Shown here: positions 1 to 64,000 of the stretch, one piece after another | Layout: every line of letters begins with the position of its first letter | How positions within the stretch are numbered: the stretch's first letter is position 1 | Origin: Deinococcales bacterium | GTDB lineage: Bacteria; Deinococcota; Deinococci; Deinococcales; JAAFIG01 | NCBI GenBank assembly: GCA_013298595.1 | Contig: JAAFIG010000002.1 | Span: 78,781-142,780, forward strand | DNA length: 64,000 nt | Reading direction: 5' to 3' | The notes under the pieces: generated by a model | Seen by the model: the letters and a program-made list of their open reading frames with translations, nothing else | Databases searched by the model: none | Told to the model about the DNA's origin: nothing | Translations under genes and position numbers: made by a program

Positions 1-2
1 AT

Positions 3-134
3 TGCGTGTTATTTGAATCTGACAACATCAAATGCTGGGGTTTAAATACTGCTGGTCAACTTGGGTATGGCAATACCAAAAACATTGGTGATAACGAAAC
101 GCCGTCGAGTGTTGGTATCGTACCACTGTTCTAA
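3..134 (+). CDS. RCC1-repeat protein, C-terminal fragment (gene begins upstream of window)
   Basis: Frame 3 reads [43 protein letters not shown]. About 80% DNA identity to the 3' end of the 402..2255 gene (2122-2255). Confidence 0.8.
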
Positions 135-201
135 AATCTATTCTCTCGAGCTTATCAAACCATTCTTGCTCGAGAATATTTTTAATCACTTGAACTACTC
201 C

Positions 202-235
202 CCCTCGAGCCTTCAATCTCGAGGGCTTTCTTTTG
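202..235 (+). terminator. Rho-independent terminator built from two CTCGAG copies
   Basis: CCCTCGAG (202-209), loop CCTTCAAT, CTCGAGGG (218-225), then CTTTCTTTTG. Lies directly after the stop of the partial RCC1 gene. Confidence 0.7.
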
Positions 236-401
236 AACTACTCGAGGTCATATTCAAGCTTCAACCATGATGATTGCCGAAAGAGCAGCCGATTTTATTT
301 TAACAGGGCAGTAAATACGTTTCCTAAACACTGTATTTAGAAATGTAACAGCAACGTTACTGGGTCTCGAGTAGGGTGCTCGAGGAACAACGGAGGTACT
401 T

Positions 402-2255
402 ATGAAATTACTAAGTTTTTTGGTGCTGGTCGGATTAAGTTTTATGGTGGCGTGTGGTGAACCACCTAAACCACCTGAACCACTCACCGTGACTTTAACC
501 TCGAGTGAATTAAACCCAGCGTTTAACTCGAGTGTGACGTTTACAGCAACGGCAACACCCGCAGGTAAAATTGTGAAACTCGAGTTGCTAGAAGGTACAA
601 TTGTTAAAAAAACTGTGAATAATGCGGCGAACCTCGAGCAAAGTGTTGTCATGAATATTGCTGGTAAGCGTTCTTTTGTGGCTCGAGTGACCGATTCGGC
701 TGGGGTGGTGGTAAGCAGTGCAGTGGTTGAAGTGAATACCATAGCTCCGCCGTTACCAACCGTTACTTTAACCGCCAGCAACTTAAAACCAGTGCCAGGC
801 TCGGATGTGACGTTTACGGTACTAGCCACACCTGCTGGTGGCATTGTGAAGCTCGAATTACTAGAAGGAACAATTGTTACGAAAACAGTGTTTGGCGCAG
901 ATGGCTTCGAGCAAAACATTTTGATGGATGCAGAAGGCACGCGTTCTTTTACGGCTCGAGTGACCGATACGGCAGGAGTGATTGTAAATAGTGGCGTGGT
1001 TGAAGTGAATACTCAAAATGGAGCACCGGGATCAGGATCAGTAGCTCAAATGGCATTGGGTAGTCAACATACTTGTGCATTGCTAACCAGTGGTGATGTT
1101 CGTTGCTGGGGCAGAGGTATAGAAGGGCAACTTGGTTTGGGAAAAAAGCAAGTTATCGGGGATGTTAAAGCGATCACGAGCGTTCCACCAATTAGATTTC
1201 CAATTGGTTTTAAGGTCAAACAAATTGCTGCGGGTTCTAGTCATACTTGCGCTTTATCTGAAACAGGTAAAGTCATTTGTTGGGGAAGAAATGAATTTGG
1301 GCAACTTGGTTATGGCGACATCACAAACCGTGGTGACACACCAGAAACTACTCCCGATAAAATTGGTTTTGTTGGACTTCCACAAGTTCAAACAATTATT
1401 TCAGGAAATAATGCTTTGCATACTTGTGTTATTCTAGTTTCGAGAGCAGTTAAATGCTGGGGATTTAATAATACTGGTCAACTTGGCTTAGGAAATACGA
1501 ATACTATCGGTGATAGTCCAAATGAACTTGAGCAAACACCTGCCATTCAACTTGGTAATTCGCTGGTTAAGCAGATTGCTGTAGGATCTAATCATACTTG
1601 TGCTTTACTTAATGATAGTTCTTTACGCTGCTGGGGAAGCGATACGTTTGGGCAACTTGGGGATGGCGACAATGATGAAAATGCTTTTGGTGATGAGCTT
1701 GGAGAAATACCCAACACCAAAGCAGTGGCAATTGCTGATGCAGCCCAAATTGAGCTTGGAAATTCGCATACTTGCGTGCTTACCACAACAAAACAACTTC
1801 GCTGCTGGGGTAGTAATACTGTTGGTCAGCTTGGTTATGGAAATAAGATCGGCATTGGTGATGATGAGCTTCCTGTCACAGCAGGATTTGTGAATGTAGG
1901 TGCAGATGTTAAGCAACTTAGCGTGAACGGCGATTCCACTTGTGTTTTGCGCACGGATGATAAAATAAAATGCTGGGGGTTGAATAATGATGGTCAACTT
2001 GGTTATGGAAACCAGATCGACATTGGCGATAACGAACCCTTAACCGATGTTGGTACAGTTCAAGTCAATTCTGTTGCAATCCAAGGTAAAGTCACCAGAA
2101 TTTTTTCTGGTAAAAACCACAATTGTGTGTTATTTGAATCAGGTAACATCAAATGCTGGGGAGATAATAGTAGTGCGCAACTTGGGTACGGCAATACCAA
2201 TAACATTGGTGATAACGAATTCCCCTCGAGTGTCGGTATCGTCCCACTATTCTAA
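402..2255 (+). CDS. Secreted RCC1-repeat lipoprotein with two tandem Ig-like N-terminal domains
   Basis: GGAGG RBS before the ATG. Signal/lipobox LSFMVAC|G. Two ~85-aa tandem repeats (TVTLTSSELNPAFNSSVTFTATATPAGKIVKLELLEG... / TVTLTASNLKPVPGSDVTFTVLATPAGGIVKLELLEG...). These are followed by about 8 RCC1-type repeats (HTCAL...CWG.N..GQLG). Confidence 0.9.
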   Translation: MKLLSFLVLVGLSFMVACGEPPKPPEPLTVTLTSSELNPAFNSSVTFTATATPAGKIVKLELLEGTIVKKTVNNAANLEQSVVMNIAGKRSFVARVTDSAGVVVSSAVVEVNTIAPPLPTVTLTASNLKPVPGSDVTFTVLATPAGGIVKLELLEGTIVTKTVFGADGFEQNILMDAEGTRSFTARVTDTAGVIVNSGVVEVNTQNGAPGSGSVAQMALGSQHTCALLTSGDVRCWGRGIEGQLGLGKKQVIGDVKAITSVPPIRFPIGFKVKQIAAGSSHTCALSETGKVICWGRNEFGQLGYGDITNRGDTPETTPDKIGFVGLPQVQTIISGNNALHTCVILVSRAVKCWGFNNTGQLGLGNTNTIGDSPNELEQTPAIQLGNSLVKQIAVGSNHTCALLNDSSLRCWGSDTFGQLGDGDNDENAFGDELGEIPNTKAVAIADAAQIELGNSHTCVLTTTKQLRCWGSNTVGQLGYGNKIGIGDDELPVTAGFVNVGADVKQLSVNGDSTCVLRTDDKIKCWGLNNDGQLGYGNQIDIGDNEPLTDVGTVQVNSVAIQGKVTRIFSGKNHNCVLFESGNIKCWGDNSSAQLGYGNTNNIGDNEFPSSVGIVPLF

Positions 2256-2323
2256 AAAATCCTCTCGAGTTTTGCAGACCATTCTTGCTCGAGAACACTA
2301 TTTAATTCACTTGATCAACTCAC

Positions 2324-2356
2324 CCCTCGAGCCTTCAATCTCGAGGGTGGTCTTTT
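2324..2356 (+). terminator. Rho-independent terminator, paralogous copy of 202..235
   Basis: CCCTCGAG, loop CCTTCAAT, CTCGAGGG, then TGGTCTTTTGG, downstream of the stop at 2255. Confidence 0.7.
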
Positions 2357-2395
2357 GGATTACTCGAGGTCATTGCTTCGTGTGTCACGTTTGTA

Positions 2396-3151
2396 TCATT
2401 GCGAATGCCCCAAGCATTCTTGAGCCGCCTCGAGCGATTGCGCGAGCTTTGCGATCAACACATCTCGAGGTGGCAATTGCGTTAAGTATTCCGCCACATG
2501 AATTCTGCTTTTACCCAACTCGAGCAATTCGATTTGTTCTTGTTTTTTACCTGTGCAAAGAATTTTTAAGCCCAGATAATCCAGAATGTATGGGTCTTTG
2601 AACAGCATTTCAGGGGCAACCTGACCTGTTTGGTGTAATTGCTCAAGGTCATGCCGAATGGTTTGCTCGGGTTGTTGAGAGAGTGCGCTGCGTTCAAAAA
2701 GTTGTGAAGCAATACGTTCTTGCAATTGCCGTGATGACCAACGCTCGAGTTGTGCCATTTCTTGGTAAAAAGTTCGTTTTAAATCGTCTTTGATGTAAAT
2801 TAGCGTTTTGATTTTTGTCCAACTCAATGGTCTCCGCAGTGCAGAGACAATCTCGAGGTTCGTAAAAACCTTAGCAAATTGCAAACAATGACGCAGTTGT
2901 GCGACACTCCAACCACTGCCGAACTCGAGGCTTAAATCTGTTGCCAAGTGCTTCACAATTTGTTTGCCGTATTCGGCTCGAGAATGTTGCAGCACCTCTT
3001 GGTTTATTCGTGTGCCAATGTTCCAGTACAACAAACTGAGTTCGGCATTGACTGCCATGACCGTTTGATTTCGGGCTGTTTTGATCAAATGGTGCACATC
3101 GGTCAGTAACTCGAGTGGGGGTTGAAGTGCAGGGGTTTTTCGGGCGGGCAT
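2396..3151 (-). CDS. DUF1016/YhcG-family protein apparently lacking the PD-(D/E)XK nuclease core (possible gene remnant)
   Basis: The N-terminal two thirds match the YhcG/DUF1016 pattern (NAELSLLYWNIGTRINQEVL..RAEYGKQIV, KDPYILDYLGL, ELLELGK). It then jumps to the C-terminal tail motif (RIHVAEYLTQLPPRDVL). The ~95 aa that carry the nuclease core in full-length homologues are absent. Start taken at MPARK; the longer ORF start at 3223 runs into a terminator-like repeat. Confidence 0.6.
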   Translation of the reverse strand: MPARKTPALQPPLELLTDVHHLIKTARNQTVMAVNAELSLLYWNIGTRINQEVLQHSRAEYGKQIVKHLATDLSLEFGSGWSVAQLRHCLQFAKVFTNLEIVSALRRPLSWTKIKTLIYIKDDLKRTFYQEMAQLERWSSRQLQERIASQLFERSALSQQPEQTIRHDLEQLHQTGQVAPEMLFKDPYILDYLGLKILCTGKKQEQIELLELGKSRIHVAEYLTQLPPRDVLIAKLAQSLEAAQECLGHSQ

Positions 3152-3180
3152 GGTGAAGCGTTTAGCAAGTTTGTGGGTAA

Positions 3181-3214
3181 CCCTCCAGCCTTCAATCTCG
3201 AGGGTGATTTTTTG
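3181..3214 (+). repeat. Third, degenerate copy of the CCCTCGAG-CCTTCAAT-CTCGAGGG hairpin module
   Basis: CCCTCCAG, CCTTCAAT, CTCGAGGG, TGATTTTTTG. The left arm carries one mutation. It is flanked by GGCTCGAGTAGTTCAA, the reverse complement of the TTGAACTACTCGAG flank of copy 1. Confidence 0.6.
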
Positions 3215-3353
3215 TGCAAACAACTAGGCTCGAGTAGTTCAAGAATTTATTTGTAACGCACTTACTTGAATATCTCGAGATTGGTCACACGTGCCACCAT
3301 ACAGGTGTACGTCTATGGTCTCTTGAGCAACCCCTGTGCACTAATATCAAGTT

Positions 3354-3382
3354 AAAACCCCTCGAGTGAGGGGCTTGTTTTG
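3354..3382 (-). terminator. Bidirectional stem-loop terminator downstream of the peroxidase gene
   Basis: AAAA CCCCTC GAGT GAGGGG CTTGTTTTG. A 6-bp GC stem with a U-run on either strand, 16 nt after the stop at 3398. Confidence 0.65.
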
Positions 3383-3397
3383 CTTATGAGCTATTGA

Positions 3398-5800
3398 TTA
3401 CTTTTGGGTTGGGCAAATATCAAAGCCTCTTGGTACAGGTAATTCTTTGGTATTGGCATCTATGGATAAAATAAAATTAATTAAATCTTGGCGTTGTTTA
3501 GCTGCACTCGAGCCTGTTAAGAAAACAGGGTTGGCGGCTCTGGTGTGGTCTTCCCATTTTGGATTGGTCAGTAAGTCCTCTAAACTCTTGGCTTGACCAT
3601 GATGTAAGTAGGGTGCGCCTAAGCTCATGCCGTACAAACTTGGTACGTTGTAGCCACCTCGTCCTTGTGCCCTTGTACCATCGGGTTTTTTCTCGAGGGC
3701 ATCCGTATTTTCTTTACCGCCTGGTACGCCAAAAGTGCCAACGTTGCGAATCACGCAAGCCACTTGCTTCCGTCCAATTGGGTTGGGTTCGGCGGGTCCA
3801 GTGCTGGTGTCGGTGATAATGGGCTGGTTTTGAATCCAGAAACCACCAAAGTTCCAAGTTGGTGCAAACGGCGGAACTGGAACGTTAAGAACAGCTTTGT
3901 TCAGTGCGGCATTGGTTTCTGTGCTTGGTGTGAATGACAACCTCGAGACTGTCCAACCTGCTCCGCCATGACAGGCGACACAACCACCATTGTTTTGACC
4001 TGCAACTGGCATGCCAAATAATTGCATTCCTCTGGCGACGCTTTGTGAGTCTAAGAATTTCGCAGCCTTTGGTGGGCGAATACTTTTGGCATAGGCTTCG
4101 ATTTCATCCCAGTCTTTGGTGCAACTTGGTTTGGCTTCGTTTTGGGTTTCTCGGACGGGTTTATCGAGGTTGCCGCCAAGCTCTAAACGGCGTTCTTCGT
4201 TCAGGTCGCCGCAGCCATCGGTGGTGATTGCGCCCAAGCCGCCCGAAACATCCCTGGTGTTGCGTTCAAAATCATGGATTTCGTCAAAAACGGCAGTCCA
4301 GTTTAAAATGCGTTGTTTTTGTTCGCCTTGACCGTGACTGAACGTGCCGTCCATGCTGGTGGTTTGGCGTGGTCCTTCCCCAAATGTCCAAGTGATATTG
4401 TCGGACAAGCCATCTGGGTGGCAACTACCGCAACTGCTCCAGCTTTCTTTGCTCCAACGTCCGCGTCCGGTAAAGAAAAAGCGTTTGCCTTTGTTGATGG
4501 CTAAGGCTTCGCCTGTTGGGGCTTCAGCGCTTGGTAGCGTGGCAATAACTTGTTGTACCGATAAATCAATTTCGGCAATGTTACGGCTGACCCAGCAATT
4601 GACATAAGCCCTTGGTCCGTCATGAGCGGTCACAATACCAGTCGGATTCTGACAGGGTTTGTTACCATTTTTGGCTGTGCCAACATCTATTTGTTTATTA
4701 AAACTCGAGCCAATACTGATGCCTTTGGTTTCATCAAAAACGATGCGTTGCACAACATCTGCACCTTTGGAAACCGTGTAGGCAATGTTGGAACTGCCTG
4801 CAAATGCAATGTCGGATAAATCGGCTAGGAAATGCCGTGGTTGCCCCGCAGGTATGGCTTCGGCAACTTTTTTAGCTAAATTCACTGTACCTGCATTACC
4901 CAAGTCTTCTTTTCGGGTCTCGAGGTCACCAACATAAACCACGGGTTGGACATTGCCATTGAATTTCGGTGGTCCTTTGGGTGATGCTGAAATCGAGGTC
5001 ACAAAAACTTTTTGCCCTTGAATGGCAGCCGCATAAAATTGATTTGGACTGGTTTTAACCGTCCCCGCGTTTGTGCCGTCGGGAACAAAACCGCTGTCCA
5101 ATGGCGCAAAGCGAATCCCTTGGGTCGCTGTGTAATCCGAGACTTTATAGACCCGTACCAAACCTGTGCGAAGCTCATCGCTGGCTTCGGCACCTGGTCC
5201 TGGTAATCCGTAAAATTCTGGGGTTAGCACAAATTCGTCGTTGTCATCCGAGTCGCCATCATTGGTTACGGCAAGACTGCGTACATTACTGACCGCATCT
5301 ATACTGCCAATAATTTTCATGGTTGCGGTGTCAATCACCGAAACCCGCCCTTCGGCAAATTCGGCAACAAATAATTTAGCACCCGTTGGTGATAAAGCCA
5401 ATCCTGTGGGTTCTGAACCCACTTCGAGCGGCTGTGAAACCCGAGGTGATGCACTGGTTAAACTGGTTACTTTGACTACAGTGCCATCGGCGCGGTTGGC
5501 AACAAAGGCGGTTCGTCCGTCTGGGTGAATGACCACACTGGAAGGTTCGGCTCCTGTTTTGACGGTGCTGCGTTTGGCTAGGGGTTCAGCGTCGAAGACA
5601 CTAATCGAATCGTTTTCTTGGTTGACCATCACAACAAATTGGTCATCGTTAGAAATGGCTATCGTACCAGATTTAGAAGCTCGCTCGAGAATCGGAGCAC
5701 TTTGTGCAGCGGCACTGAGTAAATTGGGTTTAGTCACCATGACTGTGCCAAAAATGACACCTAGTCCGAGTAATCCAATTAACGTGGTTGGTTTGAACAT
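3398..5800 (-). CDS. Secreted beta-propeller (YVTN/lactonase-type) fused to a di-haem cytochrome c peroxidase-like domain
   Basis: GGAGG RBS 8 nt before ATG (MFKPTTLIGLLGLG signal). The N-terminal half has repeated propeller blades (..DGRTAFVANR.DGTV.., ..GAKLFVAEF.EGRVSVID..). The C-terminal half has two CxxCH haem motifs (CGSCH, CVACH). Confidence 0.8.
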   Translation of the reverse strand: MFKPTTLIGLLGLGVIFGTVMVTKPNLLSAAAQSAPILERASKSGTIAISNDDQFVVMVNQENDSISVFDAEPLAKRSTVKTGAEPSSVVIHPDGRTAFVANRADGTVVKVTSLTSASPRVSQPLEVGSEPTGLALSPTGAKLFVAEFAEGRVSVIDTATMKIIGSIDAVSNVRSLAVTNDGDSDDNDEFVLTPEFYGLPGPGAEASDELRTGLVRVYKVSDYTATQGIRFAPLDSGFVPDGTNAGTVKTSPNQFYAAAIQGQKVFVTSISASPKGPPKFNGNVQPVVYVGDLETRKEDLGNAGTVNLAKKVAEAIPAGQPRHFLADLSDIAFAGSSNIAYTVSKGADVVQRIVFDETKGISIGSSFNKQIDVGTAKNGNKPCQNPTGIVTAHDGPRAYVNCWVSRNIAEIDLSVQQVIATLPSAEAPTGEALAINKGKRFFFTGRGRWSKESWSSCGSCHPDGLSDNITWTFGEGPRQTTSMDGTFSHGQGEQKQRILNWTAVFDEIHDFERNTRDVSGGLGAITTDGCGDLNEERRLELGGNLDKPVRETQNEAKPSCTKDWDEIEAYAKSIRPPKAAKFLDSQSVARGMQLFGMPVAGQNNGGCVACHGGAGWTVSRLSFTPSTETNAALNKAVLNVPVPPFAPTWNFGGFWIQNQPIITDTSTGPAEPNPIGRKQVACVIRNVGTFGVPGGKENTDALEKKPDGTRAQGRGGYNVPSLYGMSLGAPYLHHGQAKSLEDLLTNPKWEDHTRAANPVFLTGSSAAKQRQDLINFILSIDANTKELPVPRGFDICPTQK

Positions 5801-6064
5801 GTGTTTCACCTCCAAATTTTTTTGTACAACACTACATTGCGTAGCGAAAAAAGAGCTGCCTGAAATATTTCAGAGCGATGACACTCGAGAAGAAAAGCAT
5901 AGGAGGCATGACCTCTGTTGTGTCATCGTCTGTCTGAGGAGGCATACTCGATGAGGGTTAAGTAAAAGAGTACATGATGGCTAATGGTGTTAAAGAATAA
6001 TTCGGTGGAGGACTTATCTAAGATTTCCCATTAGCCATCAAAAAAAAGAAGTACTCGAAGATGT

Positions 6065-6499
6065 TTAAATAATGTCACCACAAACAATGCCCGCGCCTGC
6101 ACCTTCGGCAGCGCCTGTGCCACGCTGATGATGTTGCACATAGGCACTGGCAGGGATTTTTGTGGTATCTACAATGGTTTCGGCACTGGCTTTACCAGTG
6201 GCATCGGCAATCAATTCGTTGAGTAGAATCGCTACAGGTCCAGCCGCACTACATTTACCATTATGAATATGACCAATATGCTTGGTATTTGGTGTTAAAC
6301 CCGTAACTGTCACAACCATTTTGGTTTTACCATCGGCAAGTAAAAATAATTCTGCTTGCCCTTTGGCAGTACTGCTCGAGCCATCAGCAAATAATCCCAA
6401 CGGACTTAATGTCATAACTCGACCATTGCCAATGGTATTGGTGGCTGGTGCACACGAAACCATTGCTAAAGCAATCAATCCAAAACCTATTAACTTCAT
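6065..6499 (-). CDS. Small lipoprotein, weak Cu/Zn-superoxide-dismutase-like features
   Basis: AGGAG RBS. Lipobox LAMVSC. HIGHIHNGKC and a C-terminal GAGIVCGDII recall the SodC His cluster and C-terminal ACG.I. The assignment is tentative. Confidence 0.5.
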   Translation of the reverse strand: MKLIGFGLIALAMVSCAPATNTIGNGRVMTLSPLGLFADGSSSTAKGQAELFLLADGKTKMVVTVTGLTPNTKHIGHIHNGKCSAAGPVAILLNELIADATGKASAETIVDTTKIPASAYVQHHQRGTGAAEGAGAGIVCGDII

Positions 6500-6582
6500 A
6501 AGTATCTCCTAGAAAACCAATGTGAGAAACGAAAACCGAGTAGCGTGTCTGAAAAAATCGTTTCCTTTCCGAAGACTAAAAT

Positions 6583-6813
6583 TTAGTCAAGTTGTGCAGG
6601 TAATTGCATTGTTTCCCAATACTGCATTCGTATAAAAAATCGGGCGAGTTCTTCTAGGCTCGAGAATCGTTCACGAATAATTCCTGGCATGACTTGGACA
6701 GCAGCTTGAAAGCCATTGATTGAATCGTTGGTGACGGTTACCAGAATGGTTAATTTTTTAACAGGATCTGTTTCTGGTGGTTGTGTGGCTGTCTGAGTAC
6801 TGGTTTGCAACAT
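6583..6813 (-). CDS. Hypothetical small protein (76 aa)
   Basis: Internal ATG preceded by GAGGAGAAAAA. No recognisable motifs. The longer 107-aa ORF-track version has no RBS. Confidence 0.4.
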   Translation of the reverse strand: MLQTSTQTATQPPETDPVKKLTILVTVTNDSINGFQAAVQVMPGIIRERFSSLEELARFFIRMQYWETMQLPAQLD

Positions 6814-7209
6814 TTTTTCTCCTCTCGAACTGTTGGGAGGTATGTTGCAATATGGCTGGTAACGTTGCTGTAACGAATAAAATTTAAGTCGTTGGCAACA
6901 ATACAAATGCGTATTTGTAAAAATGCGTGTTACAAAACCCCAGACTTTTATGAGAACACGGATGCCACAAACGTTACATAGAAAGCACAGGTTGTACTGC
7001 TATTTTTTTGCCCTACCAAGCGGAACTAAGTTGTCATGTACAATAAAAAACAATTTTAGCAACCTTCGTTTGAGCGCAAAATCAGGTCTTTGATTTAGGC
7101 TAAAAAGTTTTGTTATGCCCACGTTACTGGCTGCAAAGCAGAATGCGTTTCGATGTCTGGTTACGTGGCTCGAGTTGGAACAACGCTTAGTCAGTACAAA
7201 GGAGAAAGT

Positions 7210-8940
7210 ATGAAACAACTCAATTGGTTTATTTGTTTAACCCTGTGCATCAGTGTCCTAGTCGCCTGCGGTTCACCCACAGCCACCATTACAGGGGTCA
7301 GTATTACCGCTTCACCCAGCGCTCAACCACTGGATGCTGGTGGAACAGTCACCTTAAACGCCATTGTTACAGGAACAGGAGCATTTAACACCGCTGTCAC
7401 TTGGAGCGTAGTCAGTGGTGCGGGAACATTATCGGAAATCACAACCTCGAGTGCGATTTTAACCGCACCAAATTTAGGGGTTGATTCGGTGGTGCAAATT
7501 CGGGCGGTCAGTCTGCAAGACTCGAGTAAAACCAAGGATGTAACATTTAGGGTTAATAAGGGTGCAACTGTTTCGGATGTCACCATTGCTGCTTCGCTGG
7601 TGGCTTTGCGTGAGGGAAGCACCAGTGAAATACAAGCCACTGTTCTTGGAACGGGTGCGTTCAGTTCAGAAGTAAACTGGACTCTTGAACCAAGTGGGTT
7701 TGGGACGCTCTCGAGTTCGACTGGTGCTAATGTCACGTACACTGCTCCAGCCATAAGTTTTGGTCGGGTGGTGCAAATTACTGCCAGCAGTGTCGAAGAC
7801 TCGAGTAAGCGTAAATCCATTTTTCTCAGTGTCAATGCAGTCAAAGCCAGTATTGCAGCGGGTAGCTTTCATTCATTGGCTTTAAAAACCGATAGAACAA
7901 TTCTCAGTTGGGGAAGTGATACCAATGGGCAACTTGGCGATGGCGGTTCAAGCACCGATCAATTCTTACCAGTGAGCGTTGCAAATGCCACAAACATTGT
8001 TGCAATAGCGGCTGGTGATTCACATTCATTGGCTTTGAAATTTGATGGCACAATTCTCAGTTGGGGAAATGATTTTAAAGGTCAACTTGGTGATGGTGGT
8101 TCAAACACCAATCAATCAGCACCTGTTCCCGTTACTGGGGCTAAGAATATTGTGGCAATAGCGGCTAGTGAATCCAATTCACTGGCACTAAAAGAAGATG
8201 GCACCATACTGGCTTGGGGAAGCGATGCGTTTAATCAACTTGGTAATGGCGCTGTAAATGAAACTAAATCTGTACCAGTTCCTGTTTTGAATGCCATAAA
8301 CATTGTTGCAATTGCGGCTGGTAGAAGACACGCCTTGGCTTTGCAAGCTGATGGAAGGCTCCTCAGTTGGGGTTCGGATGAGGATGGGCAACTGGGTGAT
8401 GGTGGTACAAATTCCGATAAAGACGCGCCTACGTTTATACCCAATGTCAATAACATCATCGCAATTGCGGCTGGAGAAGACTTCTCTTTGGCACTCAAAG
8501 CCGACGGAACAATGCTCAGTTGGGGAAGCGATGAGTTTGGTCAACTTGGTGACAGTGCCGAATTGAGCGATAAAGTCGCACCTGTAGTGGTGGCTGGTGT
8601 CACAAATATTATTGGAATAGCAGCGGGTCTGAATTATGCTCTTGCTCTAAAAGCAGATGGCACACTCATCAGTTGGGGTTCGGATGAGGGTGGTAAACTT
8701 GGTAATCCGAACAGTAGCGATAACCAGCCAACTTTTGTGCCAGCACTTATTGCAACAAATATTGTTGCAATAAGTGCTGGTGCATTCCATTCACTGGCTC
8801 TTAAATCTGATGGAACAATGCTGAGTTGGGGAAATTTTTTCTTTGGGCAACTGGGACAGGATACTAATTCGCCAACTTTCAATCCTAATGTACCTAGCCC
8901 CGTTGCTCTTGGTCAATTCAATAAAATCCGTGTTCCATAA
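7210..8940 (+). CDS. RCC1-repeat lipoprotein with two Big_2-like Ig domains
   Basis: GGAGAA RBS. MKQLNWFICLTLCISVLVAC|G lipobox. Two Ig-like repeats (ITASPSAQPLDAGGTVTLNAIVTGTGAFNTAVTWSV / IAASLVALREGSTSEIQATVLGTGAFSSEVNWTL). Then about 7 RCC1 repeats (HSLALK.DGT.LSWG....GQLGDG). Confidence 0.9.
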   Translation: MKQLNWFICLTLCISVLVACGSPTATITGVSITASPSAQPLDAGGTVTLNAIVTGTGAFNTAVTWSVVSGAGTLSEITTSSAILTAPNLGVDSVVQIRAVSLQDSSKTKDVTFRVNKGATVSDVTIAASLVALREGSTSEIQATVLGTGAFSSEVNWTLEPSGFGTLSSSTGANVTYTAPAISFGRVVQITASSVEDSSKRKSIFLSVNAVKASIAAGSFHSLALKTDRTILSWGSDTNGQLGDGGSSTDQFLPVSVANATNIVAIAAGDSHSLALKFDGTILSWGNDFKGQLGDGGSNTNQSAPVPVTGAKNIVAIAASESNSLALKEDGTILAWGSDAFNQLGNGAVNETKSVPVPVLNAINIVAIAAGRRHALALQADGRLLSWGSDEDGQLGDGGTNSDKDAPTFIPNVNNIIAIAAGEDFSLALKADGTMLSWGSDEFGQLGDSAELSDKVAPVVVAGVTNIIGIAAGLNYALALKADGTLISWGSDEGGKLGNPNSSDNQPTFVPALIATNIVAISAGAFHSLALKSDGTMLSWGNFFFGQLGQDTNSPTFNPNVPSPVALGQFNKIRVP

Positions 8941-9079
8941 ACCACCCGCTCGAGATCAGAAAGTCTTGTCTCGAGCCACACTTTTTGTTCTGCTCACGTT
9001 ACCTACTGTATGCAAAACGCTTGTTGCAGCACCATAAACCTCCCATTGAACTTGCTGCACCCATTAAGGAGCAAACCCC

Positions 9080-9229
9080 ATGAATACCATCCATTGTTAT
9101 CAAAACTTCCATCTGGCTGCTTGTGGTCTGATGGCTGTGCAAATCGTATCAAATATCGGTTTAGCCAAGGATTGTTTTGCACCACCCAAGCCAACACTAC
9201 TTATTGCAACAGGATTGTTACGCAAATGA
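9080..9229 (+). CDS. Possible 49-aa leader ORF translationally coupled to the next RCC1 gene
   Basis: TAAGGAG RBS 8 nt upstream of the ATG at 9080. Peptide MNTIHCYQNFHLAACGLMAVQIVSNIGLAKDCFAPPKPTLLIATGLLRK. Its TGA overlaps the ATG of the 9226 gene (AAATGA). Below the ORF-track size cutoff. Confidence 0.25.
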   Translation: MNTIHCYQNFHLAACGLMAVQIVSNIGLAKDCFAPPKPTLLIATGLLRK

Positions 9230-10560
9230 GCGCAGCATTCTCGGAAGTACCGTTGCTCGAGGATTTTCCCGAATTGGAGATTCGAGCGGATCGTTTTGTG
9301 GTGTTGCAAGGTCAACAAATTCTCTTAGAAGCTTGTATTTTTGCTCATCCAGCCTCAGAGCATAGTGTTCGTTGGACACTCGAGCAAGGCGCGGCTTGTT
9401 TATCACAGAATTTTGGTAGAACCACAGTGCTGCAAACCGATCATCGCTCGGAAACTGTTGTTGTGGCAGCACACACCGCCGATAGACGTTTGTCGCATCG
9501 TGTGGAAGTCAAGGCTAAACCGCTCAGTCATCAATCGTTTTCTTGTGGCGATGCCCATAGTTTGGCATTAACATCCGATGGTCAAGTGCTGGTTTGGGGT
9601 GAAAAGTATGTTTCAGAACCAACACTGGTTGGTTTAACACAAATTCAGTCTGTAGCGGCTGGTAGTAAGCATAGTTTAGCTTTAACACAAGCACAGACCG
9701 TGCTTTCTTGGGGTGATAATTCCTTAAATCAATTAGGGCGTTTATGGCAAGATCCAGGTATTGCATTAGAAGTCACCGATTTAACCGAGGTACTCGAGAT
9801 TAACGCAGGTACAGTGCATTCCTTAGCCACTCATCTGGATGGGTCTGCTAGTGCTTGGGGCAGTAATTTGTTTGGACAACTTGGGTTTGCATCATTAAGC
9901 GCTCAACTGCAATTTTCTCGAGTGCCGCGTCTCGAGCGTGTCAGTGCAGTGCAAGCTGGTTTTGGGCATTCTTTAGCTTTGACCGACACTGGTCAGGTGT
10001 TGGCGTGGGGTGCAAATGATTCTGGTCAACTGGGGATTGGTACAACCAAAGATATGTCCGAACCTACGCCGATTGTATTACCTATGGCTGTGGCTGCGAT
10101 TCAAACAGGGATGTACCATTCGGCTGCTTTAACCAACGATGGGCAAGTTTTAACTTGGGGGCGTAGTTTTCGGGATGGAATGGGTAAACCTTTACGCGAC
10201 TCATATCGCAGCTTGCCAATAATTGTTCCCGACTTAGGTGATATTGCTTCGATAGCGGCTGGGCATGGCTTTATAGTGGCACGTAGTGGACAAGGGAATG
10301 TTTTTATTTGGAATCAGCATCGGGTTTGGAATAGTAAATTCTCGGCAAATAGTCATTATCCAACACTTGTAACTGGTCTCGAGGAAATCGTGGCAGTTCA
10401 AGCGGGTACAGCGCACGTATTAGCCTTGCGTGCTGATGGAACATTATTTGCTTGGGGCGATAATAGTTTTGGGCAGCTTGGTATCACAGAAACCCATTGT
10501 CTAAATTCGCCTTGCAAAGTGGTTTTACCAAAAGGGATTCGTCTTAAAATGCCTGTGTAA
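9226..10560 (+). CDS. Cytoplasmic (no signal peptide) RCC1-repeat protein
   Basis: Start chosen at MSAAFSEVPLL. Repeats of the type HSLAL..DG.V..WG.N..GQLG. Confidence 0.8.
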   Translation: MSAAFSEVPLLEDFPELEIRADRFVVLQGQQILLEACIFAHPASEHSVRWTLEQGAACLSQNFGRTTVLQTDHRSETVVVAAHTADRRLSHRVEVKAKPLSHQSFSCGDAHSLALTSDGQVLVWGEKYVSEPTLVGLTQIQSVAAGSKHSLALTQAQTVLSWGDNSLNQLGRLWQDPGIALEVTDLTEVLEINAGTVHSLATHLDGSASAWGSNLFGQLGFASLSAQLQFSRVPRLERVSAVQAGFGHSLALTDTGQVLAWGANDSGQLGIGTTKDMSEPTPIVLPMAVAAIQTGMYHSAALTNDGQVLTWGRSFRDGMGKPLRDSYRSLPIIVPDLGDIASIAAGHGFIVARSGQGNVFIWNQHRVWNSKFSANSHYPTLVTGLEEIVAVQAGTAHVLALRADGTLFAWGDNSFGQLGITETHCLNSPCKVVLPKGIRLKMPV

Positions 10561-10607
10561 AGGCTGGCGTTAGTCAACCGTTAGGCAGTTTTACCGATGC
10601 TGTTGGC

Positions 10608-13469
10608 ATGACCGAAGTTTTAACTGGACTGGACTGGCAAATCAAAACCCTTCGCAGCCGTGTGATGAATAACCAACACAAAGTATTTGCAGTTGTTGGT
10701 GCAGATGGGCTGGGCAAGTCTTTTACGGTTCAAACCATGTTGCAGCAATTACCGTGGGCTGTGCTAAGTGTTCCAGCCACCGAATCACTAACGGCGCTTC
10801 TTGGGCGTTTAACGGTACTGAATCCCGAAGCAATTCAGTGGACTGCAGAGACCGTCAATACCCTCGAGTCTGGACAAGACTTACCGAACCATCAGGTTTT
10901 ACCGTTGCTACAAACCCAACTGATGGCATTAGCACCAATTGCAATTCATCTTGAAAATATTGAAAATGTGCAACCGTGGTTGGCTTTTATCAGAACCGCT
11001 CAATCAATTCGGGGAGTAACCGTTGTTGCCACCAGCCGTCATTCCTTACCAGCAGTATTCAGCGAAATCCGATTAGCTTATTTCAATCAATCACAAATTC
11101 AGGCTTTACTCGAGCAACATGGGTATGTACTACCTACTCAAGCCATCACATGGTTGTATGCTCGAGCCAACGGCAACCCTCGGTATACCCTCGAGTTTTG
11201 TTTGCAACTCTGCCAAATAGGGGCATTACGCAACGACGCTGGGCAATGGGTCTGGTCTGAACCTCAACAGATTATTGTGCCACTTGGTTTACAAAGCGAA
11301 ATGACTGAACAACTCGAGGTTTTGGTTGCTCAAGTCTCAGATCCGCAAAAAGCAAAAATGGTTTTATTAACCAGAGCCTTAGTTACCACCGAGGTATTAG
11401 CCAACCAATACTTACCTGCTTTTATTGGCATTCAAATACAAGCCGAACTGGAAAAAGTTACTCTCAAACAACAATTAGGCAATAAAAACGGATTTTACAA
11501 TCCTTTATTCAACGATTTACTCCGCCAAGATGTCTGGCAGACCGAACGGCGCTTAATTGCTCGGACTTTACTCGAGCCTGTTGGTGCAAAGCAACCTAAA
11601 GCAGCAATCCAATTGATACAAGCTGCACAACTCGAACCCAGTGCCGAATTAGCTGCTTGGCAACTGATTGCCGAACAAGCTATGCAATTACAAATGCTTA
11701 GTGTTGCAGGAGAATGCTATATCGCTGCTATGGAACTCTGCACAGGTACTTTACAAGCCGATTTTGCTTTAAAAGCCTCGAGATGCGTTCGTTTGTCCAA
11801 TCGAGCAAAATCGTTACAACTAATCAATCATGCCATGAGTATTGCACCAAATAACGAAACATACCAACTCGAGCGTTGCAAAGCCTTATTAGCTAACGGG
11901 CAACTTGAACCCTTACAAGCATTTTTACAAACCAAAGATCAGCAAAATCCCGCTTGGCTTGAATTACACTTACAAACCTTATTTCGGTCAGGTCAAGACC
12001 AAAAAGCCCTTGACTTATGGCAAGAAAACCTTTTGTTACAACCATTGTTATGTGAAACAACCCACCAACAAGTAGCAACAGGATTTTTACGAATGGGTCA
12101 ACAAAAACAGGCTTTTATAATTCTTGAACAAAAAAAATCAGTGGCTCGAGATGTCATCACAGCTGTTGGTTTGCGCCAAATCGGACAGTTAAATGCAGCA
12201 CTTACTTTGCTGAAACAAACCTTAGAAACCGATATGGCAAAATTACAACTCGAGTCTGTTTTACATCAAAGAGCTTTAGTACATCAGGAACTAGGTAATT
12301 TACCAGCAGCCATGCACGATGCCGAAAATGCGCTCGAGATTCTACAAATCTGTGGTGACGAATTTAGAATCGCTGCACGTAAAAACACCTTAGCTGGAAT
12401 CCTGATCGAACGAGCTGAATTTGTAATTGCTGAACAATTATTGCTCGAAGCCAGACGCATCATAGAGCATTTTGGATACTCACAACAATTGGTGTGTATC
12501 GAAAGAAATTTAGCTTGGCTATATCTCGAATGGCAACCAGAAATGGGTGGGGCTTTGGCGGTAAAACACGCCAGAAATGCTTTACGTCATGCCCGAACCA
12601 TATGTGGTGTCACAGAATTACATGAACACTTAGTTTTTATTGCCTGGGCAGAAGCTTTACATGGCAACCCCAAAACGGCTTTGCAACTCATACTCGAAAC
12701 ACCACGTTCAAGTGCCTTTAGTCAATGGGTGCATTTGCTTTGCTTAGAGAACACTGGTCAAAAAAATATGGCACAATTGTTTAAAACATGGCTGCGAGAC
12801 CAACCATACTCCACTCGCCGCACACGATTTGCTTTGGAATTACAACGACTGACCAAAACAACAAAAACATTACCCCACGAAATGACCGAAAACCCATTAA
12901 CTTTATTCATTGCAAAACGTTACTTTCCAACACTTAATCAAACAAATCTAACCGCAAATACACATAAACTCGAGGTGCTAGGAACACTCAAAGTCAATGG
13001 CATTATTATGTCTGGCAGGTTGCGTCGAGCCAAAGACATTTTACTGTTACTACTAGAAGCTCGGATTATGGGTAAACCCGAAGTCACACTCTTAGAATTA
13101 ATGGATGTCCTCTATCCAAACGAAGACGAAATACAAGCCTCGAGTGCAATTCGGCAACTGATTTACCGCTTGCGTAAAACATATGGTGATAATGTAATTA
13201 CACGTAGCTTACACGGATATTCACTAGGAATCCTTTCGGATGTCGAAGAATTCTTAGCAACAAACAACACCTTACTATGGCAAGGTTTATACCAATTTCG
13301 AGCAGATAGTGACTCGAGTGTCAGCACTGCCATTCATCAGCACTTAGAAAAGTGTATTGAGAATTTACGCCACCACAATCCCAGTGAAGCAGCTCGAGTG
13401 CAAAGATTTATCCCTCGAATGTATCTCAAAACAACTAAAAATACGGATTTACTTGTACTAGAAGCCTAA
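10608..13469 (+). CDS. Large AAA+ ATPase / TPR / C-terminal OmpR-type winged-helix transcriptional regulator (STAND/SARP-like)
   Basis: Walker A VVGADGLGKS. A long helical TPR-like middle region. The C-terminus has LEVLGTLKVNG...AKDILLLLLEARIMGKPEVTLLELMDVLYPNEDE..AIRQLIYRLRKTYG, a trans_reg_C-like wHTH. Confidence 0.75.
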   Translation: MTEVLTGLDWQIKTLRSRVMNNQHKVFAVVGADGLGKSFTVQTMLQQLPWAVLSVPATESLTALLGRLTVLNPEAIQWTAETVNTLESGQDLPNHQVLPLLQTQLMALAPIAIHLENIENVQPWLAFIRTAQSIRGVTVVATSRHSLPAVFSEIRLAYFNQSQIQALLEQHGYVLPTQAITWLYARANGNPRYTLEFCLQLCQIGALRNDAGQWVWSEPQQIIVPLGLQSEMTEQLEVLVAQVSDPQKAKMVLLTRALVTTEVLANQYLPAFIGIQIQAELEKVTLKQQLGNKNGFYNPLFNDLLRQDVWQTERRLIARTLLEPVGAKQPKAAIQLIQAAQLEPSAELAAWQLIAEQAMQLQMLSVAGECYIAAMELCTGTLQADFALKASRCVRLSNRAKSLQLINHAMSIAPNNETYQLERCKALLANGQLEPLQAFLQTKDQQNPAWLELHLQTLFRSGQDQKALDLWQENLLLQPLLCETTHQQVATGFLRMGQQKQAFIILEQKKSVARDVITAVGLRQIGQLNAALTLLKQTLETDMAKLQLESVLHQRALVHQELGNLPAAMHDAENALEILQICGDEFRIAARKNTLAGILIERAEFVIAEQLLLEARRIIEHFGYSQQLVCIERNLAWLYLEWQPEMGGALAVKHARNALRHARTICGVTELHEHLVFIAWAEALHGNPKTALQLILETPRSSAFSQWVHLLCLENTGQKNMAQLFKTWLRDQPYSTRRTRFALELQRLTKTTKTLPHEMTENPLTLFIAKRYFPTLNQTNLTANTHKLEVLGTLKVNGIIMSGRLRRAKDILLLLLEARIMGKPEVTLLELMDVLYPNEDEIQASSAIRQLIYRLRKTYGDNVITRSLHGYSLGILSDVEEFLATNNTLLWQGLYQFRADSDSSVSTAIHQHLEKCIENLRHHNPSEAARVQRFIPRMYLKTTKNTDLLVLEA

Positions 13470-13543
13470 AATATATACCACTTCGCAAAACTATTTCACT
13501 TAAAACTCGAATCAAGTCTATTAAACCTGACGGAGCGTTGAGT

Positions 13544-14239
13544 ATGAAAATCCGCATATCATACCGAGATATCCATGAGCAATATCATACTGAATTACCC
13601 CTCGAGCAATTACCAGTAATTGAACAACTACGATGGATACGACAAGAATGGTCACACAGTAAGCAAAACCACACCCCGTTAATGTTTTATTTCTCGAGCT
13701 TAAAACGATTAGTCTACTGTGAAAGCTATTTAGAAGCACAAACACTGCTGGATCTCGATTTTCGAGGTGAAACAAATTGTATCGTTGAACAACCATTTAT
13801 CTTACATTACAACAAGAAATTTCATATCCCCGATTATGTTCTACGGCAAGGTTTTACAACCATATTGATCAATGTTAAACCAAAAAAATTTCTTGAAACT
13901 CCAGAGAATATTACTGATTTTGCATTGGCATCTGAAGCAGCGCGGCAATTGGGCTGGATGTACCAAACTGTATCAGAATGCAATCCACAATATCTCGAAA
14001 ATATCAATTGGTTAGGTTCATTTAAGCACAGACCGTTTCAAGTTGAAACTTATGAAGTTGAGATTCTGAAGTATCTGAACCAATCATCAACGCTGCTCGA
14101 GTTGCTTAAACATTTCAAAAACGATTTCATCGTAAAACCAATAGTTTTCTATTTACTGTGGCATCGGCGTATTCAAACCAGTTTAGATCAGCGATTCTCA
14201 TTGCAAATGCCGTTATGGAAATCAACGGAGTATTCATGA
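13544..14239 (+). CDS. tnsA: TnsA-like endonuclease
   Basis: GGAG RBS. Restriction-endonuclease-like motif series CESYLE ... HIPDYVL ... ILINVKP (compare Tn7 TnsA E63/D114/Q130-x-K132). First gene of the tns operon. Its stop overlaps the tnsB ATG (ATGA). Confidence 0.75.
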   Translation: MKIRISYRDIHEQYHTELPLEQLPVIEQLRWIRQEWSHSKQNHTPLMFYFSSLKRLVYCESYLEAQTLLDLDFRGETNCIVEQPFILHYNKKFHIPDYVLRQGFTTILINVKPKKFLETPENITDFALASEAARQLGWMYQTVSECNPQYLENINWLGSFKHRPFQVETYEVEILKYLNQSSTLLELLKHFKNDFIVKPIVFYLLWHRRIQTSLDQRFSLQMPLWKSTEYS

Positions 14240-16314
14240 ATAAGTGGAACTTAGAGATTAACAATCTATATTTATGGTGTGATGAACACGTCAAACTAAT
14301 GCGATTTGTCAATCAACAAGTAATCCTCGAACGTGAAAATGGTCAAGTCATAACTATGAAGACTTCTGAATTCGTCAGTAAATATCCTATACCAGTCAAT
14401 GCTGATCCCTCCTTGATCATACAGCCAACGCCATCAATTTTTGACAATATCTCTAAATCAGCTCTTAAACAAGTTGACGTATTACAAGCTCACCTCGAGA
14501 TTGCAATTCACGGTATCGAACCAATGAATGAAAGTGAAACATGCTACGATGCAGAGTTAACCACGTTAACGTGTCGGATGAAAAAAAAGGCAGAAGAACT
14601 GAAAATGGATTTAAGCTCTTTCTGGCGAAAGAAAAAAAAGTATGAGCGATTTGGGCGATATGGTTTAATAGATCGTCGTTCATTACCGCTAGCACGCAGT
14701 AAACGCAATGATTCAGACCCAGTAGTCTTAACAATTGAAAAAGTACTGAAACAAACTATTGGTGCTTCTGATGTAACGAATATAATTCTATATAGAAAAA
14801 TCAAGAAACTATTGATACAAGACTATGGTGATACAGTCTCATTGCCATCGGTTGCGACGCTAAACAGATTATTAGCAGAAATAAGGCATCGATTAGGGAT
14901 ATATGGTAATGCTAATCAGCGTCAAAAATCTGCGCTAACACCTAAAAAACTATTTGGTTCTTTTCGTTCTACACACCCAGGGCAACTGGTAATGTTCGAT
15001 AGTACAAAACTTGATATGTTTGCACTCGACCCAATGAATAACGATTGGATTCAAGTTGCTTTGACTATTGCCTTTGATTTTTATTCTCGTTCAATTATTG
15101 GCTGGCGGTTCACACCTGTAGATACTAAAGGAGTAGATGCAGCTTTAGTTTTGTTTGATGTATTACATCCAAAAATTGCAATGCCAGATTGGGCAGATAT
15201 TGCTCATTGGAATTATTTTGGAGTACCAAGTGATATTCGCATTATTGAATACACCAATGATGATTCAAGCATACAGATTGCAGCTGTGCCATTTGTACAA
15301 CCAGATACAGTACTAATCGATCATGGCAAGGTTTTTATCTCGCATACATTTCAAGATGTTTGCACAAGACTTGGTATTCATATTCAACGAGCGCGTATCC
15401 GTCGTCCAACGGATAAATCGCCAGTAGAGAATGTATTTAAGCATATATCTCAGGATTTTTGTCAGCGATTGCCTGGATATAAAGGGCGCAGTATTGCTAC
15501 TAGAGGCATAGACATTGAAAAGAAAGCTTTTTATTACATTGAAGAAATCGATACGCTTTTTGCTGAATGGGTTGCGACTAAGTGGCAAAATCACATACCA
15601 AGATCGTTGCATTATCCTGCATCAGGAGCCGTTGAAGCTGATGTAACCCCTAATGATGCTTATACATTAGGTTTAACCCAAACTGGTTTTATACCGATAC
15701 CAAATCTGGTTTACTTCGATTGTCTTGAGACCGAATACCGTATTGTTAGTGAAAGTGGAATTACCATTCAATACCTTGAGTATGACAGTATTGAACTCGA
15801 GCCATTTCGTAATTATCCATCCGAGATTAGATCAGGCATTCATAAAGGAGATTATAGGATCAAAGCTGACCCACGAGACCGTAGTCAAATTTTTTTCTTC
15901 GATGAAATCCGCAAAACATGGATCACTATTCCGTGGCGTGGAAAACAGCATTTTTCACATCCATTTAGCGATCTAACACTTGCTTTTGCAAAAGCAACAG
16001 CCATTGAACATTTACATGGAAAAAAACCAACTAATGACGAAATTCGTTTTGCTTTGGAGGAAATGTATTCGCGTTGGGAGGCGAAAGAGTTTAGAACTCG
16101 CCGAGAGCGTCGTGTTGCTGCTCGAGATAAAATCCTAACCCAGCAAGCCCAAAAAGATCGTCTGCAAAAAAGTAAATCTACAGCATTAAATACTATTCCA
16201 GCAGCTGAGTTGAATCAATCAAATCAACCAATGATTCCAGAAGATATTAACGGTATTTTCAAGCGTTTTGACCAAATTAAAAGCTTGTATCAGGAGGATG
16301 ATGATGAGTTCTAA
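14236..16314 (+). CDS. tnsB: TnsB-like DDE transposase
   Basis: rve-type DDE triad context (LVMFDSTKLD, TVLIDHGKVF, DKSPVENVFKH). About 690 aa, with a Mu/Tn7-type architecture and an acidic C-terminal tail (YQEDDDEF). Confidence 0.85.
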   Translation: MNKWNLEINNLYLWCDEHVKLMRFVNQQVILERENGQVITMKTSEFVSKYPIPVNADPSLIIQPTPSIFDNISKSALKQVDVLQAHLEIAIHGIEPMNESETCYDAELTTLTCRMKKKAEELKMDLSSFWRKKKKYERFGRYGLIDRRSLPLARSKRNDSDPVVLTIEKVLKQTIGASDVTNIILYRKIKKLLIQDYGDTVSLPSVATLNRLLAEIRHRLGIYGNANQRQKSALTPKKLFGSFRSTHPGQLVMFDSTKLDMFALDPMNNDWIQVALTIAFDFYSRSIIGWRFTPVDTKGVDAALVLFDVLHPKIAMPDWADIAHWNYFGVPSDIRIIEYTNDDSSIQIAAVPFVQPDTVLIDHGKVFISHTFQDVCTRLGIHIQRARIRRPTDKSPVENVFKHISQDFCQRLPGYKGRSIATRGIDIEKKAFYYIEEIDTLFAEWVATKWQNHIPRSLHYPASGAVEADVTPNDAYTLGLTQTGFIPIPNLVYFDCLETEYRIVSESGITIQYLEYDSIELEPFRNYPSEIRSGIHKGDYRIKADPRDRSQIFFFDEIRKTWITIPWRGKQHFSHPFSDLTLAFAKATAIEHLHGKKPTNDEIRFALEEMYSRWEAKEFRTRRERRVAARDKILTQQAQKDRLQKSKSTALNTIPAAELNQSNQPMIPEDINGIFKRFDQIKSLYQEDDDEF

Positions 16315-17464
16315 ACCTAACTTGGAAGGTTTTGGCAACAATGAAACTGAAATGTATTTAGAAGAAGCTCCTATTTCGGAAATCAACAATTTTGATGAAT
16401 GGCTTCATTTTGTTTACGAACCAATATCAATTCGTCCCGATGTACCTACGCCCATAGAGTTTGCCGAAATGAGTCAAAAACAGAAAAAAAATTCGTGTAC
16501 ATTGCGTTTTCAGCATATTGCACGATTTCAACCGATTTCTACGACATCACGGAATAAAATCATTGATACCTTACTGCAGAGACTTCATGTGAACCGTATT
16601 GGAGGTCGTGGTGCTCGAGGAAGCGCTGTATTAACGGGCTACCCTTACATTGGAAAAACAACAATAGCTGTGGATATTGGCAGACGCTATGATCTTGATA
16701 TGCGGAAACTTCTCAAAAAGAGAACAGGTCAAGAACTTTTTATTCCAGAAACAAATGATCGCTTTATCCCTGTAATTTATGTGTGTTTAAGCAGCGAAGA
16801 TGTCTCCAACCTGAAAGCGTTGTATGCAACTTTTGCTCGATTCTTAGGTATACCAAAATATGAAAAAAAGACAACCAAACAACTCGAAGATGCTGTTGTT
16901 AAATGGGCGAAAGCTTGTCAAACAAGTTTTATCATCGTAGACGAAATTCATTATATTGATATTCGTTCGCGTGGTGTACGAAAAACCAATAATGCTATTA
17001 AAACACTGATGAATCGAATTCCTGCCACATTTTTATTCGCTGGGATTGAGTGTGAAAACACAGGAATCTTTTTTGACCATGACAGTGATCAAAAACGTAA
17101 AGCTGACCCAAGATTAGCGCAATTAAATCATCGCTGCTTAAAACTCGAACTAAAACCGTTTCAAAGTCTTTATGGTAATTATCAAGAAGGTATCAAACTT
17201 ATCAATACAATTGACCAAGAAATCGTACTAGTGAATCATCAAACAGGCGATTTGGTTCAACTAGCACCTTATATTCTAGCTAGAACAAATGGTCATATTG
17301 GAAGTATTCGGGATTTTATTTCACTAGGGTGTTATAAGGCTTTAAAAGAGAAAACCGAACGTCTCACCAAAGAGATATTAGAAGAAATTCAGCTTGATAA
17401 CGCGGCTGAAACAGCTTATCAAAATTATTTGGCAAGCAATCCACCCGCCCTCGAGACATACTAA
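16298..17464 (+). CDS. tnsC: TnsC/TniB-like AAA+ ATPase
   Basis: AGGAGG RBS inside the tnsB 3' end. Walker A GYPYIGKTT and Walker B FIIVDEIHY. Confidence 0.85.
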   Translation: MMMSSKPNLEGFGNNETEMYLEEAPISEINNFDEWLHFVYEPISIRPDVPTPIEFAEMSQKQKKNSCTLRFQHIARFQPISTTSRNKIIDTLLQRLHVNRIGGRGARGSAVLTGYPYIGKTTIAVDIGRRYDLDMRKLLKKRTGQELFIPETNDRFIPVIYVCLSSEDVSNLKALYATFARFLGIPKYEKKTTKQLEDAVVKWAKACQTSFIIVDEIHYIDIRSRGVRKTNNAIKTLMNRIPATFLFAGIECENTGIFFDHDSDQKRKADPRLAQLNHRCLKLELKPFQSLYGNYQEGIKLINTIDQEIVLVNHQTGDLVQLAPYILARTNGHIGSIRDFISLGCYKALKEKTERLTKEILEEIQLDNAAETAYQNYLASNPPALETY

Positions 17465-17477
17465 GCCTACGAGTCTT

Positions 17478-18626
17478 ATGAATAATCAACATCATCCACT
17501 CAACCGCCAATTTCCAAAGCGTGCCAATCTTAAAGCTGGTAATGCGTTGATTCCCCAATTGATCGAACTGGCTCGAGATTTGGAAATTACAACAGAAGAC
17601 TTATCAGCATTTCTCGAGGTCAGATTTGGGTTGGTACAAACAGCATTTGATCGTTTGCCATTCTTGACAACTCGAGAAATGGAGCAACTAGCACATGAGT
17701 TCGGCGTTTCAGTGCAAACGATAGAAGAAACCACCGCAGCCTATTTCTCGAGCAGAATTGGTACATCTCAGGATTCTGAACTACAGGAGCTTTTAGTTCC
17801 CTTTACCAAACGTCTTAAAGTATGCCCAAAGTGCCTACAAGAAAAACAAAACTACCAACTATCTTGGCAAGTTTCGTGGTCTTTTGTCTGTACTCGACAT
17901 CACGTTTTGCTCCAAGATATTTGTCCACACTGTGAGTATCCAATCGCTTCTAAACGTCGCACAACAGGCATTCCTGTTGAACATTTCCGCTGCGGTAATC
18001 ACATTGTCAACCAAAGTGTTTGCCATGAACGACTGGATCAACTTCCTCGAGTCTCTGTGGCAAACTACCCCGCAATTCTGAAAGCCCAAAATATTCTTGA
18101 AGCTGTTATCAATGGTAAATCGGTTTTGATATTTAACCAAACGGTTGTTCCGAAAGTGTTCTTGCAGAATTGTATTGCACTTCTTAAAATTCTTTGGGGA
18201 TTTATTGTGCCAGAACAGTTAGCCTCGGCTCCAATCAAATGCACAGGTGCATACCATCAATTTACCCGCGCTCGAGAAAAATATTTTCAATACCTCGAGC
18301 AGGAAAATCCGCTCGAGGACTCACCTGCTGCTATTTCTAGGCTTTGGGGAACACTTGATTTGATGACTGGCACAATGCCTTTGGTTTTAGAGATTCTTGC
18401 TTTATCCTCGAGACAAGCTATGGTGAATAGACTGATTGCCCTGATACAACAAAGCTGTTATCAAAGACCCCAATACCCACTTTGGATTTTGCAACACTTT
18501 GAACGACAAGCCATTGAAAATCACCATTGGATGTACACAATTAAGGAGTTGCAAAATTGGCTTAGAAGGACGTACTTTTTAAGAAAGGAGGTAGTGGCGC
18601 ATGTACCAAACCCTTATCCACTTTAA
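17478..18626 (+). CDS. tniQ: TniQ-family target-selection protein
   Basis: TniQ zinc-ribbon pattern CPKCLQEK...VCTRHHVLLQDICPHCEYPI. At 382 aa it is small-TniQ sized, like Cascade-associated TniQ. Its 3' end overlaps cas6 by 26 nt. Confidence 0.8.
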   Translation: MNNQHHPLNRQFPKRANLKAGNALIPQLIELARDLEITTEDLSAFLEVRFGLVQTAFDRLPFLTTREMEQLAHEFGVSVQTIEETTAAYFSSRIGTSQDSELQELLVPFTKRLKVCPKCLQEKQNYQLSWQVSWSFVCTRHHVLLQDICPHCEYPIASKRRTTGIPVEHFRCGNHIVNQSVCHERLDQLPRVSVANYPAILKAQNILEAVINGKSVLIFNQTVVPKVFLQNCIALLKILWGFIVPEQLASAPIKCTGAYHQFTRAREKYFQYLEQENPLEDSPAAISRLWGTLDLMTGTMPLVLEILALSSRQAMVNRLIALIQQSCYQRPQYPLWILQHFERQAIENHHWMYTIKELQNWLRRTYFLRKEVVAHVPNPYPL

Positions 18627-19173
18627 TCCTTCCTCTCCTCATGCTCAACGATTGCTAGACCAACCTTACCGAATCCACTACATGCTCGAGCATATTAATA
18701 CAAGTAGAACGCGAATATTATGGCGTTTAAGCGAAGATCGATTGCTAGTTAGGCATATTAACCCTCTTGACTGGACTGAACTTGATAAAACGCATCCAAG
18801 CCTTGGAGATAGAAGTCATACACAGGTGAACTTAGATTTGCCTTTGGGAACAATTCACCTGTTCAACTTGTTCGCGTTTATTTGTAAGCCAGATGACAAC
18901 GGAAAATGGAAAGTACAACAACCCAAACAGTATATTGATTGGCTTATTAAGCGTTCCAAACACATTGGTTTTGAATTACGTGAGATCCAAATCAACAAAG
19001 CCCCTGATCACTTTGTCCGAATGAACAGCGCTCAAATTAGAGCGCAGCCAATGAAGGTATCTGGAATTTTACAAATTACAGATACAACTGCCTTAATACA
19101 TAGTTTGGAAAGTGGAATAGGAAGGATGCGTGCTTATGGTTGTGGAATGTTAATATTGCAACCAATTGGATAA
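18601..19173 (+). CDS. cas6: Cas6e (CasE)-like crRNA endoribonuclease
   Basis: N-terminus MYQTLIHF...PYRIHYML (CasE has MYLSKV...LYQLHQGLW). C-terminus SGILQITDTTALIHSLESGIGRMRAYGCGMLILQP, against E. coli CasE EGVLTINDAPALIDLVQQGIGPAKSMGCGLLSLAP. Confidence 0.85.
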   Translation: MYQTLIHFNPSSPHAQRLLDQPYRIHYMLEHINTSRTRILWRLSEDRLLVRHINPLDWTELDKTHPSLGDRSHTQVNLDLPLGTIHLFNLFAFICKPDDNGKWKVQQPKQYIDWLIKRSKHIGFELREIQINKAPDHFVRMNSAQIRAQPMKVSGILQITDTTALIHSLESGIGRMRAYGCGMLILQPIG

Positions 19174-19193
19174 ATACTTAGAAACTTTATAAT
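19166..19193 (+). promoter_or_regulatory. Sigma70-type promoter for the CRISPR array
   Basis: TTGGAT (19166-19171), a 16-nt spacer, then TATAAT (19188-19193), about 25 nt before repeat 1. It overlaps the cas6 stop. Confidence 0.5.
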
Positions 19194-19218
19194 AGTGAAG
19201 TTTTGTCTGTTTCAAGCC

Positions 19219-19600
19219 GTTCTGCCCTCACGTGTAGGGGTCATCCGTAATTGCTGTAGTTGAAGTAAGAATTCTTGTAGTTCTTTCCTTACGTGTAGGG
19301 GTCATCCGCGAAACAGCTCTACAAAAACCATTGTTCCGCGTTCTTCTCTCACGCGTAGGGGTCATTCGGCGACGAACAGGTTTGATTTTCCAGATTCTTG
19401 AGTTCTTCCTTCATGTGTAGGGGTCATCCAATGTGAATAGAGTCATTGCACATATGTTACCGCGTTCTTCCCTCATGTATAGGGATCATCCGAAAGGAGT
19501 TGTGGAACGCCAAACCTCTTTCGGTGTTCTTCCCTCACGCGTATGGGTTATTCGGCTGCATCTAGCATCGTGTATTTCTCTCACGTATAGGGATCATCCA
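19219..19600 (+). CRISPR. CRISPR array, 7 x 29-bp type I-E-like repeats, 6 spacers (32, 31, 33, 33, 33, 17 bp)
   Basis: R1 GTTCTGCCCTCACGTGTAGGGGTCATCCG (19219). R2 GTTCTTTCCTTACGTGTAGGGGTCATCCG (19280). R3 GTTCTTCTCTCACGCGTAGGGGTCATTCG (19340). R4 GTTCTTCCTTCATGTGTAGGGGTCATCCA (19402). R5 GTTCTTCCCTCATGTATAGGGATCATCCG (19464). R6 GTTCTTCCCTCACGCGTATGGGTTATTCG (19526). R7 GTATTTCTCTCACGTATAGGGATCATCCA (19572). Confidence 0.9.
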
Positions 19601-19673
19601 GCACAAACACGAGTTCAAGTTTCATTGGGTACTTTTCTTTTCGTGAGAATCACTCTCTTCTAAGGTCTACAAC

Positions 19674-20858
19674 ATGAATCTACTATTTGATGCTTGGATT
19701 CCAACAACAAATTCACTTCAATCCCTTGTTTCAGTTCTTGAGAATGCAAATTCTTTGCAGCTTTTTTCTCGAGGAACTCAATTTGCTTCTATTTTGCGGT
19801 TGCTGCTGGCGATTTGTTATCAAAGTGGTGAAACCAGTCAAACATTAATACGAAATGGCATTAGTAATAAAACATTTAAGCATCTCGAGCAGTACAAAAA
19901 CGCTTTTGATCTTCATCATGGTTTTTTGACTTGCCCAGACCTTGATGCCGATTTGAGCACCATGGCAAAATTGATTCCGTTGTTACCTTCGGGCAATACC
20001 ATCGTTTTTTTTAATCATGCTCGAGATGATCAATTTCCCATTGTTTCTAGCGACGAACTAGCTCGTTATGTCCTTGATTATCATGCTTTTGCTGCCGCAG
20101 GAGGTCAAAGTGTAACTGGTTATCGTGGGCTTAGCCCTTGTGTTGATGTGGTTCTTGGGATAGCAATTGGAGAAACTCTACTCGAGACACTCGCCCTTAA
20201 TTTAGTACCTGATTCGCGTCTGCAAAGCGCAAGCTGGACACTTTCTCGAGTCACTAAACAAGATTTTCAAGATAATAGACGGCAGACAGCTGGAAGTCTC
20301 GCAGGGCAGTATTCATGGCTTGGGCAAGCAGTTCGGTTATTTGAGCATGGTGTTGGTACAGCCAAAGGCTTTAAATTACGCTTTGACTCTGACCCGATGA
20401 TGAGCAAAAAGATTGATCGAAATGGTCAACTAATAAGCTTTGTGCGTCCAGAGTCATTTGAGCCTATTCTTTTAGCTGCTCGACTGATGGGTTTGCAGTC
20501 TATTTGTGCAGCAACTTTTTCACATGCACAAAGTTTGGATATTCCTTTCCAGTGGCGAGTCATTTCGCAAGTCAGTTCTCCAACCCACAAAGTCAAAGTG
20601 CTTGAAACGATTGATTCGGTGTATTCACCACAAACCCTAGACCTTCAAACATTAGCTCGAGTTCTTGCCATTCGAGGCGAATTGGTAAAACACCAGTCTG
20701 AATTTGTGGCTCGAGCTTTTGTGTCTACTTTTGAGGATTTTTTAAGACTTAACCAAACTATTGAACTTGATTCGTTTGTAGAACAATACCCTTTTCAAAC
20801 GGATAATAAATTACTGGGGATACTTCGCAAATTAACTCGGAAGGCAATAGGTGAATAA
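19674..20858 (+). CDS. cas8: Cas8e (Cse1/CasA)-like large subunit, shortened (394 aa)
   Basis: N-terminus MNLLFDAWIPTT, against E. coli Cse1 MNLLIDNWIPVR. It sits immediately upstream of cas7 (3-nt gap). Confidence 0.7.
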   Translation: MNLLFDAWIPTTNSLQSLVSVLENANSLQLFSRGTQFASILRLLLAICYQSGETSQTLIRNGISNKTFKHLEQYKNAFDLHHGFLTCPDLDADLSTMAKLIPLLPSGNTIVFFNHARDDQFPIVSSDELARYVLDYHAFAAAGGQSVTGYRGLSPCVDVVLGIAIGETLLETLALNLVPDSRLQSASWTLSRVTKQDFQDNRRQTAGSLAGQYSWLGQAVRLFEHGVGTAKGFKLRFDSDPMMSKKIDRNGQLISFVRPESFEPILLAARLMGLQSICAATFSHAQSLDIPFQWRVISQVSSPTHKVKVLETIDSVYSPQTLDLQTLARVLAIRGELVKHQSEFVARAFVSTFEDFLRLNQTIELDSFVEQYPFQTDNKLLGILRKLTRKAIGE

Positions 20859-20861
20859 TTT

Positions 20862-22085
20862 ATGCTCATTGAAATCCACTGTATTCAATCGGTCCCTATA
20901 TCTCACTTGAATTCTGATAGAAATGGTCAACCCAAGACAGTCATGTACGGCGGTGTTCTTCGTGCCCGAATCTCGAGTCAAGCTCAAAAACGCAGTTTAA
21001 GGCTCTTTATTCATGAGCATGGGCTTTTAGATGTGCTGGATTTCGCGTATCGAACAAGGCGTTTTACGCAACTGGCTGCTGAAAAACTTGAAAAATTAGG
21101 TATACAGCAAACAGAAGCCCTAAATTTGGCAGTTCGTTCGATGGCTGCCCTCAAGCTTGGGCATAAAGAAAAAGCTAATGAGGATGACCCTGTACTGAAC
21201 GAATTCTTGATCTTTTTTTCAGAGTCAGAATTACAAGCGTTTGCCAATACAATTTATGAGCATCAGTCTGTAATCTCGAGAATCAACATGGATGTCCATA
21301 AAGAACTCGATGCTATAGACGCAGTTGAAGGCGAGAAGAAAAAACAAAAATCCAGTAAGTTGACCAAGGCTGAAATCAAATCGGCAATCAAAAAAGAATT
21401 CCCACTTGAGGTGATTAAAGCCCTACAAAACCCCTTTATTGAAACTCGTTCTCTTGAAATGAATTTATTGGGGCGGCAACTCACCAACTTTCCTGATGGT
21501 ACAGTAGATGGGCAAGTTCAAGTCGCCCATGCTTTTTCCGTGGATGAAAGTCGTACCACACAAGACTTCTTTACTGCTGTTGATGATTATGCCTTTAAGG
21601 GCATGACAAAAGTAGGTATGCTTGAAGAGATTGGCTTCAATGCACCAACACTATATCGTGTGGCTGCGGTTAACGTCTCTCAGCTTGCTGAAGCTTCTGG
21701 CGATCTTGCCGCTGCCAAACGCGGGGCTGCCGCTTTTTTAGAGGCATTTGTGTCCACATTAGCGCACGGTGGGCAAAACTCTTTTCTCAGCCTTACTGTT
21801 CCGAGTTTTGTATTGATCCAAATCGTTGATAAAGGTCATGCTTTATCGTATGCCCCAGCGTTTCTTAAACCTGTCCAAAGCAGCAAAGAGTTCAGCACTG
21901 CTGAGGCTGCTATTGTGCAGTTATCCCGATACATTGAATACCAAGAGGCTGCTTTTCCTCGATTTAAGCGTTCACACAAAGTATTTTTTAGTCAAACAGA
22001 TCAAGATTTCAAAGGTGCTAAACGAGTCATCGGAATTGACCAAGCAATCAAATTTATTCTAGGCAAAATCGGGGATGAAAAGTGA
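20862..22085 (+). CDS. cas7: Cas7e (CasC)-like backbone subunit
   Basis: IHCIQSVPISHLNSDRNGQPKTVMYGGVLRARISSQAQKRSLR, against CasC [50 protein letters not shown]...VDGQVQVAHAFSV....QDFFTAVDD, against LSGRMAT...VDGAMSIAHAITT....IDWFTAVDD. Confidence 0.85.
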   Translation: MLIEIHCIQSVPISHLNSDRNGQPKTVMYGGVLRARISSQAQKRSLRLFIHEHGLLDVLDFAYRTRRFTQLAAEKLEKLGIQQTEALNLAVRSMAALKLGHKEKANEDDPVLNEFLIFFSESELQAFANTIYEHQSVISRINMDVHKELDAIDAVEGEKKKQKSSKLTKAEIKSAIKKEFPLEVIKALQNPFIETRSLEMNLLGRQLTNFPDGTVDGQVQVAHAFSVDESRTTQDFFTAVDDYAFKGMTKVGMLEEIGFNAPTLYRVAAVNVSQLAEASGDLAAAKRGAAAFLEAFVSTLAHGGQNSFLSLTVPSFVLIQIVDKGHALSYAPAFLKPVQSSKEFSTAEAAIVQLSRYIEYQEAAFPRFKRSHKVFFSQTDQDFKGAKRVIGIDQAIKFILGKIGDEK

Positions 22086-22573
22086 AACAGGTTCGTCTTT
22101 GTTTGGAAGGTCTACTGCAAGCATGGGGCGTGGATAATGCGCTTCAGCGTCGCCGTACTCATAACCAACCGCAACGACGAACCGTTTTTGGATTGATTCG
22201 GGCTGCAAAAGGACTCAAACGACATGAATCTTGGGAAGCTCTCGAGACACTTGATTTCAAGTGTGAAATCCATAAAGCTGGGTATCGAATGTGGGATTTT
22301 GCTTCTATGTCTAATATTATTCGTGCCAATGGTGAAGGCATTCAAGACCAAGCTATTCAAGAAAAAGAGTATCTGGTTGATGCAGCATTCATAGTCACCC
22401 TAACAGGCAAAGATCAACTCATTGATGAAGTCATTGCCGCTCTCGAGGATCCTGTTTTCCTTTTAGGGCTTGGAAGGCGCGATTGTATGCCAACACAACC
22501 AATTTTGTCGAATTATGATGTTGAGATTGATTTAGTCAAAATGTCAAAGAAAGCCAAAACGTACACCATATAG
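22082..22573 (+). CDS. cas5: Cas5e (CasD)-like subunit, shortened (163 aa)
   Basis: GTG start overlapping the cas7 stop (GTGA). LCLEGLLQAWG...PQRRTVFGLIRAAKGL, KEYLVDAAFIVTL and LGLGRRDCMPTQP, against CasD LRLAGPMQAWG...PTRSGLLGLLGACLGI, REYLCDASFTVAL and YLGRRSCPLTHP. Confidence 0.8.
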   Translation: MKQVRLCLEGLLQAWGVDNALQRRRTHNQPQRRTVFGLIRAAKGLKRHESWEALETLDFKCEIHKAGYRMWDFASMSNIIRANGEGIQDQAIQEKEYLVDAAFIVTLTGKDQLIDEVIAALEDPVFLLGLGRRDCMPTQPILSNYDVEIDLVKMSKKAKTYTI

Positions 22574-22875
22574 TGTAAAACTCAAACTATCTAGATCACA
22601 CACTAGTGCCAATAAAGTCTTGATAGACCTAAATGCCGCTCAAAAGCCAGTATCCAAGTAGTCTGAGATAAGCCTGTTTTTAGAGGAAGATGAACTTCAG
22701 TCTGAAAGACCAAGAAAACGTAAACGAGCAAATTGAACAGGAAATTTTCTACGAGAAGTTGAAGTTTTCCTTAACCCCAAGACACACCTTATGAGTTAAG
22801 TAGGGGACTACAACCAAATGTTTGATGAGGAAGTTTATTCGCAGAATTGCTTTTGAGAATTAGAGCACTTAAAAT

Positions 22876-23166
22876 CTAACCACTACTGCTTTTTCGAGGT
22901 CGTTTATTGCTTGGGAATGGCATTACCAGTTCTTTTGCACTTGGCAAAGCTAATAGCTTTGCAATTGGTATCTGGAGCTGAGTGGATACTTGCATGATTG
23001 TCTCGAGGGAGGGATTGGTGCGTTTGGCATTTTCAGACTCAAGTATTTGGTATGTTCGCAAGGGTAAACCAATCAATTCGGATGCTTCTTCTTGGGATAA
23101 GCCTTTTTTTAACCGAGCTTTACGAATTCGGAGTCGAAAAGCTCGGAGGAAAGCAGCGTCAAACAC
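22876..23166 (-). CDS. XRE-family helix-turn-helix regulator
   Basis: LRIRKARLKKGLSQEEASELIGLPLRTYQILESE is a typical HTH_3 motif. It is divergent from the 23408 operon. Confidence 0.8.
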   Translation of the reverse strand: MFDAAFLRAFRLRIRKARLKKGLSQEEASELIGLPLRTYQILESENAKRTNPSLETIMQVSTQLQIPIAKLLALPSAKELVMPFPSNKRPRKSSSG

Positions 23167-23407
23167 AATGCTATGCTGCTCATTTTTATGGTATTTTGTA
23201 ACGATTCAAATTATGTCATAAAATAATCTGAGTTAAAATCTTGATTTGTCCCCAAGCACACAAATATGTTACAGTCCTTAAACCAAGCCAAACACATCAC
23301 CCAGATGTACAGGCAAAAGCTTTCCCAAAAGGTTCGCAACAGCTTCGCCCCTTCCAACGGGCAACAACCGAAGCTGTTGTTTTTATTTTCCCAAGGAGAC
23401 AAGCTCA

Positions 23408-23992
23408 ATGCCAAACACTCTCGAGACCAACAACCCCGATTATGAAGTACAAATCAACCAGCAATACCATGCTTTTCTGGTCTGTAACGTCTTCATTAAC
23501 GATTCTGGACGTGGTAAACAAGTACAAATCATCATCGAAGGTAAAGCTTACAAAGCTGTTGTCAGTGTTGAAGCATTACGTGTATCACCAAATTTAACTG
23601 GTCAATGGCGAGCTACTTTGCACATTCGTTGTAAACCCGATGGCACACTAGACAAAACCATGTCCCTAAGACGAATTCGGGCATTAAGCCCACAAACTAC
23701 TGATCAACCTGCTTTCTGGGCTTGTACAGGTGATGTTACCAGTATTGATGTAAAAACAGGCTTACTCAAAGTTCGTATTTATCCTGGTAGACGCAAAGCC
23801 AGTGTTTTTTCCTTATTCGTTCAAGCCAGTCCTATTGTGCTCGAGCAAATTTCCCAAGCGAAATTTGTGCATCTAACAGGAACACTCGAAAAGCATTCAT
23901 TGGTTGTGCAACATTTTGAACCTCGAGATAGTGTTGATGCTGTCTTACAGGGTTTGAATGAGATTGAATCTGACAGGAGCAGTCATAAATGA
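23408..23992 (+). CDS. Hypothetical protein, paralogue A of a duplicated pair
   Basis: Shares an ordered motif series with the next gene: YH.F(L/F)V, G.WRATL, FW...G.V, (V/I)R(I/V)YP, (F/Y)VH(L/M)TG..E...L.(V/A)Q..EP. No family recognised. Confidence 0.6.
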   Translation: MPNTLETNNPDYEVQINQQYHAFLVCNVFINDSGRGKQVQIIIEGKAYKAVVSVEALRVSPNLTGQWRATLHIRCKPDGTLDKTMSLRRIRALSPQTTDQPAFWACTGDVTSIDVKTGLLKVRIYPGRRKASVFSLFVQASPIVLEQISQAKFVHLTGTLEKHSLVVQHFEPRDSVDAVLQGLNEIESDRSSHK

Positions 23993-24705
23993 AATCTAAT
24001 ACAGTAGAAACACCAGTACTTCAATCCTTAGTAACTATCCCTGTTCTCAAGCCAAAAGGTTTGAACATCGCATATCAACATCATTTCTTTGTCCAAACCA
24101 ATATCACCATCAGAGACACCAGTCAAGCAACTCGAGTCTGGTTAGACCTAGACTCTGATAATGGTTCATTCCTAGCTCGAGTGCATTCTAAAGTCTTTGC
24201 ACAATGGCAAAAATCACATCCAGAGCAAAGCTCGGTCAATCTTTCTGGTGTATGGCGAGCCACTTTGTATGGTCAAACAATGCCAAATCAGTCCCTCAAG
24301 TCCTTACAGATAATTCGATTAACTCCTCTCGAGAATGCCATTGATCTGAATGGACAAAGTACCTTCTGGAGTGCAGCAGGTAAAGTCCTACGCTTAGACC
24401 GAGCTGAACGCATTGTAATCATTCGGGTGTACCCAAGAACCAAAGGGTTTGAACCATTTGTGATCAGTGCTAAAACCACCCTCGAGTTACTGAACCTAGT
24501 TCAAGATGCCTGGTATGTGCATATGACAGGTGTAGTTGAACAAGGGTACTTAATTGCTCAGAACCTCGAGCCAATGCGTTTAGATATTCCAAGCGTGTGG
24601 AAAGACTGGATTCCACCAAGTAAACGCAAAGTCATACTCGAGAATACCTTAAACAGTGAATCCAGTGACTCTTCATTGGATGCTGGTACAAATCTTGGAT
24701 TTTAA
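23989..24705 (+). CDS. Hypothetical protein, paralogue B of a duplicated pair
   Basis: ATGA overlap with the preceding gene, and the same motif series as 23408..23992. Confidence 0.6.
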   Translation: MKSNTVETPVLQSLVTIPVLKPKGLNIAYQHHFFVQTNITIRDTSQATRVWLDLDSDNGSFLARVHSKVFAQWQKSHPEQSSVNLSGVWRATLYGQTMPNQSLKSLQIIRLTPLENAIDLNGQSTFWSAAGKVLRLDRAERIVIIRVYPRTKGFEPFVISAKTTLELLNLVQDAWYVHMTGVVEQGYLIAQNLEPMRLDIPSVWKDWIPPSKRKVILENTLNSESSDSSLDAGTNLGF

Positions 24706-24710
24706 GGGGT

Positions 24711-25187
24711 ATGAGAATGAAACAAGCCTTAGTTTATCTTCAAGTCTTACAAAGTATCTTTGTTGTGGTTAATCGAATAAATACTCGAGCTAATGCAGTA
24801 ATGAACGTAGTGCACGTGGCATGGGAATTTTACTTAGCTATGCCAACACAAGATTTAGCGTTAGACGTGATTCATTTAGTGACGGTGCAAACAAGGAATT
24901 ATCGACAGGTGACCTATGGTATTTCAGTGCAAGAAATGAATCTAAATGTAGTAGAAAAACACTCAGTCGAATTTGCAAGGGATCTCGAAGAAGCGCTACT
25001 GACTTGTGTAACTCTTTTTGAATCTGACCAAGCTACTTCTGGTTTACGGCAAGTTAAAAGAAAGATCAAAATGAGTTTCGTGCTTAATGAACAATGCCAA
25101 TGGACTTTTAAGCACGCTTCTCAGCAAAGTAAAAGTGATTTATTACAAATTCTTGAATTTAGCATCAACCCCAAGGTTATCAAATGA
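24711..25187 (+). CDS. Hypothetical protein (158 aa)
   Basis: 6-nt gap after the preceding gene, and its stop overlaps the next ATG (ATGA). No motifs recognised. Confidence 0.5.
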   Translation: MRMKQALVYLQVLQSIFVVVNRINTRANAVMNVVHVAWEFYLAMPTQDLALDVIHLVTVQTRNYRQVTYGISVQEMNLNVVEKHSVEFARDLEEALLTCVTLFESDQATSGLRQVKRKIKMSFVLNEQCQWTFKHASQQSKSDLLQILEFSINPKVIK

Positions 25188-25516
25188 TGCGTGGTAAACC
25201 TGCTTACACATCGGAATTCAAACTCCGTATGGTTAAAGAAGTACTCGAGCAAGGTAAAAGACCCAGTGCCGTAGCTCGAGAACATAAGATTCTGGCTTCC
25301 ACATTGTTTTCTTGGCGGGCTTTGTATGAACGGTTCGGTGAAGCTGCGTTTACAATGGTTGAGCAAAGCAGTTTACTTGAGGTGGAGAACATCAATTTGC
25401 AAAAGCAACTCGAGCGATTAAAATCTCAGGAGATCGTTTTTGAGCGGTTACTGGGCAAAATGACGCTCGAGAATCATCGGTTGCGAGAACAATTAAGTCT
25501 GCGCCTATCTGTGTAA
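25184..25516 (+). CDS. IS3-family OrfA-like HTH/coiled-coil protein (no OrfB follows)
   Basis: YTSEFKLRMVKEVLEQGKRPSAVAREHKILASTLFSWRALYERFGE is the classic IS3/IS911 OrfA HTH_Tnp_1 pattern, followed by a leucine-zipper-like tail. No DDE OrfB or IS inverted repeats are visible downstream. Confidence 0.7.
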   Translation: MMRGKPAYTSEFKLRMVKEVLEQGKRPSAVAREHKILASTLFSWRALYERFGEAAFTMVEQSSLLEVENINLQKQLERLKSQEIVFERLLGKMTLENHRLREQLSLRLSV

Positions 25517-25630
25517 CAGTACAAATACCACAGCTCCAAAAGATAGCAATTGTTACTTTAGTAACAGTAAATAGGAGGAAGTTATAACATTTGGGTGAAT
25601 TAGGAGACTACGTCAAATACAGTATTTAGG
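25513..25630. repeat. Three spaced ACAGTA-AATA motifs (candidate TnsB-binding sites, right end)
   Basis: GTAACAGTACAAATAC (25513), TAGTAACAGTAAAT (25559) and CAAATACAGTATTTAGG (25614). The reverse complement of the second (ATTTACTGTTACTA) matches ATTTACTTGTACTA at 13447-13460 in 12 of 14 positions. Confidence 0.35.
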
Positions 25631-25644
25631 CAACTCTTACATAA

Positions 25645-25803
25645 TTTGATTCAAATCACTCTTATATGCAATGATTTGTGATGAATATACATTGTGTTTA
25701 ACGTAGATGGCAGTTACAGATTAAATGATTTTCTATAATGTTATAGAAAATCATTTGATCTGCAACTAAATCACTGTATATAAGAGTGACTTGAGAGTAA
25801 ATC
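25645..25803. repeat. Long imperfect palindrome (inner 22-bp arms, outer arms with an ~35-bp asymmetric insert)
   Basis: Inner arms: CAGATTAAATGATTTTCTATAA (25717-25738), tg, TTATAGAAAATCATTTGATCTG (25741-25762), with 1 mismatch. Outer arms: TCACTCTTATAT (25656-25667) against ATATAAGAGTGA (25778-25789). Confidence 0.8.
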
Positions 25804-25823
25804 AAGCTACTTGAGAGTAAAAC
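25789..25823. repeat. Tandem 20-bp-period direct repeat at the candidate right terminus
   Basis: ACTTGAGAGTAAATC (25789-25803) and ACTTGAGAGTAAAAC (25809-25823). Read on the other strand, the terminus is TGTTTTACTCTCAAGT followed by TGATTTACTCTCAAGT. Confidence 0.6.
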
Positions 25824-25859
25824 AAAGTTAAAACTACCATTTCCTTTGCCATCAATCTC

Positions 25860-26780
25860 TTAATCACGTGGGTAAAGTAGTTTTGCAGTTGCAATCCATC
25901 CCTCACGGGCACTTGGATACTTTGGAACCCAGCCAGTTGCAATGCAAAAGCGTTTGTTACTCACGCGTAATGACCATGTAAGTGACGTTGAACGATCACC
26001 AAGCAGTAATGCTGCTCGTCCAGGAACGCGTAACCAAGCTGTTTTACCAGCAGCGGCTGCAAGTGCATTGGCATATTCACGCTTTTGTAAAGGTTCATCA
26101 TCAACGATATTGTACGTTCCCGCTGCTACATTTAAAGCTGCGACTACAGCTGTATCTGCGTCGCTCACGTGAATAGATGACACGTATCCGTTAGGCGATC
26201 CCATTTGTACACAGATATGATGGCGAGCCAATGCCAAAAATTCTTCGCTGTGTTTTGCGCCCGGTCCGTAAAACCAACCAAACCGTAATACAACACCTAT
26301 GCTTCCACTGGTTGTAAAACGATTTGCATTTGCTTCGGCAGCCAGATTAGCTCGAGCCATTGGATACTGGTCCGTTGGCATAGCCTCGTCAATCCAAGCT
26401 GAACCATTATCTGGATAAAGCATGCTGACCGACTCTTGGATAACTCGAGTAACACCTGCGGCAAGGGCAGCATCTACGATGGCGGTTGAACCTTCGACTC
26501 GAACTTTTTCGTTTGCAACCCAAGCATTTGAATTCATAAACTGAGCTGTCGGTGGAATAGCAGAGGTTAAGTTGATAACTGCGTCTTGCCCTTTAAACAC
26601 TTTGGTCAAGGCTGACCTGTCAAACACGGATACATTGACTGCTTTTGCGCCTTGAAGCTCGAGCATGGCGGCTTTTTCTGATGTTCGTGCCAGTGCAGTG
26701 ACTGTATGCCCAGCATCAATGAGTGCTTGAGTGGCATATTTACCACTTGCACCTGTGCCACCAGCAATGAATACCTTCAT
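25860..26780 (-). CDS. NAD(P)-binding SDR/NmrA-like oxidoreductase
   Basis: MKVFIAGGTGASGKYATQALIDAGHTVTALART is a Rossmann GxxGxxG motif. About 306 aa. Confidence 0.8.
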   Translation of the reverse strand: MKVFIAGGTGASGKYATQALIDAGHTVTALARTSEKAAMLELQGAKAVNVSVFDRSALTKVFKGQDAVINLTSAIPPTAQFMNSNAWVANEKVRVEGSTAIVDAALAAGVTRVIQESVSMLYPDNGSAWIDEAMPTDQYPMARANLAAEANANRFTTSGSIGVVLRFGWFYGPGAKHSEEFLALARHHICVQMGSPNGYVSSIHVSDADTAVVAALNVAAGTYNIVDDEPLQKREYANALAAAAGKTAWLRVPGRAALLLGDRSTSLTWSLRVSNKRFCIATGWVPKYPSAREGWIATAKLLYPRD

Positions 26781-26858
26781 TGTATTAAAGTAGCAGTGAT
26801 AGCTTAGGATTTTGCCCTCAACATGTTATTTTACTAAAAATGTGGAGCCAGATCAGTT

Positions 26859-27431
26859 TTATGGCTTTGGATGGATAATACGAGGAAGATTGTCTCGTCT
26901 CCAAGCATGATCATGTTCAAAGGTCGAACGCAACTTTTGCTGGCTGGCAAGCTCAAGGGCTGTAAATAAGATTGTTGCTTGTGGAAAACCTAGGCGTTTA
27001 CCGATGTCAGAAAGTTCTGTTATCGAAAGCTCCAAAGATTCGTAATACTCGATTAATAAGTGCGAAAGTAAGTACGCAAATTGCGAACCAAAATCTTTTA
27101 ATATCTGATCTTGTTCAAGTGCTAAGTAAACAAATTTTGCCTCGAGTGAATTTGATAAATACACATAGAAAAGGTTGGTGTGACTATCGCAAATCGGGGT
27201 GATTTCCCAACCTGCAAGACATTGGTATTTGTCAAAAATTTGGGGTAAATAATGATAAGCAGCATCGGGTGGTTGCAGGATATCGCCAAGACCCACAAAA
27301 TTCTCGAGGTTATTGAATGCACTAAGAAACTCGAGTGGTACGCCAGCGGCGAGTAGTTTGCTCATTCGGTGTTCGTTGCTTGTGATCATAACGTTATCCA
27401 CGAAAACAAAGTTGCTCGAGTGCCCTATCAA
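26859..27431 (-). CDS. Hypothetical protein (possibly SUKH/SMI1-KNR4-like)
   Basis: Intact ORF. The weak resemblance to SMI1/KNR4 immunity-type proteins comes from pattern memory only. Confidence 0.35.
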
Positions 27432-27454
27432 CCGAGCTAAGGATAGAATATCGC

Positions 27455-28102
27455 ATGATGAAAAAAGTTTTATTTGTCTGGGGCGGTTGGGAAGGTCATG
27501 AACCTAAAGCTTGCACGGATTTATTTGCTTTGCATCTTGGGCAACTGGGGTACGATGTGATTGTTTCAGATTCCCTAGATTCGTATTTGGATGCAGATTT
27601 GATGGCTTCGCTTGATTTGATCGTGCAGTGTTACACAATGAGCCAAATAACCCCTGAGCAAGAACATGGTTTGCTCGAGACGATCAAAGCAGGTACGGGT
27701 TTTGCGGGTTGGCATGGTGGTATGATTGATGCGTTTCGCAACAGTACCGAGTACCAATTTATGGTGGGGGCACAGTGGGTGGCGCATCCTGGAAATATTA
27801 TTGATTACACAGTGCAGATTACCAAACCACTTGACCCAATTGTGGCTGGTTTAGCAGATTTTGCGATGCACTCCGAGCAGTATTTAATGCACATAGACCC
27901 AAGTCTCGAGGTGTTAGCCGCGACAACTTTTACTGCCGAGCATTGTGCTTGGATTGATGGTTTGGTCATGCCTGTTGCTTGGAAAAAACGTTGGGGGCAA
28001 GGCAAAGTTTTTGCTTGTGCCTTGGGGCATGTGCGTCAGGATTTTGATGTGCCAGAAGCTTTGGCAATTACTTTACGTGGGATGCAATGGGCGACGCGCT
28101 AA
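27455..28102 (+). CDS. ThuA-domain protein
   Basis: [15 protein letters not shown]...FAGWHGG...VAHPG matches the ThuA (trehalose-utilisation-like) family pattern. Confidence 0.7.
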
Positions 28103-31100
28103 GTTTTTCCACTGGTTGAGTTGGTGGTTTAGCCTCGAGAAACGGGCTTTCGATGTGCCGATAAGAAATACTGGCAGCAGTGTAGGCTAAGCCCAGTGCT
28201 AAACTGGCTAACCATAGAAACTCGAGTGGATTTTGAATGCCTGCGTAACGAAAATTTTCGTTGTGTAAAAAATTAATCAGCTCGAGAATTGGGAAGTGCC
28301 AGATGTAAAGCCCAAAGGATAATTTAGCTGTGAAACGCAAGAATGTATTGTCAAATAATTTACCGAGCACTCGAGAAAATGGCAGAGACACCAGCATAAT
28401 GGCAATACAAATCGGGAACCAAGGGTAACGGTATGGTTGGGCTTGGAAACTCCCAGCGTATTCGTCTGTGCCTTTACCAAACCACATAATGGCAATCATT
28501 CCGATCAATCCAAGTAGTGCTAGTGCGTCAAAGGCTGTGCTGGGTTGGCGTTCGCGGCGTTGTCTGTCCACAATAAAACCAGCTGCCAGCACACCAATAA
28601 TGTAATGGGCGAACATACCAATAGCGTTGTAATTAGGCATCCATTGTTTTGCCCCACCAACTAAGCCATGATCCCAACCACGATTAACATTGTCTGGAAC
28701 TAATCCCTCGAGAATCAGTTGGTTTGCCATCAGCACCACTGCCAGCACACAAAGCCAGAATTGCAGGGCAAAACGGAATCCTTTGGCTGGGTATTTAGCA
28801 AACATTAACCACATACCAAGTGGCATCAACATATAACAAAAGACTTCAAATCCGATGCTCCAGAGTGGTCCGTTCATTTCGACAGGAAACAGCGTGACAT
28901 AATGAAAAGCACTGGTAAAGGTTGCTCCAGAGAGCAGACGAATCCAGACTTTTTCGCCTTCACGCACAAAATACAATGCCAGTAAAAAACAAACAAATAA
29001 ACTAGCATAAAACCCAGGTACAATTCGCACAGCGCGCCGCCGCACATACTCGAGCATATTAGGTAATGGTTGAGCCGCTAAGTAAGCTTTCCAAAACGGA
29101 ATCGAAAGTAACATACCAGATAAAACAAAAAAAGCACTCACGCCAGCGCTGCCTTGCTCGAGAAAACCATCAATGGCTTGTACAGTGCTGTTGGCATTGC
29201 TTGCGTCAAAGCGTTGCCAGAGATGATGCAAAATCACCATTAAACATGCAATGGCACGGACACCATCGGCACCACTGAGGGTATTACTAAGCGGTTGGGT
29301 TGCCACTCGAGGGCGTTGTTGCCAGTCCTGCCAGATTTTCAGCCACCAAGCTGGTTGGGGTTGCCGATTCTCGAGATTGAGAGCTAAACGAATTTGTCCA
29401 GCGCAAATCAAAAAAGCCAACAATGGAATCAGGCTGGCAAGTGCCATACCAGTGGCATAGCCATTGCTATTTTTGGCTTGCATATACGATAAAATTTGTG
29501 AAACCATTTGTTGCTCGGGGGCTTTTAATAAAGCCAGTGCCACCGAATTATTATTCCAAACGGTGACAAAAGTAATTAAACCCAGTGTCGCCAGAGCTGG
29601 TCTGGCAATGGGTAACATGATTTGCCAATAAATACGTAAATCTGTAGCACCATCTATCCGAGCCGCCTCGAGTAAGGATTTTGGTACAGCACTTTGCACG
29701 TATTGCCGAATTAAAAACACACCAAAAGCACTGACCATACCGGGTACCCAAACAGCTCGGGCTTGGTCTATCCAACCAAGAATTGCCATGTTAATAGCGG
29801 TTGGAATCAGATTCATTAAACTTGGGAAAAGCATGATGCTCAGCACCACACCATATAAAAAAGCTTTATGACGAAACTCGAGTAAGGCAAAGGCAAATCC
29901 TGCTAGACTCGAGATGATTACAGCGCCAATGGTGGCGAGACTGGCAATGTAGGTGCTATTCCAGATGTTGCGCCAAAAAGTGGGTTGTTCCTCGAGCAGC
30001 AAAGTATAATTAGCACTAAGTGAATTACCAAAACCAAGCCATTGCCCCGAGTAACTATTGGTGGCATTGAGTAGTAAATTCAGCATTGGTAAAATAGCAA
30101 TGGCAAGTCCAACAAATAAAATAAATTTCATTATAATTCGCCACAGACTCGAGAAGCGCAGGGGAGAGGTATCGGCTTCGTTTAAAGCAGTGGTCTCGAG
30201 AGTGGTGAAATTACGTCCAACAAAGAAGTAGAAAATACCAACCAGCACAGCAATACCAGCGAAGAAAACCCAAGTTTGAGCACTGGCAAGTCCAAAATCG
30301 GTGTCCCAAAAAGCGGTGCGGATGATATAGGTTGGTAAATCTATGGTGCGAATATCGGATATTGGACCAAACCAAGTACCAACTGAAGTTTGTGTACCAC
30401 GCAAAAAACTCATGGTAAATGCCACAAAAATCATTGGGCGCATCATCGGTAAGGCAACATTCCAAAATAAACGCCAAAAATTTGCGCCGTCAAGTTGAGC
30501 CGCTTCGTATAAACTGCGAGGCACAATATTTAAGACCATTAAGTACAACAACACATTCCAGCCTGTGACATTCCATAATTGCGTAAAAGCAGCGGTAGCT
30601 TCGGAATAAAACCCTGCAATTGAAGGAATACTCGAGCCAATGATTGGTAATGAACTAAGAAAATCGTTGATTTGAATGAGAAAAGACCACAAAGCTGCAA
30701 AAATCGAAGCGAGCACCGCTGTAGCTGCTAAACTCGATGTCATAAAAGGCACAAAGAGAATCGCTGCGATGCTGCCTTGTACGCGTTTAAAAGCAGTATG
30801 TAAACAAAAAGCTAAAGGTATGGCGATCAGATGTTGACCAATGGCGGTAAATAAAGCTAAGCGCAATGAACGAAATAAACCTTGCCAGAAAATTGGGTCT
30901 TTGAGTGTGTAATCAAATGCCCATAAACCGTCAAAACGCATTTTGTTGATACCACTGGCAGGGTTCCATTCCATAAAAGAAACAAGCAGTGATAACCCAA
31001 GTGGGGCAAAAGCAAAGAGCACCAATAAAGTAAAGAACGGAGCAATAAACCAATAAGCACTACTTGAACGCATTGGTGATGATTTTGATTGAACTCGAGA

Positions 31101-31130
31101 AGATTGTTTTGGTAATGGCTGGGTGGTCAT
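28068..31130 (-). CDS. Triple fusion: MalF-type ABC permease + MalG-type ABC permease + acyltransferase-3 domain
   Basis: AGGAG RBS before MTTQPLPK. First EAA loop [25 protein letters not shown]; second EAA loop [25 protein letters not shown]. The C-terminal ~400 aa has [17 protein letters not shown]...[16 protein letters not shown], typical of membrane O-acyltransferases (acyltransferase_3). Confidence 0.8.
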
Positions 31131-31194
31131 AAGTACTCCTCGAGTTGAACACAAAACTTTTTAAACAGATACTTGGTAACTATCTGGTGCGATT

Positions 31195-32691
31195 TTATAC
31201 GCCTGTTTGATTTGATGAATTTGAAAAGCCTTTTACTGCTGCAAAACCATGCTTGAAATTGTCATAAGCTGCTTCTAAGGTACTATCTCGAGCAATTTCG
31301 ACTAAAGCTGATTGTGGGGCTGTGGCTGCTAAGGCTGTGGCAACATTGGCATACAAACCAGCGCCAACCAATCCAAGAATGGCTGCCCCTCGAGCTGGAC
31401 CTTCTTCGAGGGCTGGTTTTTCGAGCGGAACGCCTAAGGCATTACCAATAATTGCTTGCCAGAGGCTCGAGCGAGTACCACCGCCAACAGTTAAGAGTTT
31501 ATTGGCTTTTGCAATCGGGTTCATCACTTCGAGGGTGTCGCGTAAACTAAAGGCAACCCCTTCAAGAATGGCTCGAGTCATATGCCCGCGAGTATGGGCA
31601 AGGCTTAACCCTAACCACGAGCCACGTAGATTTGGGTCGAGGTGTGGGCTGCGTTCACCTGCTAAGTATGGCATCCAGACCAAACCTTCCGAGCCACTCG
31701 CTACATTGCCAGCCTCGAGCATTAATTCGTCAAAAGGGACATCTTTGGCAAGGGTATCGCGGAACCATTGCAAACTGCCAGCTGCACTAAGGGTGCAACC
31801 TAAAAAGAAATAGCCACCATCGGCATGGCAAAATAAGTGCACACGTCCGTTGGGTTCAGCAATCGGTTGCTCGAGTGGTACAACAATCACACCACTTGTA
31901 CCCAGTGAAACACTACCGACCCCTGGTCTGGCACTGGAAACACCCAACCCAATTTGTGCACCAGCATTATCACCCGCTCCTGCCACCACAGGAATACCTG
32001 CGGGCAAGCCTGTCTCGAGCGCCCAAGTGTCCGATAAGCCACCAACAACACTATGTGAGGGTTGGACAGTTGGGAAAAGGCTCGAGTCGAGTTTAAGGGC
32101 ACTCAGGATGTCTGTATCCCAAGTTCGTGAAGCCAAGTTCAAAGCACCAACACCACTGGCATCAGAAGGGTCGGCTGCAATCACACCCGTTAGAGCAAAA
32201 TTGAGATAATCCTTAGGCAGTAAAACATGGCGAACTCGAGCGTACACATCGGGTTCGGCTTGGCGTAACCAAACCAACTTAGGCAATTGAAAACCGGTCA
32301 CTGCTGGATTCCCTGTGCGTTGAATCAACTCGAGACGCGGAATGGCAGCCTCAATTTCAGTGCAAGCTGCGCCAGTTCGTTGATCGTTCCAAAGCGGGGC
32401 AGGGCGCAAAACATTCATCTTTGCATCCAAAAAAACTGCGCCGTGCATCTGTCCAGCCACACCAATAGCCACAACCTCAAACTTTCCCTCGAGTTGCGGT
32501 ATTAACGTTTTAAGCGCAGATTTTGTACCCTCAAGCCAATCAGTAGGATTTTGCTCAGTCCAACCCGGATGTGGCGTAAACAACGGATAAGACGCACTCG
32601 CTTCAGCCACACTCGAGCCATCCTTGGTCACTGCCATGATTTTTACACCACTTGTACCAAGGTCAATACCAATTGAAACAGGTTTAGACAT
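31195..32691 (-). CDS. xylB: Xylulokinase
   Basis: FGGY kinase N-terminus [17 protein letters not shown], about 498 aa, adjacent to xylA. Confidence 0.85.
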
Positions 32692-32766
32692 AATGCCTTT
32701 CATGCAATTCTGCGTGGGCGAGGCATGCCTTGTCCCTACGGGTAGAATCAATAGGATGATAAATCT

Positions 32767-33927
32767 TTAACGAGTACCTAGCAAAACTTCCATCGTCAAT
32801 TGATCTAAACGTTCCAAACCAGGTCCACGAGCACCTAGGGCAGCCCGATCAAAGGTGTGGGCTTTGAGGTTAGCAGCATTGTCGCGGCTAAACTTAGCCG
32901 TTAAACCAGAAACAATTGGGTCTTTGAAATGGTAATGCTCGAGTAAAGCTTTGATTTCGCTATCAGCATGAAATTGTTTGACTTTTTCTGCCAAAATTAA
33001 GTAGGTTCGCATGCAGCCTTTAGCAAAATCCCAGACTCCAGCTTCATCTTCGGTACGTAATGCGTGAGCATCGAAGTGTTTCATGCCTGTGTAACCTGTA
33101 TCCTCGAGCAATTTGACCAGCAAAAAGGCTTGTTTAATGTTTTCTGCACCAAAGCGTAAATCCTGATCAAAACGACCCATTTTCTGATCGTTTAAGTCAA
33201 TGTGGAACAGTTTTTTAGCATCAATAGCTTGGGCAACTGCGTGCACAAAATTAAGACCTGCCATGGTTTCGTGGGCAACTTCTGGGTTTAAACCAAATAA
33301 ATCTGGTTTATCAAGGGTGTAAATAAAGGCAAGAGCAGCACCAACCACTGGAAAGTAAATATCGCCACGAGGTTCGTTTGGTTTTGGCTCGAGTGCAAAT
33401 TTATACCCATACTTTTGATCTTCGCTGTACTCAGCTAAGAAATTCATGGCTTCACGCATGTACTCGAGGGCATTGAGTGTATTGCTACCTGCGTCTACTT
33501 CTGCGCCTTCACGACCACCCCAGAAAACATAGGTTTTTGCACCAAGTTCGGCACCTAAATCCATAGCGTTCATGGCTTTTTGAATCGCATAACCACGAAT
33601 CCGAGCATTCGCATTGGTAAATGCACCATCTTTGAAGGCAGGGTCGCCGAACAGATTGGTGGTTGCCATTGGCACTTTCATCCCTGTTTCGGATAGGGCT
33701 TTTTTGAAATCACGCAGAATTTGATCGCGTTCGCCTGAGGTTGCGTCAATTGGAATTAAATCGTTATCGTGCAAATTCACACCATATGCACCAAGCTTGG
33801 CGAGTTTATGAACAATATACGGTGCGCTTAGTGGTTGACGAGTTGGATTACCAAATGGGTCGCGTCCGATATTGCCAACAGTCCAGAGTCCAAAAGTAAA
33901 GTGATGTTCAGGTTTTGCTTCGTACAT
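32767..33927 (-). CDS. xylA: Xylose isomerase, short class I
   Basis: 386 aa. [18 protein letters not shown] and [13 protein letters not shown]-type motifs (here [15 protein letters not shown]). Confidence 0.9.
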
Positions 33928-33994
33928 AGTGCCTCCAAATAGGTTTGAGCTTGCTCGAGGATACAGGATAATGTCATTGTTTGTTCACCCCAGT

Positions 33995-35620
33995 TTACGA
34001 AATTGGGGTGTACACAAACAAATCAAAATCGGCAGAAGCCTTAGTACCTGCTAAATCCTGAGCGCACAAGCCAATGAACGCACCTGTGAACGATAAACCA
34101 TTGCAGTAATCATCGGAGAGTTTATAGGTTTCAAAATCGGCACCAATACGTTGCCATGTTGTGCCATCACTCGAGTATTCAAAATGAAAGTGGTGTTTTG
34201 CAAAAACAACTTTTAAGTGAACACTCTGCCAACCTTCAATACCGATTTCTTGCTCGAGTGGTTCGCTGTAATTACCTGCATCGAGTACTAAGATACTCAG
34301 GGTTTTACCAAGTTTTTCATCTCTCGAGACCCGCAAGTAAACCCAGTGTTTACTATCGTAAAAAGCCACCATACCAGCCATTTGTTGGAAGTGCTGCGGT
34401 TCAAACTCGAGTTTGGTACTGGCAGTGGCATGGAAATCTTGTAAACGCCGAGCAATCAGGCTTTGGTCGTGGTTGCTTGTTAGGCTTTCGCGTCCGTATA
34501 AGCGCAAAAACCCTGGGCGATCAGTTAACGATAACCAACTGGAATCCACAGGGATACGTAAACTCTGCCAATCTAAACGCAGTTCGGGTTGGTCAAAATG
34601 ATCTGTGGTTGGCTCGGTGCTCCACGGATGCGCCTCGAGTTTTGGTGCAGGAGCAAGGCGATGAGGTGTGTTACCGCCACCTTGCACATAGAGCCAATCA
34701 TCATCATGCCACTCCATAGCTTGTAAACTGGTTTCCCGACCAAGTGGGCAATAACCGCGTTCAAGTCCTGCCTCGAGTGGTCTGCCACACAAATGCGCTA
34801 AGTACCATTCATCATTTTGGGTTTGCACAAGGCTGGCATGACCAGCTTTACGAATCTCGAGATGCGGATGCCCCCACGAACTTAACAACGGATTATTGGG
34901 ATGAATTTCGTACTCACCATCAAGGGTTCTCGAGCGTGCCAGCGAAGCTGCGTGCTCGTAGCTAGTGCCACCTTCAGCGGTTAAAAGGTAGTACCAACCA
35001 TTGCGTTTATAAATATGTGGACCTTCGACTAAACCAAGGGGGGTACCTAAGAAAATATTTTTAGTCTCACCCACCAGTTTTTGCTGTTTAGCATCGTATT
35101 CTTGTAGTAAAATTCCACTAAACTGATTTTTGCCAACTCGATGATCCCAAAGCATATTGACCAACCACTTACGACCATCGTCATCGTGAAATAAACTCGG
35201 ATCAAAACCACTCGAGTTTAAATAAATTGGTTCTGACCATTCACCTTCGATATCGGTGGCTGTGACCAAATAATTATGCGAGTCCTTAAATGGACCCGAA
35301 TTCCAAGTTCTCACATTGGTGTAAATCAAATGAAATTTTTCGCCATCATGGCTTAAACATGGTGCCCAAATCCCACAAGAATTAGGGTTACCTCGCATAT
35401 CAAGTTGGCTCGAGCGGCGCAAAGGCGATTTTACGGTGCGCCAATGAATTAAATCGCGGCTATGATGAATCCGTACACCAGGAAACCACTCAAAAGTACT
35501 TGTAGCCAAGTAGTAATCGTTACCAACCCGCAGAATACTGGGGTCTGGATGAAAGCCTGTCAGCACTGGGTTGCTGATATGAGTCATGACAGAAGATGGT
35601 GGGTTAAGCAGTTGTGTCAT
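33995..35620 (-). CDS. GH43 beta-xylosidase/alpha-L-arabinofuranosidase (XynB-like)
   Basis: NPVLTGFHPDPSILRVGNDYYLATSTFEWFPGV is the GH43 XynB-type N-terminus, with a C-terminal beta-sandwich domain. The start could also be the Met at 35587. Confidence 0.85.
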   Translation of the reverse strand: MTQLLNPPSSVMTHISNPVLTGFHPDPSILRVGNDYYLATSTFEWFPGVRIHHSRDLIHWRTVKSPLRRSSQLDMRGNPNSCGIWAPCLSHDGEKFHLIYTNVRTWNSGPFKDSHNYLVTATDIEGEWSEPIYLNSSGFDPSLFHDDDGRKWLVNMLWDHRVGKNQFSGILLQEYDAKQQKLVGETKNIFLGTPLGLVEGPHIYKRNGWYYLLTAEGGTSYEHAASLARSRTLDGEYEIHPNNPLLSSWGHPHLEIRKAGHASLVQTQNDEWYLAHLCGRPLEAGLERGYCPLGRETSLQAMEWHDDDWLYVQGGGNTPHRLAPAPKLEAHPWSTEPTTDHFDQPELRLDWQSLRIPVDSSWLSLTDRPGFLRLYGRESLTSNHDQSLIARRLQDFHATASTKLEFEPQHFQQMAGMVAFYDSKHWVYLRVSRDEKLGKTLSILVLDAGNYSEPLEQEIGIEGWQSVHLKVVFAKHHFHFEYSSDGTTWQRIGADFETYKLSDDYCNGLSFTGAFIGLCAQDLAGTKASADFDLFVYTPIS

Positions 35621-35657
35621 GGGTTGCTCCGACGGGTTGGTATTCGCATGTTTTCTC

Positions 35658-36728
35658 CTATTGCTGTATTGTTCGTTTACCACGATTCATCATTAATTTT
35701 AATGAGCTTCGCATACGTTCCAAAGCGTCACTTAAATCAGCAATTTCATCATTTGAAGTAGCGGTTATAACTTGTTCAAGATCACCATCAGACATGGTGT
35801 TCGCTTGTTGGGTTAAACGAGTAATAGGTTGTACGATTCTCGAGATCAAACCAAATGCCAGCAGCGCTGTGATCACAATAGCAATTAGTACCGCCAGAAT
35901 TGTTGGGATTAAAGTTCGTAATAAGTCGGCTTGGGTTCGGTCTTGTTTTAAGCCCACAAATATTCTACCGCTACCAACTCCGTTACCAACCGAAACAATA
36001 CCAACGGTGTAATCAACACCTTGGATGTTAAGTATGGCTGTTTGACTATTGCTTGAATCCCCAGCTCGCACATTAACCGAAAGTTTGCGTAGACGTTGAT
36101 TAAGGTCTTGTTGTAATGCAGTTGTATCATCTTCTTGTAAACGACTTTCAAAAGCGATAATGCCACCTTGTGAAACACCAGCAAAAGCCACAGCGGGGAT
36201 TTGTCTACCAAGTCCACGAATGACACGTTTGACCTCTTTTAAGTCATCTGGTTCATCCAGAGCAAAATTAATAACTTCAGTAATCGCAATACCACCTGCA
36301 ATAGATGCTGATAAAGCACGATCACGTAATTGGGCATCGAAAATTCCAGGTAGTGTCCAGAGCAAATACCCAGCTAAAGCCAAACCAGCAATCAGCAGTG
36401 GTGCTAAAGCACTTAACAAAATGCGTTGCCCCAAGCCTCGTCGAGCTTTACGTGGAGCAGCAATTTGACTACTACCAGCTTCAGCAACAGCTGCCATTGT
36501 TTCTGGGGCGCTGACAGAAACACGCACACCCAAATCGCTCAAGGTTTTAGCCACTTGTTGGGCTTGGAATTCGTTTGGTGCTCGAGCAATGACAGAACCA
36601 GTTTGACGTTCGAGTAAAGCTTCAAGTTGTTGTACCGAAATACCCAGTTGTTTGGCAGCATTCAGGGCAATGCGATTACGCAGTGTCGGGTCTTGGATTG
36701 GTTCTTGTAAGTAAATGGTAAAAATCAT
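35658..36728 (-). CDS. Membrane protein with C-terminal HAMP domain only
   Basis: Two predicted TM segments flank a periplasmic-type region. The HAMP-like segment is IVQPITRLTQQANTMSDGDLEQVITATSNDEIADLSDALERM. There is no output domain. Confidence 0.65.
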   Translation of the reverse strand: MIFTIYLQEPIQDPTLRNRIALNAAKQLGISVQQLEALLERQTGSVIARAPNEFQAQQVAKTLSDLGVRVSVSAPETMAAVAEAGSSQIAAPRKARRGLGQRILLSALAPLLIAGLALAGYLLWTLPGIFDAQLRDRALSASIAGGIAITEVINFALDEPDDLKEVKRVIRGLGRQIPAVAFAGVSQGGIIAFESRLQEDDTTALQQDLNQRLRKLSVNVRAGDSSNSQTAILNIQGVDYTVGIVSVGNGVGSGRIFVGLKQDRTQADLLRTLIPTILAVLIAIVITALLAFGLISRIVQPITRLTQQANTMSDGDLEQVITATSNDEIADLSDALERMRSSLKLMMNRGKRTIQQ

Positions 36729-37366
36729 GATTTTGCCCCACTTAACCCAGCTTTTTTGAGTGCAGTTTCTAGTCTTGCATGGGTGCTTGGATCATTGACA
36801 ATCTGACCAAGTGTCTCGAGTAATGTAGGTAAGTGTTGTTGTGGTAATGCCACTAATTCCCAACCAAGTTCGGCGGCGGCATCCTCGAGTACCAGACCAC
36901 CAGCAGGTCCGAGGGCTTCAATGGCGACTCGGGTTAAGGTAGTTAACATATTAGCAGTGATTGGTTTTTCAGTGGCACTGTTGTTGCCTTCACCTGTGGT
37001 GACTGTAATACTATTTTCGGTTTTTGCTATTTGTGTTTCACCACTGACATGGGTTGGGTGTTTACGGGTATGTCCAACAGCAATACGGCTAAAACTATCA
37101 ACAATGGTACGGGTTTGGCTTTCTAAACCTGATTCAAATTGGTAATCGGCAAATTCGACATCTAAACAAGTAAATAAGGCTTCTGAACCGCTCGAGGTAT
37201 CGGTTTGGGCATGAATAACCCAACCTGTGCGAATAAAAATTTCGGCTCGAGTTTCTGGCATTTGTAAAGATAAACGCCCAGTCACATTAGATGTAATAAA
37301 TTCACGTAATAAATCGACTAAACGACCACGAAATTGTCCTTGATATGCCAAAACAGCGGACATCAT
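36725..37366 (-). CDS. DUF4388-domain protein
   Basis: GRLVDLLREFITSNVTGRLSLQMPETRAEIFIRTGWVIHAQ...GSEALF matches the DUF4388 pattern. Coupled to its neighbours (TAATG and ATGA overlaps). Confidence 0.6.
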   Translation of the reverse strand: MMSAVLAYQGQFRGRLVDLLREFITSNVTGRLSLQMPETRAEIFIRTGWVIHAQTDTSSGSEALFTCLDVEFADYQFESGLESQTRTIVDSFSRIAVGHTRKHPTHVSGETQIAKTENSITVTTGEGNNSATEKPITANMLTTLTRVAIEALGPAGGLVLEDAAAELGWELVALPQQHLPTLLETLGQIVNDPSTHARLETALKKAGLSGAKS

Positions 37367-38760
37367 TACACCTCACCCGAAAGTAAGAAATCTTGAAACC
37401 ATCTAGCAGATTGTTTAGGAGTACGTTTTTGTGTGACAAAATCAACGTAGGTAATACCAAAACGTTTTTCGTAACCTTCTGCCCATTCAAAATTATCAAG
37501 GAAACTCCAAGCAAAATACCCATCGAGTTTCACACCATTCTGAACTGCCTCGAGACTGGCGGCTAAGTGCTGTTGAAAATACAAAGTGCGTTCAGTGTCG
37601 TGGATACTGCCATCTGCTTCGAGATGATCTTGGTACGTTGCACCATTCTCGGAAATAAAAATACTTTTTGGTTTGTAATCGTATTGTAAACGCTCGAGGA
37701 AATCGGTTAAGCCTTGTGGGTAGACTTCCCAGTTAAAAAAAGTTCGTGGCACATTTGGTAGATCAACGTATTCATAGCCCAGTAAAGTATGTGGCGCAGG
37801 TATAGCTTCAACCACAGCATCTTTGACTACGGTTCTTGTATAGTAATTGATGCCAATAAAATCTAGTGGTGCTGCAATAATTTCAAGATCACCCACTTCG
37901 ACTTTTGGTGCATAAGCCCCATACGATGCCAATGTATCAGTGGGGTAGCCTTTACCAAAAACAGGATCAAAGTACCAACGATTCTGGAAACCATCAGCCC
38001 GATGCGCCGCTGCAATATCTGCACTCGAGTTGGAGGCTGGGTAAACAGGGGCTGGATTGAGAACAATGCCAGCTTTGGCATCAGCTACATTGTTACGAAT
38101 GATTGGCATTGTAAGCCCATGAGCCAATAACAAATGATGGGTGGCTTGTAAAGAAGCAGCAAAATCGCTTTGACCAGGCGCATGAACACCAACACCGTAA
38201 CCAAGAAATGCCGAACACCACGGCTCGTTAAGGGTTGTCCAATTTTTCAGACGATCACCAAGAACCTGAGTGACTGCATTGGTATATTCAGCAAAAGCAA
38301 AAGCTGTATCACGGTTTAACCAGCCACCTGTATCCTCGAGAATCTGAGGTAAATCCCAGTGATACAGTGTTACGTATGGTTCAATACCACGCTCGAGTAA
38401 AGCATCCACAATTCGGTCATAAAATGCCATACCAGCAGCGTTGATTTCACCACGTCCATTTGGCATGACTCGAGACCACGAAATCGAAAAGCGGTAAGCG
38501 TTAAAACCCATTTGCTGCATCAGATCAAAATCGTTTTCGTAACGGTGATAATGATCGCAGGCAATATCGCCAGTGTCACCATTTTGCACTTTGCCAGGAG
38601 TTTTTGAAAAGGTATCCCAAATGCTAGGGCTGCGTCCATCTGTCGCAAAAGCCCCTTCGATTTGGTAGGAAGCGGTAGCAGTTCCCCAAACAAATTTTTT
38701 TCCAAAAAGATGTCGTTGAAATGCCGTCGTGAGTGACGGTTTATCTAAGAGTTGCGTCAT
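37366..38760 (-). CDS. GH1 beta-glucosidase
   Basis: FVWGTATASYQIEGA, the TLNEPW acid/base motif and the ISENGA nucleophile motif. Confidence 0.9.
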   Translation of the reverse strand: MTQLLDKPSLTTAFQRHLFGKKFVWGTATASYQIEGAFATDGRSPSIWDTFSKTPGKVQNGDTGDIACDHYHRYENDFDLMQQMGFNAYRFSISWSRVMPNGRGEINAAGMAFYDRIVDALLERGIEPYVTLYHWDLPQILEDTGGWLNRDTAFAFAEYTNAVTQVLGDRLKNWTTLNEPWCSAFLGYGVGVHAPGQSDFAASLQATHHLLLAHGLTMPIIRNNVADAKAGIVLNPAPVYPASNSSADIAAAHRADGFQNRWYFDPVFGKGYPTDTLASYGAYAPKVEVGDLEIIAAPLDFIGINYYTRTVVKDAVVEAIPAPHTLLGYEYVDLPNVPRTFFNWEVYPQGLTDFLERLQYDYKPKSIFISENGATYQDHLEADGSIHDTERTLYFQQHLAASLEAVQNGVKLDGYFAWSFLDNFEWAEGYEKRFGITYVDFVTQKRTPKQSARWFQDFLLSGEV

Positions 38761-41700
38761 GGTTGAACCTCTTTGGTTTGAGTGGCATACTGACCTGCTG
38801 GGATAACCAGTAACGTGCCATCAGAAAATGTAGCAGTTTTTATGCGATTACTTTGGTTAAAACCAGCATAGGTACGCTGATTTTGTTTTTGCAGGACAGC
38901 AAATTGGGCTACATCTGCGCTCATGTTCTGTACTGGCGTACCAAATTGTTCAAGACTGCTGAACCAATGAAAAATTTGGGGTTGAGAATTACCAAATTCC
39001 ACAGGTAATTCTGGGTTGTATTCTGCTTGTCCTCGAGTTGGATTTAACAAAGCTAAGTACATTGCGGCAAGGTCGTTCCAGTATCGTTGCTGCTTAAAAT
39101 TTGCAAAGTTTTCGGCAATAAAATTTGGTTTTCGAGCTAAGTATAAACTTGCACCAGTTAACGGTAAGGCGTTAATCAGATGAATTGCACCTTTTGACCC
39201 TGTCCACCAAGTCCCGTATTGCCCACCGTCTCCCCAAAGAATACCAATGGCTGAGGGTGTAAAAGCACTTGGGAAATTTTGACCAGCTGCAAACCAGTAC
39301 TGCCAAACTGCATTGGTCTCGAGTGTATACATACCTACAGCACGTTCAAGTAGCAAATCGTTACCACTGACTTCGGCATAACGAATTAACCCAGCCCAAG
39401 CGTTAATTGCTTCGCTTGAGCTTTCCTGATTAGCACCACGCATTTGTCCTCGGCTATCACCACTTGCCCATGAATGCCCAGCGTAAGCATCAAAGTTACG
39501 GGTTTTGGTAAAACTTGGGTCGTTGCTTGGTGCAGCTATTTCTCGAGCAATCACGTCGAGCAAAGTGCGATGCTTCTCGAGCCAAATAGGATCTTGGGTT
39601 GCAACACTGGCAGCAGCTTGCAAAAAGTAGCCAAAATTAAAATGATGATCGTTGAGTTGATAATCTGCACCATGTGAAGCAGGCACTGGAATCAGTGTGC
39701 CCCAACGTCCATCCCATAGCAGTGCGTGAGGCGGTGCAGGGTCAAACCATTCATCAAGTCGTTCTTTGAGAGCAGTTAATAATGTTTGCACAGCGCTGGT
39801 TTCGCCAAGTTGATTAGCAATTTCTAAGGCTTGGCTTAAACGTCCAAAATTTCGGGCATCGGTGTAGGCATCTGTGATGCGAACACTTTCAGGGGCAAGT
39901 GGAAAAAAGCGTTTGCGTTCAACAAAGGCAAGTAAAGCTGTTCGTACACTTTCTCGAGCAGTACTATTTGTGGTCAGAGGTAAATTAGGCAAAATACCAG
40001 TGTAAGCAGTACGGGTTGTAAACGAATTGGTTGTAGCAAGTTTAATCTGTCCTCGAGCGGAAATATAACTCCAAGAAGTCAAAGGCATTTGCGAATTTTT
40101 CCATTGGTGAGGATATAAACCCATGATGGTTGGCTGACTTGCAACAGTTTCGAGGCGATGCGTGGTTTCGACCATTGCCGAACTTCGCTGCCACTGCCAT
40201 GAAACGTTGGAGTCCACAGGTTTTTCTTTGTGCAAATATAAAAACGCTGTGGCTTGGAGTCGTAAAGTAGGATTTTGTTGTGCTTCTTCAGGCAGTGCAG
40301 CCACAACCAAAGTGCTACCCGTCACTGCTCTCGAGACTCCTATACCCTGCCATTGCGCTCCAAGCGAAGTAAAAAGCACATAATCACGCCCTGCAACACG
40401 AAGACCAAGAGTGTCACAAGGTACTTCTTGGCAAGAACGTGCCCAAATTTCTGGGTTTTGAGTAAAGGAAATACTTAGTGGCGCACCTGAAGTAGTAAAC
40501 CAAGCAAATGGTACACCATGCCCAAATGTTGAAGTTAATTTCGACTGTCCTGCTTGACTAACAACGCTGACAAGAAAATCACTGGCAGCATCCACTCGAG
40601 TATCTAAGAATTGTTTACCCTGTAACCCAACAGTGATATCAGGTGCAAATGGTGTGGAAAAACCGTCTTCGTTAACCTCGAGTTTAGGGTAATTCAGTGC
40701 CATACCTTTGGCTGTGGCTTGTAATGCCAAAGGATGAGCCATGAGCGCACCCGAAAACTTTTCCCAGAGCACAGAACCCCACCATGTATTGGTTGCATAT
40801 GGCGCAGCTAAATTAGCGGTTTTAAATTCTGGTTCAGGTGGTGCACGAAAATTGCCTTCACGCCAGACAGTGGCAAGATTGACCAAAGGTTTTGTGGCAG
40901 TGACAGCTTTGCGGTACACCAAACGCCAGAAACTCCGTGCAGGTAAGGCGAGATTGGCTTTAGTGGCTAAAGCAATGTCAGGTGCTTCTTTTTGTACGGT
41001 GGCATTGGTAAAACCTTTGACCCCAATTAATTCCCAGCCTGCAATGGTTGACTCGAGTGTTTGCGTAGTAGTGCTGGTATTGGACGCAATGATTGTCAAA
41101 CGATTCTCGAGTTGCGCTGCATGTAGCCACAATTGAGGATTATCTGATCGAACTTCAAAGGCTTGTCCAACAAAATGGGTTAAATGCCGAAACGCATAAT
41201 AAGTGGCCGTCGGTACACCTGAAATATCGAGTGTGCCATGGGGTCCAATCCCTTGCAGTGCAAAGTAGGTATTCAAAGTTGCACCAGCTTGTGCCATTCG
41301 CAATGTGGTTTCGGCTGCCCATAAACCCGCCAATTGATCGCCGATGTGTCTGGCACTTTCGGTGCGATATGATAACCCATACTCGGTTAAACCAAACTCA
41401 ATGGGTTTAGCAAATGCCAAAGGATTTTTAACAGGGTCTTTCCATAGTGTTATGTATTGTTCGCGTTCAATATCCACTCGAGCAATACTGGCAATAGCAG
41501 CTTCGTCGGTGGCTCTGCCATCGGTTGGATAAACATGCCAAGTTAAAACATCTATTTGGTCACCACATAAACGCACAAAATTCTCGAGAAACACCGCATC
41601 ACCTGTGGTACTCGGACCAGCAAATTTGGCGTTAGGTTGTACAGCCAAAATCGCTGCCCGATGCGCCTTAAAAGTTTGACAGTATTTCTCAGCTGTCCAA

Positions 41701-42164
41701 CTTTTGTCACCTCGAGTCACAGCGTATAAATTGGGTTCATTACCAACGCTCCAATAATCAACTCGGATATTATTGGCTAACGCCAACCGAGCCGCATTGG
41801 CTGCGTCCTCAGCCTGATTTTTGCCATTGCCTCGAGCACCTTGAAAAGCCCGAGTTTGCATAATCACCTGAGGAGGAACACCATTTTTCTCAAGCAATTT
41901 GAGATTAATAGAAAAAATCTTTAAACTCGAAGCATTCAAATCTTGGTCATCACCAACATTACCCGCAGGGAAACGCACAATAGCGGGTTGTAACTCGAGT
42001 AATGCCTTGCGGTTCTCAATAATATTCATCATATTGCCAAGATTAAATCCCCGCACGGCTTCAAGTTGAATTTGCGCTAAGGGTTTCCCTAATTCGAGTT
42101 TTGCACTTTGTGCAAAAGCCATACTCGAGAGTAAAGGCAGAGCAAGAATCCAAGATGTGTTCAT
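38757..42164 (-). CDS. Secreted two-domain glycoside hydrolase: N-terminal clan GH-A-like (beta/alpha)8 domain + C-terminal GH81 endo-beta-1,3-glucanase
   Basis: Signal peptide MNTSWILALPLLSSMAFA. N-terminal WSVGNEPNLY / LTEYG motifs. C-terminal GH81 signature NDHHFNFGYFLQAAA...FDAYAGHSWASG...GANQESSSEAINAW. Confidence 0.8.
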   Translation of the reverse strand: MNTSWILALPLLSSMAFAQSAKLELGKPLAQIQLEAVRGFNLGNMMNIIENRKALLELQPAIVRFPAGNVGDDQDLNASSLKIFSINLKLLEKNGVPPQVIMQTRAFQGARGNGKNQAEDAANAARLALANNIRVDYWSVGNEPNLYAVTRGDKSWTAEKYCQTFKAHRAAILAVQPNAKFAGPSTTGDAVFLENFVRLCGDQIDVLTWHVYPTDGRATDEAAIASIARVDIEREQYITLWKDPVKNPLAFAKPIEFGLTEYGLSYRTESARHIGDQLAGLWAAETTLRMAQAGATLNTYFALQGIGPHGTLDISGVPTATYYAFRHLTHFVGQAFEVRSDNPQLWLHAAQLENRLTIIASNTSTTTQTLESTIAGWELIGVKGFTNATVQKEAPDIALATKANLALPARSFWRLVYRKAVTATKPLVNLATVWREGNFRAPPEPEFKTANLAAPYATNTWWGSVLWEKFSGALMAHPLALQATAKGMALNYPKLEVNEDGFSTPFAPDITVGLQGKQFLDTRVDAASDFLVSVVSQAGQSKLTSTFGHGVPFAWFTTSGAPLSISFTQNPEIWARSCQEVPCDTLGLRVAGRDYVLFTSLGAQWQGIGVSRAVTGSTLVVAALPEEAQQNPTLRLQATAFLYLHKEKPVDSNVSWQWQRSSAMVETTHRLETVASQPTIMGLYPHQWKNSQMPLTSWSYISARGQIKLATTNSFTTRTAYTGILPNLPLTTNSTARESVRTALLAFVERKRFFPLAPESVRITDAYTDARNFGRLSQALEIANQLGETSAVQTLLTALKERLDEWFDPAPPHALLWDGRWGTLIPVPASHGADYQLNDHHFNFGYFLQAAASVATQDPIWLEKHRTLLDVIAREIAAPSNDPSFTKTRNFDAYAGHSWASGDSRGQMRGANQESSSEAINAWAGLIRYAEVSGNDLLLERAVGMYTLETNAVWQYWFAAGQNFPSAFTPSAIGILWGDGGQYGTWWTGSKGAIHLINALPLTGASLYLARKPNFIAENFANFKQQRYWNDLAAMYLALLNPTRGQAEYNPELPVEFGNSQPQIFHWFSSLEQFGTPVQNMSADVAQFAVLQKQNQRTYAGFNQSNRIKTATFSDGTLLVIPAGQYATQTKEVQP

Positions 42165-42232
42165 CAACAACCTCACTTGATAAGAAGACTATGTATGAAT
42201 TTCGGGTGGAACTCCAACGAAACCAATTGAAA

Positions 42233-43081
42233 TTAGCTTTTGACCGAACCAGCGGTTAAACCAGAAATTAGTTGTTTGGAAGTGAAAATAAAAAGAATTA
42301 ATAAGGGTAATACCGTAATAGCCGTACCCATCATAAAACCACCGTAATCAATATTGGTAACAGTAGTACCACCAGAAATTGTACGAATCAGGGTTTGCAA
42401 AGTACGGGTTTCATTATTACGCAGAATCAGGCTTTGTAAAACATACTCGTTCCAAACACCAATAAAAGAAATCAAACCAAGTGTACCAAGCGCAGGTCGG
42501 ATAAGCGGTAAAATAACGCGCCAAAAAATACCAAATTCAGTACAACCATCCACTCGAGCAGCGTCCATCAATTCTCGAGGAATAGCACTTTGAATGTACT
42601 GACGGGTTAAGAAAATACCAAAAGCACTTGCCATACCAGGAAACCAAAGGGCTTTTGGTTGATCTATCCAACCAATTAAATTCATGATTAAGAAAAACGG
42701 AATTAAATTAAGAGCAGCAGGAATGGCTTGGGTGGCAACAACGATATTGAAAATCCAGTTTTTACCTTTGAAATCATACATGGCAAAACCGTAACCAGCC
42801 AATGTTGAAAAGAATAAGGTTGTGATGGTTGCAACACTGGCAAGATAAAAACTATTCCAAAAAACACGCCAGAATAACCCTTTGGTCATTTCCATCAGTG
42901 CATTGTAATTACTGATAATTTGCTCAAAACTGCCAGGCAGCATTGGTGGTGGAAAACTAAAGATAACTTCTCGGCTTTGGGTTGCAAAAATAAGCATGAA
43001 ATACAGCGGAATAATCATTAATACACCACCAATAAAAATTAGTGTGTAAATGGCTAAGTTAGGCAAAGAGAATTTGGTCAT
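42233..43081 (-). CDS. Sugar ABC transporter permease (MalG type)
   Basis: EAA loop MDAARVDGCTEFGIFWRVILPLIRP; six TM segments. Confidence 0.85.
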   Translation of the reverse strand: MTKFSLPNLAIYTLIFIGGVLMIIPLYFMLIFATQSREVIFSFPPPMLPGSFEQIISNYNALMEMTKGLFWRVFWNSFYLASVATITTLFFSTLAGYGFAMYDFKGKNWIFNIVVATQAIPAALNLIPFFLIMNLIGWIDQPKALWFPGMASAFGIFLTRQYIQSAIPRELMDAARVDGCTEFGIFWRVILPLIRPALGTLGLISFIGVWNEYVLQSLILRNNETRTLQTLIRTISGGTTVTNIDYGGFMMGTAITVLPLLILFIFTSKQLISGLTAGSVKS

Positions 43082-43092
43082 GACTATTCCTT

Positions 43093-44088
43093 TTAATCGT
43101 TACGAATCTTGTTAAATATCCAGTTGTTAACTGCCGATAACGAGAAAATAATGACAAATAACACCCATGTCTGTGCAGCTGCATCGCCAACCAAGAGATT
43201 GTTAAAAGCATTGTCGAGCAAGTACATCACCGAAGTACGACCAGCATTTTGGTTACCACCACCTCGGTCAACCAAAAGGAATGCCTCGAGGAATAATTGC
43301 ATACCGCCTAGAATTGAGAAAGTAACAGCCGTAAACATGGTTGGGCGTAATAAGGGCAATGTGATGTAACGGAAACGCTCAAATTTACTTGCACCATCCA
43401 CTTCGGCAGCTTCGTATAAATCTTGTGGGATGGCTTGTAAACCTGCTAGATACAAAACAGTGTTCCAACCTGTGTAACGCCAGATCACCAGAATTGAAAT
43501 CGAAATAGGAATCATGTCTTTGTTGCCTAACCATTTAATTGGTTCGTCAGTAATAATGCTGTTTAATAAAGGTATTTTATTAAGAACTTCCAGAATAAAC
43601 CAATTCAGGAACCCATTACGTTCAGAGTACAAAACACCAAAAACAGCCGCAATAGCTGCAACCGAAGTCACAAAAGGCGCAAAATACACGGCTGTCACAA
43701 AGCCTTGCATCCGCTTCATACCAGTATGAATCATAAAAGCCAATGGAATAGCAATTAAATGTTGCGGTAAACCAGAAATAACTGCAATATAGGCGGTTTG
43801 GCGAATGGCTTTCCAAAAATCGGTGTCGCCTTTAGAAGGATCAAAAAGACCATCAAGCAAAAATTTATAATTACTTAAACCAACAAATTTCATACCACCC
43901 AAACCAGAAATAGCATCCCAGCTTGTCATAGAAACATAGATTGAAAAAATCATTGGAAAAAGACCAAAAATAAGAAATAAAATAAAAAATGGGCTAATAA
44001 AAACATATGGCGCTAAAATTCGTTGCCAACGCGTATACGTTTGAGTCCAATGTTGTGGTACTTCGGATTTAATCGCAGGACTGATCAC
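43093..44088 (-). CDS. Sugar ABC transporter permease (MalF type)
   Basis: EAA loop YEAAEVDGASKFERFRYITLPLLRP. GTG start at 44088 preferred (AAGGGG RBS). The longer ORF start at 44124 lies inside a 12-bp stem-loop. Confidence 0.8.
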   Translation of the reverse strand: MISPAIKSEVPQHWTQTYTRWQRILAPYVFISPFFILFLIFGLFPMIFSIYVSMTSWDAISGLGGMKFVGLSNYKFLLDGLFDPSKGDTDFWKAIRQTAYIAVISGLPQHLIAIPLAFMIHTGMKRMQGFVTAVYFAPFVTSVAAIAAVFGVLYSERNGFLNWFILEVLNKIPLLNSIITDEPIKWLGNKDMIPISISILVIWRYTGWNTVLYLAGLQAIPQDLYEAAEVDGASKFERFRYITLPLLRPTMFTAVTFSILGGMQLFLEAFLLVDRGGGNQNAGRTSVMYLLDNAFNNLLVGDAAAQTWVLFVIIFSLSAVNNWIFNKIRND

Positions 44089-44120
44089 GTGAAACCCCTT
44101 AAATGAACACTGGTGTTTAC

Positions 44121-44155
44121 CCAAGGCTCGAGATTAGCGCAAACTCGAGCCTTGG
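44121..44155 (-). promoter_or_regulatory. Intercistronic 12-bp perfect stem-loop
   Basis: CCAAGGCTCGAG, loop attagcgcaaa, CTCGAGCCTTGG, between the SBP and permease genes. Confidence 0.7.
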
Positions 44156-44171
44156 TACAGCGGAGGAGGAG

Positions 44172-44198
44172 GCGTTAAGAGTTAAGTACTCTTAACGC
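44172..44198 (-). promoter_or_regulatory. Intercistronic 10-bp perfect stem-loop
   Basis: GCGTTAAGAG, loop ttaagta, CTCTTAACGC, 15 nt after the SBP stop. No U-run on the minus strand, so it more likely stabilises mRNA than terminates it. Confidence 0.65.
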
Positions 44199-44212
44199 AA
44201 AGGTGTTTTGTT

Positions 44213-45472
44213 TTAACGACGAGCGCGTTTTTCGATTTCAGCGCGGGCTTCTGTAAGAGCAGCTTTGATATCTTTGCCTTCGTCAAGCACTGCGGTGAGT
44301 TGGGTGGTGACAATGGTTTCGGCTACGCTGTCGTACTTGTTGACATCAAGTGGCTTGATACGGTTCGCAGCAGCTTTCCAGAGCAAGCGTGCTTTTTGAC
44401 CACCAAGGAATTCAACGGGTTCGTTGAAGCTCGAGTCTGCCCATGCTGATTTGAGTGCTGGGAAGGCACCATTGCCACGGAAAGAAGCGATTTGTTGAGC
44501 ACGGTCTGTGGTCAAGTACTTGATGACATTCCAAGCTTCAGGCTTGTTTTTGCTGGCATTAGGAATGGTGTAGAAGCTGCCGCCCCAAGGAGCATAGGCA
44601 CCATCTGGCAAGTCTTGAACGCGCCACAAGCCTTTGGTATCTGGTGCCATCCAGTTTTGGAAGTGACCTTGTAACCATGCACCGCTGAATTGGGTTGCAA
44701 CTGTGCCACCTTTGAAGCCTTCGTACCATTCATTGCTCCACTCGCCAATTTTTGCATCGAGTTTTGCATCGCGGATTTGCTTAGCAATGGTGAATGCTTT
44801 GACCCAACGTGCGCTGTCTGGTCCAACAATAACTTTGTTATCCTTGGAGAAGAAAATACCTTCGCCAGAAGGAATATTTGAGCGCCAGATCAAACCTGCT
44901 GCACTAGCAGCACTGTTAATCAAGAAAACTTTTTTATCTTTGGCTTGGATCTTTTTACCAGCAGCAATGTAGCCTTCCCATGTGGTGAGTTCAGTAGATG
45001 AAATGCCAGCTTTGTCGAGGATATCTTTGCGGTAGAAAGTTGTACCAGGTCCAATGTCGGCTGGCATACCAATAAAGCGTCCGTCGCTGCTGGTGGCTTG
45101 TGCCACGGTGTAATCAACAAACAAACGTTGGAAGCTCTTACCGTTATAAGGTGCTTTGTTCAAATCTTCGAGACCGCCGCCTTCAGCAAATTTACCAACA
45201 AAGCCAATTTCTACAGCTTCGATATCGTGTAAACCTTGACCAGTTGCCAGTGCTGTGGTCAATGCTTGGTGGTGATCGCCGTATTGCAAAGCAGTCAATT
45301 CGATGTCGTAGTTAGGGTATTTCTTTTTTAAACCTGGCAATGCAATTTTCACAGCTTCATCGAGGCTTGGGAAAGCAGCAATGGTAATTTTTTTCATACC
45401 TGTTTGGGCGCTGACTAAACCAGCAACAGCTGCTGTGGCAAGTCCAAAAGCAATAATGGTACGGAGTTTCAT
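44213..45472 (-). CDS. Sugar ABC transporter substrate-binding protein
   Basis: Signal peptide MKLRTIIAFGLATAAVAGLVSA; about 420 aa, family-1 SBP; first gene of the transporter operon. Confidence 0.85.
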   Translation of the reverse strand: MKLRTIIAFGLATAAVAGLVSAQTGMKKITIAAFPSLDEAVKIALPGLKKKYPNYDIELTALQYGDHHQALTTALATGQGLHDIEAVEIGFVGKFAEGGGLEDLNKAPYNGKSFQRLFVDYTVAQATSSDGRFIGMPADIGPGTTFYRKDILDKAGISSTELTTWEGYIAAGKKIQAKDKKVFLINSAASAAGLIWRSNIPSGEGIFFSKDNKVIVGPDSARWVKAFTIAKQIRDAKLDAKIGEWSNEWYEGFKGGTVATQFSGAWLQGHFQNWMAPDTKGLWRVQDLPDGAYAPWGGSFYTIPNASKNKPEAWNVIKYLTTDRAQQIASFRGNGAFPALKSAWADSSFNEPVEFLGGQKARLLWKAAANRIKPLDVNKYDSVAETIVTTQLTAVLDEGKDIKAALTEARAEIEKRARR

Positions 45473-45511
45473 GGTTTTCCTCCTCAGGAATTGAATGATG
45501 GCTTAGTGCTT

Positions 45512-45525
45512 GAAACCGCTTGCAA
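45512..45525. promoter_or_regulatory. LacI-family operator
   Basis: TGAAACCGCTTGCA fits the TGnAAnCGnTTnCA consensus exactly. It lies between the LacI gene and the SBP start. Confidence 0.6.
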
Positions 45526-45562
45526 AATCAGCTTGAAATCCTCCTTTTACTTGTCCAACAAA

Positions 45563-46570
45563 TTACGAATGTCTTAATCGAGTGGTTGACTCACGAACCA
45601 CTAAATGAGGGGTAAAAATCAAAGATGGTAGTTTTCGGTGCTCGAGTAGCGACAATACCATTTGAGCTGCGGCATTGCCCATTTCCTGTCCAGGTTGACG
45701 AACAGTTGTCAGTGGCGGAGTTGAATAACTCGAGCCGAATAAATCATCAAAACCAATAATGCTGATGTCTTCTGGAACTCGAATGCCTCGGCGGTATAGG
45801 GCTAAACGCGCACCTGATGCCATTTGGTCGTTGGCTGAAAAAACAGCGGTAATACTGGTATCTCGAGTTAGTAATTGTTCCATAGCAAGTAAGCCACTGT
45901 GTTCTTGGAAATTGCCTGATACAACTAAATTAGGGTCAAAAGGGATATCGTTAGCAGCTAAGACTTGTTGGTAACCGTGTAAGCGTCCTGTCGAGTCACG
46001 ATGTGACGCTGGTCCTGCGATATGGGCAATTCGATGGTGTCCTAAGTCAATCAGGTGTTGCACTCCTGCGGCAGCACCTTGTATTTGGTCAATATGAATA
46101 CATTGATTTTCTAAGCCTTGAATGAAACGTCCAACGGCTACCAGAGGAATTTGTTGAGATAACTGCAATAAATATTGATCGTCTAAGTTGCCACCTAAAA
46201 TAATTAGGCTATCTACGCGTCTAGCGGTCAAAATTTCAATTGCCTCGAGTTCTTTATCCTGTCGCCAATGCCCAGAAATAAACATTGGATGATACACACT
46301 ATCGGCAAACCCTTGTTCGATACCTGCTAGTGTTTCGGCATAAAACGGACTCGAGATGGCTTGGGTGACAACACCAACGGTCATTGAACGTCCTTTGGCA
46401 AGGGCTTGCGCCATCACATTTGGACGATAGCCTAGCGTTGCAATGGCTGTTTCGACTTGCTTACGTTTCTCAGGGCTGACGACTGCCGTGCCATTCAGAA
46501 TCCTCGAGACAGTACTCGGGGAGACTTGGGCGATTTTGGCAACATCATTGAGTGTTCGTGTGCGAGACAC
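45563..46570 (-). CDS. LacI-family transcriptional regulator
   Basis: GTG start with a GGAGG RBS. HTH TLNDVAKIAQVSPSTVSRILNG, with a periplasmic-binding-protein-like core. Confidence 0.85.
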   Translation of the reverse strand: MSRTRTLNDVAKIAQVSPSTVSRILNGTAVVSPEKRKQVETAIATLGYRPNVMAQALAKGRSMTVGVVTQAISSPFYAETLAGIEQGFADSVYHPMFISGHWRQDKELEAIEILTARRVDSLIILGGNLDDQYLLQLSQQIPLVAVGRFIQGLENQCIHIDQIQGAAAGVQHLIDLGHHRIAHIAGPASHRDSTGRLHGYQQVLAANDIPFDPNLVVSGNFQEHSGLLAMEQLLTRDTSITAVFSANDQMASGARLALYRRGIRVPEDISIIGFDDLFGSSYSTPPLTTVRQPGQEMGNAAAQMVLSLLEHRKLPSLIFTPHLVVRESTTRLRHS

Positions 46571-46966
46571 TGGCTTTTCCTCCGTTTGGATGGTTTGATT
46601 GTGCGAAGTGTAACAGTATCTGAAAGCGCTGTCAAGAGGTTTGGTCACAAGAACAAAAATCAAGAGCAAATCAGTTTGGTGGTATCACAAAGCGCAGCTC
46701 TACTGAAGATAAATGTCTAAAAAAGTAGCTTAGAAAGTCTATTTCTCGAGTATATAACCTAAAATATATAGTGTTTTAGGCAGAGATATTTTTGTGAGCC
46801 AGATTTCTTTTTTGGATAATATCGATGGGTAACTGACAAGTGCTTTTGACTAAGTACGTACTTCAATTTATGAAAGGGCTTTCAGGCAAAATAAGTAAGT
46901 TATTTTTAACAATGCAACAGCGCACACCACAATTCTGGTAGTACCATTTTTGTAAACTGGTCAGTT

Positions 46967-47923
46967 GTGGATATTCTCGAGTTATTGCGTTTCAATCTGC
47001 TTTCACCAATGGTCTTAGCGTTCTTACTGGGTTTACTGGCTGTTTGGGTGCGTTCTGATCTCAGCTTACCCAAAGATTTTGCAGCCATTATCAGTGTCTA
47101 CTTATTGTTCGCAATTGGCTTAAAAGGTGGTGCTGAACTTTCTGTCACACCATTCTCGAGCATTATTATGCCTATCATCGCCACTCTCATTTTAGGTGTG
47201 ATCACACCACTGATTGCTTTTTGGGTTTTACGAAAACGTTTTGATGCAACCAATGCAGCTGCTATTGCCGCGCATTATGGCAGTGTATCAGCAGTCACTT
47301 TTACAGCGGCTTTTACTTTTGCCCAAGTAAAATTTCCCAATGTCGAAGGTTTTATGCCAGCTTTGGTAGCAGTACTCGAGATACCAGGCATTGCCATTGC
47401 CATTGCTTTAGCAAAAAATACACAAAGTAAATCCCAGCATTTATGGCATGAACTTATAACAGGACGCAGTTTGTTTGTTTTACTTGGCGGCGTTGTCATT
47501 GGTTTACTGGCAGGCAAACCTGGTCTCGAGCAAGTGAAACCATTTTTTGTGGATCCATTTAAAGGGGTTTTAACCTTGTTTTTACTCGAGATGGGATTAA
47601 TTGCAGGGCAGCGTTTGCGTGACTTACAAAAAGCAGGTGTTTTCTTGGTTGGTTTTGCCACACTCATGCCAATTGTCTTTGGTTGCTTAGGCATCCTGTT
47701 AGCTCGAGTTGCAGGAATGAGTGAAGGTGGTGCTTTTGTGCTGGGGACAATGGCAGCCAGTGCCAGTTATATTGCTGCGCCAGCAGCGGTTCGAGTTGCA
47801 TTACCGGAAGCTAACCCTGCCTACTATCTTGGCTCGAGTATTGGTATGACATTTCCGTTTAATTTGACATTAGGCATTCCGTTATATGCACTTTTTGCCG
47901 AACTTGTTTATGGTTGGTTCTAA
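46967..47923 (+). CDS. SbtA/DUF897-family permease (putative Na+-dependent bicarbonate-type transporter)
   Basis: GTG start. LLSPMVLAFLLGLLAVWVRSDLSLP...YLLFAIGLKGG matches the DUF897/SbtA pattern. About 10 TM segments. Confidence 0.6.
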   Translation: MDILELLRFNLLSPMVLAFLLGLLAVWVRSDLSLPKDFAAIISVYLLFAIGLKGGAELSVTPFSSIIMPIIATLILGVITPLIAFWVLRKRFDATNAAAIAAHYGSVSAVTFTAAFTFAQVKFPNVEGFMPALVAVLEIPGIAIAIALAKNTQSKSQHLWHELITGRSLFVLLGGVVIGLLAGKPGLEQVKPFFVDPFKGVLTLFLLEMGLIAGQRLRDLQKAGVFLVGFATLMPIVFGCLGILLARVAGMSEGGAFVLGTMAASASYIAAPAAVRVALPEANPAYYLGSSIGMTFPFNLTLGIPLYALFAELVYGWF

Positions 47924-49005
47924 TTACCGACTAGCATCTGACTGAGTTCTCGAGCGATTCGTTCCATTGGTGCTTGATCTTGGTTACAAAGAATAATCAG
48001 GCTGGCTCGAGCGGCTGGGTATTTGATAAAAACGGTTCTGTAACCCGGTAATTCACCTGTGTGGACATAGCGTTTTTGCCCAAAGCGCTGATCTATAAAC
48101 CAACCAAAACCATAACTACCCAGTTTGGCAGTGAAAATTGTGGATGCTTCAGGTAATGTATCGAGTACTTGACTCCATTGGTACAAATCCTTGAGTGTGC
48201 TGACCAGTGCAGCATCGCCAGCAGGCGGGGTTAAAGCCAGTGGCGGAACTCTTTGCCAGTTTTTTGTGTAACCAACCGCAATGGTATTGCGGTTACTGCT
48301 TGGCTCGAGCATTAATGTAGAACGCAGTTTAACTGGTTTGAGAATAGTATCTTGGACAATTTGAGTAAAAGGTTGCCGACCAACTTGTTCAATTAATTTT
48401 GAAAGTACAATATAAGCTGTGTTGCTATAAGAAAATTTTGTTCCAGGCTTAAACTCGAGCGGGGCTTTATATGCTTGCTCAAGAATGGTTTGGGTGGCAT
48501 TTTCCCGAGTCATAAAATTCAAATACGTTTGGCTATGTAAACCAAGAGGTTTTTCATAATCAGCAATACCGCTCGAGTGATGAATGAGTTGACTAATGGT
48601 AATCAGTTTCCATTGCTTGGCGCAGGGTTTGAGGTATTTGCAAAGGCTATCTGTGAGTTTCAATTTACCTTGGTTACTGAGTTTTAAAGCTGTAATCGCT
48701 GTGAACATTTTTGAAATAGATGCCACATGGAATTTTGTACTGGGTAAGAAATTTTCTCGAGTTTTGCGGTTTGCTAATCCGTACCCTTGGCTCAACACAA
48801 TTTGATTATTCACAGCAAGTAATACTGCACCACTAAATTGTTCGGCTTTTACCAATTTTTCTAAATATAGATTTGCTTTTTGCGTTGTATTTTTTGATTG
48901 TGCAAAAATAATTCCGATACCAGACCCCAGAATTCCGATACTGTAACCAAAAAAAATCAATCCTCGAGCCAGCGTTTGGATATCATGAGGGTATCTGAAT
49001 AACAT
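47920..49005 (-). CDS. Serine hydrolase, beta-lactamase/PBP4* (class C-like) family
   Basis: SxxK motif SISK and YxN motif YSN. The start is uncertain (49005 chosen to avoid overlapping the divergent gene). Confidence 0.75.
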   Translation of the reverse strand: MLFRYPHDIQTLARGLIFFGYSIGILGSGIGIIFAQSKNTTQKANLYLEKLVKAEQFSGAVLLAVNNQIVLSQGYGLANRKTRENFLPSTKFHVASISKMFTAITALKLSNQGKLKLTDSLCKYLKPCAKQWKLITISQLIHHSSGIADYEKPLGLHSQTYLNFMTRENATQTILEQAYKAPLEFKPGTKFSYSNTAYIVLSKLIEQVGRQPFTQIVQDTILKPVKLRSTLMLEPSSNRNTIAVGYTKNWQRVPPLALTPPAGDAALVSTLKDLYQWSQVLDTLPEASTIFTAKLGSYGFGWFIDQRFGQKRYVHTGELPGYRTVFIKYPAARASLIILCNQDQAPMERIARELSQMLVGN

Positions 49006-49043
49006 ATCATTATGGTACCTGAACAAAAGGTGTAGAGTTTCGT

Positions 49044-50147
49044 ATGCGATTTTTATTAGCAGTTGGTGCATTGGCAGTAGCCGTCTCGAGTTTAGCTGCA
49101 CAACCAGCTTTAATGGCTCGAGGACAGTACAAAGTGGGCGTTAAAACCATGCAGCTCGAGTATGGGCAACGCAAATTAACCCTCGAGGTTTGGTATCCTG
49201 CTAAAACCGATACGCTCGAGCAAATTGTGTATCGTTCAACGGTGGGTGATACACCGTATGCCTTAGCTGGTAAAGCAGGTCGAGATGCCACAGCCCTAGA
49301 TGGTACATTTCCCATGTTGATTTATTCGCATGGGCAACCAGGAGCACGTTTCCAAGCAGCCTATCTACTCGAGCACTTAGCTTCGCAGGGTTTTGTGGTG
49401 GCAGCCATAGATCACGCAGATGCCACTTATGCCGATTTAAAACAAGAAAGTTATGTTTCTGGGTTGGTCAATCGTCCACTGGATATTTTGGCAGTGCTTA
49501 ACGATTTACCTAAGAAATTACCCAATGCCGATGGCAATAATGTCGGTTTGATTGGCTATAGTTATGGTGGTTACTCGAGTCTGAATGCGGCTGGCTTGGG
49601 TTTAGATAGTGCTACTTTAAAAGCCTATTGCCAACAAAGCAATAACGAAGGTCCATGTTTTGTTTTGCCGTACTTTGCTGCGCTCGAGGCAGCTCGAGGT
49701 ACACAAATTAGTCTTGACCCTCGGATTAAAGCAGTCATGGTTTTTGCACCTTATGGTATTCCGTGGTTATCAGCAAAAATGATTGCTGATATGAAAGTGC
49801 CTTTATTTGTTGGTGTTGGCAGTGCCGATACTGTTGCCACAGCCAGCCGAGATGCTTTTTCTTTATTTAAGCAAAGTGGCTCGAGTCAAAAGTATTTGTT
49901 AACCCTTGAAGCTGCCACCCATAATCCATGGATTGTTTGTCCGCCAGAAGTAAAAGTAAATGCTAAGGATTACGAAAGGTGCAGCGAACCAAATTGGGAT
50001 CATGCGGTTTCACATGGTTTAGCTCAGCATTTCGCAACCGCGTTTTTTGCTTTACAAATGCAAAAAAATACTGTAATGCGCCAATATTTAACCCCGAGTC
50101 TCGAGGGTGTGAGTGATAAGAACCGTGTCAAACTCGAGACTCGTTAA
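49044..50147 (+). CDS. Secreted alpha/beta hydrolase (PAF-acetylhydrolase/dienelactone-hydrolase-like)
   Basis: Signal peptide MRFLLAVGALAVAVSSLAA and nucleophile elbow GYSYGG. Confidence 0.7.
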   Translation: MRFLLAVGALAVAVSSLAAQPALMARGQYKVGVKTMQLEYGQRKLTLEVWYPAKTDTLEQIVYRSTVGDTPYALAGKAGRDATALDGTFPMLIYSHGQPGARFQAAYLLEHLASQGFVVAAIDHADATYADLKQESYVSGLVNRPLDILAVLNDLPKKLPNADGNNVGLIGYSYGGYSSLNAAGLGLDSATLKAYCQQSNNEGPCFVLPYFAALEAARGTQISLDPRIKAVMVFAPYGIPWLSAKMIADMKVPLFVGVGSADTVATASRDAFSLFKQSGSSQKYLLTLEAATHNPWIVCPPEVKVNAKDYERCSEPNWDHAVSHGLAQHFATAFFALQMQKNTVMRQYLTPSLEGVSDKNRVKLETR

Positions 50148-50152
50148 CAATT

Positions 50153-50677
50153 CTAATTGGTGATGGTGACTTTCCAATTAACCAGTACTGGTTTCAGGTT
50201 ACGTATCGAAATGCGTCCTTCAATAAAATAAGTGCCTGGTTTGCTGTCCTTAGGAATATTCAGGGTTGCTCCCATGCGGTATCTACCCAACGCAACTTGT
50301 GTGACTGTATTAATGGTTTCAGCATTAGAGATGCTGCTCGAGGTCGCAATCAGTTCAACTTCATCGCCCAAGAATCGCAAATTCCAATTCTCGGGCAGTA
50401 TCGAGGTTTCTAATGTGGCTAAATCTGCATTGACAAAAATATTCTTGCTACCAGAAAGTAAAATACTGCTGTCATTGCTTGCGCGAAATAAAGCCGCTGG
50501 TTGTAAACCAACTTTTGGAGCTTCGCCAAGTGATAAAAAGATTTGGTTATTGCTGCCTGCTTTGGTGATAAAGGCACTGATTGGTTCGATACGTAACGGG
50601 TTAAAAGAACCACCCGGCTCGAAAGAGCTGCATGCCGTGATAGAAAGTAAACTCAAGCAGAAAAGAATTTTTTTCAT
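50153..50677 (-). CDS. Hypothetical lipoprotein
   Basis: Lipobox LLSITAC|S. No other motifs. Confidence 0.6.
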   Translation of the reverse strand: MKKILFCLSLLSITACSSFEPGGSFNPLRIEPISAFITKAGSNNQIFLSLGEAPKVGLQPAALFRASNDSSILLSGSKNIFVNADLATLETSILPENWNLRFLGDEVELIATSSSISNAETINTVTQVALGRYRMGATLNIPKDSKPGTYFIEGRISIRNLKPVLVNWKVTITN

Positions 50678-50736
50678 AGATCAAGGGTAGCACAGGAATC
50701 AAAAAGTATAGCATCAGATTAAGGTATGCTAAAGCC

Positions 50737-51498
50737 ATGAAACCAGTGGTGATTAAATACGGTGGAAATGCGATGAAAAGTCTCGAGTTGCGTCGAGCGA
50801 TTGCCAGCGAAATTGCAGAGTTGCGCCAATCTCGAGCTGTGGTGGTGGTGCATGGTGGTGGTCCGGTCATAGAACGCGATTTAACACGTCTTGGTATTGA
50901 ATCGCATTTTTTGCGTGGGATGCGTGTGACCACGCCAGAAGCGATGGAAGTGATTGAAAAAGCCATTACTGTGCTAAGTAAAGCATTAGCCCAAGATATT
51001 GGTCATGCTATTGGTTTAACGGGGCGTGATGCCAATTTACTCGAGGCGAAAATGCTTGAGCCAGAATTTGGACGGGTTGGTAAGGTACGTCAAGTCAATA
51101 CCGAGTTAATTGAAATTTTGTTAGCCCAAGGTATTACGCCTGTGATTGGTTGTATTGCTGTGGATAGTGCTGGTGAAGCGCTGAACGTCAATGCGGATTG
51201 GGCAGCGGGTGCAGTGGCTGGTTTGCTCGAGACGGATATTGTTTTCTTAACCGATGTCAGTGGTGTGATGCGCGACCCCAAAGACCCAAGTAGCCTGATT
51301 CGGCAATTGACCGAATTTCAAGGGGTCGGTTTAATCGAAGATGGCGTTGTCACAGGTGGCATGATTCCTAAGGTTGAAGCGGCATTGAATGCACTAGCAA
51401 TGGGTGCGACCAGTGCTACTATTGCCAGCGGAATGACTGCAGGGGTACTGCGCTCAGCCTTACACGGAGAAGCAGGCACGACCCTGAAACCTAATTAG
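50737..51498 (+). CDS. argB: Acetylglutamate kinase
   Basis: VIKYGGNAM ... VVVHGGGP ... AAK-family pattern; 253 aa. Confidence 0.85.
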
Positions 51499-52748
51499 CG
51501 GGTGCTGTTCTCGAGCCAACCAAAAGCACGTTCCAGCCCTGTGTCTCGACCTTGGATCAGGGCTGATTGATTTTCGGCTAAGACATCGTTTGGAGTCACT
51601 CGAGATGGGAAAGGCTGCATATTTTCGTTCAAACTGCGCCCAACACTGACTGCTAAACTCGAGCCATCAGGTAAACTATAAAAAGTGTTGGTGGTGTTCA
51701 GTGCGCCAAGGGTTGGTTCGCCAACCACCCGAGCGCGTTTACTGCGTTGCAATAAATATGATACGTATTCTGGGGCGCTTTTGCTGCGTTGACTGGTGAG
51801 AATAACAATACGACCTTTAAAACGGGTTGGTTCTTTGACAATTTTAGCAATGTATCTCGAGCCATCCGATTCTTCTTGGCTGTAATTGCCATTGCTGACT
51901 TCAAAACGGGTGCGGGTTGTTTTAAAACTGGCATGGAATGTGGCATGTTCGATAAAAGCTGAGGTAACTGCCAGCATTTCTGTGACTAAACCACCTTTGC
52001 TATCGCGTAAATCGAGCACAATGCCACTGACATTTTTACTGATTGCTTCGCGCACTAAGGCATGAACTCGAGTGGCAATAGCAGATTTGAATTGGAAAAT
52101 CTCGAGAATAGCGATGTTATTACGAATTTCCAGTTGTGGCTGCCAGACACCTAAGGCTTTTGGGAAGATACTGACACTGCGTTTTGTGGTTTTTGTATTA
52201 CTGACTTCTAAACTCAAGGCTGCTTGGGTTTCGGCGCGCTGCACTGCTTCTAGGGCTTCTTTGCTGTTTTTGGCTTGCTCGAGTAGCAAATTATTGACTT
52301 TCCAAATTTGGTCACCACGGCGTAAACCAGCATTCCAAGCGGGGCTATTTTGCCGAACTCGAGTGATCAGTAAAGAACTGCTATCGGCAACTGGCTCGAG
52401 TTGAATACCAATACTCAGTTGTGTGGCTTGCCCGCTGCTTTCCCGTTCGCGGGCTTGGGTTTCGCTCGGACTGAGCAGATAGGTGTGTGGGTCGTTGAGT
52501 TCCTCGAGCATATTTTCCAGCAGAGGTGTGGCGGTTTCGCTTGGGCAAGGGTTGATGTTTTGGCAAGCCGATTCGAGTGCCCGAGTGTATGTTTGGCGTT
52601 CCCGACCATCAAAGTTGGCATAACCATAATAATTTTCTTCTAAGGTGTGCAGTGTTGTTTCGAGTAATTCAAAAGCAGGTGAGGCTGGTTGGGCATGACT
52701 CAACCCGAGCAATACTCCGCATAGGGTCAGCCAACGCAACTTGGACAT
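51495..52748 (-). CDS. S41-family C-terminal processing peptidase with PDZ domain
   Basis: Signal [22 protein letters not shown]-like [29 protein letters not shown]41 core [10 protein letters not shown]...[12 protein letters not shown]. Confidence 0.75.
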
Positions 52749-52994
52749 TTTTAAATTGTAATGTGTTTGGCTAATTTTGCATGAGGAGTCTCTTGACTTC
52801 TTGAGAAAACCCAGTACACTAGGTCTATGCTCCAACAGGGGCTTGTATAATTTAGTTCTCATTCTCCGCAGGTTCTCGCCTGCGGTCTTGTTGCGTCATC
52901 CATGATCGGCACTGGCAAACAAGGTTTCGGCTTTTCGGCGATTCGTTTTTCGCATAGCCAGACCACGTTCAAGTCTGGCAGACAGGGAGCAAGG

Positions 52995-55900
52995 ATGAAA
53001 GAAATCATCCGTTTCGGCACCATCAAGGAAATTCTCGAGCTTCCACGATTAGTGGAATTGCAAATTGGTTCGTTTAACCATTTTTTGCAAAAAGGTGTTC
53101 TGGCTAAAGACCGCGAGGACTTTGGTTTGCAAGGCGCATTCAGAGAGATCTTTCCCATAGACGAATCCGAGAAAAACCGCACAGGTGGTTTGGTCTTGGA
53201 TTTTCTCGAGTATGAATTGGGCGACCCGCCCTATAGTCCAGACGAAAGCCGCGATAAGGATTTAACTTATCAAGCGCCAATGTTTGCCAAATTACAACTC
53301 ATTCACCGCGATACTGGTCTGATTAAAGAAGACAAAGTCTTCCTTGGCGACCTACCCCTAATGACCGATGAAGGTAGCTTTATCGTCAATGGTGCAGACC
53401 GCGTGATTGTTTCACAAATTCACCGTTCACCTGGTGTGTACTTCACCAAATCGTACCGTGGTTCAAAACCACTTTACGCTGGTTCAATCATTCCAATGCC
53501 TAAACGCGGACCGTGGATTGAACTCGAGTTTGCCACTTCCGATGTGCTCGAAATGAAAGTCAATAAGCGCAAATTCCCAGTTACTATGTTGTTGCGGGTA
53601 CTGGGTTATGACGATCAATCGATGCGAAAAATCTTCAAAGGTGCCGATGCTGTTTTAGAAGCCACCTTTAACGAAGATAAAACCGCTGGTATGAGCGGCG
53701 AAGAAGCCTTGTTGCGTTTGTTCACTATTTTGCGTCCTGGTGACCCACCTAAGCGTGACAAAGCGGTTTCGTACTTGTATGGCTTACTCGCCGACCCAAA
53801 GCGTTACGATTTAGGTGATGCTGGTCGTTTCAAAGTCAACAGCAAACTTGGGATTAAAAACCCAGAAAAAACCTTGCTGATTTTTGAAGACGGACAATTT
53901 AAAGATGCTGGTTTAATCGCCACCATTCAGTACTTGTTAACCCTACAAAGCGGCGCAGAAGGCTACTCCGAAGACGACATCGACCACTTGGGTAATCGCC
54001 GTGTTCGTACCGTTGGCGAGTTGCTCGGCGACCAATTCCGTGTTGGCTTAGGGCGTATGGCAAGAGGCGTGCGTGAACGTATGTTACTTGGCAACCCAGA
54101 CGCTGCCACCCCAAGCAAATTGGTCAACAACCGCCCAATTGTGGCTGCTATGCGTGAATTCTTCGGACGTTCGCAACTCAGCCAATTCAAAGACCAAATT
54201 AATCCACTGGCAGAACTTCGTCACAAACGCCGTATTTCGGCGCTTGGACCGGGTGGTTTAACCCGTGAACGCGCAGGTTTCGATGTCCGCGACGTGCACC
54301 GTACCCATTACGGACGCATCTGCCCAATCGAAACACCAGAAGGCGCAAACATTGGTCTGATCTCGAGCTTGGCTTCATTTGCTAAGGTCAATCCACTTGG
54401 TTTTATCGAAGCACCCTACCGTAAAGTGGTCAAAGGCAAGCTGACCGATACCATCGAGTACATGGCAGCCCATACCGAAGACAAATACATTATCGCTCAA
54501 GCCAGTACCGTGGTAATTGATGGCATGTTATCGGGTCAAGTGGTAGCCCGTAAAAAAGGTGACCCTGTGATTGTGGCAGGCGAAGAATGCGATTACATGG
54601 ATGTGACCCCGAAACAAATTGTTTCGATCAGCACCAGTTTAATTCCATTCCTCGAGCACGACGACGCAAACCGTGCCCTCATGGGTAGCAATATGCAATC
54701 CCAAGCAGTGCCTTTGGTTCGTGCCGAACCACCGATGGTGGGTACGGGTATCGAAGAGCGTATTGTGCTTGATTCTGGTACCAATTTAATTTGCGATGTG
54801 GATGGCGAAGTTGTTGAAGTAGACGGTGCGAAAATTGTTGTCAAATACGGCAAAAATAACATCCGCGAATTCAAGCTAACCCGCTTCCAACGCAGCAATT
54901 ACGGCACCAACCACGATCAAAAACCAATTGTCAAACTAGGCGATACTGTCAAAGCTGGACAAGTCCTTGCCGATGGTCCTGCTTCACAAAATGGTCGTTT
55001 GGCACTGGGTCAGAATATCACCATTGCGATTATGCCTTTTGATGGTTACAACTACGAAGACGCGATTGTGCTGTCTGAAAACCTGATTCGCAAGGATTTC
55101 TACACCAGCATTCACATCGAAAAGCACGAAAAAGAGGCTCGAGATACCAAGCTCGGACCTGAGAAAATCACCAGAGATATCCCAGGTTTGTCCGAAGCTG
55201 CATTGCGCGACCTCGACGAGGACGGCATTGTCCGTGTTGGAGCCGAAGTCAAACAAGGTGATATCTTGGTAGGGCACACCAGCTTCAAGGGCGAAACCGA
55301 ACCAACCCCAGAAGAACGCTTGTTACGTTCGATTTTCGGCGAAAAAGCCAGAGAAGTCAAAGACACTTCGGCTCGAGTTCCATCGGGTGAAGGTGGCATT
55401 GTTATTCGTACAGTCCGCTTTAAGCGTGGCGAAGAAGGCGTGGACTTAAAACCTGGTGTGCGCGAAATGGTGCGTATTTACGTGGCGCAACGCCGCAAGT
55501 TGCAAGTCGGCGATAAGTTAGCCAATCGTCACGGTAACAAAGGTGTCGTGGCTCGTATCCAAGCCCCAGAAGATATGCCGTACTTACCAGATGGTACCCC
55601 AGTAGACCTTGTTTTCAATCCGCTTGGTGTGCCTAGCCGTATGAATCTTGGTCAAATCTTTGAGACGCACCTTGGTGAAGTTGCCCGTCGCATGGGAGTC
55701 AGTTTTGTTACTCCAGTTTTTGATAGTGCTACCGAAGCCCAAATTAAAGAACGTCTGATTTCCACTGCTAAAGAAGCCGTCGAAGCCCATGAAAAACTTG
55801 GTTATGGCATGGATAACCGTGAAGCCGAAGTGATTACTCGTGCCCAAAAACTCGGTGTGATTTCTATGGAAAACACCCTCGAGAAAGCTCGAGAAAACCT

Positions 55901-56363
55901 TTGGGGAACGGGTAAGACCACCTTGTTTGATGGTCGTACTGGCGAAGCCATCGAAGGTCCTGTGGTGGTTGGCACAATGTATGTCTTGAAGCTTTACCAC
56001 ATGGTTGAAGACAAGATGCACGCCCGTAGCACTGGACCCTACAGCTTGATTACTCAACAACCCTTGGGTGGTAAAGCCCAAAACGGTGGTCAACGCTTCG
56101 GTGAAATGGAAGTTTGGGCACTCGAGGCTTACGGCGCAGCTCATACTTTGCAAGAAATTTTGACGGTCAAATCTGACGATATCGGTGGACGCGACGATGC
56201 GTACCAAGCCATTGTCAAAGGCGAAGAAGTGCAGGATGCCAGCATTCCAGAGTCGTTCAAAGTGCTTGTCAAAGAACTTCACAGCCTCGGTTTAGATGTA
56301 CAAGTGCTTGACCAAAACGATAAAACCGTGGACATCTTTGAAGGAATGATGCCTAGAAGATAA
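52995..56363 (+). CDS. rpoB: DNA-directed RNA polymerase subunit beta
   Basis: Start at MKEIIRFG (GGGAG RBS). Universal motifs RHKRRISALGPGGL, NMQSQAVPL, LANRHGNKGV and GGQRFGEMEVWALEAYGAA. Confidence 0.97.
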   Translation: MKEIIRFGTIKEILELPRLVELQIGSFNHFLQKGVLAKDREDFGLQGAFREIFPIDESEKNRTGGLVLDFLEYELGDPPYSPDESRDKDLTYQAPMFAKLQLIHRDTGLIKEDKVFLGDLPLMTDEGSFIVNGADRVIVSQIHRSPGVYFTKSYRGSKPLYAGSIIPMPKRGPWIELEFATSDVLEMKVNKRKFPVTMLLRVLGYDDQSMRKIFKGADAVLEATFNEDKTAGMSGEEALLRLFTILRPGDPPKRDKAVSYLYGLLADPKRYDLGDAGRFKVNSKLGIKNPEKTLLIFEDGQFKDAGLIATIQYLLTLQSGAEGYSEDDIDHLGNRRVRTVGELLGDQFRVGLGRMARGVRERMLLGNPDAATPSKLVNNRPIVAAMREFFGRSQLSQFKDQINPLAELRHKRRISALGPGGLTRERAGFDVRDVHRTHYGRICPIETPEGANIGLISSLASFAKVNPLGFIEAPYRKVVKGKLTDTIEYMAAHTEDKYIIAQASTVVIDGMLSGQVVARKKGDPVIVAGEECDYMDVTPKQIVSISTSLIPFLEHDDANRALMGSNMQSQAVPLVRAEPPMVGTGIEERIVLDSGTNLICDVDGEVVEVDGAKIVVKYGKNNIREFKLTRFQRSNYGTNHDQKPIVKLGDTVKAGQVLADGPASQNGRLALGQNITIAIMPFDGYNYEDAIVLSENLIRKDFYTSIHIEKHEKEARDTKLGPEKITRDIPGLSEAALRDLDEDGIVRVGAEVKQGDILVGHTSFKGETEPTPEERLLRSIFGEKAREVKDTSARVPSGEGGIVIRTVRFKRGEEGVDLKPGVREMVRIYVAQRRKLQVGDKLANRHGNKGVVARIQAPEDMPYLPDGTPVDLVFNPLGVPSRMNLGQIFETHLGEVARRMGVSFVTPVFDSATEAQIKERLISTAKEAVEAHEKLGYGMDNREAEVITRAQKLGVISMENTLEKARENLWGTGKTTLFDGRTGEAIEGPVVVGTMYVLKLYHMVEDKMHARSTGPYSLITQQPLGGKAQNGGQRFGEMEVWALEAYGAAHTLQEILTVKSDDIGGRDDAYQAIVKGEEVQDASIPESFKVLVKELHSLGLDVQVLDQNDKTVDIFEGMMPRR

Positions 56364-56438
56364 AAGGCAAAAGGTGAAAGGTAAAAGTTTTTCTCATGCC
56401 TTTCGCCCTTTGCCCTTCGCCTCTCCGAAGGAGAAAAC

Positions 56439-59400
56439 ATGCGCGACTTTAGCAAAGTAAAAATTCAACTTGCCAGCCCCGAGAAAATCCGTTCTTGGAG
56501 TTATGGTGAAGTCGAAAAACCAGAAACCATTAATTACCGTACACTCAAACCAGAACGTGATGGTTTGTTTGACGAGCGGATTTTCGGACCTGAAAAGGAT
56601 TACGAATGCGCTTGCGGTAAGTACAAACGTCAACGTTATGAAGGTAAAGTCTGTGAGCGTTGCGGTGTCGAAGTGACTAAACGCATCGTGCGTCGTTACC
56701 GCATGGGACATATCGAACTTGCTACGGCAGCTGCCCATATTTGGTATGTCAAAGATATTCCAAGTAAAATTGGTACCTTACTCGACCTCAGCGCTGGGCA
56801 ACTCGAGCAAGTCTTGTACTTTGGTAAGTTCATTGTGACCGATCCACAAGGTGCAATTAAAGATGGTCGCCCACTGAAAAAAGGCGAGTTGCTTTCCGAC
56901 GAAGAGTACCGCGAACTACGCATTGGTAAGCAAGAAACGTATTCTTTACAAGTTGGAACCCATGCCGAAGTGCGTGACGGAGAATACGTCACTCGAGGAC
57001 AAAAACTCGGTGGCAATGTCGTCTCGAAAATGGATGGTGTTGCCCAGTATCGTTTCCCACGCAAAGCAACCCTCGAGTACGCTCGAGAAGGCGAAGCCAA
57101 ATTCACACTGCCAAAAGGTGTGACCATTGAACTCGAAGCTTTCCGAGCTGGCGAAGAAATTTGTGATGGCATTGAAAATCACAGTATTCTAGCCACTCGA
57201 GATGGTGTGATCAGCATTACCGAACTTGGCGAAGGCTTTGGTCGTGGTGGTGTGATTATCGAAGTCCAAGACCCTGAAGATGCCCAAGTGCTCGAGCGTG
57301 TCTTTGTGCCAATGGGCTTTGAAGTGCTGGTTGGCGATGGCGAAAGTGTCGAATCTGATACCGAACTCGCCCAAGCCAATGGCGATTTAATTCGTATGCC
57401 CCGTGGTGCAAATGCCAGTGCTGTCAGCAGCAAAAAACGTGGTTCTAATCTCGATGTTTCCTTGACACTGCACTGGAATCTCGAGAAAACCCTCGAGATT
57501 AACCCAACCATGCACGTCTTGGTTGGCGATGGCGCAGAGTTTAGTGCTGGTGACCGTTTAATTGGTGCCATAGACCCATCCCAAGAAATTATGGCAGAAG
57601 CTGATGGTACATTAACACTGCAAGAACCAGCCAGCATCATTGTTTCTCGAGCAAAATTGTACAAATACGAAGATGAACCGATTGTGGTCAATGGCGACCG
57701 TGTTGAACCAGGCGATGACTTGGCAGACAAAGGCAATCTCAAATCCGAAATTCATGGTCGTATCGAAATTGATTTGGTACGTCGTCAAGTGCGCGTTGTT
57801 GAAGCTTACGACTTTGAAGCTCGCATGGGTGCAGAAGCCATCAAGCAATTGCTAGAAGGTATTGTTCTCGAGACCCTCGAAGCCGAATTAAACGAAGAAA
57901 TGACCAACCCAAGTCGCCACAAACGAGCCAAAGCCCGTAAGCGTCTCGAGGTGGCTCGTGCTTTCCGTAAGAGCGGGAATCGCCCAGAGTGGATGATTCT
58001 TGACAGCGTACCTGTGATGCCGCCAGATTTGCGTCCGATGGTGCAAGTGGATGGTGGGCGTTTTGCGACTTCAGATTTGAACGATTTGTACCGCCGCTTG
58101 ATTAACCGCAACAACCGTTTGAAGAAGTTAATGACCACGGGCGCACCAGAAATGATTGTTCGCAACGAAAAACGCATGTTGCAAGAAGCTGTAGATGCGC
58201 TGATTGACAATGGTCGTCGTGGTACTCCAGTCACCCACCCAGGTTCAGATCGAGCATTACGTAGCCTCACCGATTTACTTGGTGGTAAACAGGGTCGTTT
58301 CCGTCAGAACTTGCTTGGTAAACGCGTAGATTACTCTGGTCGTTCGGTGATTGTGGTTGGTCCACAATTGCGTTTACATCAATGCGGATTGCCAAAACGT
58401 ATGGCACTCGAGTTATTCAAACCATTTTTGTTTAAAGTGCTCGAGGAAAAAGGTGTTGTTACCAACATCAAGCAAGCCCGTAAGCTGCTCGAGCGTTACC
58501 GCGACACCCGCGACGAAATTTGGGATGCCTTAGAAGAAGTCATCCAAGACAAAGTGGTGCTGTTAAACCGCGCACCGACCTTGCACCGTCTTGGTATTCA
58601 AGCTTTCACCCCAGTTTTGGTTGAAGGTCAGGCTATTCAATTGCACCCACTGGTTTGCGAAGCCTTCAACGCCGATTTCGATGGCGACCAAATGGCAATT
58701 CACGTACCACTCTCGCCATACGCCCAAGCAGAAGCTCGAGTACAAATGCTTTCGGCACATAATTTGCTTTCGCCTGCTAACGGCGAACCAAACGTCAAAC
58801 CAGCTAAAGACATTATTTTAGGTATTTACACCCTGACCCAACCACGCCCAGGCAAAGTTGGTATGGGCAGTAAATTCAAAGATCAAGAAGAAGTCTTAAA
58901 AGCCCTCGAGAAGAACAAAGTTGATCTGAACTCTCGCATTGTTGTTGGTGGCAGAGAAACCAGCGCAGGCGCAATTCGCCATATCTTTGGTAATCTCGAT
59001 GAAGCCTTACATGCAGTACAACGCGGCGAAATTGACACCCAAGACAGTGTTTCAATCCGCTTAGATTTAGTCAGTGGCTCAGAGATTATTGAAACCACCA
59101 CAGGACGGGCATTGTTCCGTCGTATGGTCAACGAAACCATCACCGAAGATGGCAGTATCCTATCTCGAGAATACGTCAACCTGACCACCACCTACGGCAA
59201 GAACCCTTTGACCGAAATGGTGATTGATATCTTCAAAACCATGGGTGTGGAAAAAACTGCTGCGATTCTTGACGCACTCAAATCCAATGGTTTCAAACTC
59301 GCCAGTACCAGCGGCGTAACTGTCGGTATTGACGATGCCATGATTCCACCCGAGAAAACCGAATTGCTGCGAAAAGCCGACCTTGAACTCGAGCAAATCC

Positions 59401-61028
59401 GCGAAGATTCAGACCTTGGTTTGGTCACCGAAGAAGAACGTTACCGCCAAGTGATTACCTTGTGGACAAACACCACCGAGGATGTCACCAACGCTGCCTA
59501 CGCCAACTTTGAAAAGCATTACCCACTCAACCCGTTCTACGTCATGAGCCAATCAGGTGCCCGTGGTAACAAACAACAACTCCGCCAACTCATGGGTATG
59601 CGCGGATTGATGCAAAAACCAAACGGCGACACCATCGAACTCCCTGTACGCGCCAACTTCCGCGAAGGTCTGAACGTGCTCGAGTACTTCACCAGCACCC
59701 ACGGTGCACGTAAAGGTGGAGCTGACACGGCGCTTCGTACCGCAGACTCGGGTTACTTAACCCGTAAGCTTCACGATGTTGCCCACGAAATTGTCATCCG
59801 TGAACCAGACTGTGGTACATCCGATTACTTAACAATACCGCTGCTCGAGGATGGTAAACAACGCAAAGCTGGCGATATCGAAATGGGCTTATATGGTCGT
59901 CACCTCGGCGCTGACCTCGAGATTGGTGGCAAAACCCTCGAAGCTGGCTTGTTACTGAACACCGACGAAGTCAAATTTATCCTCAAACACCGCGAGCAAC
60001 TGGCAGGTGTACCAGTTCGTAGTCCAATTACCTGCCGTACTCGAGCTGGCGCTTGCCAAAAGTGCTACGGTTTTGACCTTTCACAAGCCAAACTTGTTTC
60101 CAAAGGCGAAGCTGTTGGTGTGATTGCCGCGCAATCCATCGGAGAACCAGGCACACAGCTAACCATGCGTACCTTCCACACAGGTGGTGTAGCAGGTGCC
60201 CAAGACATCACCCTTGGTTTGCCTCGCGTTGTTGAACTTTTCGAGGCTCGTAAGCCAAAAATCAAAGCCACACTCTCGGAAATTGATGGTATCGTCTCCA
60301 TCGCTGATGAAGACGGCAGCGATAAGATCATCCTGACTGTGACTGACAACGACCTTGCCAAGAAATATAAAGTCGAACGCAATACCCGTTTGTTAGTCCG
60401 TGAAGGCGACAAAGTCGAAGCTGGTCAAGTCATGACACGCGGTGCAATCAACCCAGAAGACTTACTCGACTCCAAAGGTGTTGAAGCAGCCCAACGTTAC
60501 CTCGTAGATGGTATCCAACAAGTGTACCGTCAACAAGGCGTGAAAATTCACGACAAGCACATCGAATTAATTGTCAAACAAATGTTCAAATACGTCGAAA
60601 TCCTCGAGGATACAGGCGATAGCGAATTCCTCGAAGGACAAGTACTCGAGAAATTCGATGTTGAACGCGAAAACGAACGACTCGAAGAAGCAGGCAAAAA
60701 TCCTGCTTCATGGAAACCAAAACTCATGGGTATCACCAAGAGCGCTTTATCCACCAAGTCGTGGTTATCAGCAGCCAGTTTCCAACACACCACTCACGTA
60801 CTCACCGAAGCCAGCGTCAGCGGCAAAGTAGACGAACTGATTGGCTTAAAAGAAAACGTGATTCTAGGCAAACTGATCCCAGCGGGAACAGGCTTAGCCG
60901 AAGTCAAAGAAATTCAAGTCATGGACGACCGCCTCCGCGAGAAAGTACTCGAGGGCAACGACCGAGCAACCCGCCTTGCCCAGAGCGGCAATGCAAATAT
61001 GCCACAAGCACCAGCTGGCGACGATTAA
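56439..61028 (+). CDS. rpoC: DNA-directed RNA polymerase subunit beta' (1529 aa, with ~300-aa lineage-specific insertion)
   Basis: Zn motif CACGKY...CERCGV; catalytic [12 protein letters not shown]; trigger-loop and bridge-helix motifs. A non-conserved block lies at about residues 162-460. Confidence 0.97.
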
Positions 61029-61047
61029 AACCCGTTATAAGCTCAAG

Positions 61048-61080
61048 AAACCCCCAAGCCGTAACTTGGGGGTTTTTGTG
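61048..61080 (+). terminator. Rho-independent terminator after rpoC
   Basis: AAA CCCCCAAG ccgtaa CTTGGGGG TTTTTGTG. Confidence 0.85.
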
Positions 61081-61109
61081 TTTACAGACAACACTGCTAT
61101 ACTTTTTAT

Positions 61110-61529
61110 ATGGCTCGAGACAAATACCATCAAGCCGTAAAGACAGCCCTGCAAAAAGCTGGTTGGAACGTCACCCATGACCCATTGCGCTTACAAATAG
61201 AAAGTATTCCAGTCTTAATAGACCTTGGAGCGGAACGACTGATTGCGGCTGAACGCAACGATGAAAAAATTGCCATTGAGATAAAAACATTTGGTGGAAA
61301 CTCAGACATCAACGATTTTCATGTAGCGCTTGGACAATACCTGAACTACCAAGTTTTTTTACACGAAGCAGAATCAAACAGAACTTTGTTTATTGCTGTG
61401 CCTGAAGATACTTGGTTTGATTTTTTTCAAAACCGAGTGATTCAAAAAATTTGTCAGCAACACAAGATTCGTTTCTTGGTCTACAACTCGTTACTCGAGG
61501 AGGTTATCTTATGGACATCCAGCAGTTAA
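61110..61529 (+). CDS. xisH: XisH-family protein
   Basis: MARDKYHQAVKTALQKAGWNVTHDP...IAAERNDEKIAIEIKTF...ALGQYLNY matches the XisH (fdxN-element excision factor) family pattern. Confidence 0.85.
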   Translation: MARDKYHQAVKTALQKAGWNVTHDPLRLQIESIPVLIDLGAERLIAAERNDEKIAIEIKTFGGNSDINDFHVALGQYLNYQVFLHEAESNRTLFIAVPEDTWFDFFQNRVIQKICQQHKIRFLVYNSLLEEVILWTSSS

Positions 61530-61846
61530 GAGAAATTATTCAAAAAACCCTAAAAGAATACGCTTCCATACCAAGCATCAATTCTACAAGTCAAGACCGT
61601 CTGATATTTGACACCAATGCAGATTCGTACCAATGGCTGAGTATGGGTTGGAATGGAATGCAACGCATTTTCAATGTCATCATCCACATTGAAATTCGTC
61701 AGAACTTGGTGTGGATTGAACGCAACAACTCGAGTATCGAAATTGGTGAAATTCTAGTCGAGCAAGGTGTTCCAAGAAACCAAATCGTACTGGCATTCCA
61801 TGCGCCATACAAACGTGGTTTACACGGTTATGCAACAGGCGAGTAA
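61511..61846 (+). CDS. xisI: XisI-family protein
   Basis: Start MDIQQLREIIQKTLKEYA overlaps the xisH 3' end by 19 nt. XisI-type N-terminus, in the usual pairing with xisH. Confidence 0.8.
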   Translation: MDIQQLREIIQKTLKEYASIPSINSTSQDRLIFDTNADSYQWLSMGWNGMQRIFNVIIHIEIRQNLVWIERNNSSIEIGEILVEQGVPRNQIVLAFHAPYKRGLHGYATGE

Positions 61847-62001
61847 AGTGAATTCCAGCAGGAACGGGTTTAGCCGAAGTCAAAGAAATTCAAGTCATGG
61901 ATGACCGTCTGCGCGAGAAGGTACTCGAGGGCAATGACCGTGCGGCAAGGCTGGCTCAAAGCGGCAGCGCACAAATCCAAGCCCCTGCTGGCGATGATTG
62001 A
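61847..62001 (+). pseudogene. Displaced duplicate of the rpoC 3' end
   Basis: Encodes [49 protein letters not shown]. The live rpoC tail (60871-61028) encodes [50 protein letters not shown]. About 82% DNA identity, with mostly synonymous differences in the first 90 nt. Confidence 0.85.
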
Positions 62002-62011
62002 AGAATAGAAT

Positions 62012-63259
62012 TTGCTCGAGATGAAGAGATTAAGAACCCGCAAGTCACAGCTCGGGGGGTTTGGTTTGACTCGAGATGACAATGAAAGTACAGTTCAAGA
62101 TATGGAAAAGCACCTAGAAAAAAAGAATAAGAATAAGAATGAGAATGAGTTTAACTGGAAGGGATGCTTGGTCATCTTTTTCGTGAGCTTGCTTGTACTG
62201 CCTTTTTTTGCAGTTCGTAGCCAAGACTCACTCCCACAAGTCAATATCGAAACCGTGGCGGCAAGTGACCATTCGTTGGTGGTCCGTTCAGATGGTGCTT
62301 TGTGGGCTTTTGGAGCAAATGAATCGGGGCAATTGGGCATGGGTACAACGGAAAACCAACTGAAACCTGTTCAAGTCATGACTGATGTCTCGAGTGTCGC
62401 GGCTGGTGGTCACTCGTTGGTTTTGAAGTCTGATGATTCTTTATGGACGTTTGGTCGCAATAATGTATGGCAACTTGGCGATGCAACCAAGATCAATAGG
62501 AGTAAACCAATACAAATCATGGGCGATGTCATCAATATTGCTACGGGTGCTGCTCACTCTTTTGCGATTAAAAAAGATCGTTCTTTATGGGCGTTTGGAT
62601 TCAATAATCAAGGGCAGCTTGGAGATGGTACAACTAACAGTCGGGGAAAGCCTGTCAAAATCATGGAAAATGTAGCAGAAGTTAGGGCAGGTGTTTTTAT
62701 CTCCCTTGTCTTAAAACTGGATGGTACACTTTGGTCTTTTGGTCAAGGAGGGTATTTGGGTGATGGTACTCTTAAGCAACGCCAAAAACCCGTAAAAGTG
62801 ATGGAAAATATCATCAAGATTGGAACAGGTGATTTTCATTCTTTGGCGTTAGGCAAAGACAAAACGCTTTGGGGATTTGGCTTGAATTACTATGGACAAC
62901 TTGGTGATGGTACAGATATTCAGGGGTGGATGAAACCAATTAGAATCATGTCCGATGTTTCATATGTCAGTGCTGGTTCTTATCATTCCTTAGTTATAAA
63001 AACGGATGGCACGCTTTGGGCATTTGGTAGAAATGATTTTGGTCAGCTTGGAAATGGGACAAACATCAATCAAAGAAAGCCAGTCAAAGTTATGGATAAT
63101 GTTGCTTTTGGAGCAGCAGGTAATATGTACTCTTTGGTAACAAAAACAGATGGTTCGTTGTGGGCATTTGGACAAAACAAGTTTGGACAACTTGGAGATG
63201 GGACAACAATAAACAGAAATCAACCTGTTCAAATTTTGACAGATGTACGAATCCCCTAA
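62012..63259 (+). CDS. Membrane-anchored RCC1-repeat protein
   Basis: N-terminal basic region plus a TM segment (CLVIFFVSLLVLPFFAV), then 7 RCC1 repeats (HSLV.K.DG.LW.FG.N..GQLGDGT). The exact start is uncertain. Confidence 0.8.
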   Translation: MLEMKRLRTRKSQLGGFGLTRDDNESTVQDMEKHLEKKNKNKNENEFNWKGCLVIFFVSLLVLPFFAVRSQDSLPQVNIETVAASDHSLVVRSDGALWAFGANESGQLGMGTTENQLKPVQVMTDVSSVAAGGHSLVLKSDDSLWTFGRNNVWQLGDATKINRSKPIQIMGDVINIATGAAHSFAIKKDRSLWAFGFNNQGQLGDGTTNSRGKPVKIMENVAEVRAGVFISLVLKLDGTLWSFGQGGYLGDGTLKQRQKPVKVMENIIKIGTGDFHSLALGKDKTLWGFGLNYYGQLGDGTDIQGWMKPIRIMSDVSYVSAGSYHSLVIKTDGTLWAFGRNDFGQLGNGTNINQRKPVKVMDNVAFGAAGNMYSLVTKTDGSLWAFGQNKFGQLGDGTTINRNQPVQILTDVRIP

Positions 63260-63404
63260 AGTCTTGCAAGGGGTGTTTCTTTTTCTCGAGAAACCTATTG
63301 TTTTCATGGCTCGAGAATCACTCTTCTGCTCTGTGCCATTCTTTCAGGCGCTACCTTCGCGCTTGGTCGGTAGGGCGCTTAGGCTCGAGCTTGTGCTGGT
63401 TGCG

Positions 63405-63827
63405 CTATGGCTCGAGGCTGATTGCTGCAACATTTTCGCCTAAGCGCATAAAATGCTTTAAATTCAGGGTGTATAACTTCTTCGCCCCAACTTTTAATGC
63501 ACTGGTTGCTATCAATGTGTCAAAAATTGTGCCACCTTGAATGCCTAAGTCAATTAACCGCTCCACACTGCTTTGATAATCGCTTGGCTCGAGAATAATT
63601 TGTTCAACACCTTTTAAGTTTCCATCCAGCATTTTCTTGACTTCTTTTGGCGGTATTAAATGCCGTCCTGTCAGTACCGAGTACAATTCTGCAATAGTAT
63701 GGGTGCTAATTGCGGCTCGAGATGCGGCTCGGCTTTCTGTAAAAACTTTTTTGCAACGCAGGTGTGCTTCGCGACACGGTAGCATTAAAGCAATCAGGAC
63801 ACTTGTGTCAAAAACATCTTTACTCAA
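63405..63827 (-). CDS. vapC: PIN-domain toxin (VapC-like)
   Basis: TTG start overlapping the upstream stop. VFDTSVLIAL ... IAELY ... FDTLIA gives PIN acidic residues in the canonical order. Confidence 0.7.
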   Translation of the reverse strand: MSKDVFDTSVLIALMLPCREAHLRCKKVFTESRAASRAAISTHTIAELYSVLTGRHLIPPKEVKKMLDGNLKGVEQIILEPSDYQSSVERLIDLGIQGGTIFDTLIATSALKVGAKKLYTLNLKHFMRLGENVAAISLEP

Positions 63828-64000
63828 GGTCGTCCATTCGGGTAGCTCGAGCAGTTACTATCATTTCTTCGATGGAATCTGGAATATCTGTGCCTGTCCA
63901 GACGTATATGCCATCTTGTTCGATTACTTCCCCGTCGCAGCGTGGACTGAGTACAAGTGAACCATCTTGGATTTGGATATCGAATTGACTTTGAGGCTCG
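63820..64000 (-). CDS. Putative antitoxin partner of VapC, partial (runs off window)
   Basis: Minus-strand frame reads ...DGSLVLSPRCDGEVIEQDGIYVWTGTDIPDSIEEMIVTARATRMDDLE*. Its stop overlaps the vapC start by 8 nt. Confidence 0.45.
   Translation of the reverse strand, partial: EPQSQFDIQIQDGSLVLSPRCDGEVIEQDGIYVWTGTDIPDSIEEMIVTARATRMDDLE

Follow-up and report, generated by a model that had tools for sequence, protein, structure and literature searches.

The closest described systems are the highly iterated palindromes (HIPs) of cyanobacteria, which comprise HIP1 (GCGATCGC) and the alternates GGCGCC, GCsGC, rCCGGy and TCGATCGA (PMC4390886, PMC5861425). HIPs are short GC-rich palindromes found in genes and spacers with unconserved flanks, with observed/expected (O/E) ratios of tens to hundreds which codon usage does not explain, interspecies conservation above neutral, one-off variants at the outer positions, and lineages without the word adjoining lineages with it, and all of these features are shared by the CTCGAG word described here (PMC4390886, PMC5861425). 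HIP1 has also been described as recurring along the chromosome with periods of 18-94 kb (Xu et al. 2018). Natural transformation was up to 100-fold higher with methylated HIP1, and a phylogenetic correlation between HIP1 abundance and type IV secretion proteins was linked by its authors to DNA uptake.

Uptake sequences provide a second comparison. The DUS of Neisseriaceae and the USS of Pasteurellaceae are 9-12 bp in length, non-palindromic, present at about one per kb, recognized by a specific receptor, and thought to accumulate site by site through preferential uptake of conspecific DNA. As with CTCGAG, they are hyper-abundant short words in all frames which prefer weakly constrained protein positions, affect peptide composition and form inverted pairs as terminator-like hairpins, with per-site drive being invoked for their accumulation. 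They also occur in naturally competent groups, which we count as a likeness to the CTCGAG lineage, where competence is putative. Unlike DUS and USS, CTCGAG is a strict 6-bp palindrome, about 5 times denser, and lacks the 9-12 bp non-palindromic core. To our knowledge, iterated palindromes have been studied only in cyanobacteria, where their function has been open for three decades.

The window, by which we mean the whole 64,000-bp stretch of DNA analyzed, was placed by rpoB within the Deinococcales, in a low-GC (44%) uncultured lineage. The original prediction of a HIP1-like palindrome was based on a hand count of about 300 CTCGAG sites, against about 16 expected for a random hexamer; exact counting found the bare hexamer 298 times, scattered over positions 1 to 64000 (one per 215 bp, or 4.66/kb) against a computed 15.6. 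From base composition alone (order 0), 11.8 copies were expected (O/E 25), a ratio beyond the approximately 15-fold excess over composition-based expectation that marks a HIP. The expectation fell to 6.4-6.5 when dinucleotides were shuffled or a Markov model of order 1 was used (O/E 46, with no shuffle exceeding 12), while the motif-masked background gave 4.3 (O/E 69), the second-ranked palindrome reaching only 2.8. With a maximal-order (order-4) Markov null, which had been proposed as a check, 243 copies were expected (O/E 1.22). This null is circular and uninformative for CTCGAG because its sub-words already carry the signal, with 298 of 342 CTCGA, 298 of 345 TCGAG and 298 of 485 TCGA lying inside the hexamer; with the pentamers almost wholly contained in the hexamer, the value of 1.22 was rejected as a refutation of the excess. 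A ratio near 1 after codon or dinucleotide correction had been named as the result that would speak against the prediction, and the corrected excesses were 11-fold and 46- to 69-fold, respectively. CTCGAG is the XhoI/PaeR7I site, and its enrichment is opposite in sign to restriction-site avoidance. Many other palindromes are avoided in the same genome (GGCC, 1 observed and 179 expected; CCGG, 11 and 125), and 17 hexamer palindromes are absent from the window.

With respect to coding sequence, synonymous shuffling within each gene gave 24.3 +/- 4.2 CTCGAG sites compared with 272 observed in genes. The motif had been claimed to occur in all three codon phases, and this was confirmed, with 145, 73 and 54 sites observed and 13.6, 8.0 and 2.7 in the shuffled genes, an enrichment of 9- to 20-fold in each phase. 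Intergenic copies were likewise present, with 28 in approximately 4.7 kb (6.0/kb) compared with 4.55/kb in coding DNA. When expressed as ln odds, the preference was nearly equal over the three codon phases and intergenic DNA (4.36, 3.51, 3.88 and 4.13; range 3.5-4.4). CTCGAG spells 145 of 258 Leu-Glu (56%), 73 of 124 [PTAS]-Arg-[EGDAV] and 54 of 144 x-Ser-[SR]. As background usage is 9% for CTC and 17% for GAG, only 1.6% of Leu-Glu positions would be predicted to carry the word. Permissive positions are thus saturated with CTCGAG, and the bias prevails even though AT-rich codons are strongly preferred. Because all phases and intergenic DNA are enriched, and 272 sites stand against 24 under synonymous shuffling, the enrichment almost certainly acts at the DNA level, as a real HIP-type phenomenon, and not at the codon level.

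The converse view is that CTCGAG results from ordinary codon or dipeptide usage, or is a relic inherited from a high-GC ancestor which preferred CTC-GAG for Leu-Glu. It draws on high-GC Trueperaceae and Calidithermus, where almost every site is Leu-Glu in phase 0 and codon-shuffled counts are exceeded only 1.2- to 2.5-fold. Calidithermus roseus (3.0/kb) was rejected as a second true case, as it shows just a phase-0 codon-pair bias of about 2-fold. For the window we consider this view barely credible and already refuted by the codon-shuffle and phase tests: enrichment is just as strong in phases 1 and 2 and between genes, occupancy is far above that predicted from CTC and GAG use, and many sites have no counterpart in high-GC outgroups and needed amino-acid changes. 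The relic version was rejected outright, since the phase 1 and 2, intergenic and replacement-requiring sites are absent from those outgroups.

Conservation between relatives was assessed in the RNA polymerase genes and in a sugar-utilization cluster (Table 1). At conserved Leu-Glu positions the CTCGAG spelling was identical in 82.5% of cases; where Leu-Glu was spelled otherwise, identity was 18%, and for control dipeptides it was 41%. In the sugar cluster, 42 of 69 CTCGAG sites (61%) were common to the orthologous cluster, whereas arbitrary hexamers were identical at 18% of positions. In rpoB, 9 of the 10 sites were common to each of the closest relatives, to which third-position identity was just 0.61. 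Conservation of the phase 1 and 2 sites of rpoC was no higher than background. Overall in these alignments, CTCGAG sites are kept 2-4 times more than matched comparable sequence.

An imprint on protein sequence was also observed. Leu-Glu in window proteins had an O/E of 2.19 (z 14), compared with 0.87 for Glu-Leu. The Leu-Glu content of RpoC was 26-31 in the closest relatives, 20-23 in deeper members of the clade and 11-21 (mostly 13-20) outside it. At 21 of the 35 rpoB and rpoC sites, motif-free outgroups carried incompatible, non-permissive amino acids, and several rpoC sites were made by amino-acid replacement (for example, alignment columns 636, 1077, 3477 and 4302). These comparisons indicate a drive strong enough to have altered proteins, with replacements fixed at weakly constrained positions. 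The claim that a directional process or selection acts on the DNA word was upheld by the 2- to 4-fold conservation, by the amino-acid-replacing gains in both polymerase genes and by the 2.2-fold Leu-Glu excess.

Enrichment was seen in all 14 sampled relatives within the clade, whose members carry 3.3-6.4 CTCGAG/kb at GC contents of 44-61%, and extended into the non-syntenic flanks of relatives and, in two of them, to a second, non-housekeeping locus. Confinement to the window was the second result named as speaking against the prediction, and over the loci sampled the enrichment is not so confined; genome-wide spread is supported by the even density over the 47 window genes taken together with these second loci. 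Because 3.3-6.4/kb was held over this range of GC, second loci included, the bias is independent of GC and locus. The trait is patchy: lineages L015 and L075 have about 6/kb compared with 0.3/kb in their neighbor L013, and Deinococcus lacus had none in 23 kb. Genomes carrying it include GCA_043778225.1, OZ252252.1, JACMOA01 and JANYFS01, and JAXLXL01 is among those lacking it. The trait appears to have been gained and lost between neighboring lineages.

Mobile DNA is affected too. The predicted 44 copies in the transposon region, between 13.5 and 25.9 kb, proved exact. Within the genes of the Tn7-like CRISPR-associated transposon, CTCGAG occupied 34% of Leu-Glu positions compared with 59% elsewhere, and this lower occupancy suggests a partly host-adapted mobile element. 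An integrase/primase element in a relative (L201) carried 5.5 CTCGAG/kb. A viral scan for the word returned mostly high-GC contigs, with a few showing the all-phase signature; one bona fide phage contig (L127), whose host lineage was not identified, was enriched in all phases. The bias thus also acts on resident mobile elements.

Along the window the number of sites ranged from 3 to 21 per 2 kb, with density even over 47 unrelated genes. Spacing was random (exponential; CV 1.03, KS p 0.2), and as many sites lie less than 40 bp apart, the sites act independently of one another. Flank composition was near background, and flanks that would lengthen the palindrome were seen at 62 of the 298 sites, where 25% would be expected. 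A mobile or dispersed repeat (REP/MITE) was rejected as the source, as a conserved surround of at least 20 bp is absent and a bare 6-bp word without conserved flanks is therefore not a mobile repeat; the one context that recurs is a duplicated gene segment (Table 1).

The spacing bears directly on two explanations. Selection for a methylation-dependent, chromosome-wide housekeeping role needing dense sites, as with Dam and GATC (strand discrimination in mismatch repair, replication timing or segregation), would account for the above-neutral conservation of genic sites and of one hairpin between genes, and for a density roughly constant over GC 44-61%. Coverage of the chromosome, however, predicts over-even spacing and little gain from sites tens of bp apart, whereas spacing is exponential; close relatives such as L013 lack the trait, so it is not essential; and amino-acid changes which add sites at an already high density are left unexplained. 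We regard this role as decidedly unlikely. Lower still, and very improbable in our judgement, is recognition of the palindrome by an abundant protein that binds DNA as a dimer, such as a nucleoid-associated one, each site adding fitness. The palindromic target and strict 6-bp unit suit such a protein, and independent sites with random spacing fit additivity, but the one-offs follow a pattern like that seen for HIPs linked to methyltransferases, no candidate CTCGAG-binding protein is known to us, and we know of no nucleoid protein which imposes a 69-fold exact-hexamer enrichment or remodels coding sequence.

The original prediction had also listed one-off forms as frequent. This held for TTCGAG and CTCGAA (2.73-fold) and for other outer-position variants (about 1.9-fold) but not for CTCGAC (8 observed, 6.5 expected). 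The one-off bias was thus to the first and last positions, at 1.9- to 2.7-fold expectation, while inner transversions fell to 0.1- to 0.8-fold and CTTGAG and CTCAAG were at 1.32-fold. HIP1-like behavior was in this way borne out to the level of the outer-position bias which Elhai reported for HIP1.

Such variants are relevant to a biased repair ratchet without function, in which near-cognates are corrected to CTCGAG as a neutral by-product by mismatch- or very-short-patch-type repair coupled to a methyltransferase for CTCGAG (or TCGA), as in Elhai's HIP model. The outer-position one-offs, the 1.38-fold enrichment of TCGA outside the hexamer, a fixation bias uniform over phases and intergenic DNA, the effect on mobile DNA and a patchy distribution that fits an accessory enzyme are all in keeping with it. 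Elhai's version, however, requires a methylated GC dinucleotide, which CTCGAG does not contain, and the ratchet predicts saturation at about 1 site/kb with interference between neighbors, compared with the 4.7/kb and random spacing seen. A Vsr-type process further predicts depletion of transition one-offs, and these were enriched (2.7-fold for TTCGAG/CTCGAA and 1.3-fold for CTTGAG/CTCAAG). No repair gene was found among the window genes or screened loci. We therefore hold the ratchet to be unlikely, if somewhat less so than a housekeeping role. In Escherichia coli, Dcm/Vsr very-short-patch repair raises the frequency of CCWGG, a methyltransferase target; that effect is small and the T-containing one-off is depleted, whereas CTCGAG reaches 69-fold with transition one-offs enriched.

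A DNA-level, per-site fixation bias holds CTCGAG at about 4.7 copies/kb. The explanation we favor, tentatively and at somewhat less than an even chance, is a molecular drive of the uptake or recombination type. A lineage-specific system, probably methyltransferase-linked as in cyanobacterial HIPs, would recognize CTCGAG; conspecific DNA carrying the word, probably methylated, would be preferentially taken up or recombined; and each site would then spread independently by molecular drive. Such a drive agrees with the recent transformation data for HIP1. Deinococcus and Thermus are well-known examples of naturally competent bacteria. DNA uptake in Thermus is without sequence preference, which counts against uptake drive. 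A 6-bp tag also discriminates more weakly than the known uptake sequences, which are 9-12 bp and non-palindromic, a further point against such a drive. We infer the recognizing system entirely, since Pfam scans of all genes in the window (47) and a motif screen covering some 200 fetched loci both came back negative for methyltransferase, nuclease, Vsr and competence genes; M.TaqI homologs were found in Thermus, Anaerolineae and Armatimonadota only. As selection and biased conversion give the same fixation bias, the two are inseparable in these data. A broader reading, which we consider possible but rather doubtful, is that CTCGAG serves as the tag by which a self-recognition system, as yet undescribed and linked to methylation, acts in uptake/recombination or in a new strand-discrimination repair; this system would have arisen independently of HIP1, with a per-site drive strong enough to rewrite proteins, RNA polymerase included.

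Since rpoB places the window in the Deinococcales, outside the cyanobacteria, CTCGAG is best classed as HIP-like and not as HIP1. Unlike HIP1 it occurs in Deinococcota, has a TCGA core in place of GATC/CGATCG, reaches 4,656 copies per Mb, where HIP1 is listed at 300-2,700 per Mb, and leaves a measurable protein imprint in Leu-Glu. What is new is an iterated palindrome outside cyanobacteria, in Deinococcota. Our literature search found no iterated palindrome described for this phylum, and found CTCGAG just as a methylated motif (Halorubrum, hot-spring genomes) and a honey-bee motif. The case is an independent one in another phylum, with a different and denser word, GC contents spanning 44-61% in one clade and trait-free neighbors, and it amounts to a natural comparative experiment in which a gene tracking the trait should reveal the mechanism. 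If the self-recognition reading is true, iterated palindromes would be a general and recurrent bacterial phenomenon, and comparison of close pairs with and without the word (L075 and L015 versus L013) would make it possible to find the causal gene. The numbers presented here show that drive on a DNA word can beat codon preference and alter amino acids in core genes, which is of relevance to models of sequence evolution, to codon-based gene prediction and phylogenetics, and to engineering of these lineages, where XhoI cloning sites would be useless and CTCGAG may aid transformation.

The features referred to above are collected in Table 1; the counts given in the original prediction for rpoB and rpoC were exact.

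Table 1. Features of the 64,000-bp window, with their coordinates and CTCGAG content.
Feature	Position	Strand	Details
Duplicated segment	140..260 (other copy 2259-2380)	.	5 CTCGAG sites, making a local density peak
Terminator-like hairpin, CCCCTCGAGTGAGGGG then T run	3355..3380	-	One CTCGAG; putative, from sequence context
Tn7-like CRISPR-associated transposon genes	13538..22573	+	29 sites (3.2/kb)
Sugar-utilization gene cluster	28068..46669	-	Comparable to orthologous cluster in MAG JAYWGM01 (L201)
Intergenic stem-loop, SBP/permease genes	44119..44157	-	Two CTCGAG copies (CCAAGGCTCGAG...CTCGAGCCTTGG)
rpoB	52902..56363	+	10 CTCGAG sites
rpoC	56439..61028	+	25 CTCGAG sites, 26 Leu-Glu dipeptides

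Paired copies had been proposed to form hairpin stems. The three stems cited do exist, but only a small minority of sites is involved: adjacent CTCGAG pairs with at least 2 extra base pairs numbered 11 of 63, modestly above the approximately 3.9 expected by chance. The 12-bp stem (44127/44144) of the SBP-permease stem-loop was kept in L201, with a different loop. No Rfam match was obtained in the 64-kb window. We also considered whether positions 145-260 and 2264-2380 hold a special RNA or a repeat. This was rejected, as there is no separate element there; the duplicated segment consists of the tail of a DUF1016 gene together with an RCC1-type gene's 3' end.

An exact count gave 298 copies of CTCGAG in the window (1 per 215 bp), confirming the original prediction of about 300 at this spacing, and the predicted sub-counts of 10 in rpoB, 25 in rpoC and 44 between 13.5 and 25.9 kb proved exact. 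CTCGAG was by far the commonest hexamer, the runners-up being overlaps of CTCGAG itself, and the palindromic hexamer second in enrichment reached only 2.8-fold. The number of copies expected was 15.6 for a random hexamer (by arithmetic), 11.8 from base composition (order 0), 6.4-6.5 from dinucleotide shuffles or an order-1 Markov model (highest of 100 shuffles, 12) and 4.3 from the motif-masked background, an observed/expected ratio (O/E) of 69. Markov and codon-based nulls had been proposed as a check, and the codon part held: when synonymous codons were shuffled within each of the 47 called genes, which covered 93% of the window, 24.3 +/- 4.2 copies were expected and 272 were observed. An order-4 Markov model gave 243 expected copies (O/E 1.22). 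Because most occurrences of CTCGA (298/342), TCGAG (298/345) and TCGA (298/485) sit within CTCGAG, this null is circular, being built from the signal itself, and its ratio does not refute the enrichment. Positions flanking the motif were near background composition and palindrome-extending flanks were not favoured (62/298 sites), so the repeated unit is the bare 6-mer.

As predicted, enrichment was found in all three codon phases and in intergenic DNA. In phases 0 (CTC-GAG, Leu-Glu), 1 (nCT-CGA-Gnn, x-Arg-x) and 2 (nnC-TCG-AGn, x-Ser-Ser/Arg), 145, 73 and 54 copies were observed versus 13.6, 8.0 and 2.7 after synonymous shuffling, and intergenic DNA (28 copies in ~4.7 kb, 6.0/kb) matched or exceeded the density of coding DNA (4.55/kb). 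Leu codons lying outside the motif were CTC in 9% of cases, and Glu codons GAG in 17%; codon use predicts that 1.6% of Leu-Glu dipeptides would be written CTCGAG, and 145 of 258 were. Occupancy was 73/124 at [PTAS]-Arg-[EGDAV] and 54/144 at x-Ser-[Ser/Arg] positions. The ln odds of CTCGAG versus neutral expectation were 4.36, 3.51 and 3.88 in phases 0, 1 and 2 and 4.13 in intergenic DNA, and a force of equal size whatever the reading frame is the signature of an agent acting on the DNA word.

The word has also marked the proteins. Compared with within-protein shuffles, Leu-Glu was over-represented 2.19-fold in window proteins (z = 14) and [PTAS]-Arg-[EGDAV] 1.44-fold (z = 4.4), with the reverse dipeptide Glu-Leu at 0.87. 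RpoC held 26-31 Leu-Glu pairs in the window and its closest relatives, 20-23 in the deeper clade and 11-21 (mostly 13-20) outside it, while Glu-Leu stayed steady at ~14. At 21 of the 35 window rpoB and rpoC sites, motif-free outgroups (L012, L013, L014, L055) carry residues unable to encode CTCGAG, clear cases being columns 171, 2743 and 3321 in the rpoB alignment and columns 636, 1077, 3477 and 4302 in that of rpoC.

With third-position identity to the closest relatives of ~0.6, CTCGAG was kept in 82.5% of comparisons at conserved Leu-Glu positions, versus 18% for other Leu-Glu spellings and 41% for degeneracy-matched dipeptides; the exception was rpoC, where phase 1 and 2 sites were not conserved above background. 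In the faster-evolving sugar cluster 42/69 sites were shared, with 18% of arbitrary hexamers identical. Both lineage-specific gains and losses were seen. Where CTCGAG had been lost, the sequence mostly differed from it by two or three substitutions, TTAGAA being typical (Hamming distances 1:2:3 = 14:20:17), and positions thus hold one of two states, CTCGAG or AT-rich preferred codons.

RpoB (best match 92% amino-acid identity) assigned the window to an uncultured lineage of Deinococcales that is represented chiefly by MAGs from glacier streams. At 44%, the GC content of the window is low among Deinococcales. Enrichment was not limited to the window: CTCGAG was the top hexamer in 14/14 sampled clade relatives (3.3-6.2/kb, GC 46-59%), loci which count as independent regions since their flanks are non-syntenic with the window. 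Two second loci had similar densities, namely a sugar-utilisation cluster orthologous to that of the window and belonging to the MAG of L001 (5.85/kb) and another region of the 5-Mb chromosome of L004 (4.64/kb at 61% GC). Absolute density is roughly constant while GC shifts between clade members. After codon correction, CTCGAG in rpoB and rpoC was enriched 8-27x within the inner clade and 4-17x on deeper branches. Several low-GC Trueperaceae reached 6-15x, whereas the values were 1.2-2.5x, confined to phase 0, for high-GC Trueperaceae and Thermaceae and <=1.1x for Deinococcus. In the rpoB tree L015 and L075 (~6/kb) group with L013 (0.3/kb) and motif-free Deinococcus; the trait comes and goes between neighbours, as would be expected if it depended on an accessory gene. 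These results show that the excess is a per-site, frame-independent, lineage-specific fixation bias at the DNA level. Deinococcus lacus NBRC 112440 (L012), a relative of the enriched clade, had zero copies in 23.4 kb (5-6.5 expected; rpoB has 10 Leu-Glu pairs), an indication of avoidance, for which an active restriction system of the XhoI type may be responsible.

Inter-site distances in the window were exponential (CV 1.03, KS p = 0.2) and gave no hint of regular spacing or of one site interfering with the next, and placement along genes was uniform. A coverage-type housekeeping role fits poorly, since it is hard to square with randomly spaced sites and with close relatives that have lost the trait. 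Its palindromic form allows any copy of CTCGAG to pair with any other; extended stems were somewhat above chance (11/63 close pairs versus ~3.9 expected), and one 12-bp stem, located between the SBP gene and the permease gene, is kept in L201, the sugar-cluster locus of a relative, with a different loop. Hairpin formation is a minor use and does not explain the motif. With the motif masked, the outer one-off variants were enriched (TTCGAG/CTCGAA 2.7x, the remainder ~1.9x) and inner transversions depleted (0.1-0.8x), and TCGA outside CTCGAG stood at 1.38x. Elhai reported the same outer-position bias for HIP1, the highly iterated palindrome of cyanobacteria. A repair-bias ratchet is an unlikely source of the accumulation. 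Elhai's version requires a methylated GC dinucleotide, which CTCGAG lacks, and should level off at about one site per kb, at odds with 4.7/kb and random spacing, and a Vsr-type process predicts depletion of the transition one-offs which are enriched here. The remaining rivals were rated lower still.

Resident mobile DNA carries the motif. The CRISPR-associated Tn7-like transposon held 3.2 copies/kb, with Leu-Glu occupancy of 34% versus 59% elsewhere, and the integrated element of L201 was at host density (5.5/kb) and had no GGCC. A scan of viral contigs, mostly high-GC sequences, found enrichment in all phases and intergenic DNA in L127 (IMGVR_UViG_3300005289_000104), L188, L093 and L187 (GC 58-70%); L127 is a bona fide phage fragment with portal and tape-measure genes.

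The agent behind the fixation bias we infer. An uptake- or recombination-type drive on CTCGAG would fit best, because it would account for independent sites, all frames and weakly constrained protein positions, as well as for the mark left on peptides, the copies paired in hairpins and the spread of CTCGAG to mobile DNA resident in the genome; we favour it tentatively, at somewhat under even odds. Competence is known in Deinococcus and Thermus, in line with such a drive. Selection and biased conversion are inseparable on these data, and no relevant methyltransferase, nuclease or Vsr gene was seen among window genes or in fetched loci. For HIP1, recent evidence that the methylated motif raises transformation up to 100-fold agrees with uptake drive, as does a phylogenetic correlation of its abundance with proteins of type IV secretion, tied by the authors to DNA uptake.

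CTCGAG is a HIP-type palindrome. It shares with HIPs (PMC4390886, PMC5861425) over-representation, dispersion without flanks, codon-usage independence, conservation and outer-position one-off bias, but differs in phylum, word, length, density (4,656 per Mb versus 300-2,700 for HIP1) and its demonstrable effect on protein sequence. In full-text literature searches no iterated palindrome turned up for Deinococcota, and the one context in which CTCGAG appeared was as a methylated motif, in Halorubrum and hot-spring communities.

Coordinates of features in the window and in related loci
Feature	Location	Strand	Remarks
Tn7-like CRISPR-associated transposon	13538-25969		
Degenerate 7-repeat CRISPR array	19213-19602		between cas6 and cas8; period ~61-62 nt
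Palindromic inverted repeats	25651-25794		within transposon
Lone repeat-like sequence	25950-25969		near transposon right end
Integrated element, MAG JAYWGM01	L201 15147-21350		phage-type integrase, RepB-like primase, HTH_17; adjoins sugar cluster
Four full RCC1-repeat (beta-propeller) paralogues	402-2255, 7153-8940, 9010-10560, 62012-63259		
Fifth RCC1-repeat paralogue	1-145		3' end only; window start
Duplicated segment	1-260, 2122-2380		RCC1 gene 3' end and DUF1016 nuclease gene tail
Third, partial copy of segment	3180-3230		
ABC-transporter permease (BPD_transp_1)/acyltransferase-3 fusion	28068-31154	-	~1,030 aa
Same fusion in two relatives	L201 1-2150, L203 1-2153		beside sugar-utilisation cluster
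XisH-family and PIN-domain proteins	61110-61529, 63405-63827	+, -	just downstream of rpoC

The transposon encodes TnsA-like, TnsB (rve), TnsC (TniB/AAA) and TniQ proteins, then Cas6e-like, Cse1/Cas8e, Cas7 (CT1975/Cse4) and Cas5, and no cas1, cas2 or cas3 was seen in it; the pairing of a Tn7 backbone with a type I-E-like Cascade appears to make this an unusual subtype. The dense CTCGAG cluster near the window start was rejected as a distinct feature, being a duplicated gene segment. The XisH family is best known from cyanobacteria.

Other palindromes were avoided in the window. GGCC was almost absent (1 observed versus ~179 expected) and CCGG strongly depleted (11 versus ~125). GGCC numbered 0-2 sites in inner sub-clade loci (L001-L003, L005-L008, L073, L201, L202) and was at normal levels in L004, L009, L011 and L015, so its avoidance is younger than, and independent of, CTCGAG enrichment. 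Seventeen palindromic hexamers were absent, including GTCGAC, CGATCG, GAGCTC, TTCGAA (17-28 expected), ATGCAT (19-29) and TGGCCA (22-34). CCTCGAGG was rare (3/298 CTCGAG sites), and GTAC and AGTACT were mildly enriched.

Follow-up and report, generated by a model that had tools for sequence, protein, structure and literature searches.

A Tn7-like transposon family with a reduced type I-E Cascade, a likely case of CRISPR-guided homing in Deinococcales

The locus described here lies in a 64-kb window (the whole stretch of DNA analysed) and likely belongs to a family of CRISPR-associated transposons (CASTs), in which a Tn7-like core of tnsA, tnsB, tnsC and a single tniQ is combined with a reduced type I-E effector (Cas6e, Cas8e, Cas7e and Cas5e) and homing is probably guided. 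The original prediction had joined a Tn7-like TnsABC-TniQ machinery to an I-E Cascade devoid of Cas3, Cas1 and Cas2. This reading holds and is strengthened by conserved synteny in distant relatives and by terminal self-targeting spacers with an AAG PAM. No description of a family combining TnsABC-TniQ with a Cas3-less I-E Cascade was found within the searchable literature. The features of the locus are summarized in Table 1.

Table 1. Features of the transposon locus in window coordinates
Feature	Position	Strand	Basis
Whole coding span, tnsA-tnsB-tnsC-tniQ-cas6e, CRISPR array, cas8e-cas7e-cas5e	13544-22573	+	ORFs
Possible degenerate tnsA-proximal (right) end and promoter region, low confidence	13436-13543	+	weak by-eye similarity
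tnsA, 231 aa, PD-(D/E)xK endonuclease subunit	13544-14239	+	NF033179 TnsA_like_Actin 1.2e-33, above cutoff
tnsB, 692 aa, DDE transposase	14236-16314	+	Pfam rve
tnsC, AAA+ regulator	16298 (ATG)-17464	+	TniB 2.5e-11, AAA_22 5.9e-12
tniQ, 382 aa, target-selector adaptor	17478-18626	+	PF06527 1.4e-12
cas6e, 190 aa	18601-19173	+	PF08798 1.7e-27; TIGR01907 1e-13, above cutoff
CRISPR array, seven 29-nt repeats, consensus GTTCTTCCCTCACGTGTAGGGGTCATCCG	19219-19600	+	repeat search
Terminal 'homing' spacer GCACAAACACGAGTTCAAGTTTCATTGGGTAC, 32 nt	19601-19632	+	1 nt off L001 terminal spacer
Atypical terminal (eighth) repeat, about GTACTTTTCTTTTCGTGAGAATCACTCTC	about 19630-19661	+	hairpin positioned as in typical repeats
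cas8e (Cse1), 394 aa, compact	19674-20858	+	Cse1 PF09481 1e-25
cas7e, 407 aa	20862-22085	+	TIGR01869 8e-57, above cutoff
cas5e, 163 aa, short	22082-22573	+	TIGR01868 2e-21, above cutoff
Xre-type HTH gene, divergent, beside cas5	22876-23166	-	HTH_3 1.3e-9
Conserved accessory module o194, o238, o158, o110	23408-25516	+	tblastn in L001, L006, L009, L010, L011
o194	23408-23992	+	paralog of o238
o238	23989-24705	+	paralog of o194
o158	24711-25187	+	accessory module
o110, HTH_Tnp_1 protein	25184-25516	+	accessory module
Candidate distal (left) end, inverted family end block	25642-25737	-	nhmmer end profile 8.6e-6
Solo tnsA-proximal end block, no genes behind	25742-25830	+	end profile E = 1e-19

All eight core genes of the window copy are full-length ORFs with intact catalytic motifs. 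The family alignment shows E60/E64, D97 and the VK motif of TnsA to be conserved, and the K132 region is alignable with Tn7 TnsA. TnsB aligns with ShCAST TnsB (3e-8) with the D, D and E residues in register, and the translation of TnsC displays Walker A (GYPYIGKTT) and Walker B (IIVDEIH), so the DDE and Walker motifs are intact as predicted. The zinc-finger region of TniQ aligns with PDB TniQ.1 at 4e-4. ORF coordinates agree with the gene order and junctions first proposed: an ATGA overlap of tnsA and tnsB, 17 nt shared by tnsB and tnsC (counted from the ATG at 16298), 26 nt shared by tniQ and cas6, a 3-nt gap between cas8 and cas7 and a GTGA overlap of cas7 and cas5. The tnsC reading frame is also open from a TTG at 16268. 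The transposon backbone belongs to the actinobacterial-type Tn7-like clade, and the capture of the I-E system is therefore independent, as had been suggested. Outside the family, the closest TnsB relatives are L095 and a Rhodococcus plasmid that bears the annotation 'TnsA-like heteromeric transposase endonuclease subunit'; they are without cas genes, in place of which they have long TnsD-like TniQ proteins.

All four Cas proteins are of type I-E, and not I-F3, I-B or I-D; Pfam, NCBIfam, PDB sequence matches and fold are four independent lines that agree. Cas7e matches T. fusca Cse4 at 2.7e-41 and Cas5e matches CasD in the PDB at 4e-18. Cas6e aligns to T. thermophilus Cse3 with a matched histidine in the N-terminal region (YRIHYML in the query, YEMHRTL in Cse3), where the catalytic histidine is expected. 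The AF2 model of Cas8e (pLDDT 83, pTM 0.88) gave 15 significant Foldseek matches (E<=0.001), and all 15 are large subunits of type I-E Cascades (Cse1/CasA, a Cas5-HNH variant included), the best being T. thermophilus CasA (1e-17, TM 0.68). Cas8e is short: it has 394 aa, compared with about 470-510 aa in Cse1 proteins of solved structure. The effector falls short of a full I-E Cascade, since the clade of the window element lacks cse2/cas11; in deeper relatives this gene is present, either on its own or as a fusion with cas8. The predicted I-E effector thus stands for its four subunits and not as a complete complex. The predicted lack of cas3, cas1 and cas2 is borne out across the 64 kb: none was found by Pfam among ten of the window's largest ORFs, and when the ORFs from 15 canonical I-E loci (one of which was checked and does carry cas3, cse1, cse2, cas1 and cas2) served as tblastn queries, only cas6, cas7 and cas5 matched.

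The order tnsA-tnsB-tnsC-tniQ-cas6-array-cas8-cas7-cas5 recurs in about ten other contigs (L001, L003/4, L005/6, L007, L009, L010, L091, L093, L094 and L096); the named family contigs come from Deinococcales MAGs. It is non-canonical for I-E, with cas6 beside tniQ and the array between cas6 and cas8. Since this order recurs among contigs whose TnsB proteins are 37-100% identical (Cas7 down to 40%), the association of tns and cas genes is old, and even at 37% TnsB identity the cas genes keep their place within the tns operon region. The Cas7 proteins form a distinct clade, with 37-46% identity inside the family versus <=34% (mostly 28-33%) to other I-E Cas7.

The terminal spacer best matches a plus-strand site just upstream of tnsA in all eight relatives that have an upstream flank. 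In the seven loci with a clear conserved end block, the distance from match to block is 49-58 nt. The matches have 5-12 mismatches of 32, some of them outside tolerated positions; the remaining spacers of the same arrays have 14-18. None of 2000 shuffles per locus reaches the observed match (one does for L009). The PAM is AAG, the canonical I-E PAM, in 6/8 sites, and AGA and AGC in the other two. Among the 64 pooled mismatches, 28 fall at every-sixth positions (p = 8.5e-8, confounded with codon wobble positions) and just 6 in the seed (p = 0.007). The targets are tRNA-Glu, the 5' ends of a PIG-L gene and a lactamase_B gene, and the 3' end of an SLBB gene. A terminal-spacer match at a fixed distance from the element is, as read from sequence, the signature of RNA-guided homing.

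In the window array the seven predicted 29-nt repeats are confirmed, spaced 60-62 nt apart, and 6/7 are within 3 mismatches of the consensus versus 0 expected by chance. The six spacers between them are 31-33 nt, except one of 17 nt (19555-19571); the prediction missed this exception as well as the eighth, atypical repeat and the 32-nt spacer preceding it. The repeats differ mutually at 1-5 positions, and the array is therefore decaying. The hairpin of the atypical repeat is maintained by compensatory changes (CCCUC/GGGG to UUCUU/GAGAA), and an equivalent last repeat is present in every relative examined. The L001 terminal spacer, nearly identical to that of the window, matches tRNA-Glu(CTC) with an AAG PAM, 58 nt upstream of the L001 element end. 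The window copy is not at the tRNA-Glu homing site. With up to 10 mismatches allowed, its homing spacer matches nothing in the window. The 64 kb contain no tRNA genes, the tRNA-Glu homing target is absent, and no window spacer matches the flank upstream of tnsA.

A conserved end block, TAGTGAAAATCATTTGA..TTGACA-17-TAnAnT, is present in L001, L003, L005, L009, L010 and L093. Upstream of the window tnsA (13436-13543) the end-block profile has no match; TAAAAATACGGATTTACTTGTAC in this region weakly resembles the family block TAGTGAAAGGATTTTAACTTGAC by eye, not above shuffles. The borders proposed earlier (TGT at 13420, ACA at 25824) are not supported, and no clear tnsA-side end was found. At the candidate left end, 22/24 terminal nucleotides are an inverted match to the adjacent solo copy, with inverted repeats I1 and I2. 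The solo block shares 87% identity with L001 1785-1844, a stretch flanked in L001 by the tRNA-Glu target and tnsA; the block itself is probably what remains of a second, tandem element. No target-site duplication was identified, and a left end was not found in any relative. Between cas5 and these ends, the Xre-type HTH gene is equally placed in L001, L006 and L096. In the accessory module, o238 and o110 are 63% and 78% identical to their L010 counterparts, o194, o238 and o158 have no Pfam family, and 1.84 billion proteins include 39 representatives of the o238 family.

The window copy is probably displaced or chimeric, having arisen by recombination of two family members, and may no longer be mobile. 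There is a somewhat less than even chance that the family is a real CAST of which this copy is an immobile fossil or chimera. In that case, homologous recombination between two different members would have put a foreign right end with its tnsA-tnsB in front of an L001-like segment running from tnsC to the left end, moving the element off its tRNA-Glu site and leaving ends unusable by its own TnsB. Identity to L001 indeed climbs along the element (TnsA 58%, TnsB 62%, TnsC 75%, TniQ 81%, Cas6/Cas8 83%, Cas7 89%), while versus L003 TnsA and TnsB are conserved as much as the Cas proteins. The left-end candidate and solo copy share 87-93% identity with the end block of L001, and nothing alike occurs upstream of the window tnsA. 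The untargeted homing spacer, the decayed repeats with the 17-nt spacer, and the loss of the genes that follow o110 in L001 and L010 point the same way. However, a diverged right end may simply evade detection, and insertion by a guide since lost, or given in trans, is equally possible. The element and its host have similar CTCGAG densities, which implies long residence, yet the core ORFs are kept with their motifs.

Points against the guided-homing reading of the family are the missing homing target, undetected tnsA-side end and decayed array of the window copy, the failure to identify a target-site duplication or, in relatives, a left end, the two non-AAG PAMs and the mismatches of the homing spacers. 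The reading also has to be weighed against three others. That the Cas genes are a nuclease-free interference or silencing cargo (as in type IV) for competition among mobile elements, and not a target selector, is unlikely. In its favour, Cas3 is absent, the search for targets of non-terminal spacers identified none, and the L003 and L004 arrays differ by two leader-proximal spacers, as fits an array in use against changing targets. However, such cargo leaves unexplained why terminal spacers match the element's own site at fixed distance and orientation in 8/8 relatives, the tniQ-cas6 overlap and the retained position of the cas genes.

The statement that no characterized I-E CAST was known needs amendment. 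A published 'I-E CAST' (Hsieh et al., bioRxiv 10.1101/2024.11.13.623437, Science 2025; named I-E5 in PMC12669027) is a telomeric TnsBC element of Streptomyces. It retains Cas3 but has neither TnsA nor TniQ (10.1101/2024.11.13.623437), and it is therefore a different thing from the window family; the architecture described here stays distinct. We consider it very unlikely that the Cascade recruits a Cas3 encoded elsewhere, as in that system, to break the target before transposition or recombination. In favour of such recruitment, I-E5 is the sole published I-E-associated transposon and uses Cas3, the host may have a canonical I-E system elsewhere, and the L004 spacer turnover hints at Cas1-Cas2 in trans. 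Against this, the window family has TnsA and TniQ, its protospacers are retained at a fixed distance (those of I-E5 are deleted, with variable distances), homing on a tRNA or an essential-type gene would be suicidal if Cas3 took part, and Cas8 is shortened and Cas11 lost. An ordinary I-E defence locus beside a Tn7-like transposon by chance is highly improbable: I-E systems are common and defence cargo is frequent in Tn7-like elements (PMC8649781), but this reading is already contradicted by the missing cas3, cas1 and cas2, the gene order, the distinct Cas7 clade, the conserved synteny and the homing on the element's own site.

For a guided transposon of this kind, the array would be transcribed on the plus strand and Cas6e, whose histidine and substrate hairpins are seen in the sequence, would cut every repeat hairpin. 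The later steps are drawn by analogy throughout. A Cas8e-Cas5e-Cas7e(n)-Cas6e complex would bind DNA beside a 5'-AAG PAM and form an R-loop. An I-E Cascade without Cas11 is not known to form stable R-loops, which we count against the proposed mechanism. TniQ may dock on the complex at its PAM-distal end, where Cas6 sits, given the tniQ-cas6 overlap and the analogy with I-F3 and I-B CASTs. TniQ would nucleate TnsC, and TnsC would in turn bring in TnsA and TnsB to carry out cut-and-paste insertion. The motifs for this step (DDE, PD-(D/E)xK and Walker) are intact. Insertion is expected about 50 bp past the protospacer, with the tnsA end closest to the target. The last spacer and atypical repeat would serve as a fixed guide to a conserved host gene, tRNA-Glu(CTC) in the window lineage, and the remaining spacers presumably send the element into mobile DNA. 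The window family would thus be a transposon with a captured, stripped-down I-E complex, without DNA-cutting or memory-forming genes.

The element is built around eight close-packed genes on the plus strand between 13.5 and 22.6 kb of the window. The four transposition genes come first, and a CRISPR array separates cas6 from cas8, cas7 and cas5. TnsB, TnsC, TniQ and TnsA, the core of a Tn7-like transposon, are encoded together with the effector, and the genes overlap or abut. The ORF coordinates agree with the gene order and overlaps of the original prediction (ATGA, 17-nt, 26-nt and GTGA).

Features of the element and its surroundings, in window positions; strand and profile matches are given where reported
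Feature	Position	Strand	Remarks
Upstream ORF 1	402-2255		
Upstream ORF 2	7153-8940		
Tandem repeat	7870-8193		153-nt unit, among the RCC1-repeat genes
Upstream ORF 3	9010-10560		
Upstream ORF 4	10608-13469		
tnsA	13544-14239	+	NF033179 1e-33
tnsB	14236-16314	+	ATGA overlap with tnsA; rve
tnsC	16298 (ATG)-17464	+	17-nt overlap with tnsB; TniB/AAA_22
tniQ	17478-18626	+	382 aa; TniQ profile match
cas6	18601-19173	+	26-nt overlap with tniQ; CasE TIGR01907 1e-13
Short spacer	19555-19571		17 nt, between repeats 6 and 7
Terminal (homing) spacer	19601-19632		32 nt, after the seventh repeat
cas8	19674-20858	+	Cse1 PF09481 1e-25
cas7	20862-22085	+	CasC TIGR01869 8e-57; 3-nt gap after cas8
cas5	22082-22573	+	GTGA overlap with cas7; CasD TIGR01868 2e-21; 163 aa
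Accessory module	22876-25516		Xre HTH gene, o194, o238, o158, o110
Inverted end-block copy	25642-25737		candidate left end
Direct end-block copy	25742-25830		87% identical to the L001 end block

The Cascade is of type I-E. Profile searches (PF09481, TIGR01869, TIGR01868 and TIGR01907) concur with the I-E calls that had been made from short motifs, and Cas7, Cas5 and Cas6 all exceed NCBI's curated cutoffs. The closest solved structures for all four Cas proteins are I-E Cascade subunits, with CasA in the PDB matching Cas8 at 1.4e-14. An AlphaFold (AF2) model of Cas8, made with 13 family sequences as input, has a pLDDT of 83 and a pTM of 0.88. In the Foldseek comparison with the PDB that the original prediction had proposed, all 15 significant matches are large subunits of type I-E Cascades, led by T. 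thermophilus CasA (E = 1e-17, TM 0.68); the first non-significant match lies at E = 0.57. Cas8 falls ~100 aa short of solved Cse1 proteins, and its model keeps an N-terminal domain and a short C-terminal helical bundle. Models of I-F, I-B and I-D Cascades give no match, and among subtype-specific models only those of I-E are matched, as is the case for the structures. None of the cas genes is assigned to I-F3, I-B or I-D; such an assignment had been named beforehand as counting against the prediction. The 29-nt hairpin-type repeats, ~32-nt spacers and AAG PAM follow the I-E pattern as well, the PAM of the window's own element being inferred from its closest relative, contig L001.

Several genes of a complete I-E system are missing. 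As predicted, cas3, cas1 and cas2 are not found within the 64 kb, either by Pfam searches of ten of the largest ORFs or by tblastn. With all ORFs of 15 canonical I-E loci as queries, tblastn finds nothing in the window beyond cas6, cas7, cas5 and two unrelated host genes; the one canonical locus inspected (L014) carries cas3, cse1, cse2, cas1 and cas2. Profile searches find no nuclease domain in the Cas proteins. There is no separate Cse2/Cas11 gene between cas8 and cas7, where the gap is 3 nt, and Cas8 stops at the point where the Cse2 domain of fused relatives starts.

The proteins encoded by the element appear competent at the residue level. The alignment of TnsB to ShCAST TnsB spans all three DDE residues, and the translation of TnsC contains Walker A (GYPYIGKTT) and Walker B (IIVDEIH) motifs, so that the DDE and Walker motifs look intact, as first judged; TnsC has no sequence match in the PDB. 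TnsA has the E, D and K residues of a PD-(D/E)xK site; they are invariant or nearly so across nine family members, and the lysine region aligns with Tn7 TnsA. The zinc-finger cysteines and histidines of TniQ are retained in the alignment. In Cas6, a histidine of the N-terminal region is aligned where the catalytic histidine of Cse3 is expected.

The element is one member of a family. Cas7 homologues fall into two groups, a small clade 37–100% identical to the query and the other I-E Cas7 proteins at 34% or less. All members of the Cas7 clade with a readable contig (L001/2, L003/4, L005/6, L007, L009, L010 and L093) have the order tnsA-tnsB-tnsC-tniQ-cas6-array-cas8-cas7-cas5. A TnsB search widened the family down to 37% identity, and a Cas8 search added a member with a Cas8-Cse2 fusion. 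About ten other distinct contigs show the same gene order, for which a search had been suggested, with TnsB as low as 37% and Cas7 as low as 40% identical. The association of Cascade and transposon marks a family and is no coincidence. Its titled contigs are "Deinococcales bacterium" metagenome-assembled genomes. An initial genome scan for further family members found none, a metagenome scan returned canonical I-E Cas7 proteins only (28–33% identity), and a viral scan gave a single canonical-like match.

Cas11 occurs in this family in three states. It is a separate gene of 141–144 aa in L091 (6416-6850) and L094 (16607-17032), where the PF09485 profile scores E = 0.0024 or is "faint". In L096 (6343-8007) and related proteins it forms a C-terminal fusion with Cas8, and it is absent in the clade of the window's element (window 20858-20862). 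With separate, fused and lost forms in one transposon family, the small subunit is seen to be lost step by step.

Outside the family, the elements closest in TnsB have no cas genes and encode long TnsD-like TniQ proteins. TnsB of one such contig, L095, is 39% identical and those of actinobacterial plasmids are 28–32% identical; in Rhodococcus pYLL1 the neighbor of TnsB is annotated as "TnsA-like heteromeric transposase endonuclease subunit". Matches to TnsB of ShCAST (3e-8) and PseCAST (3.5e-7) are distant. An uncharacterized Tn7-like clade dominated by Actinobacteria has been described (PMC8649781), and since the nearest TnsB relatives are cas-less or actinobacterial, the backbone is placed in that clade. 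Judged from these sequences, it differs from the backbones of I-F3, I-B and V-K CASTs.

The CRISPR array, the only one in the whole window, has seven 29-nt repeats at 60–62 nt spacing. Six of the seven are within 3 mismatches of the consensus (chance expectation, none). The spacer between repeats 6 and 7 is only 17 nt long and is probably a deletion scar within the array. The count of seven repeats made in the original prediction stands, but an additional spacer after the seventh repeat, followed by a diverged repeat, had been overlooked. The hairpin of the diverged repeat stays in position, with matching changes in both arms (CCCUC/GGGG to UUCUU/GAGAA). Hairpin energies of the repeats are no different from those of shuffled sequences, so the evidence for the hairpin is limited to its position and the compensatory changes. 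The repeats of the window differ from one another at 1–5 positions, while those of L003 and L004 are near-identical among themselves.

This terminal spacer points to RNA-guided homing. L001 (Cas7 89% identical) has the same terminal spacer with one difference, and its element lies directly downstream of tRNA-Gln and tRNA-Glu(CTC). The L001 spacer matches the 3' half of tRNA-Glu at L001 1695-1726 with 5 mismatches, right after AAG. Eight relatives with upstream flank were compared in the same way (L001, L003, L007, L009, L010, L093, L094 and L096). In all eight, the terminal spacer is followed by an atypical repeat and its best match is a same-strand site just upstream of tnsA. Mismatches over 32 positions are 5 for L001 and L003, 6 for L094, 8 for L010, 9 for L093 and L096, 10 for L007 and 12 for L009. 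Of 2000 shuffled spacers at each locus, none does as well as the real one at seven loci and a single one does at L009; the other spacers of the same arrays show 14–18 mismatches. The PAM is AAG in six of the eight loci, whereas L007 has AGA and L093 has AGC. The distance from the end of the match to a conserved end block is 49–58 nt in seven loci; in L096 the block is less clear. This block, TAGTGAAAATCATTTGA..TTGACA-17-TAnAnT, is conserved in six relatives, and we read it as the tnsA-proximal end of the transposon, carrying an outward-facing-in promoter. The locus geometry in the relatives is PAM, protospacer, ~50 bp and tnsA-side end, which is the geometry of type I CASTs. The guides aim at conserved host genes, namely tRNA-Glu, the opening codons of a PIG-L gene and of a lactamase_B gene, and the closing codons of an SLBB gene. 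The insertions in L005 and L093 share one site. Scans of viral contigs with the non-terminal spacers, with N at every sixth base, found no targets.

The mismatches are not evenly spread along the guide. Of 64 pooled mismatches, 28 fall at guide positions 6, 12, 18, 24 and 30, where 16% are expected (p = 8.5e-8), and only 6 fall in the seed (p = 0.007). Positions 6, 12, 18, 24 and 30 are the bases flipped out by I-E Cascade. In the homing protospacers of L003, L007, L009, L010, L093, L094 and L096, mismatches also lie on codon wobble positions. These wobble sites are phased with guide positions 3n and hence include every 6n position, on either strand of the target gene; the reading frame relative to the guide was checked by hand for L003, L007 and L094. 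Since the sixth positions are also wobble sites in coding targets, the effects of flip-out and wobble are inseparable here. The phasing of guides with wobble positions may reflect selection for guides that tolerate synonymous drift. Together with the unpaired sixth positions, it suggests how homing guides keep working on drifting targets.

Two loci with identical Cas7, L003 (8406-8691) and L004 (1900-2306), have arrays that differ by two extra spacers on the cas6/leader side. This suggests ongoing spacer gain or loss, though no cas1-cas2 is linked. In L001, an insertion sequence (DDE_Tnp_1 and DUF4096, 7640-8540) is inserted in the first repeat of the array.

The copy in the window departs from this arrangement at its ends. 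No tRNA gene is present in the window and Rfam gives no match there; within it, allowing up to 10 mismatches, no target exists for the homing spacer or for the remaining spacers of the array. An AAG-flanked site at 13353-13384 was considered as the present target, but no spacer matches it and it could be due to chance. An nhmmer profile of the end block finds nothing upstream of the window's tnsA, and local alignment of this upstream region with those of relatives does not rise above shuffled sequences. The borders first proposed, TGT at 13420 and ACA at 25824, share only ~8–13 nt of weak similarity, an inverted-repeat search of 12500-27500 returns no terminal pair, and these borders were not adopted. 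The end block is instead matched twice at 25.7 kb, in an inverted and a direct copy. Their termini face one another 2–4 nt apart and form a large imperfect palindrome (25642-25830), and behind the direct copy lies only a host epimerase gene. The palindrome may be the left end of one element meeting the right end of an older tandem copy that had used the same attachment site and would since have been deleted. The candidate left end comes from the window only; no left end was found in the DNA retrieved for the relatives. No target-site duplication was identified.

Identity to L001 rises along the element, from TnsA (58%) and TnsB (62%) through TnsC (75%) and TniQ (81%) to Cas6/Cas8 (83%) and Cas7 (89%); on the tnsA-tnsC side the regions compared are window 13544-17464 and L001 1925-5863. 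In the comparison with L003, conservation of TnsA and TnsB equals that of the Cas proteins. The gradient points to a module swap at the tnsA-tnsB side. The simplest account would be that the copy is a recombinant of two different family members with a crossover somewhere in tnsB-tnsC. After such recombination the right end and the chromosomal position would be foreign, and the array, left end and tandem remnant would be L001-like; this would account for a guide whose target site is missing. All ORFs are intact, although the decayed repeats and the 17-nt spacer make mobility doubtful; we consider the chances evenly divided as to whether this copy can still move.

A module 3' of cas5 is conserved in the family. 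It consists of a divergent Xre HTH gene and o194, o238, o158 and o110, with counterparts in L001 (11699-13589), L010 (12274-14390), L006 (9690-10762) and L096 (9745-10044). o194 and o238 are paralogous all-beta proteins and o110 is an IS3/IS66-type HTH_Tnp_1 protein. Compared with L010, o238 is 63% and o110 78% identical, more conserved than Cas7 (40%). The o238 family has 39 representatives among 1.84 billion proteins; o238 has no match in Pfam or NCBIfam, and its AF2 model is poor (pLDDT 51). Downstream of cas5 in L007 (11980-21197) are two DncV-like nucleotidyltransferases, an E2/ThiF protein (CBASS-like) and an SLFN/AlbA_2 protein. Defense genes are typical cargo of Tn7-like elements.

The element is flanked by 13 kb and 38 kb of ordinary chromosomal genes. 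Ten of the largest ORFs of the window encode such proteins, including rpoB, rpoC, glycosidases, RCC1-repeat proteins and a sugar kinase. Three RCC1-repeat proteins are encoded immediately before the element, and after them comes a regulator-like AAA/TPR protein of 953 aa; its final codons adjoin the stretch that precedes tnsA. No other hexamer of the window comes close to CTCGAG in over-representation, with 298 copies against 11.8 expected (25-fold). It is present in all three codon frames (74/40/24), its density is 3.6 per kb within the element and 4.9 per kb beyond it, and it is also in excess in L001, L003, L005, L007, L009, L010, L091 and L094, at 44% and 60% GC alike. The excess resembles the cyanobacterial HIP1 palindrome; no literature on it was found.

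Among known systems, the type I-F3 CASTs (Tn6677/VchCAST, PseCAST) are similar in many respects (background in part from PMC8649781). They combine TnsA, TnsB, TnsC and a single TniQ of ~380–430 aa with a Cascade lacking Cas3 and Cas1/2, and an Xre-type regulator is close by. Their array is short, its last spacer, beside an atypical repeat, aims at a conserved chromosomal gene, and insertion occurs ~50 bp past the PAM-distal end with the tnsA (right) end closest to the target. However, I-F3 elements use Cas8f/5f, Cas7f and Cas6f and a CC PAM, whereas Cse1, Cas7e, Cas5e and Cas6e, an AAG PAM and 29-nt repeats are found here, with cas6 ahead of the array and cas8. The backbone here is of the actinobacterial-type clade, and TnsB matches that of PseCAST at only 3.5e-7.

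The cyanobacterial I-B/I-D CASTs (PMC9881144; Saito et al. 2021) also join TnsABC and TniQ to a type I Cascade, and some show guide-directed or tRNA-adjacent homing. Their cas8 or cas10d gives rise internally to Cas11, which is absent here, and I-B1 adds a TnsD where only one TniQ is present in this locus. Cascade subtype, transposon clade and host phylum all differ. Canonical I-E systems (E. coli, T. thermophilus, T. fusca) share homologous Cse1, Cas7e, Cas5e and Cas6e, 29-nt hairpin repeats, ~32-nt spacers, the AAG PAM and the tolerance of mismatches at every sixth base. Here, in contrast, cas3, cas1, cas2 and cse2 are missing, the gene order is rearranged, Cas8 is ~100 aa shorter, Cas5 is short (163 aa) and Cas7 is only ~28–33% identical. 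Actinobacterial Tn7-like elements with TnsD-like selectors (Rhodococcus pYLL1; clade 2 of Benler et al., PMC8649781) share a TnsA in NF033179, the order tnsA-tnsB-tnsC-tniQ and a TnsB 28–39% identical. Their TniQ/TnsD is 600–780 aa long and they have no cas genes, whereas TniQ here has 382 aa and is followed by Cascade and array.

The published "I-E CAST" of Streptomyces, I-E5 (10.1101/2024.11.13.623437; PMC12669027), merges an I-E Cascade operon with tnsB-tnsC-type genes and likewise has no cas1-cas2. The backbone here is also of actinobacterial type, a likeness that need not mean specific kinship to the TnsBC elements. I-E5 retains an active Cas3 (HD domain) and is without TnsA and TniQ/TnsD, whereas TnsA and TniQ are present here and Cas3 is not. 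I-E5 is telomeric and one-ended. The locus here lies among chromosomal genes that include rpoB and rpoC. Protospacers of I-E5 lie at variable distances and are destroyed; the relatives here show homing protospacers at a fixed distance. A Cas3-dependent break model is proposed for I-E5 (10.1101/2024.11.13.623437).

In the literature searched, which covers few subscription papers, no Tn7-like TnsABC-TniQ element with an I-E Cascade was found described. "I-E CAST" denotes the Streptomyces telomeric TnsBC elements with Cas3 and without TnsA and TniQ (10.1101/2024.11.13.623437), and Rybarski et al. (10.1101/2021.08.16.456562) report Rpn-associated I-E Cascades that are not Tn7-like. Targeted reading in Faure et al. 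2023 (PMC10293859), Benler et al. 2021 (PMC8649781), Altae-Tran et al. 2023 (PMC10910872) and Hsieh & Peters 2022 (PMC9881144) gave no mention of a Tn7-like I-E CAST with TniQ. A 2024 review (PMC11656645) names I-E among the subtypes captured by Tn7-like elements, on the same earlier sources. The statement that no I-E-derived CAST was characterized thus needs amending, as the name is already in use for I-E5; for elements with TnsABC-TniQ it holds in the literature searched. The architecture is probably undescribed so far.

The reading of the locus as a Tn7-like transposon with an I-E Cascade is supported, and homing by the terminal spacer makes it considerably stronger. We think it likely that the family carries out RNA-guided transposition through TniQ, and more likely than not that it is both functional and unpublished. 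On balance we favor an uncatalogued, independent effector capture, in which an actinobacterial-type TnsABC-TniQ would have taken up an I-E Cascade without Cas11 and Cas3, with an AAG PAM, terminal-guide homing, a three-stage reduction of Cas11 and some arrays apparently still gaining spacers. Described CASTs do not combine this Cascade subtype, transposon clade and degree of Cascade reduction. Some arrays appear to gain leader-proximal spacers without their own Cas1-Cas2; such gain, if real, would imply adaptation in trans by host I-E systems.

To our knowledge, no natural systems other than CASTs place large DNA at programmable sites without double-strand breaks. Each independently evolved CAST type has given different engineering properties, and type I-E is the Cascade best understood in biochemistry and structure. 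If our reading is true, an I-E Cascade coupled to TniQ, with an AAG PAM, just four Cas proteins and Cas11 dispensed with, would offer a small scaffold that has good precedent. It contrasts with I-E5, which coupled the same Cascade subtype to a Cas3-dependent route. We know of no characterized member of the actinobacterial-type clade with a Tn7-like RNA-guided pathway, and the family would represent another independent recruitment of CRISPR by Tn7-like elements, in this clade.

What the first reader, a model, noticed from the sequence alone, without database searches (positions are those of the whole stretch)
18601..22573. Stripped-down I-E Cascade: no Cse2/Cas11, shortened Cas8e and Cas5e, and a rearranged gene order
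Canonical E. coli I-E Cascade has Cse1 (502 aa), Cse2 (160 aa), Cas7 (363 aa), Cas5 (224 aa) and Cas6e (199 aa), in the order cse1-cse2-cas7-cas5-cas6 with the array after cas1-cas2. Here Cas8 is 394 aa, Cas5 is 163 aa (C-terminally short), Cas7 is 407 aa (longer) and Cas6 is 190 aa.

No separate small-subunit gene exists; cas8 and cas7 are only 3 nt apart. cas6 has moved upstream of the array, next to tniQ. The loss of the small subunit and trimming of the large subunit parallel the reductions seen in I-F3 CAST (a Cas8/5 fusion with no Cas11). They may mark the surfaces that were remodelled to dock TniQ.
Basis: partly seen in the sequence, partly recalled or inferred. Interest (0 to 1): 0.6.

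Follow-up and report, generated by a model that had tools for sequence, protein, structure and literature searches.

The report
Cas11-less type I-E Cascade in transposon
This is a pared-down type I-E CRISPR complex with no Cas11/Cse2 subunit, carried by a Tn7-like transposon that appears to use it to choose insertion sites, and related elements that keep, fuse or lack Cas11 make that subunit's role directly testable.

Summary
Window 18601-22573 encodes Cas6e (190 aa), a 7-8-repeat I-E array, Cas8e (394 aa), Cas7e (407 aa) and Cas5e (163 aa). It follows tnsA-tnsB-tnsC-tniQ directly. No cse2 exists in any frame of the 64 kb window, and cas8 has no plausible internal start.

- **Short Cas8e and Cas5e are older than the transposon association.** The nearest non-transposon relatives (L010, L012) already have Cas8e of 393-427 aa and Cas5e of 175-188 aa. 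They keep a separate cse2, and L012 has the canonical gene order.
- **Cas11 loss is not a family-wide trait.** Sister elements keep cse2 as a separate gene (L007, L018) or fuse it to Cas8e (534-556 aa proteins, e.g. L003). Only the window's subclade lacks it, which looks like a single loss.
- **cas6 next to tniQ is specific to the transposon-borne loci.**

The Cas11-less complex appears to work. In L001, L004 and L005 the last spacer matches a site just upstream of tnsA. Each site has an AAG PAM, and a conserved end motif starts about 55-62 bp beyond it.

The held literature describes no TniQ-containing Tn7-like I-E CRISPR-associated transposon (CAST). I rate it a new variant of a known kind. 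The window copy itself lacks its tnsA-proximal end and may be immobile.

The parts
13538..14239 (+). tnsA-like endonuclease gene (233 aa)
   Evidence: NCBIfam NF033179 TnsA_like_Actin, 116.4 bits against a cut-off of 110. Weak Pfam TnsA N/C hits.
14158..16314 (+). tnsB transposase gene (718 aa)
   Evidence: rve integrase core hit. Orthologous to the TnsB-position gene in all related loci.
16268..17464 (+). tnsC AAA+ ATPase gene (398 aa)
   Evidence: Pfam TniB 2.5e-11 and AAA_22 5.9e-12.
17394..18626 (+). tniQ gene (410 aa), overlapping cas6e by 26 nt
   Evidence: Pfam TniQ 1.4e-12. Coordinates.
18601..19173 (+). cas6e gene (190 aa), placed upstream of the array next to tniQ
   Evidence: Pfam PF08798 1.7e-27. 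TIGR01907 casE 51.7 bits against a cut-off of 45.2. Same position in all transposon-borne relatives. It is last in the operon in the non-transposon relative L012.
19219..19600 (+). CRISPR mini-array: seven 29-nt I-E-type hairpin repeats, with spacers of 32, 31, 33, 33, 33 and 17 nt. The last repeat (19572-19600) is atypical.
19601..19632 (+). Terminal 'homing' spacer. It resembles the 3' end of tRNA-Glu(CTC).
   Evidence: Conserved in L001 with 2 mismatches. It matches the tRNA-Glu that lies next to the L001 element, which has an AAG PAM.
19633..19661 (+). Degenerate terminal repeat after the homing spacer
   Evidence: Read directly from the sequence. The hairpin is weak or uncertain. The L001 counterpart folds into a 6-bp hairpin.
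19674..20858 (+). cas8e/cse1 gene (394 aa): compact large subunit with a mini helical bundle at residues 324-389
   Evidence: Pfam Cse1 9.8e-26. AF2 pLDDT 95.4 and pTM 0.94. Foldseek top hits are all Cse1, e.g. 4an8 at E 1.7e-19 and TM 0.72.
20862..22085 (+). cas7e gene (407 aa) with a variable Lys-rich insertion at about residues 137-179
   Evidence: Pfam 6.5e-74. TIGR01869 193.6 bits against a cut-off of 178. Insertion mapped against T. fusca Cse4 and against relatives.
22082..22573 (+). cas5e gene (163 aa), lacking about the last 65 residues of canonical CasD
   Evidence: TIGR01868 76.7 bits against a cut-off of 68.95, matching profile positions 5-162 of 230. Aligns to E. coli CasD 7-158 of 224 and T. 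fusca Cas5e 6-148 of 254.
22876..23166 (-). Xre-type HTH regulator gene (96 aa); first cargo gene
   Evidence: PHROG transcription-regulator hits down to 2.5e-6. An HTH_26 gene sits at the same position in L001.
23408..25516 (+). Cargo genes: two paralogous tandem-OB-fold proteins (orf194 at 23408-23992, orf238 at 23989-24705), orf158 (24711-25187) and an HTH_Tnp_1 protein (25184-25516)
   Evidence: AF2 pLDDT 82.3. Foldseek best hit is D. radiodurans SSB at E 6e-6. The module also occurs outside these transposons.
25656..25737 (-). Transposon end distal to tnsA: inverted copies of the terminal 17-mer and of an internal 22-mer
25742..25830 (+). A second, tnsA-proximal-type end copy. It abuts the other end head-to-head with a 4-bp gap and is not followed by tns genes.
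   Evidence: 87% identical over 60 nt to the end upstream of tnsA in L001. Motif hits.

Best explanation
The segment encodes the RNA-guided targeting module of a Tn7-like CRISPR-associated transposon (CAST). It is a minimal type I-E Cascade built from Cas6e, Cas8e, Cas7e and Cas5e plus crRNAs from a mini-array. It has no Cas11/Cse2, no Cas3 and no Cas1-Cas2.

**Likely mechanism**
- Cas6e cuts the 29-nt hairpin repeats and stays on the 3' hairpin.
- Cas5e caps the 5' handle, about six Cas7e coat the 32-33-nt guide, and the compact Cas8e reads an AAG PAM.
- TniQ is encoded overlapping cas6e. It is inferred to dock at the Cas6e, PAM-distal end and recruit TnsC and then TnsA/TnsB.
- The element is inserted with its tnsA-proximal end roughly 55-60 bp beyond the PAM-distal end of the protospacer.

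**How the complex became so small**
1. A compact I-E lineage arose with a ~390-430-aa Cas8e and a ~175-190-aa Cas5e. No cas3 was seen near it. It still had a separate cse2.
2. A Tn7-like element captured it, and cas6 moved next to tniQ.
3. In one subclade cse2 fused to cas8e, apparently twice. In the window's subclade it was deleted once.

**Shown:** gene identities, absence of cse2, the distribution of Cas11 states among relatives, and spacer-target-end geometry with AAG PAMs in Cas11-less relatives.

**Inferred:** complex stoichiometry, TniQ docking at Cas6e, and what replaces Cas11 in stabilising the R-loop. Candidates for the last are the Cas8e mini-bundle, TniQ/TnsC, or no replacement at all.
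For: - **Gene identities and lengths:**
- **No cse2 in six frames:** window, best E 1.4. Also none in L001, L004, L005, L006 or L017. No internal start in cas8. The C-terminal mini-bundle is not Cse2-like.
- **Conserved architecture:** tnsA-tnsB-tnsC-tniQ-cas6e-[array]-cas8e-(cse2)-cas7e-cas5e in the window, L001, L003/L008, L004, L005, L007 and L017, and on the partial contigs L006 and L018, which begin at tnsC.
- **Cas11 states in relatives:** a separate 148-aa cse2 in L007, 52% identical to the C-terminus of P0010. Separate in L018 and L019. Fused in P0010, P0011, P0012, P0014 and P0017, with a Pfam Cse2 hit at residues 434-549.
- **Non-transposon compact relatives with cse2:** L010, L011, L012.
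- **Tree:** the compact-Cas8e clade is monophyletic and the window subclade is nested within it.
- **Homing:** the last or second-to-last spacers match a plus-strand site upstream of tnsA. PAMs are AAG in L001, L004, L005 and L007, and AAA in L003. A conserved end motif starts about 55-62 bp after the protospacer.
- **Cas8e model:** pLDDT 95.4, and all top structural hits are Cse1.
Against: - No experiment. Complex assembly, DNA binding without Cas11 and transposition are all inferred.
- In the window copy, the tnsA-proximal end is missing from its expected place. Both ends instead lie head-to-head at 25721-25758. There is no tRNA gene in the window. This particular copy may therefore be rearranged and immobile.
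- Homing matches in L004 and L005 carry 8 mismatches.
- Cse2 is considered necessary for stable dsDNA binding by canonical I-E Cascade (review PMC5965380). How this complex does without it is unexplained.
- Only 64 kb of the genome was visible, so a cse2 elsewhere cannot be excluded.
- The tree is neighbour-joining without bootstrap support.
Confidence: 0.75

Rival explanations
1. Cas11 function is still present but supplied from outside the operon. One source would be a resident canonical I-E system elsewhere in the genome. The other would be an unrelated protein carried by the element, such as the tandem-OB-fold proteins orf194/orf238, which could hold the displaced DNA strand.
For: - Canonical Cse1 genes occur in the same bacterial order: L009 is a 513-aa Cse1 in a Deinococcales MAG.
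- orf194-family genes are present in all five Cas11-less loci where downstream sequence was checked (window, L001, L004, L005, L006). They are absent from the Cas11-fused L003.
- orf194 is a tandem OB fold whose best structural match is D. radiodurans SSB.
Against: - The Xre-HTH plus orf194-like module also occurs outside these transposons, next to Tn3 transposases, CBASS genes and metal-resistance genes (L013, L015).
- In L005 and L006 it lies 4-5 kb from cas5, and on the opposite strand in L005.
- The five loci form one clade, so the co-occurrence amounts to a single evolutionary event.
- A canonical Cse2 would have to fit a Cas8e and Cas7e that are only ~20-25% identical to canonical ones.
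Confidence: 0.12
2. The Cas11-less operon is a decaying, non-functional remnant, and the missing cse2 is simply gene loss in a dead element.
For: - The window copy lacks a tnsA-proximal end upstream of tnsA and has abutted ends at 25721-25758.
- Its repeats are heterogeneous and one spacer is only 17 nt.
- An IS element interrupts the array of L001.
- cas7 appears split in L017.
Against: - All eight tns and cas ORFs in the window are full length.
- The Cas11-less state is shared by six loci whose Cas8e proteins are 45-83% identical, and their operons are intact apart from the apparently split cas7 in L017. This indicates long persistence under selection.
- Three Cas11-less elements sit at the expected distance from a protospacer that matches their own spacer and has an AAG PAM.
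Confidence: 0.1
3. A Cas11-like small subunit is made from within cas8e by internal translation initiation, as in type I-B, I-C and I-D systems.
For: The Cas8e C-terminus (324-389) is a small helical bundle. This is the kind of region that yields internal Cas11 products in other subtypes (background knowledge, not tested here).
Against: - There is no in-frame start codon with a Shine-Dalgarno-like sequence upstream of the bundle. The only SD-like hit precedes TTG337, which would give 58 residues.
- M242/M243 lie in the invariant DPM motif of the globular domain.
- The bundle is only ~70 residues and has no profile similarity to Cse2.
- Relatives with the same bundle still carry a separate cse2.
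Confidence: 0.03

Closest known systems
Canonical type I-E Cascade (E. coli, T. thermophilus, T. fusca; e.g. PDB 4TVX, 5H9F, 5U07)
   Same: - Cas6e, Cas7e and Cas5e score above the I-E equivalog cut-offs.
- Cas8e has the Cse1 fold, with TM 0.7-0.74 to Cse1 structures.
- 29-nt hairpin repeats and 32-33-nt spacers.
- AAG PAM at inferred targets in relatives.
   Different: - No Cse2 dimer, and no cas3, cas1 or cas2 found in the 64 kb window (the main ORFs were scanned against Pfam; the six-frame cse2 search is).
- Cas8e is ~108 aa shorter than T. thermophilus CasA. The N-domain is ~40 aa shorter. The four-helix bundle is reduced to ~70 aa.
- Cas5e lacks about the last 65 residues.
- cas6 sits before the array instead of last in the operon.
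Type I-F3 CAST (Tn6677/VchCAST type)
   Same: - Tn7-like TnsA/B/C plus TniQ with a Cas3-less Cascade and no separate small subunit.
- A short array whose last, atypical unit is a homing spacer.
- Insertion at a fixed distance beyond the PAM-distal end, with the tns-proximal geometry conserved.
   Different: - The effector is I-E, not I-F. There is no Cas8-Cas5 fusion.
- Gene order is tniQ-cas6-array-cas8-cas7-cas5 rather than tniQ-cas8/5-cas7-cas6-array.
- TnsA is of the 'Actinobacteria-type' family NF033179. Benler et al. describe a Tn7-like clade dominated by Actinobacteria transposons, none of which has been characterised experimentally (PMC8649781). Placing this element in that clade is my inference.
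Type I-E5 telomeric CAST of Streptomyces (Hsieh et al., Science 2025; bioRxiv 10.1101/2024.11.13.623437)
   Same: A type I-E Cascade genetically linked to TnsB/TnsC transposition genes and lacking Cas1-Cas2.
   Different: - That system has no TniQ and no TnsA. It keeps an active Cas3 and is telomere-associated.
- It is described as 'not a Tn7-like transposon'.
- The window element has TnsA and TniQ and lacks Cas3.
Compact type I-E loci without tns or cas3 genes in view, found here (L010, L011, L012)
   Same: They are the closest non-transposon relatives of the window Cas8e, Cas7e and Cas5e. Cas8e is 393-427 aa, Cas5e is 175-188 aa, and an array lies directly upstream of cse1 in L011 and L012.
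   Different: - They keep a separate cse2 of 142-169 aa.
- L012 has the canonical order cse1-cse2-cas7-cas5-cas6.
- No tns genes are seen in L010 or L012. The L011 contig is too short to tell.
Type I-E variant with Cas5-HNH (PDB 8YB6)
   Same: The best solved-structure sequence match for the window Cas5e (E 3.7e-18). That variant is also typically Cas3-less.
   Different: The window Cas5e has no HNH domain. In that system Cas8e is 535 aa.

Membership tests
Type I-E CRISPR-Cas effector (Cascade) | Cse1/Cas8e large subunit | tested here: met
   Pfam PF09481 at 91.3 bits against a cut-off of 24.7. Cse1 fold by AF2 and Foldseek. TIGR02547 scores below its cut-off (57.8 against 70.05).
Type I-E CRISPR-Cas effector (Cascade) | Cse2/Cas11e small subunit (signature gene) | tested here: not met
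   No hit in six frames of the window, best E 1.4. No internal start in cas8. The Cas8e C-terminus is not Cse2-like.
Type I-E CRISPR-Cas effector (Cascade) | Cas7e, Cas5e and Cas6e of the I-E families | tested here: met
   TIGR01869, TIGR01868 and TIGR01907 all score above their cut-offs.
Type I-E CRISPR-Cas effector (Cascade) | Cas3 helicase-nuclease and the Cas1-Cas2 adaptation module | tested here: not met
   Pfam scans of 37 of the largest ORFs across the 64 kb window gave no such hits. The genome outside the window was not visible.
Type I-E CRISPR-Cas effector (Cascade) | 29-nt hairpin repeats, ~32-nt spacers, AAG-type PAM | tested here: met
   Repeats and spacers. AAG PAM at 4 of 5 inferred targets in relatives. 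No target is present in the window itself.
Tn7-like CRISPR-associated transposon (CAST) | TnsB, TnsC and TniQ (plus TnsA) adjacent to a nuclease-free CRISPR effector | tested here: met
Tn7-like CRISPR-associated transposon (CAST) | A self-encoded spacer matching a site at a fixed distance outside one transposon end | tested here: met
   Met in relatives L001, L003, L004, L005 and L007. The window keeps the homing spacer but has no tRNA-Glu target.
Tn7-like CRISPR-associated transposon (CAST) | Two inverted ends with TnsB-site repeats flanking the element | tested here: inconclusive
   The distal end is present at 25656-25737. The tnsA-proximal-type end is not upstream of tnsA. It abuts the distal end at 25742-25830 instead.
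Tn7-like CRISPR-associated transposon (CAST) | RNA-guided transposition activity | not testable with these tools
   Requires reconstitution.
Type I-F3 CAST | Cas8f-Cas5f fusion with Cas7f and Cas6f | tested here: not met
   All subunits hit I-E models, and cas8 and cas5 are separate genes.
Type I-E5 telomeric TnsBC CAST | TnsBC only (no TniQ or TnsA), retains Cas3, array upstream of cas3 | tested here: not met
   TniQ and TnsA are present and Cas3 is absent. Definition taken.

The most novel reading that the evidence does not exclude
This is the first natural type I-E Cascade that works without any Cas11/Cse2. It serves as the targeting module of a previously undescribed, TniQ-dependent Tn7-like type I-E CAST family in Deinococcales. 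That family also contains members with a separate Cas11 and with a Cas8e-Cas11 fusion. Together they form a natural deletion series for asking what Cas11 contributes to R-loop locking and to the hand-off to the transposase.
Probability: 0.55. Interest if true: 0.8.

Novelty: new variant of a known kind. Interest (0 to 1): 0.7.

Why it matters
Cse2/Cas11 is a signature gene of type I-E. In the textbook model it forms the 'belly' that holds the displaced strand and locks the R-loop (PMC5965380).

A lineage that deleted it yet still shows correctly spaced, AAG-flanked homing insertions implies one of two things. Either target binding sufficient for transposase recruitment does not need Cas11, or TniQ/TnsC or the Cas8e mini-bundle take over that role. 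Close relatives carry Cas11 as a separate gene, as a fusion, or not at all, so the question can be tested directly by swapping parts.

On the practical side, this is a very small four-protein I-E effector (Cas6e 190, Cas8e 394, Cas7e 407, Cas5e 163 aa). It sits in a Tn7-like clade with no characterised CAST, which would add an orthogonal RNA-guided insertion system.

It also corrects an attractive but wrong inference. The compaction of Cas8e and Cas5e predates transposon capture. It goes with the absence of cas3 in the relatives examined rather than with TniQ docking.

Tried and rejected
- **Hidden cse2.** I searched all six frames of the window with a profile of the nearest Cse2 domains, filters off. 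The best E was 1.4. Rejected.
- **Internal Cas11 start in cas8.** No suitable start codon with a ribosome-binding site. The mini-bundle versus Cse2 profile comparison gave 0.4% probability. Rejected.
- **orf194/orf238 as a Cas11 substitute.** The AF2 model is a tandem OB fold resembling SSB. The module also occurs outside these transposons, next to Tn3 and CBASS genes. I treat it as cargo and keep the substitute idea only as a low-probability rival.
- **Lys-rich Cas7 insertion as compensation for Cas11 loss.** Insertion length varies. It is long in L011, which has cse2, and short in L003 and L010. There is no clean correlation.
- **tnsA-proximal end in the window.** No motif or local alignment was found upstream of tnsA. 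The rearrangement remains unresolved.
- **Targets of the other window spacers.** No matches in the window or the fetched loci, apart from chance-level hits for the 17-nt spacer.
- **Wider scans.** Metagenome and viral contig scans with the Cas8e alignment returned no further loci. The exact window protein had no encoding contig on record.
- **Rfam scan of 13000-26500.** Only sub-threshold hits, on the palindrome formed by the abutted ends.

Full report
**What is in the sequence**

The plus strand carries an uninterrupted run of genes:

| Gene | Coordinates | Length |
|---|---|---|
| tnsA-like | 13538-14239 | 233 aa |
| tnsB | 14158-16314 | 718 aa |
| tnsC | 16268-17464 | 398 aa |
| tniQ | 17394-18626 | 410 aa |
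| cas6e | 18601-19173 | 190 aa |
| CRISPR array | 19219-19661 | 7-8 repeats |
| cas8e | 19674-20858 | 394 aa |
| cas7e | 20862-22085 | 407 aa |
| cas5e | 22082-22573 | 163 aa |

Profile searches confirm every assignment.
- TnsA hits NF033179 at 116.4 bits against a cut-off of 110.
- TnsC hits TniB and AAA_22. TniQ hits PF06527 at 1.4e-12.
- Cas6e hits PF08798 at 1.7e-27 and TIGR01907 above its cut-off.
- Cas7e hits PF09344 at 6.5e-74 and TIGR01869 above its cut-off.
- Cas5e hits TIGR01868 above its cut-off.
- Cas8e hits PF09481 at 9.8e-26.

The array has seven 29-nt repeats of I-E type that fold into 5-bp hairpins. Spacers are 31-33 nt, plus one odd 17-nt spacer. A final spacer (19601-19632) follows, and then a degenerate terminal repeat.

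**Is Cas11 really absent?**

Yes, as far as sequence can show.
- I built a profile from the Cse2 domains of the closest relatives and ran it with all filters off against every stop-to-stop piece of all six frames of the 64 kb window. The best E-value was 1.4.
- The 3' half of cas8 has no in-frame start with a ribosome-binding site that would give a Cas11-sized product. M242/M243 belong to the invariant DPM motif of the globular domain.
- The AF2 model of Cas8e is very confident (pLDDT 95.4, pTM 0.94). It shows the Cse1 globular domain followed by four short helices at 324-340, 343-359, 365-371 and 378-389.
- All 21 significant PDB matches are Cse1 chains, with TM 0.6-0.74.
- This ~70-residue mini-bundle has no profile similarity to Cse2 (hhalign probability 0.4%).

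**What exactly is shortened**

- *Cas8e.* Against T. thermophilus CasA (502 aa), family profile positions 2-306 align to CasA 7-351. The N-domain is therefore about 40 residues shorter. The C-terminal bundle accounts for the rest of the ~108-residue deficit.
- *Cas5e.* It aligns to E. coli CasD 7-158 of 224 and to T. fusca Cas5e 6-148 of 254. It lacks roughly the last 65 residues. Its best solved-structure match is the Cas5-HNH of the HNH variant of I-E.
- *Cas7e.* It is longer because of a variable Lys-rich insertion at about 137-179, mapped relative to T. fusca Cse4.

**Relatives change the interpretation**

The Cas8e family is very rare.
- It has 16 hits among 5.8 billion proteins.
- It has 17 hits below 1e-30 among 1.84 billion cluster representatives. 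There is then a sharp drop to the ordinary ~500-aa Cse1 proteins.
- All hits in species-representative genomes are 'Deinococcales bacterium' MAGs.

Nine loci show the architecture tnsA-tnsB-tnsC-tniQ-cas6e-[array]-cas8e-cas7e-cas5e: the window, L001, L003 (the same sequence as L008), L004, L005, L007 and L017, plus the partial contigs L006 and L018, which begin at tnsC. The Cas11 state differs among the relatives.

| Cas11 state | Loci or proteins | Evidence |
|---|---|---|
| Separate cse2 (144-149 aa) directly after a 390-426-aa cas8e | L007, L018 (transposon-borne); L019 (contig too short to show tns genes) | L007 product is 52% identical to the C-terminus of P0010 |
| Fused Cas8e-Cse2 (534-556 aa) | L003; P0010, P0011, P0012, P0014, P0017 | Pfam Cse2 hit at 434-549 |
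| No cse2 in any frame | Window, L001, L004, L005, L006, L017 | |

Three relatives lie basal to the transposon-borne clade in a neighbour-joining tree of the Cas8e N-domain (no bootstrap).
- L012: array, cse1 (427 aa), cse2 (169), cas7, cas5 (188), cas6 (204), array. No tns, cas3, cas1 or cas2 in 14 kb.
- L010: cse1 (393), cse2 (148), cas7, cas5 (175). No tns genes upstream.
- L011: array, cse1 (393), cse2 (142), cas7 (409), cas5 (181).

Three conclusions follow.
- The short Cas8e and short Cas5e were inherited from a compact I-E lineage that still had Cas11 and, in the relatives examined, had no cas3 nearby.
- The move of cas6 to sit beside tniQ is the change specific to the transposon-borne loci.
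- Cas11 was lost once, in the window's subclade, and fused to Cas8e apparently twice in the sister subclade. In L007 cas8 and cse2 overlap by 13 nt, so a small indel would be enough to fuse them.

[quoted passage not shown] The trimming therefore fits relaxed selection after loss of Cas3 better than it fits TniQ docking. That reading is an inference.

**Evidence that the Cas11-less complex works**

In L001 (Cas8e 83% identical to the window's), the element lies just downstream of tRNA-Gln and tRNA-Glu(CTC).
- Its last spacer differs from the window's by 2 nt. It matches the 3' end of that tRNA-Glu at 2885-2917, on the same strand, directly after an AAG PAM.
- The L001 spacer has 5 mismatches to the tRNA (my count from the sequences). 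The window spacer has 7.
- The conserved terminal motif of the tnsA-proximal end starts about 57 bp beyond the protospacer.

The same geometry recurs with different targets.

| Locus | Cas11 state | Mismatches | PAM |
|---|---|---|---|
| L003 (target at the 3' end of an RtcB-family gene) | fused | 3 | AAA |
| L004 | absent | 8 | AAG |
| L005 | absent | 8 of 28 | AAG |
| L007 | separate | 6 | AAG |

Four AAG PAMs out of five, with consistent strand, side and spacing, cannot reasonably be chance. This is the signature of crRNA-guided homing, as in I-F3, I-B2, I-D and V-K CASTs. It holds in elements with and without Cas11.

**State of the window copy**

The window has no tRNA gene. The terminal 17-mer TATAGAAAATCATTTGA and the internal 22-mer occur only at 25656-25737 (inverted) and 25742-25830 (direct). 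The two ends therefore lie head-to-head with a 4-bp gap.

Nothing end-like lies in the 68 bp between a 953-aa TPR-containing ORF and tnsA. Abutted ends are what a second homing insertion at an occupied site would produce. Further deletions would be needed to explain the rest, and an assembly artefact is not excluded. The ORFs are intact, but this copy may not be mobile.

**Cargo**

Downstream of cas5e lie an Xre-type regulator (minus strand), two paralogous proteins (orf194 and orf238), orf158 and an HTH_Tnp_1 protein.
- orf194 models as a tandem OB fold (pLDDT 82.3). Its best match is D. radiodurans SSB at E 6e-6 and TM 0.42.
- The family is present in all five Cas11-less loci where downstream sequence was checked.
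- It also occurs, with its Xre neighbour, outside these transposons next to Tn3 transposases, CBASS genes and metal-resistance genes.
- I treat it as cargo. A role in holding the displaced strand is a low-probability idea.

**Comparison with what is known**

The 2025 CRISPR classification lists CASTs of types I-F3, I-B2, I-D, I-C, IV-A and V-K. It also lists a Mu-associated I-A system and I-E5. I-E5 is the Streptomyces telomeric TnsBC element, which lacks TniQ and keeps Cas3.

Rybarski et al. reported I-E Cascades near Rpn-like nucleases, not near Tn7 genes. Faure et al. 2023 and Benler et al. 2021 do not mention an I-E Tn7 CAST. Full-text searches found none.

Within the held library, then, a TniQ-dependent Tn7-like I-E CAST is undescribed, and so is a Cas11-less I-E effector. 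I cannot exclude a description in literature outside the library.

**Verdict**

The most likely function is RNA-guided transposon targeting by a four-protein I-E Cascade that lost Cas11 secondarily. I rate it a new variant of a known kind, with interest 0.7.

Noticed in passing
window 25721-25758 (context 25656-25830) and 13470-13537: The two transposon ends lie head-to-head with a 4-bp gap, while the expected end upstream of tnsA is missing. This could reflect a tandem homing insertion followed by deletions, another rearrangement, or a misassembly.
   Followed up: partly
window 19555-19600: A 17-nt 'spacer' separates repeat 6 from an atypical repeat 7. Together with the homing spacer and a degenerate terminal repeat, this looks like a separate atypical crRNA unit appended to the array.
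   Followed up: partly
window 23408-24705; L013 10001-10642; L015 10001-10603: orf194 and orf238 are paralogous tandem-OB-fold proteins resembling SSB. They belong to a small module with a divergent Xre-type regulator. The module also occurs next to Tn3 transposases, CBASS genes and metal-resistance genes. Its function is unknown.
   Followed up: partly
L012 4429-9290: A compact I-E locus (cse1 427 aa, cse2, cas7, cas5 188 aa, cas6) is flanked by two small arrays and preceded by an AcrVA2-like gene. No cas3, cas1 or cas2 lies within 14 kb. It may be another nuclease-free I-E variant of unknown role.
   Followed up: partly
L001 8848-9685: An IS element (DDE_Tnp_1 and DUF4096 genes) is inserted in the CRISPR array of the closest related element. 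The homing unit is left intact.
   Followed up: no
window 20862-22085, Cas7e residues ~137-179: A Lys-rich, low-complexity insertion in Cas7e varies greatly in length among relatives. Its length does not track cleanly with the presence or absence of Cas11.
   Followed up: partly
window 402-13469: Three RCC1-repeat proteins and a 953-aa TPR-containing ORF lie upstream of tnsA. Host genes at 3398-6485 are ~84% identical to genes that lie downstream of the L001 element, so local gene order differs between the two genomes.
   Followed up: no
window 22082-22573: The closest solved-structure sequence match of the short Cas5e is the Cas5-HNH of the HNH-bearing I-E variant (8YB6, E 3.7e-18). It scores better than canonical CasD. 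This hints that the compact lineage and the HNH lineage are related.
   Followed up: no
L017 10163-11582: cas7 appears split into 73-aa and 398-aa ORFs in this Cas11-less relative, and Cas5e is only 133 aa there. This could be a frameshift or further reduction.
   Followed up: no
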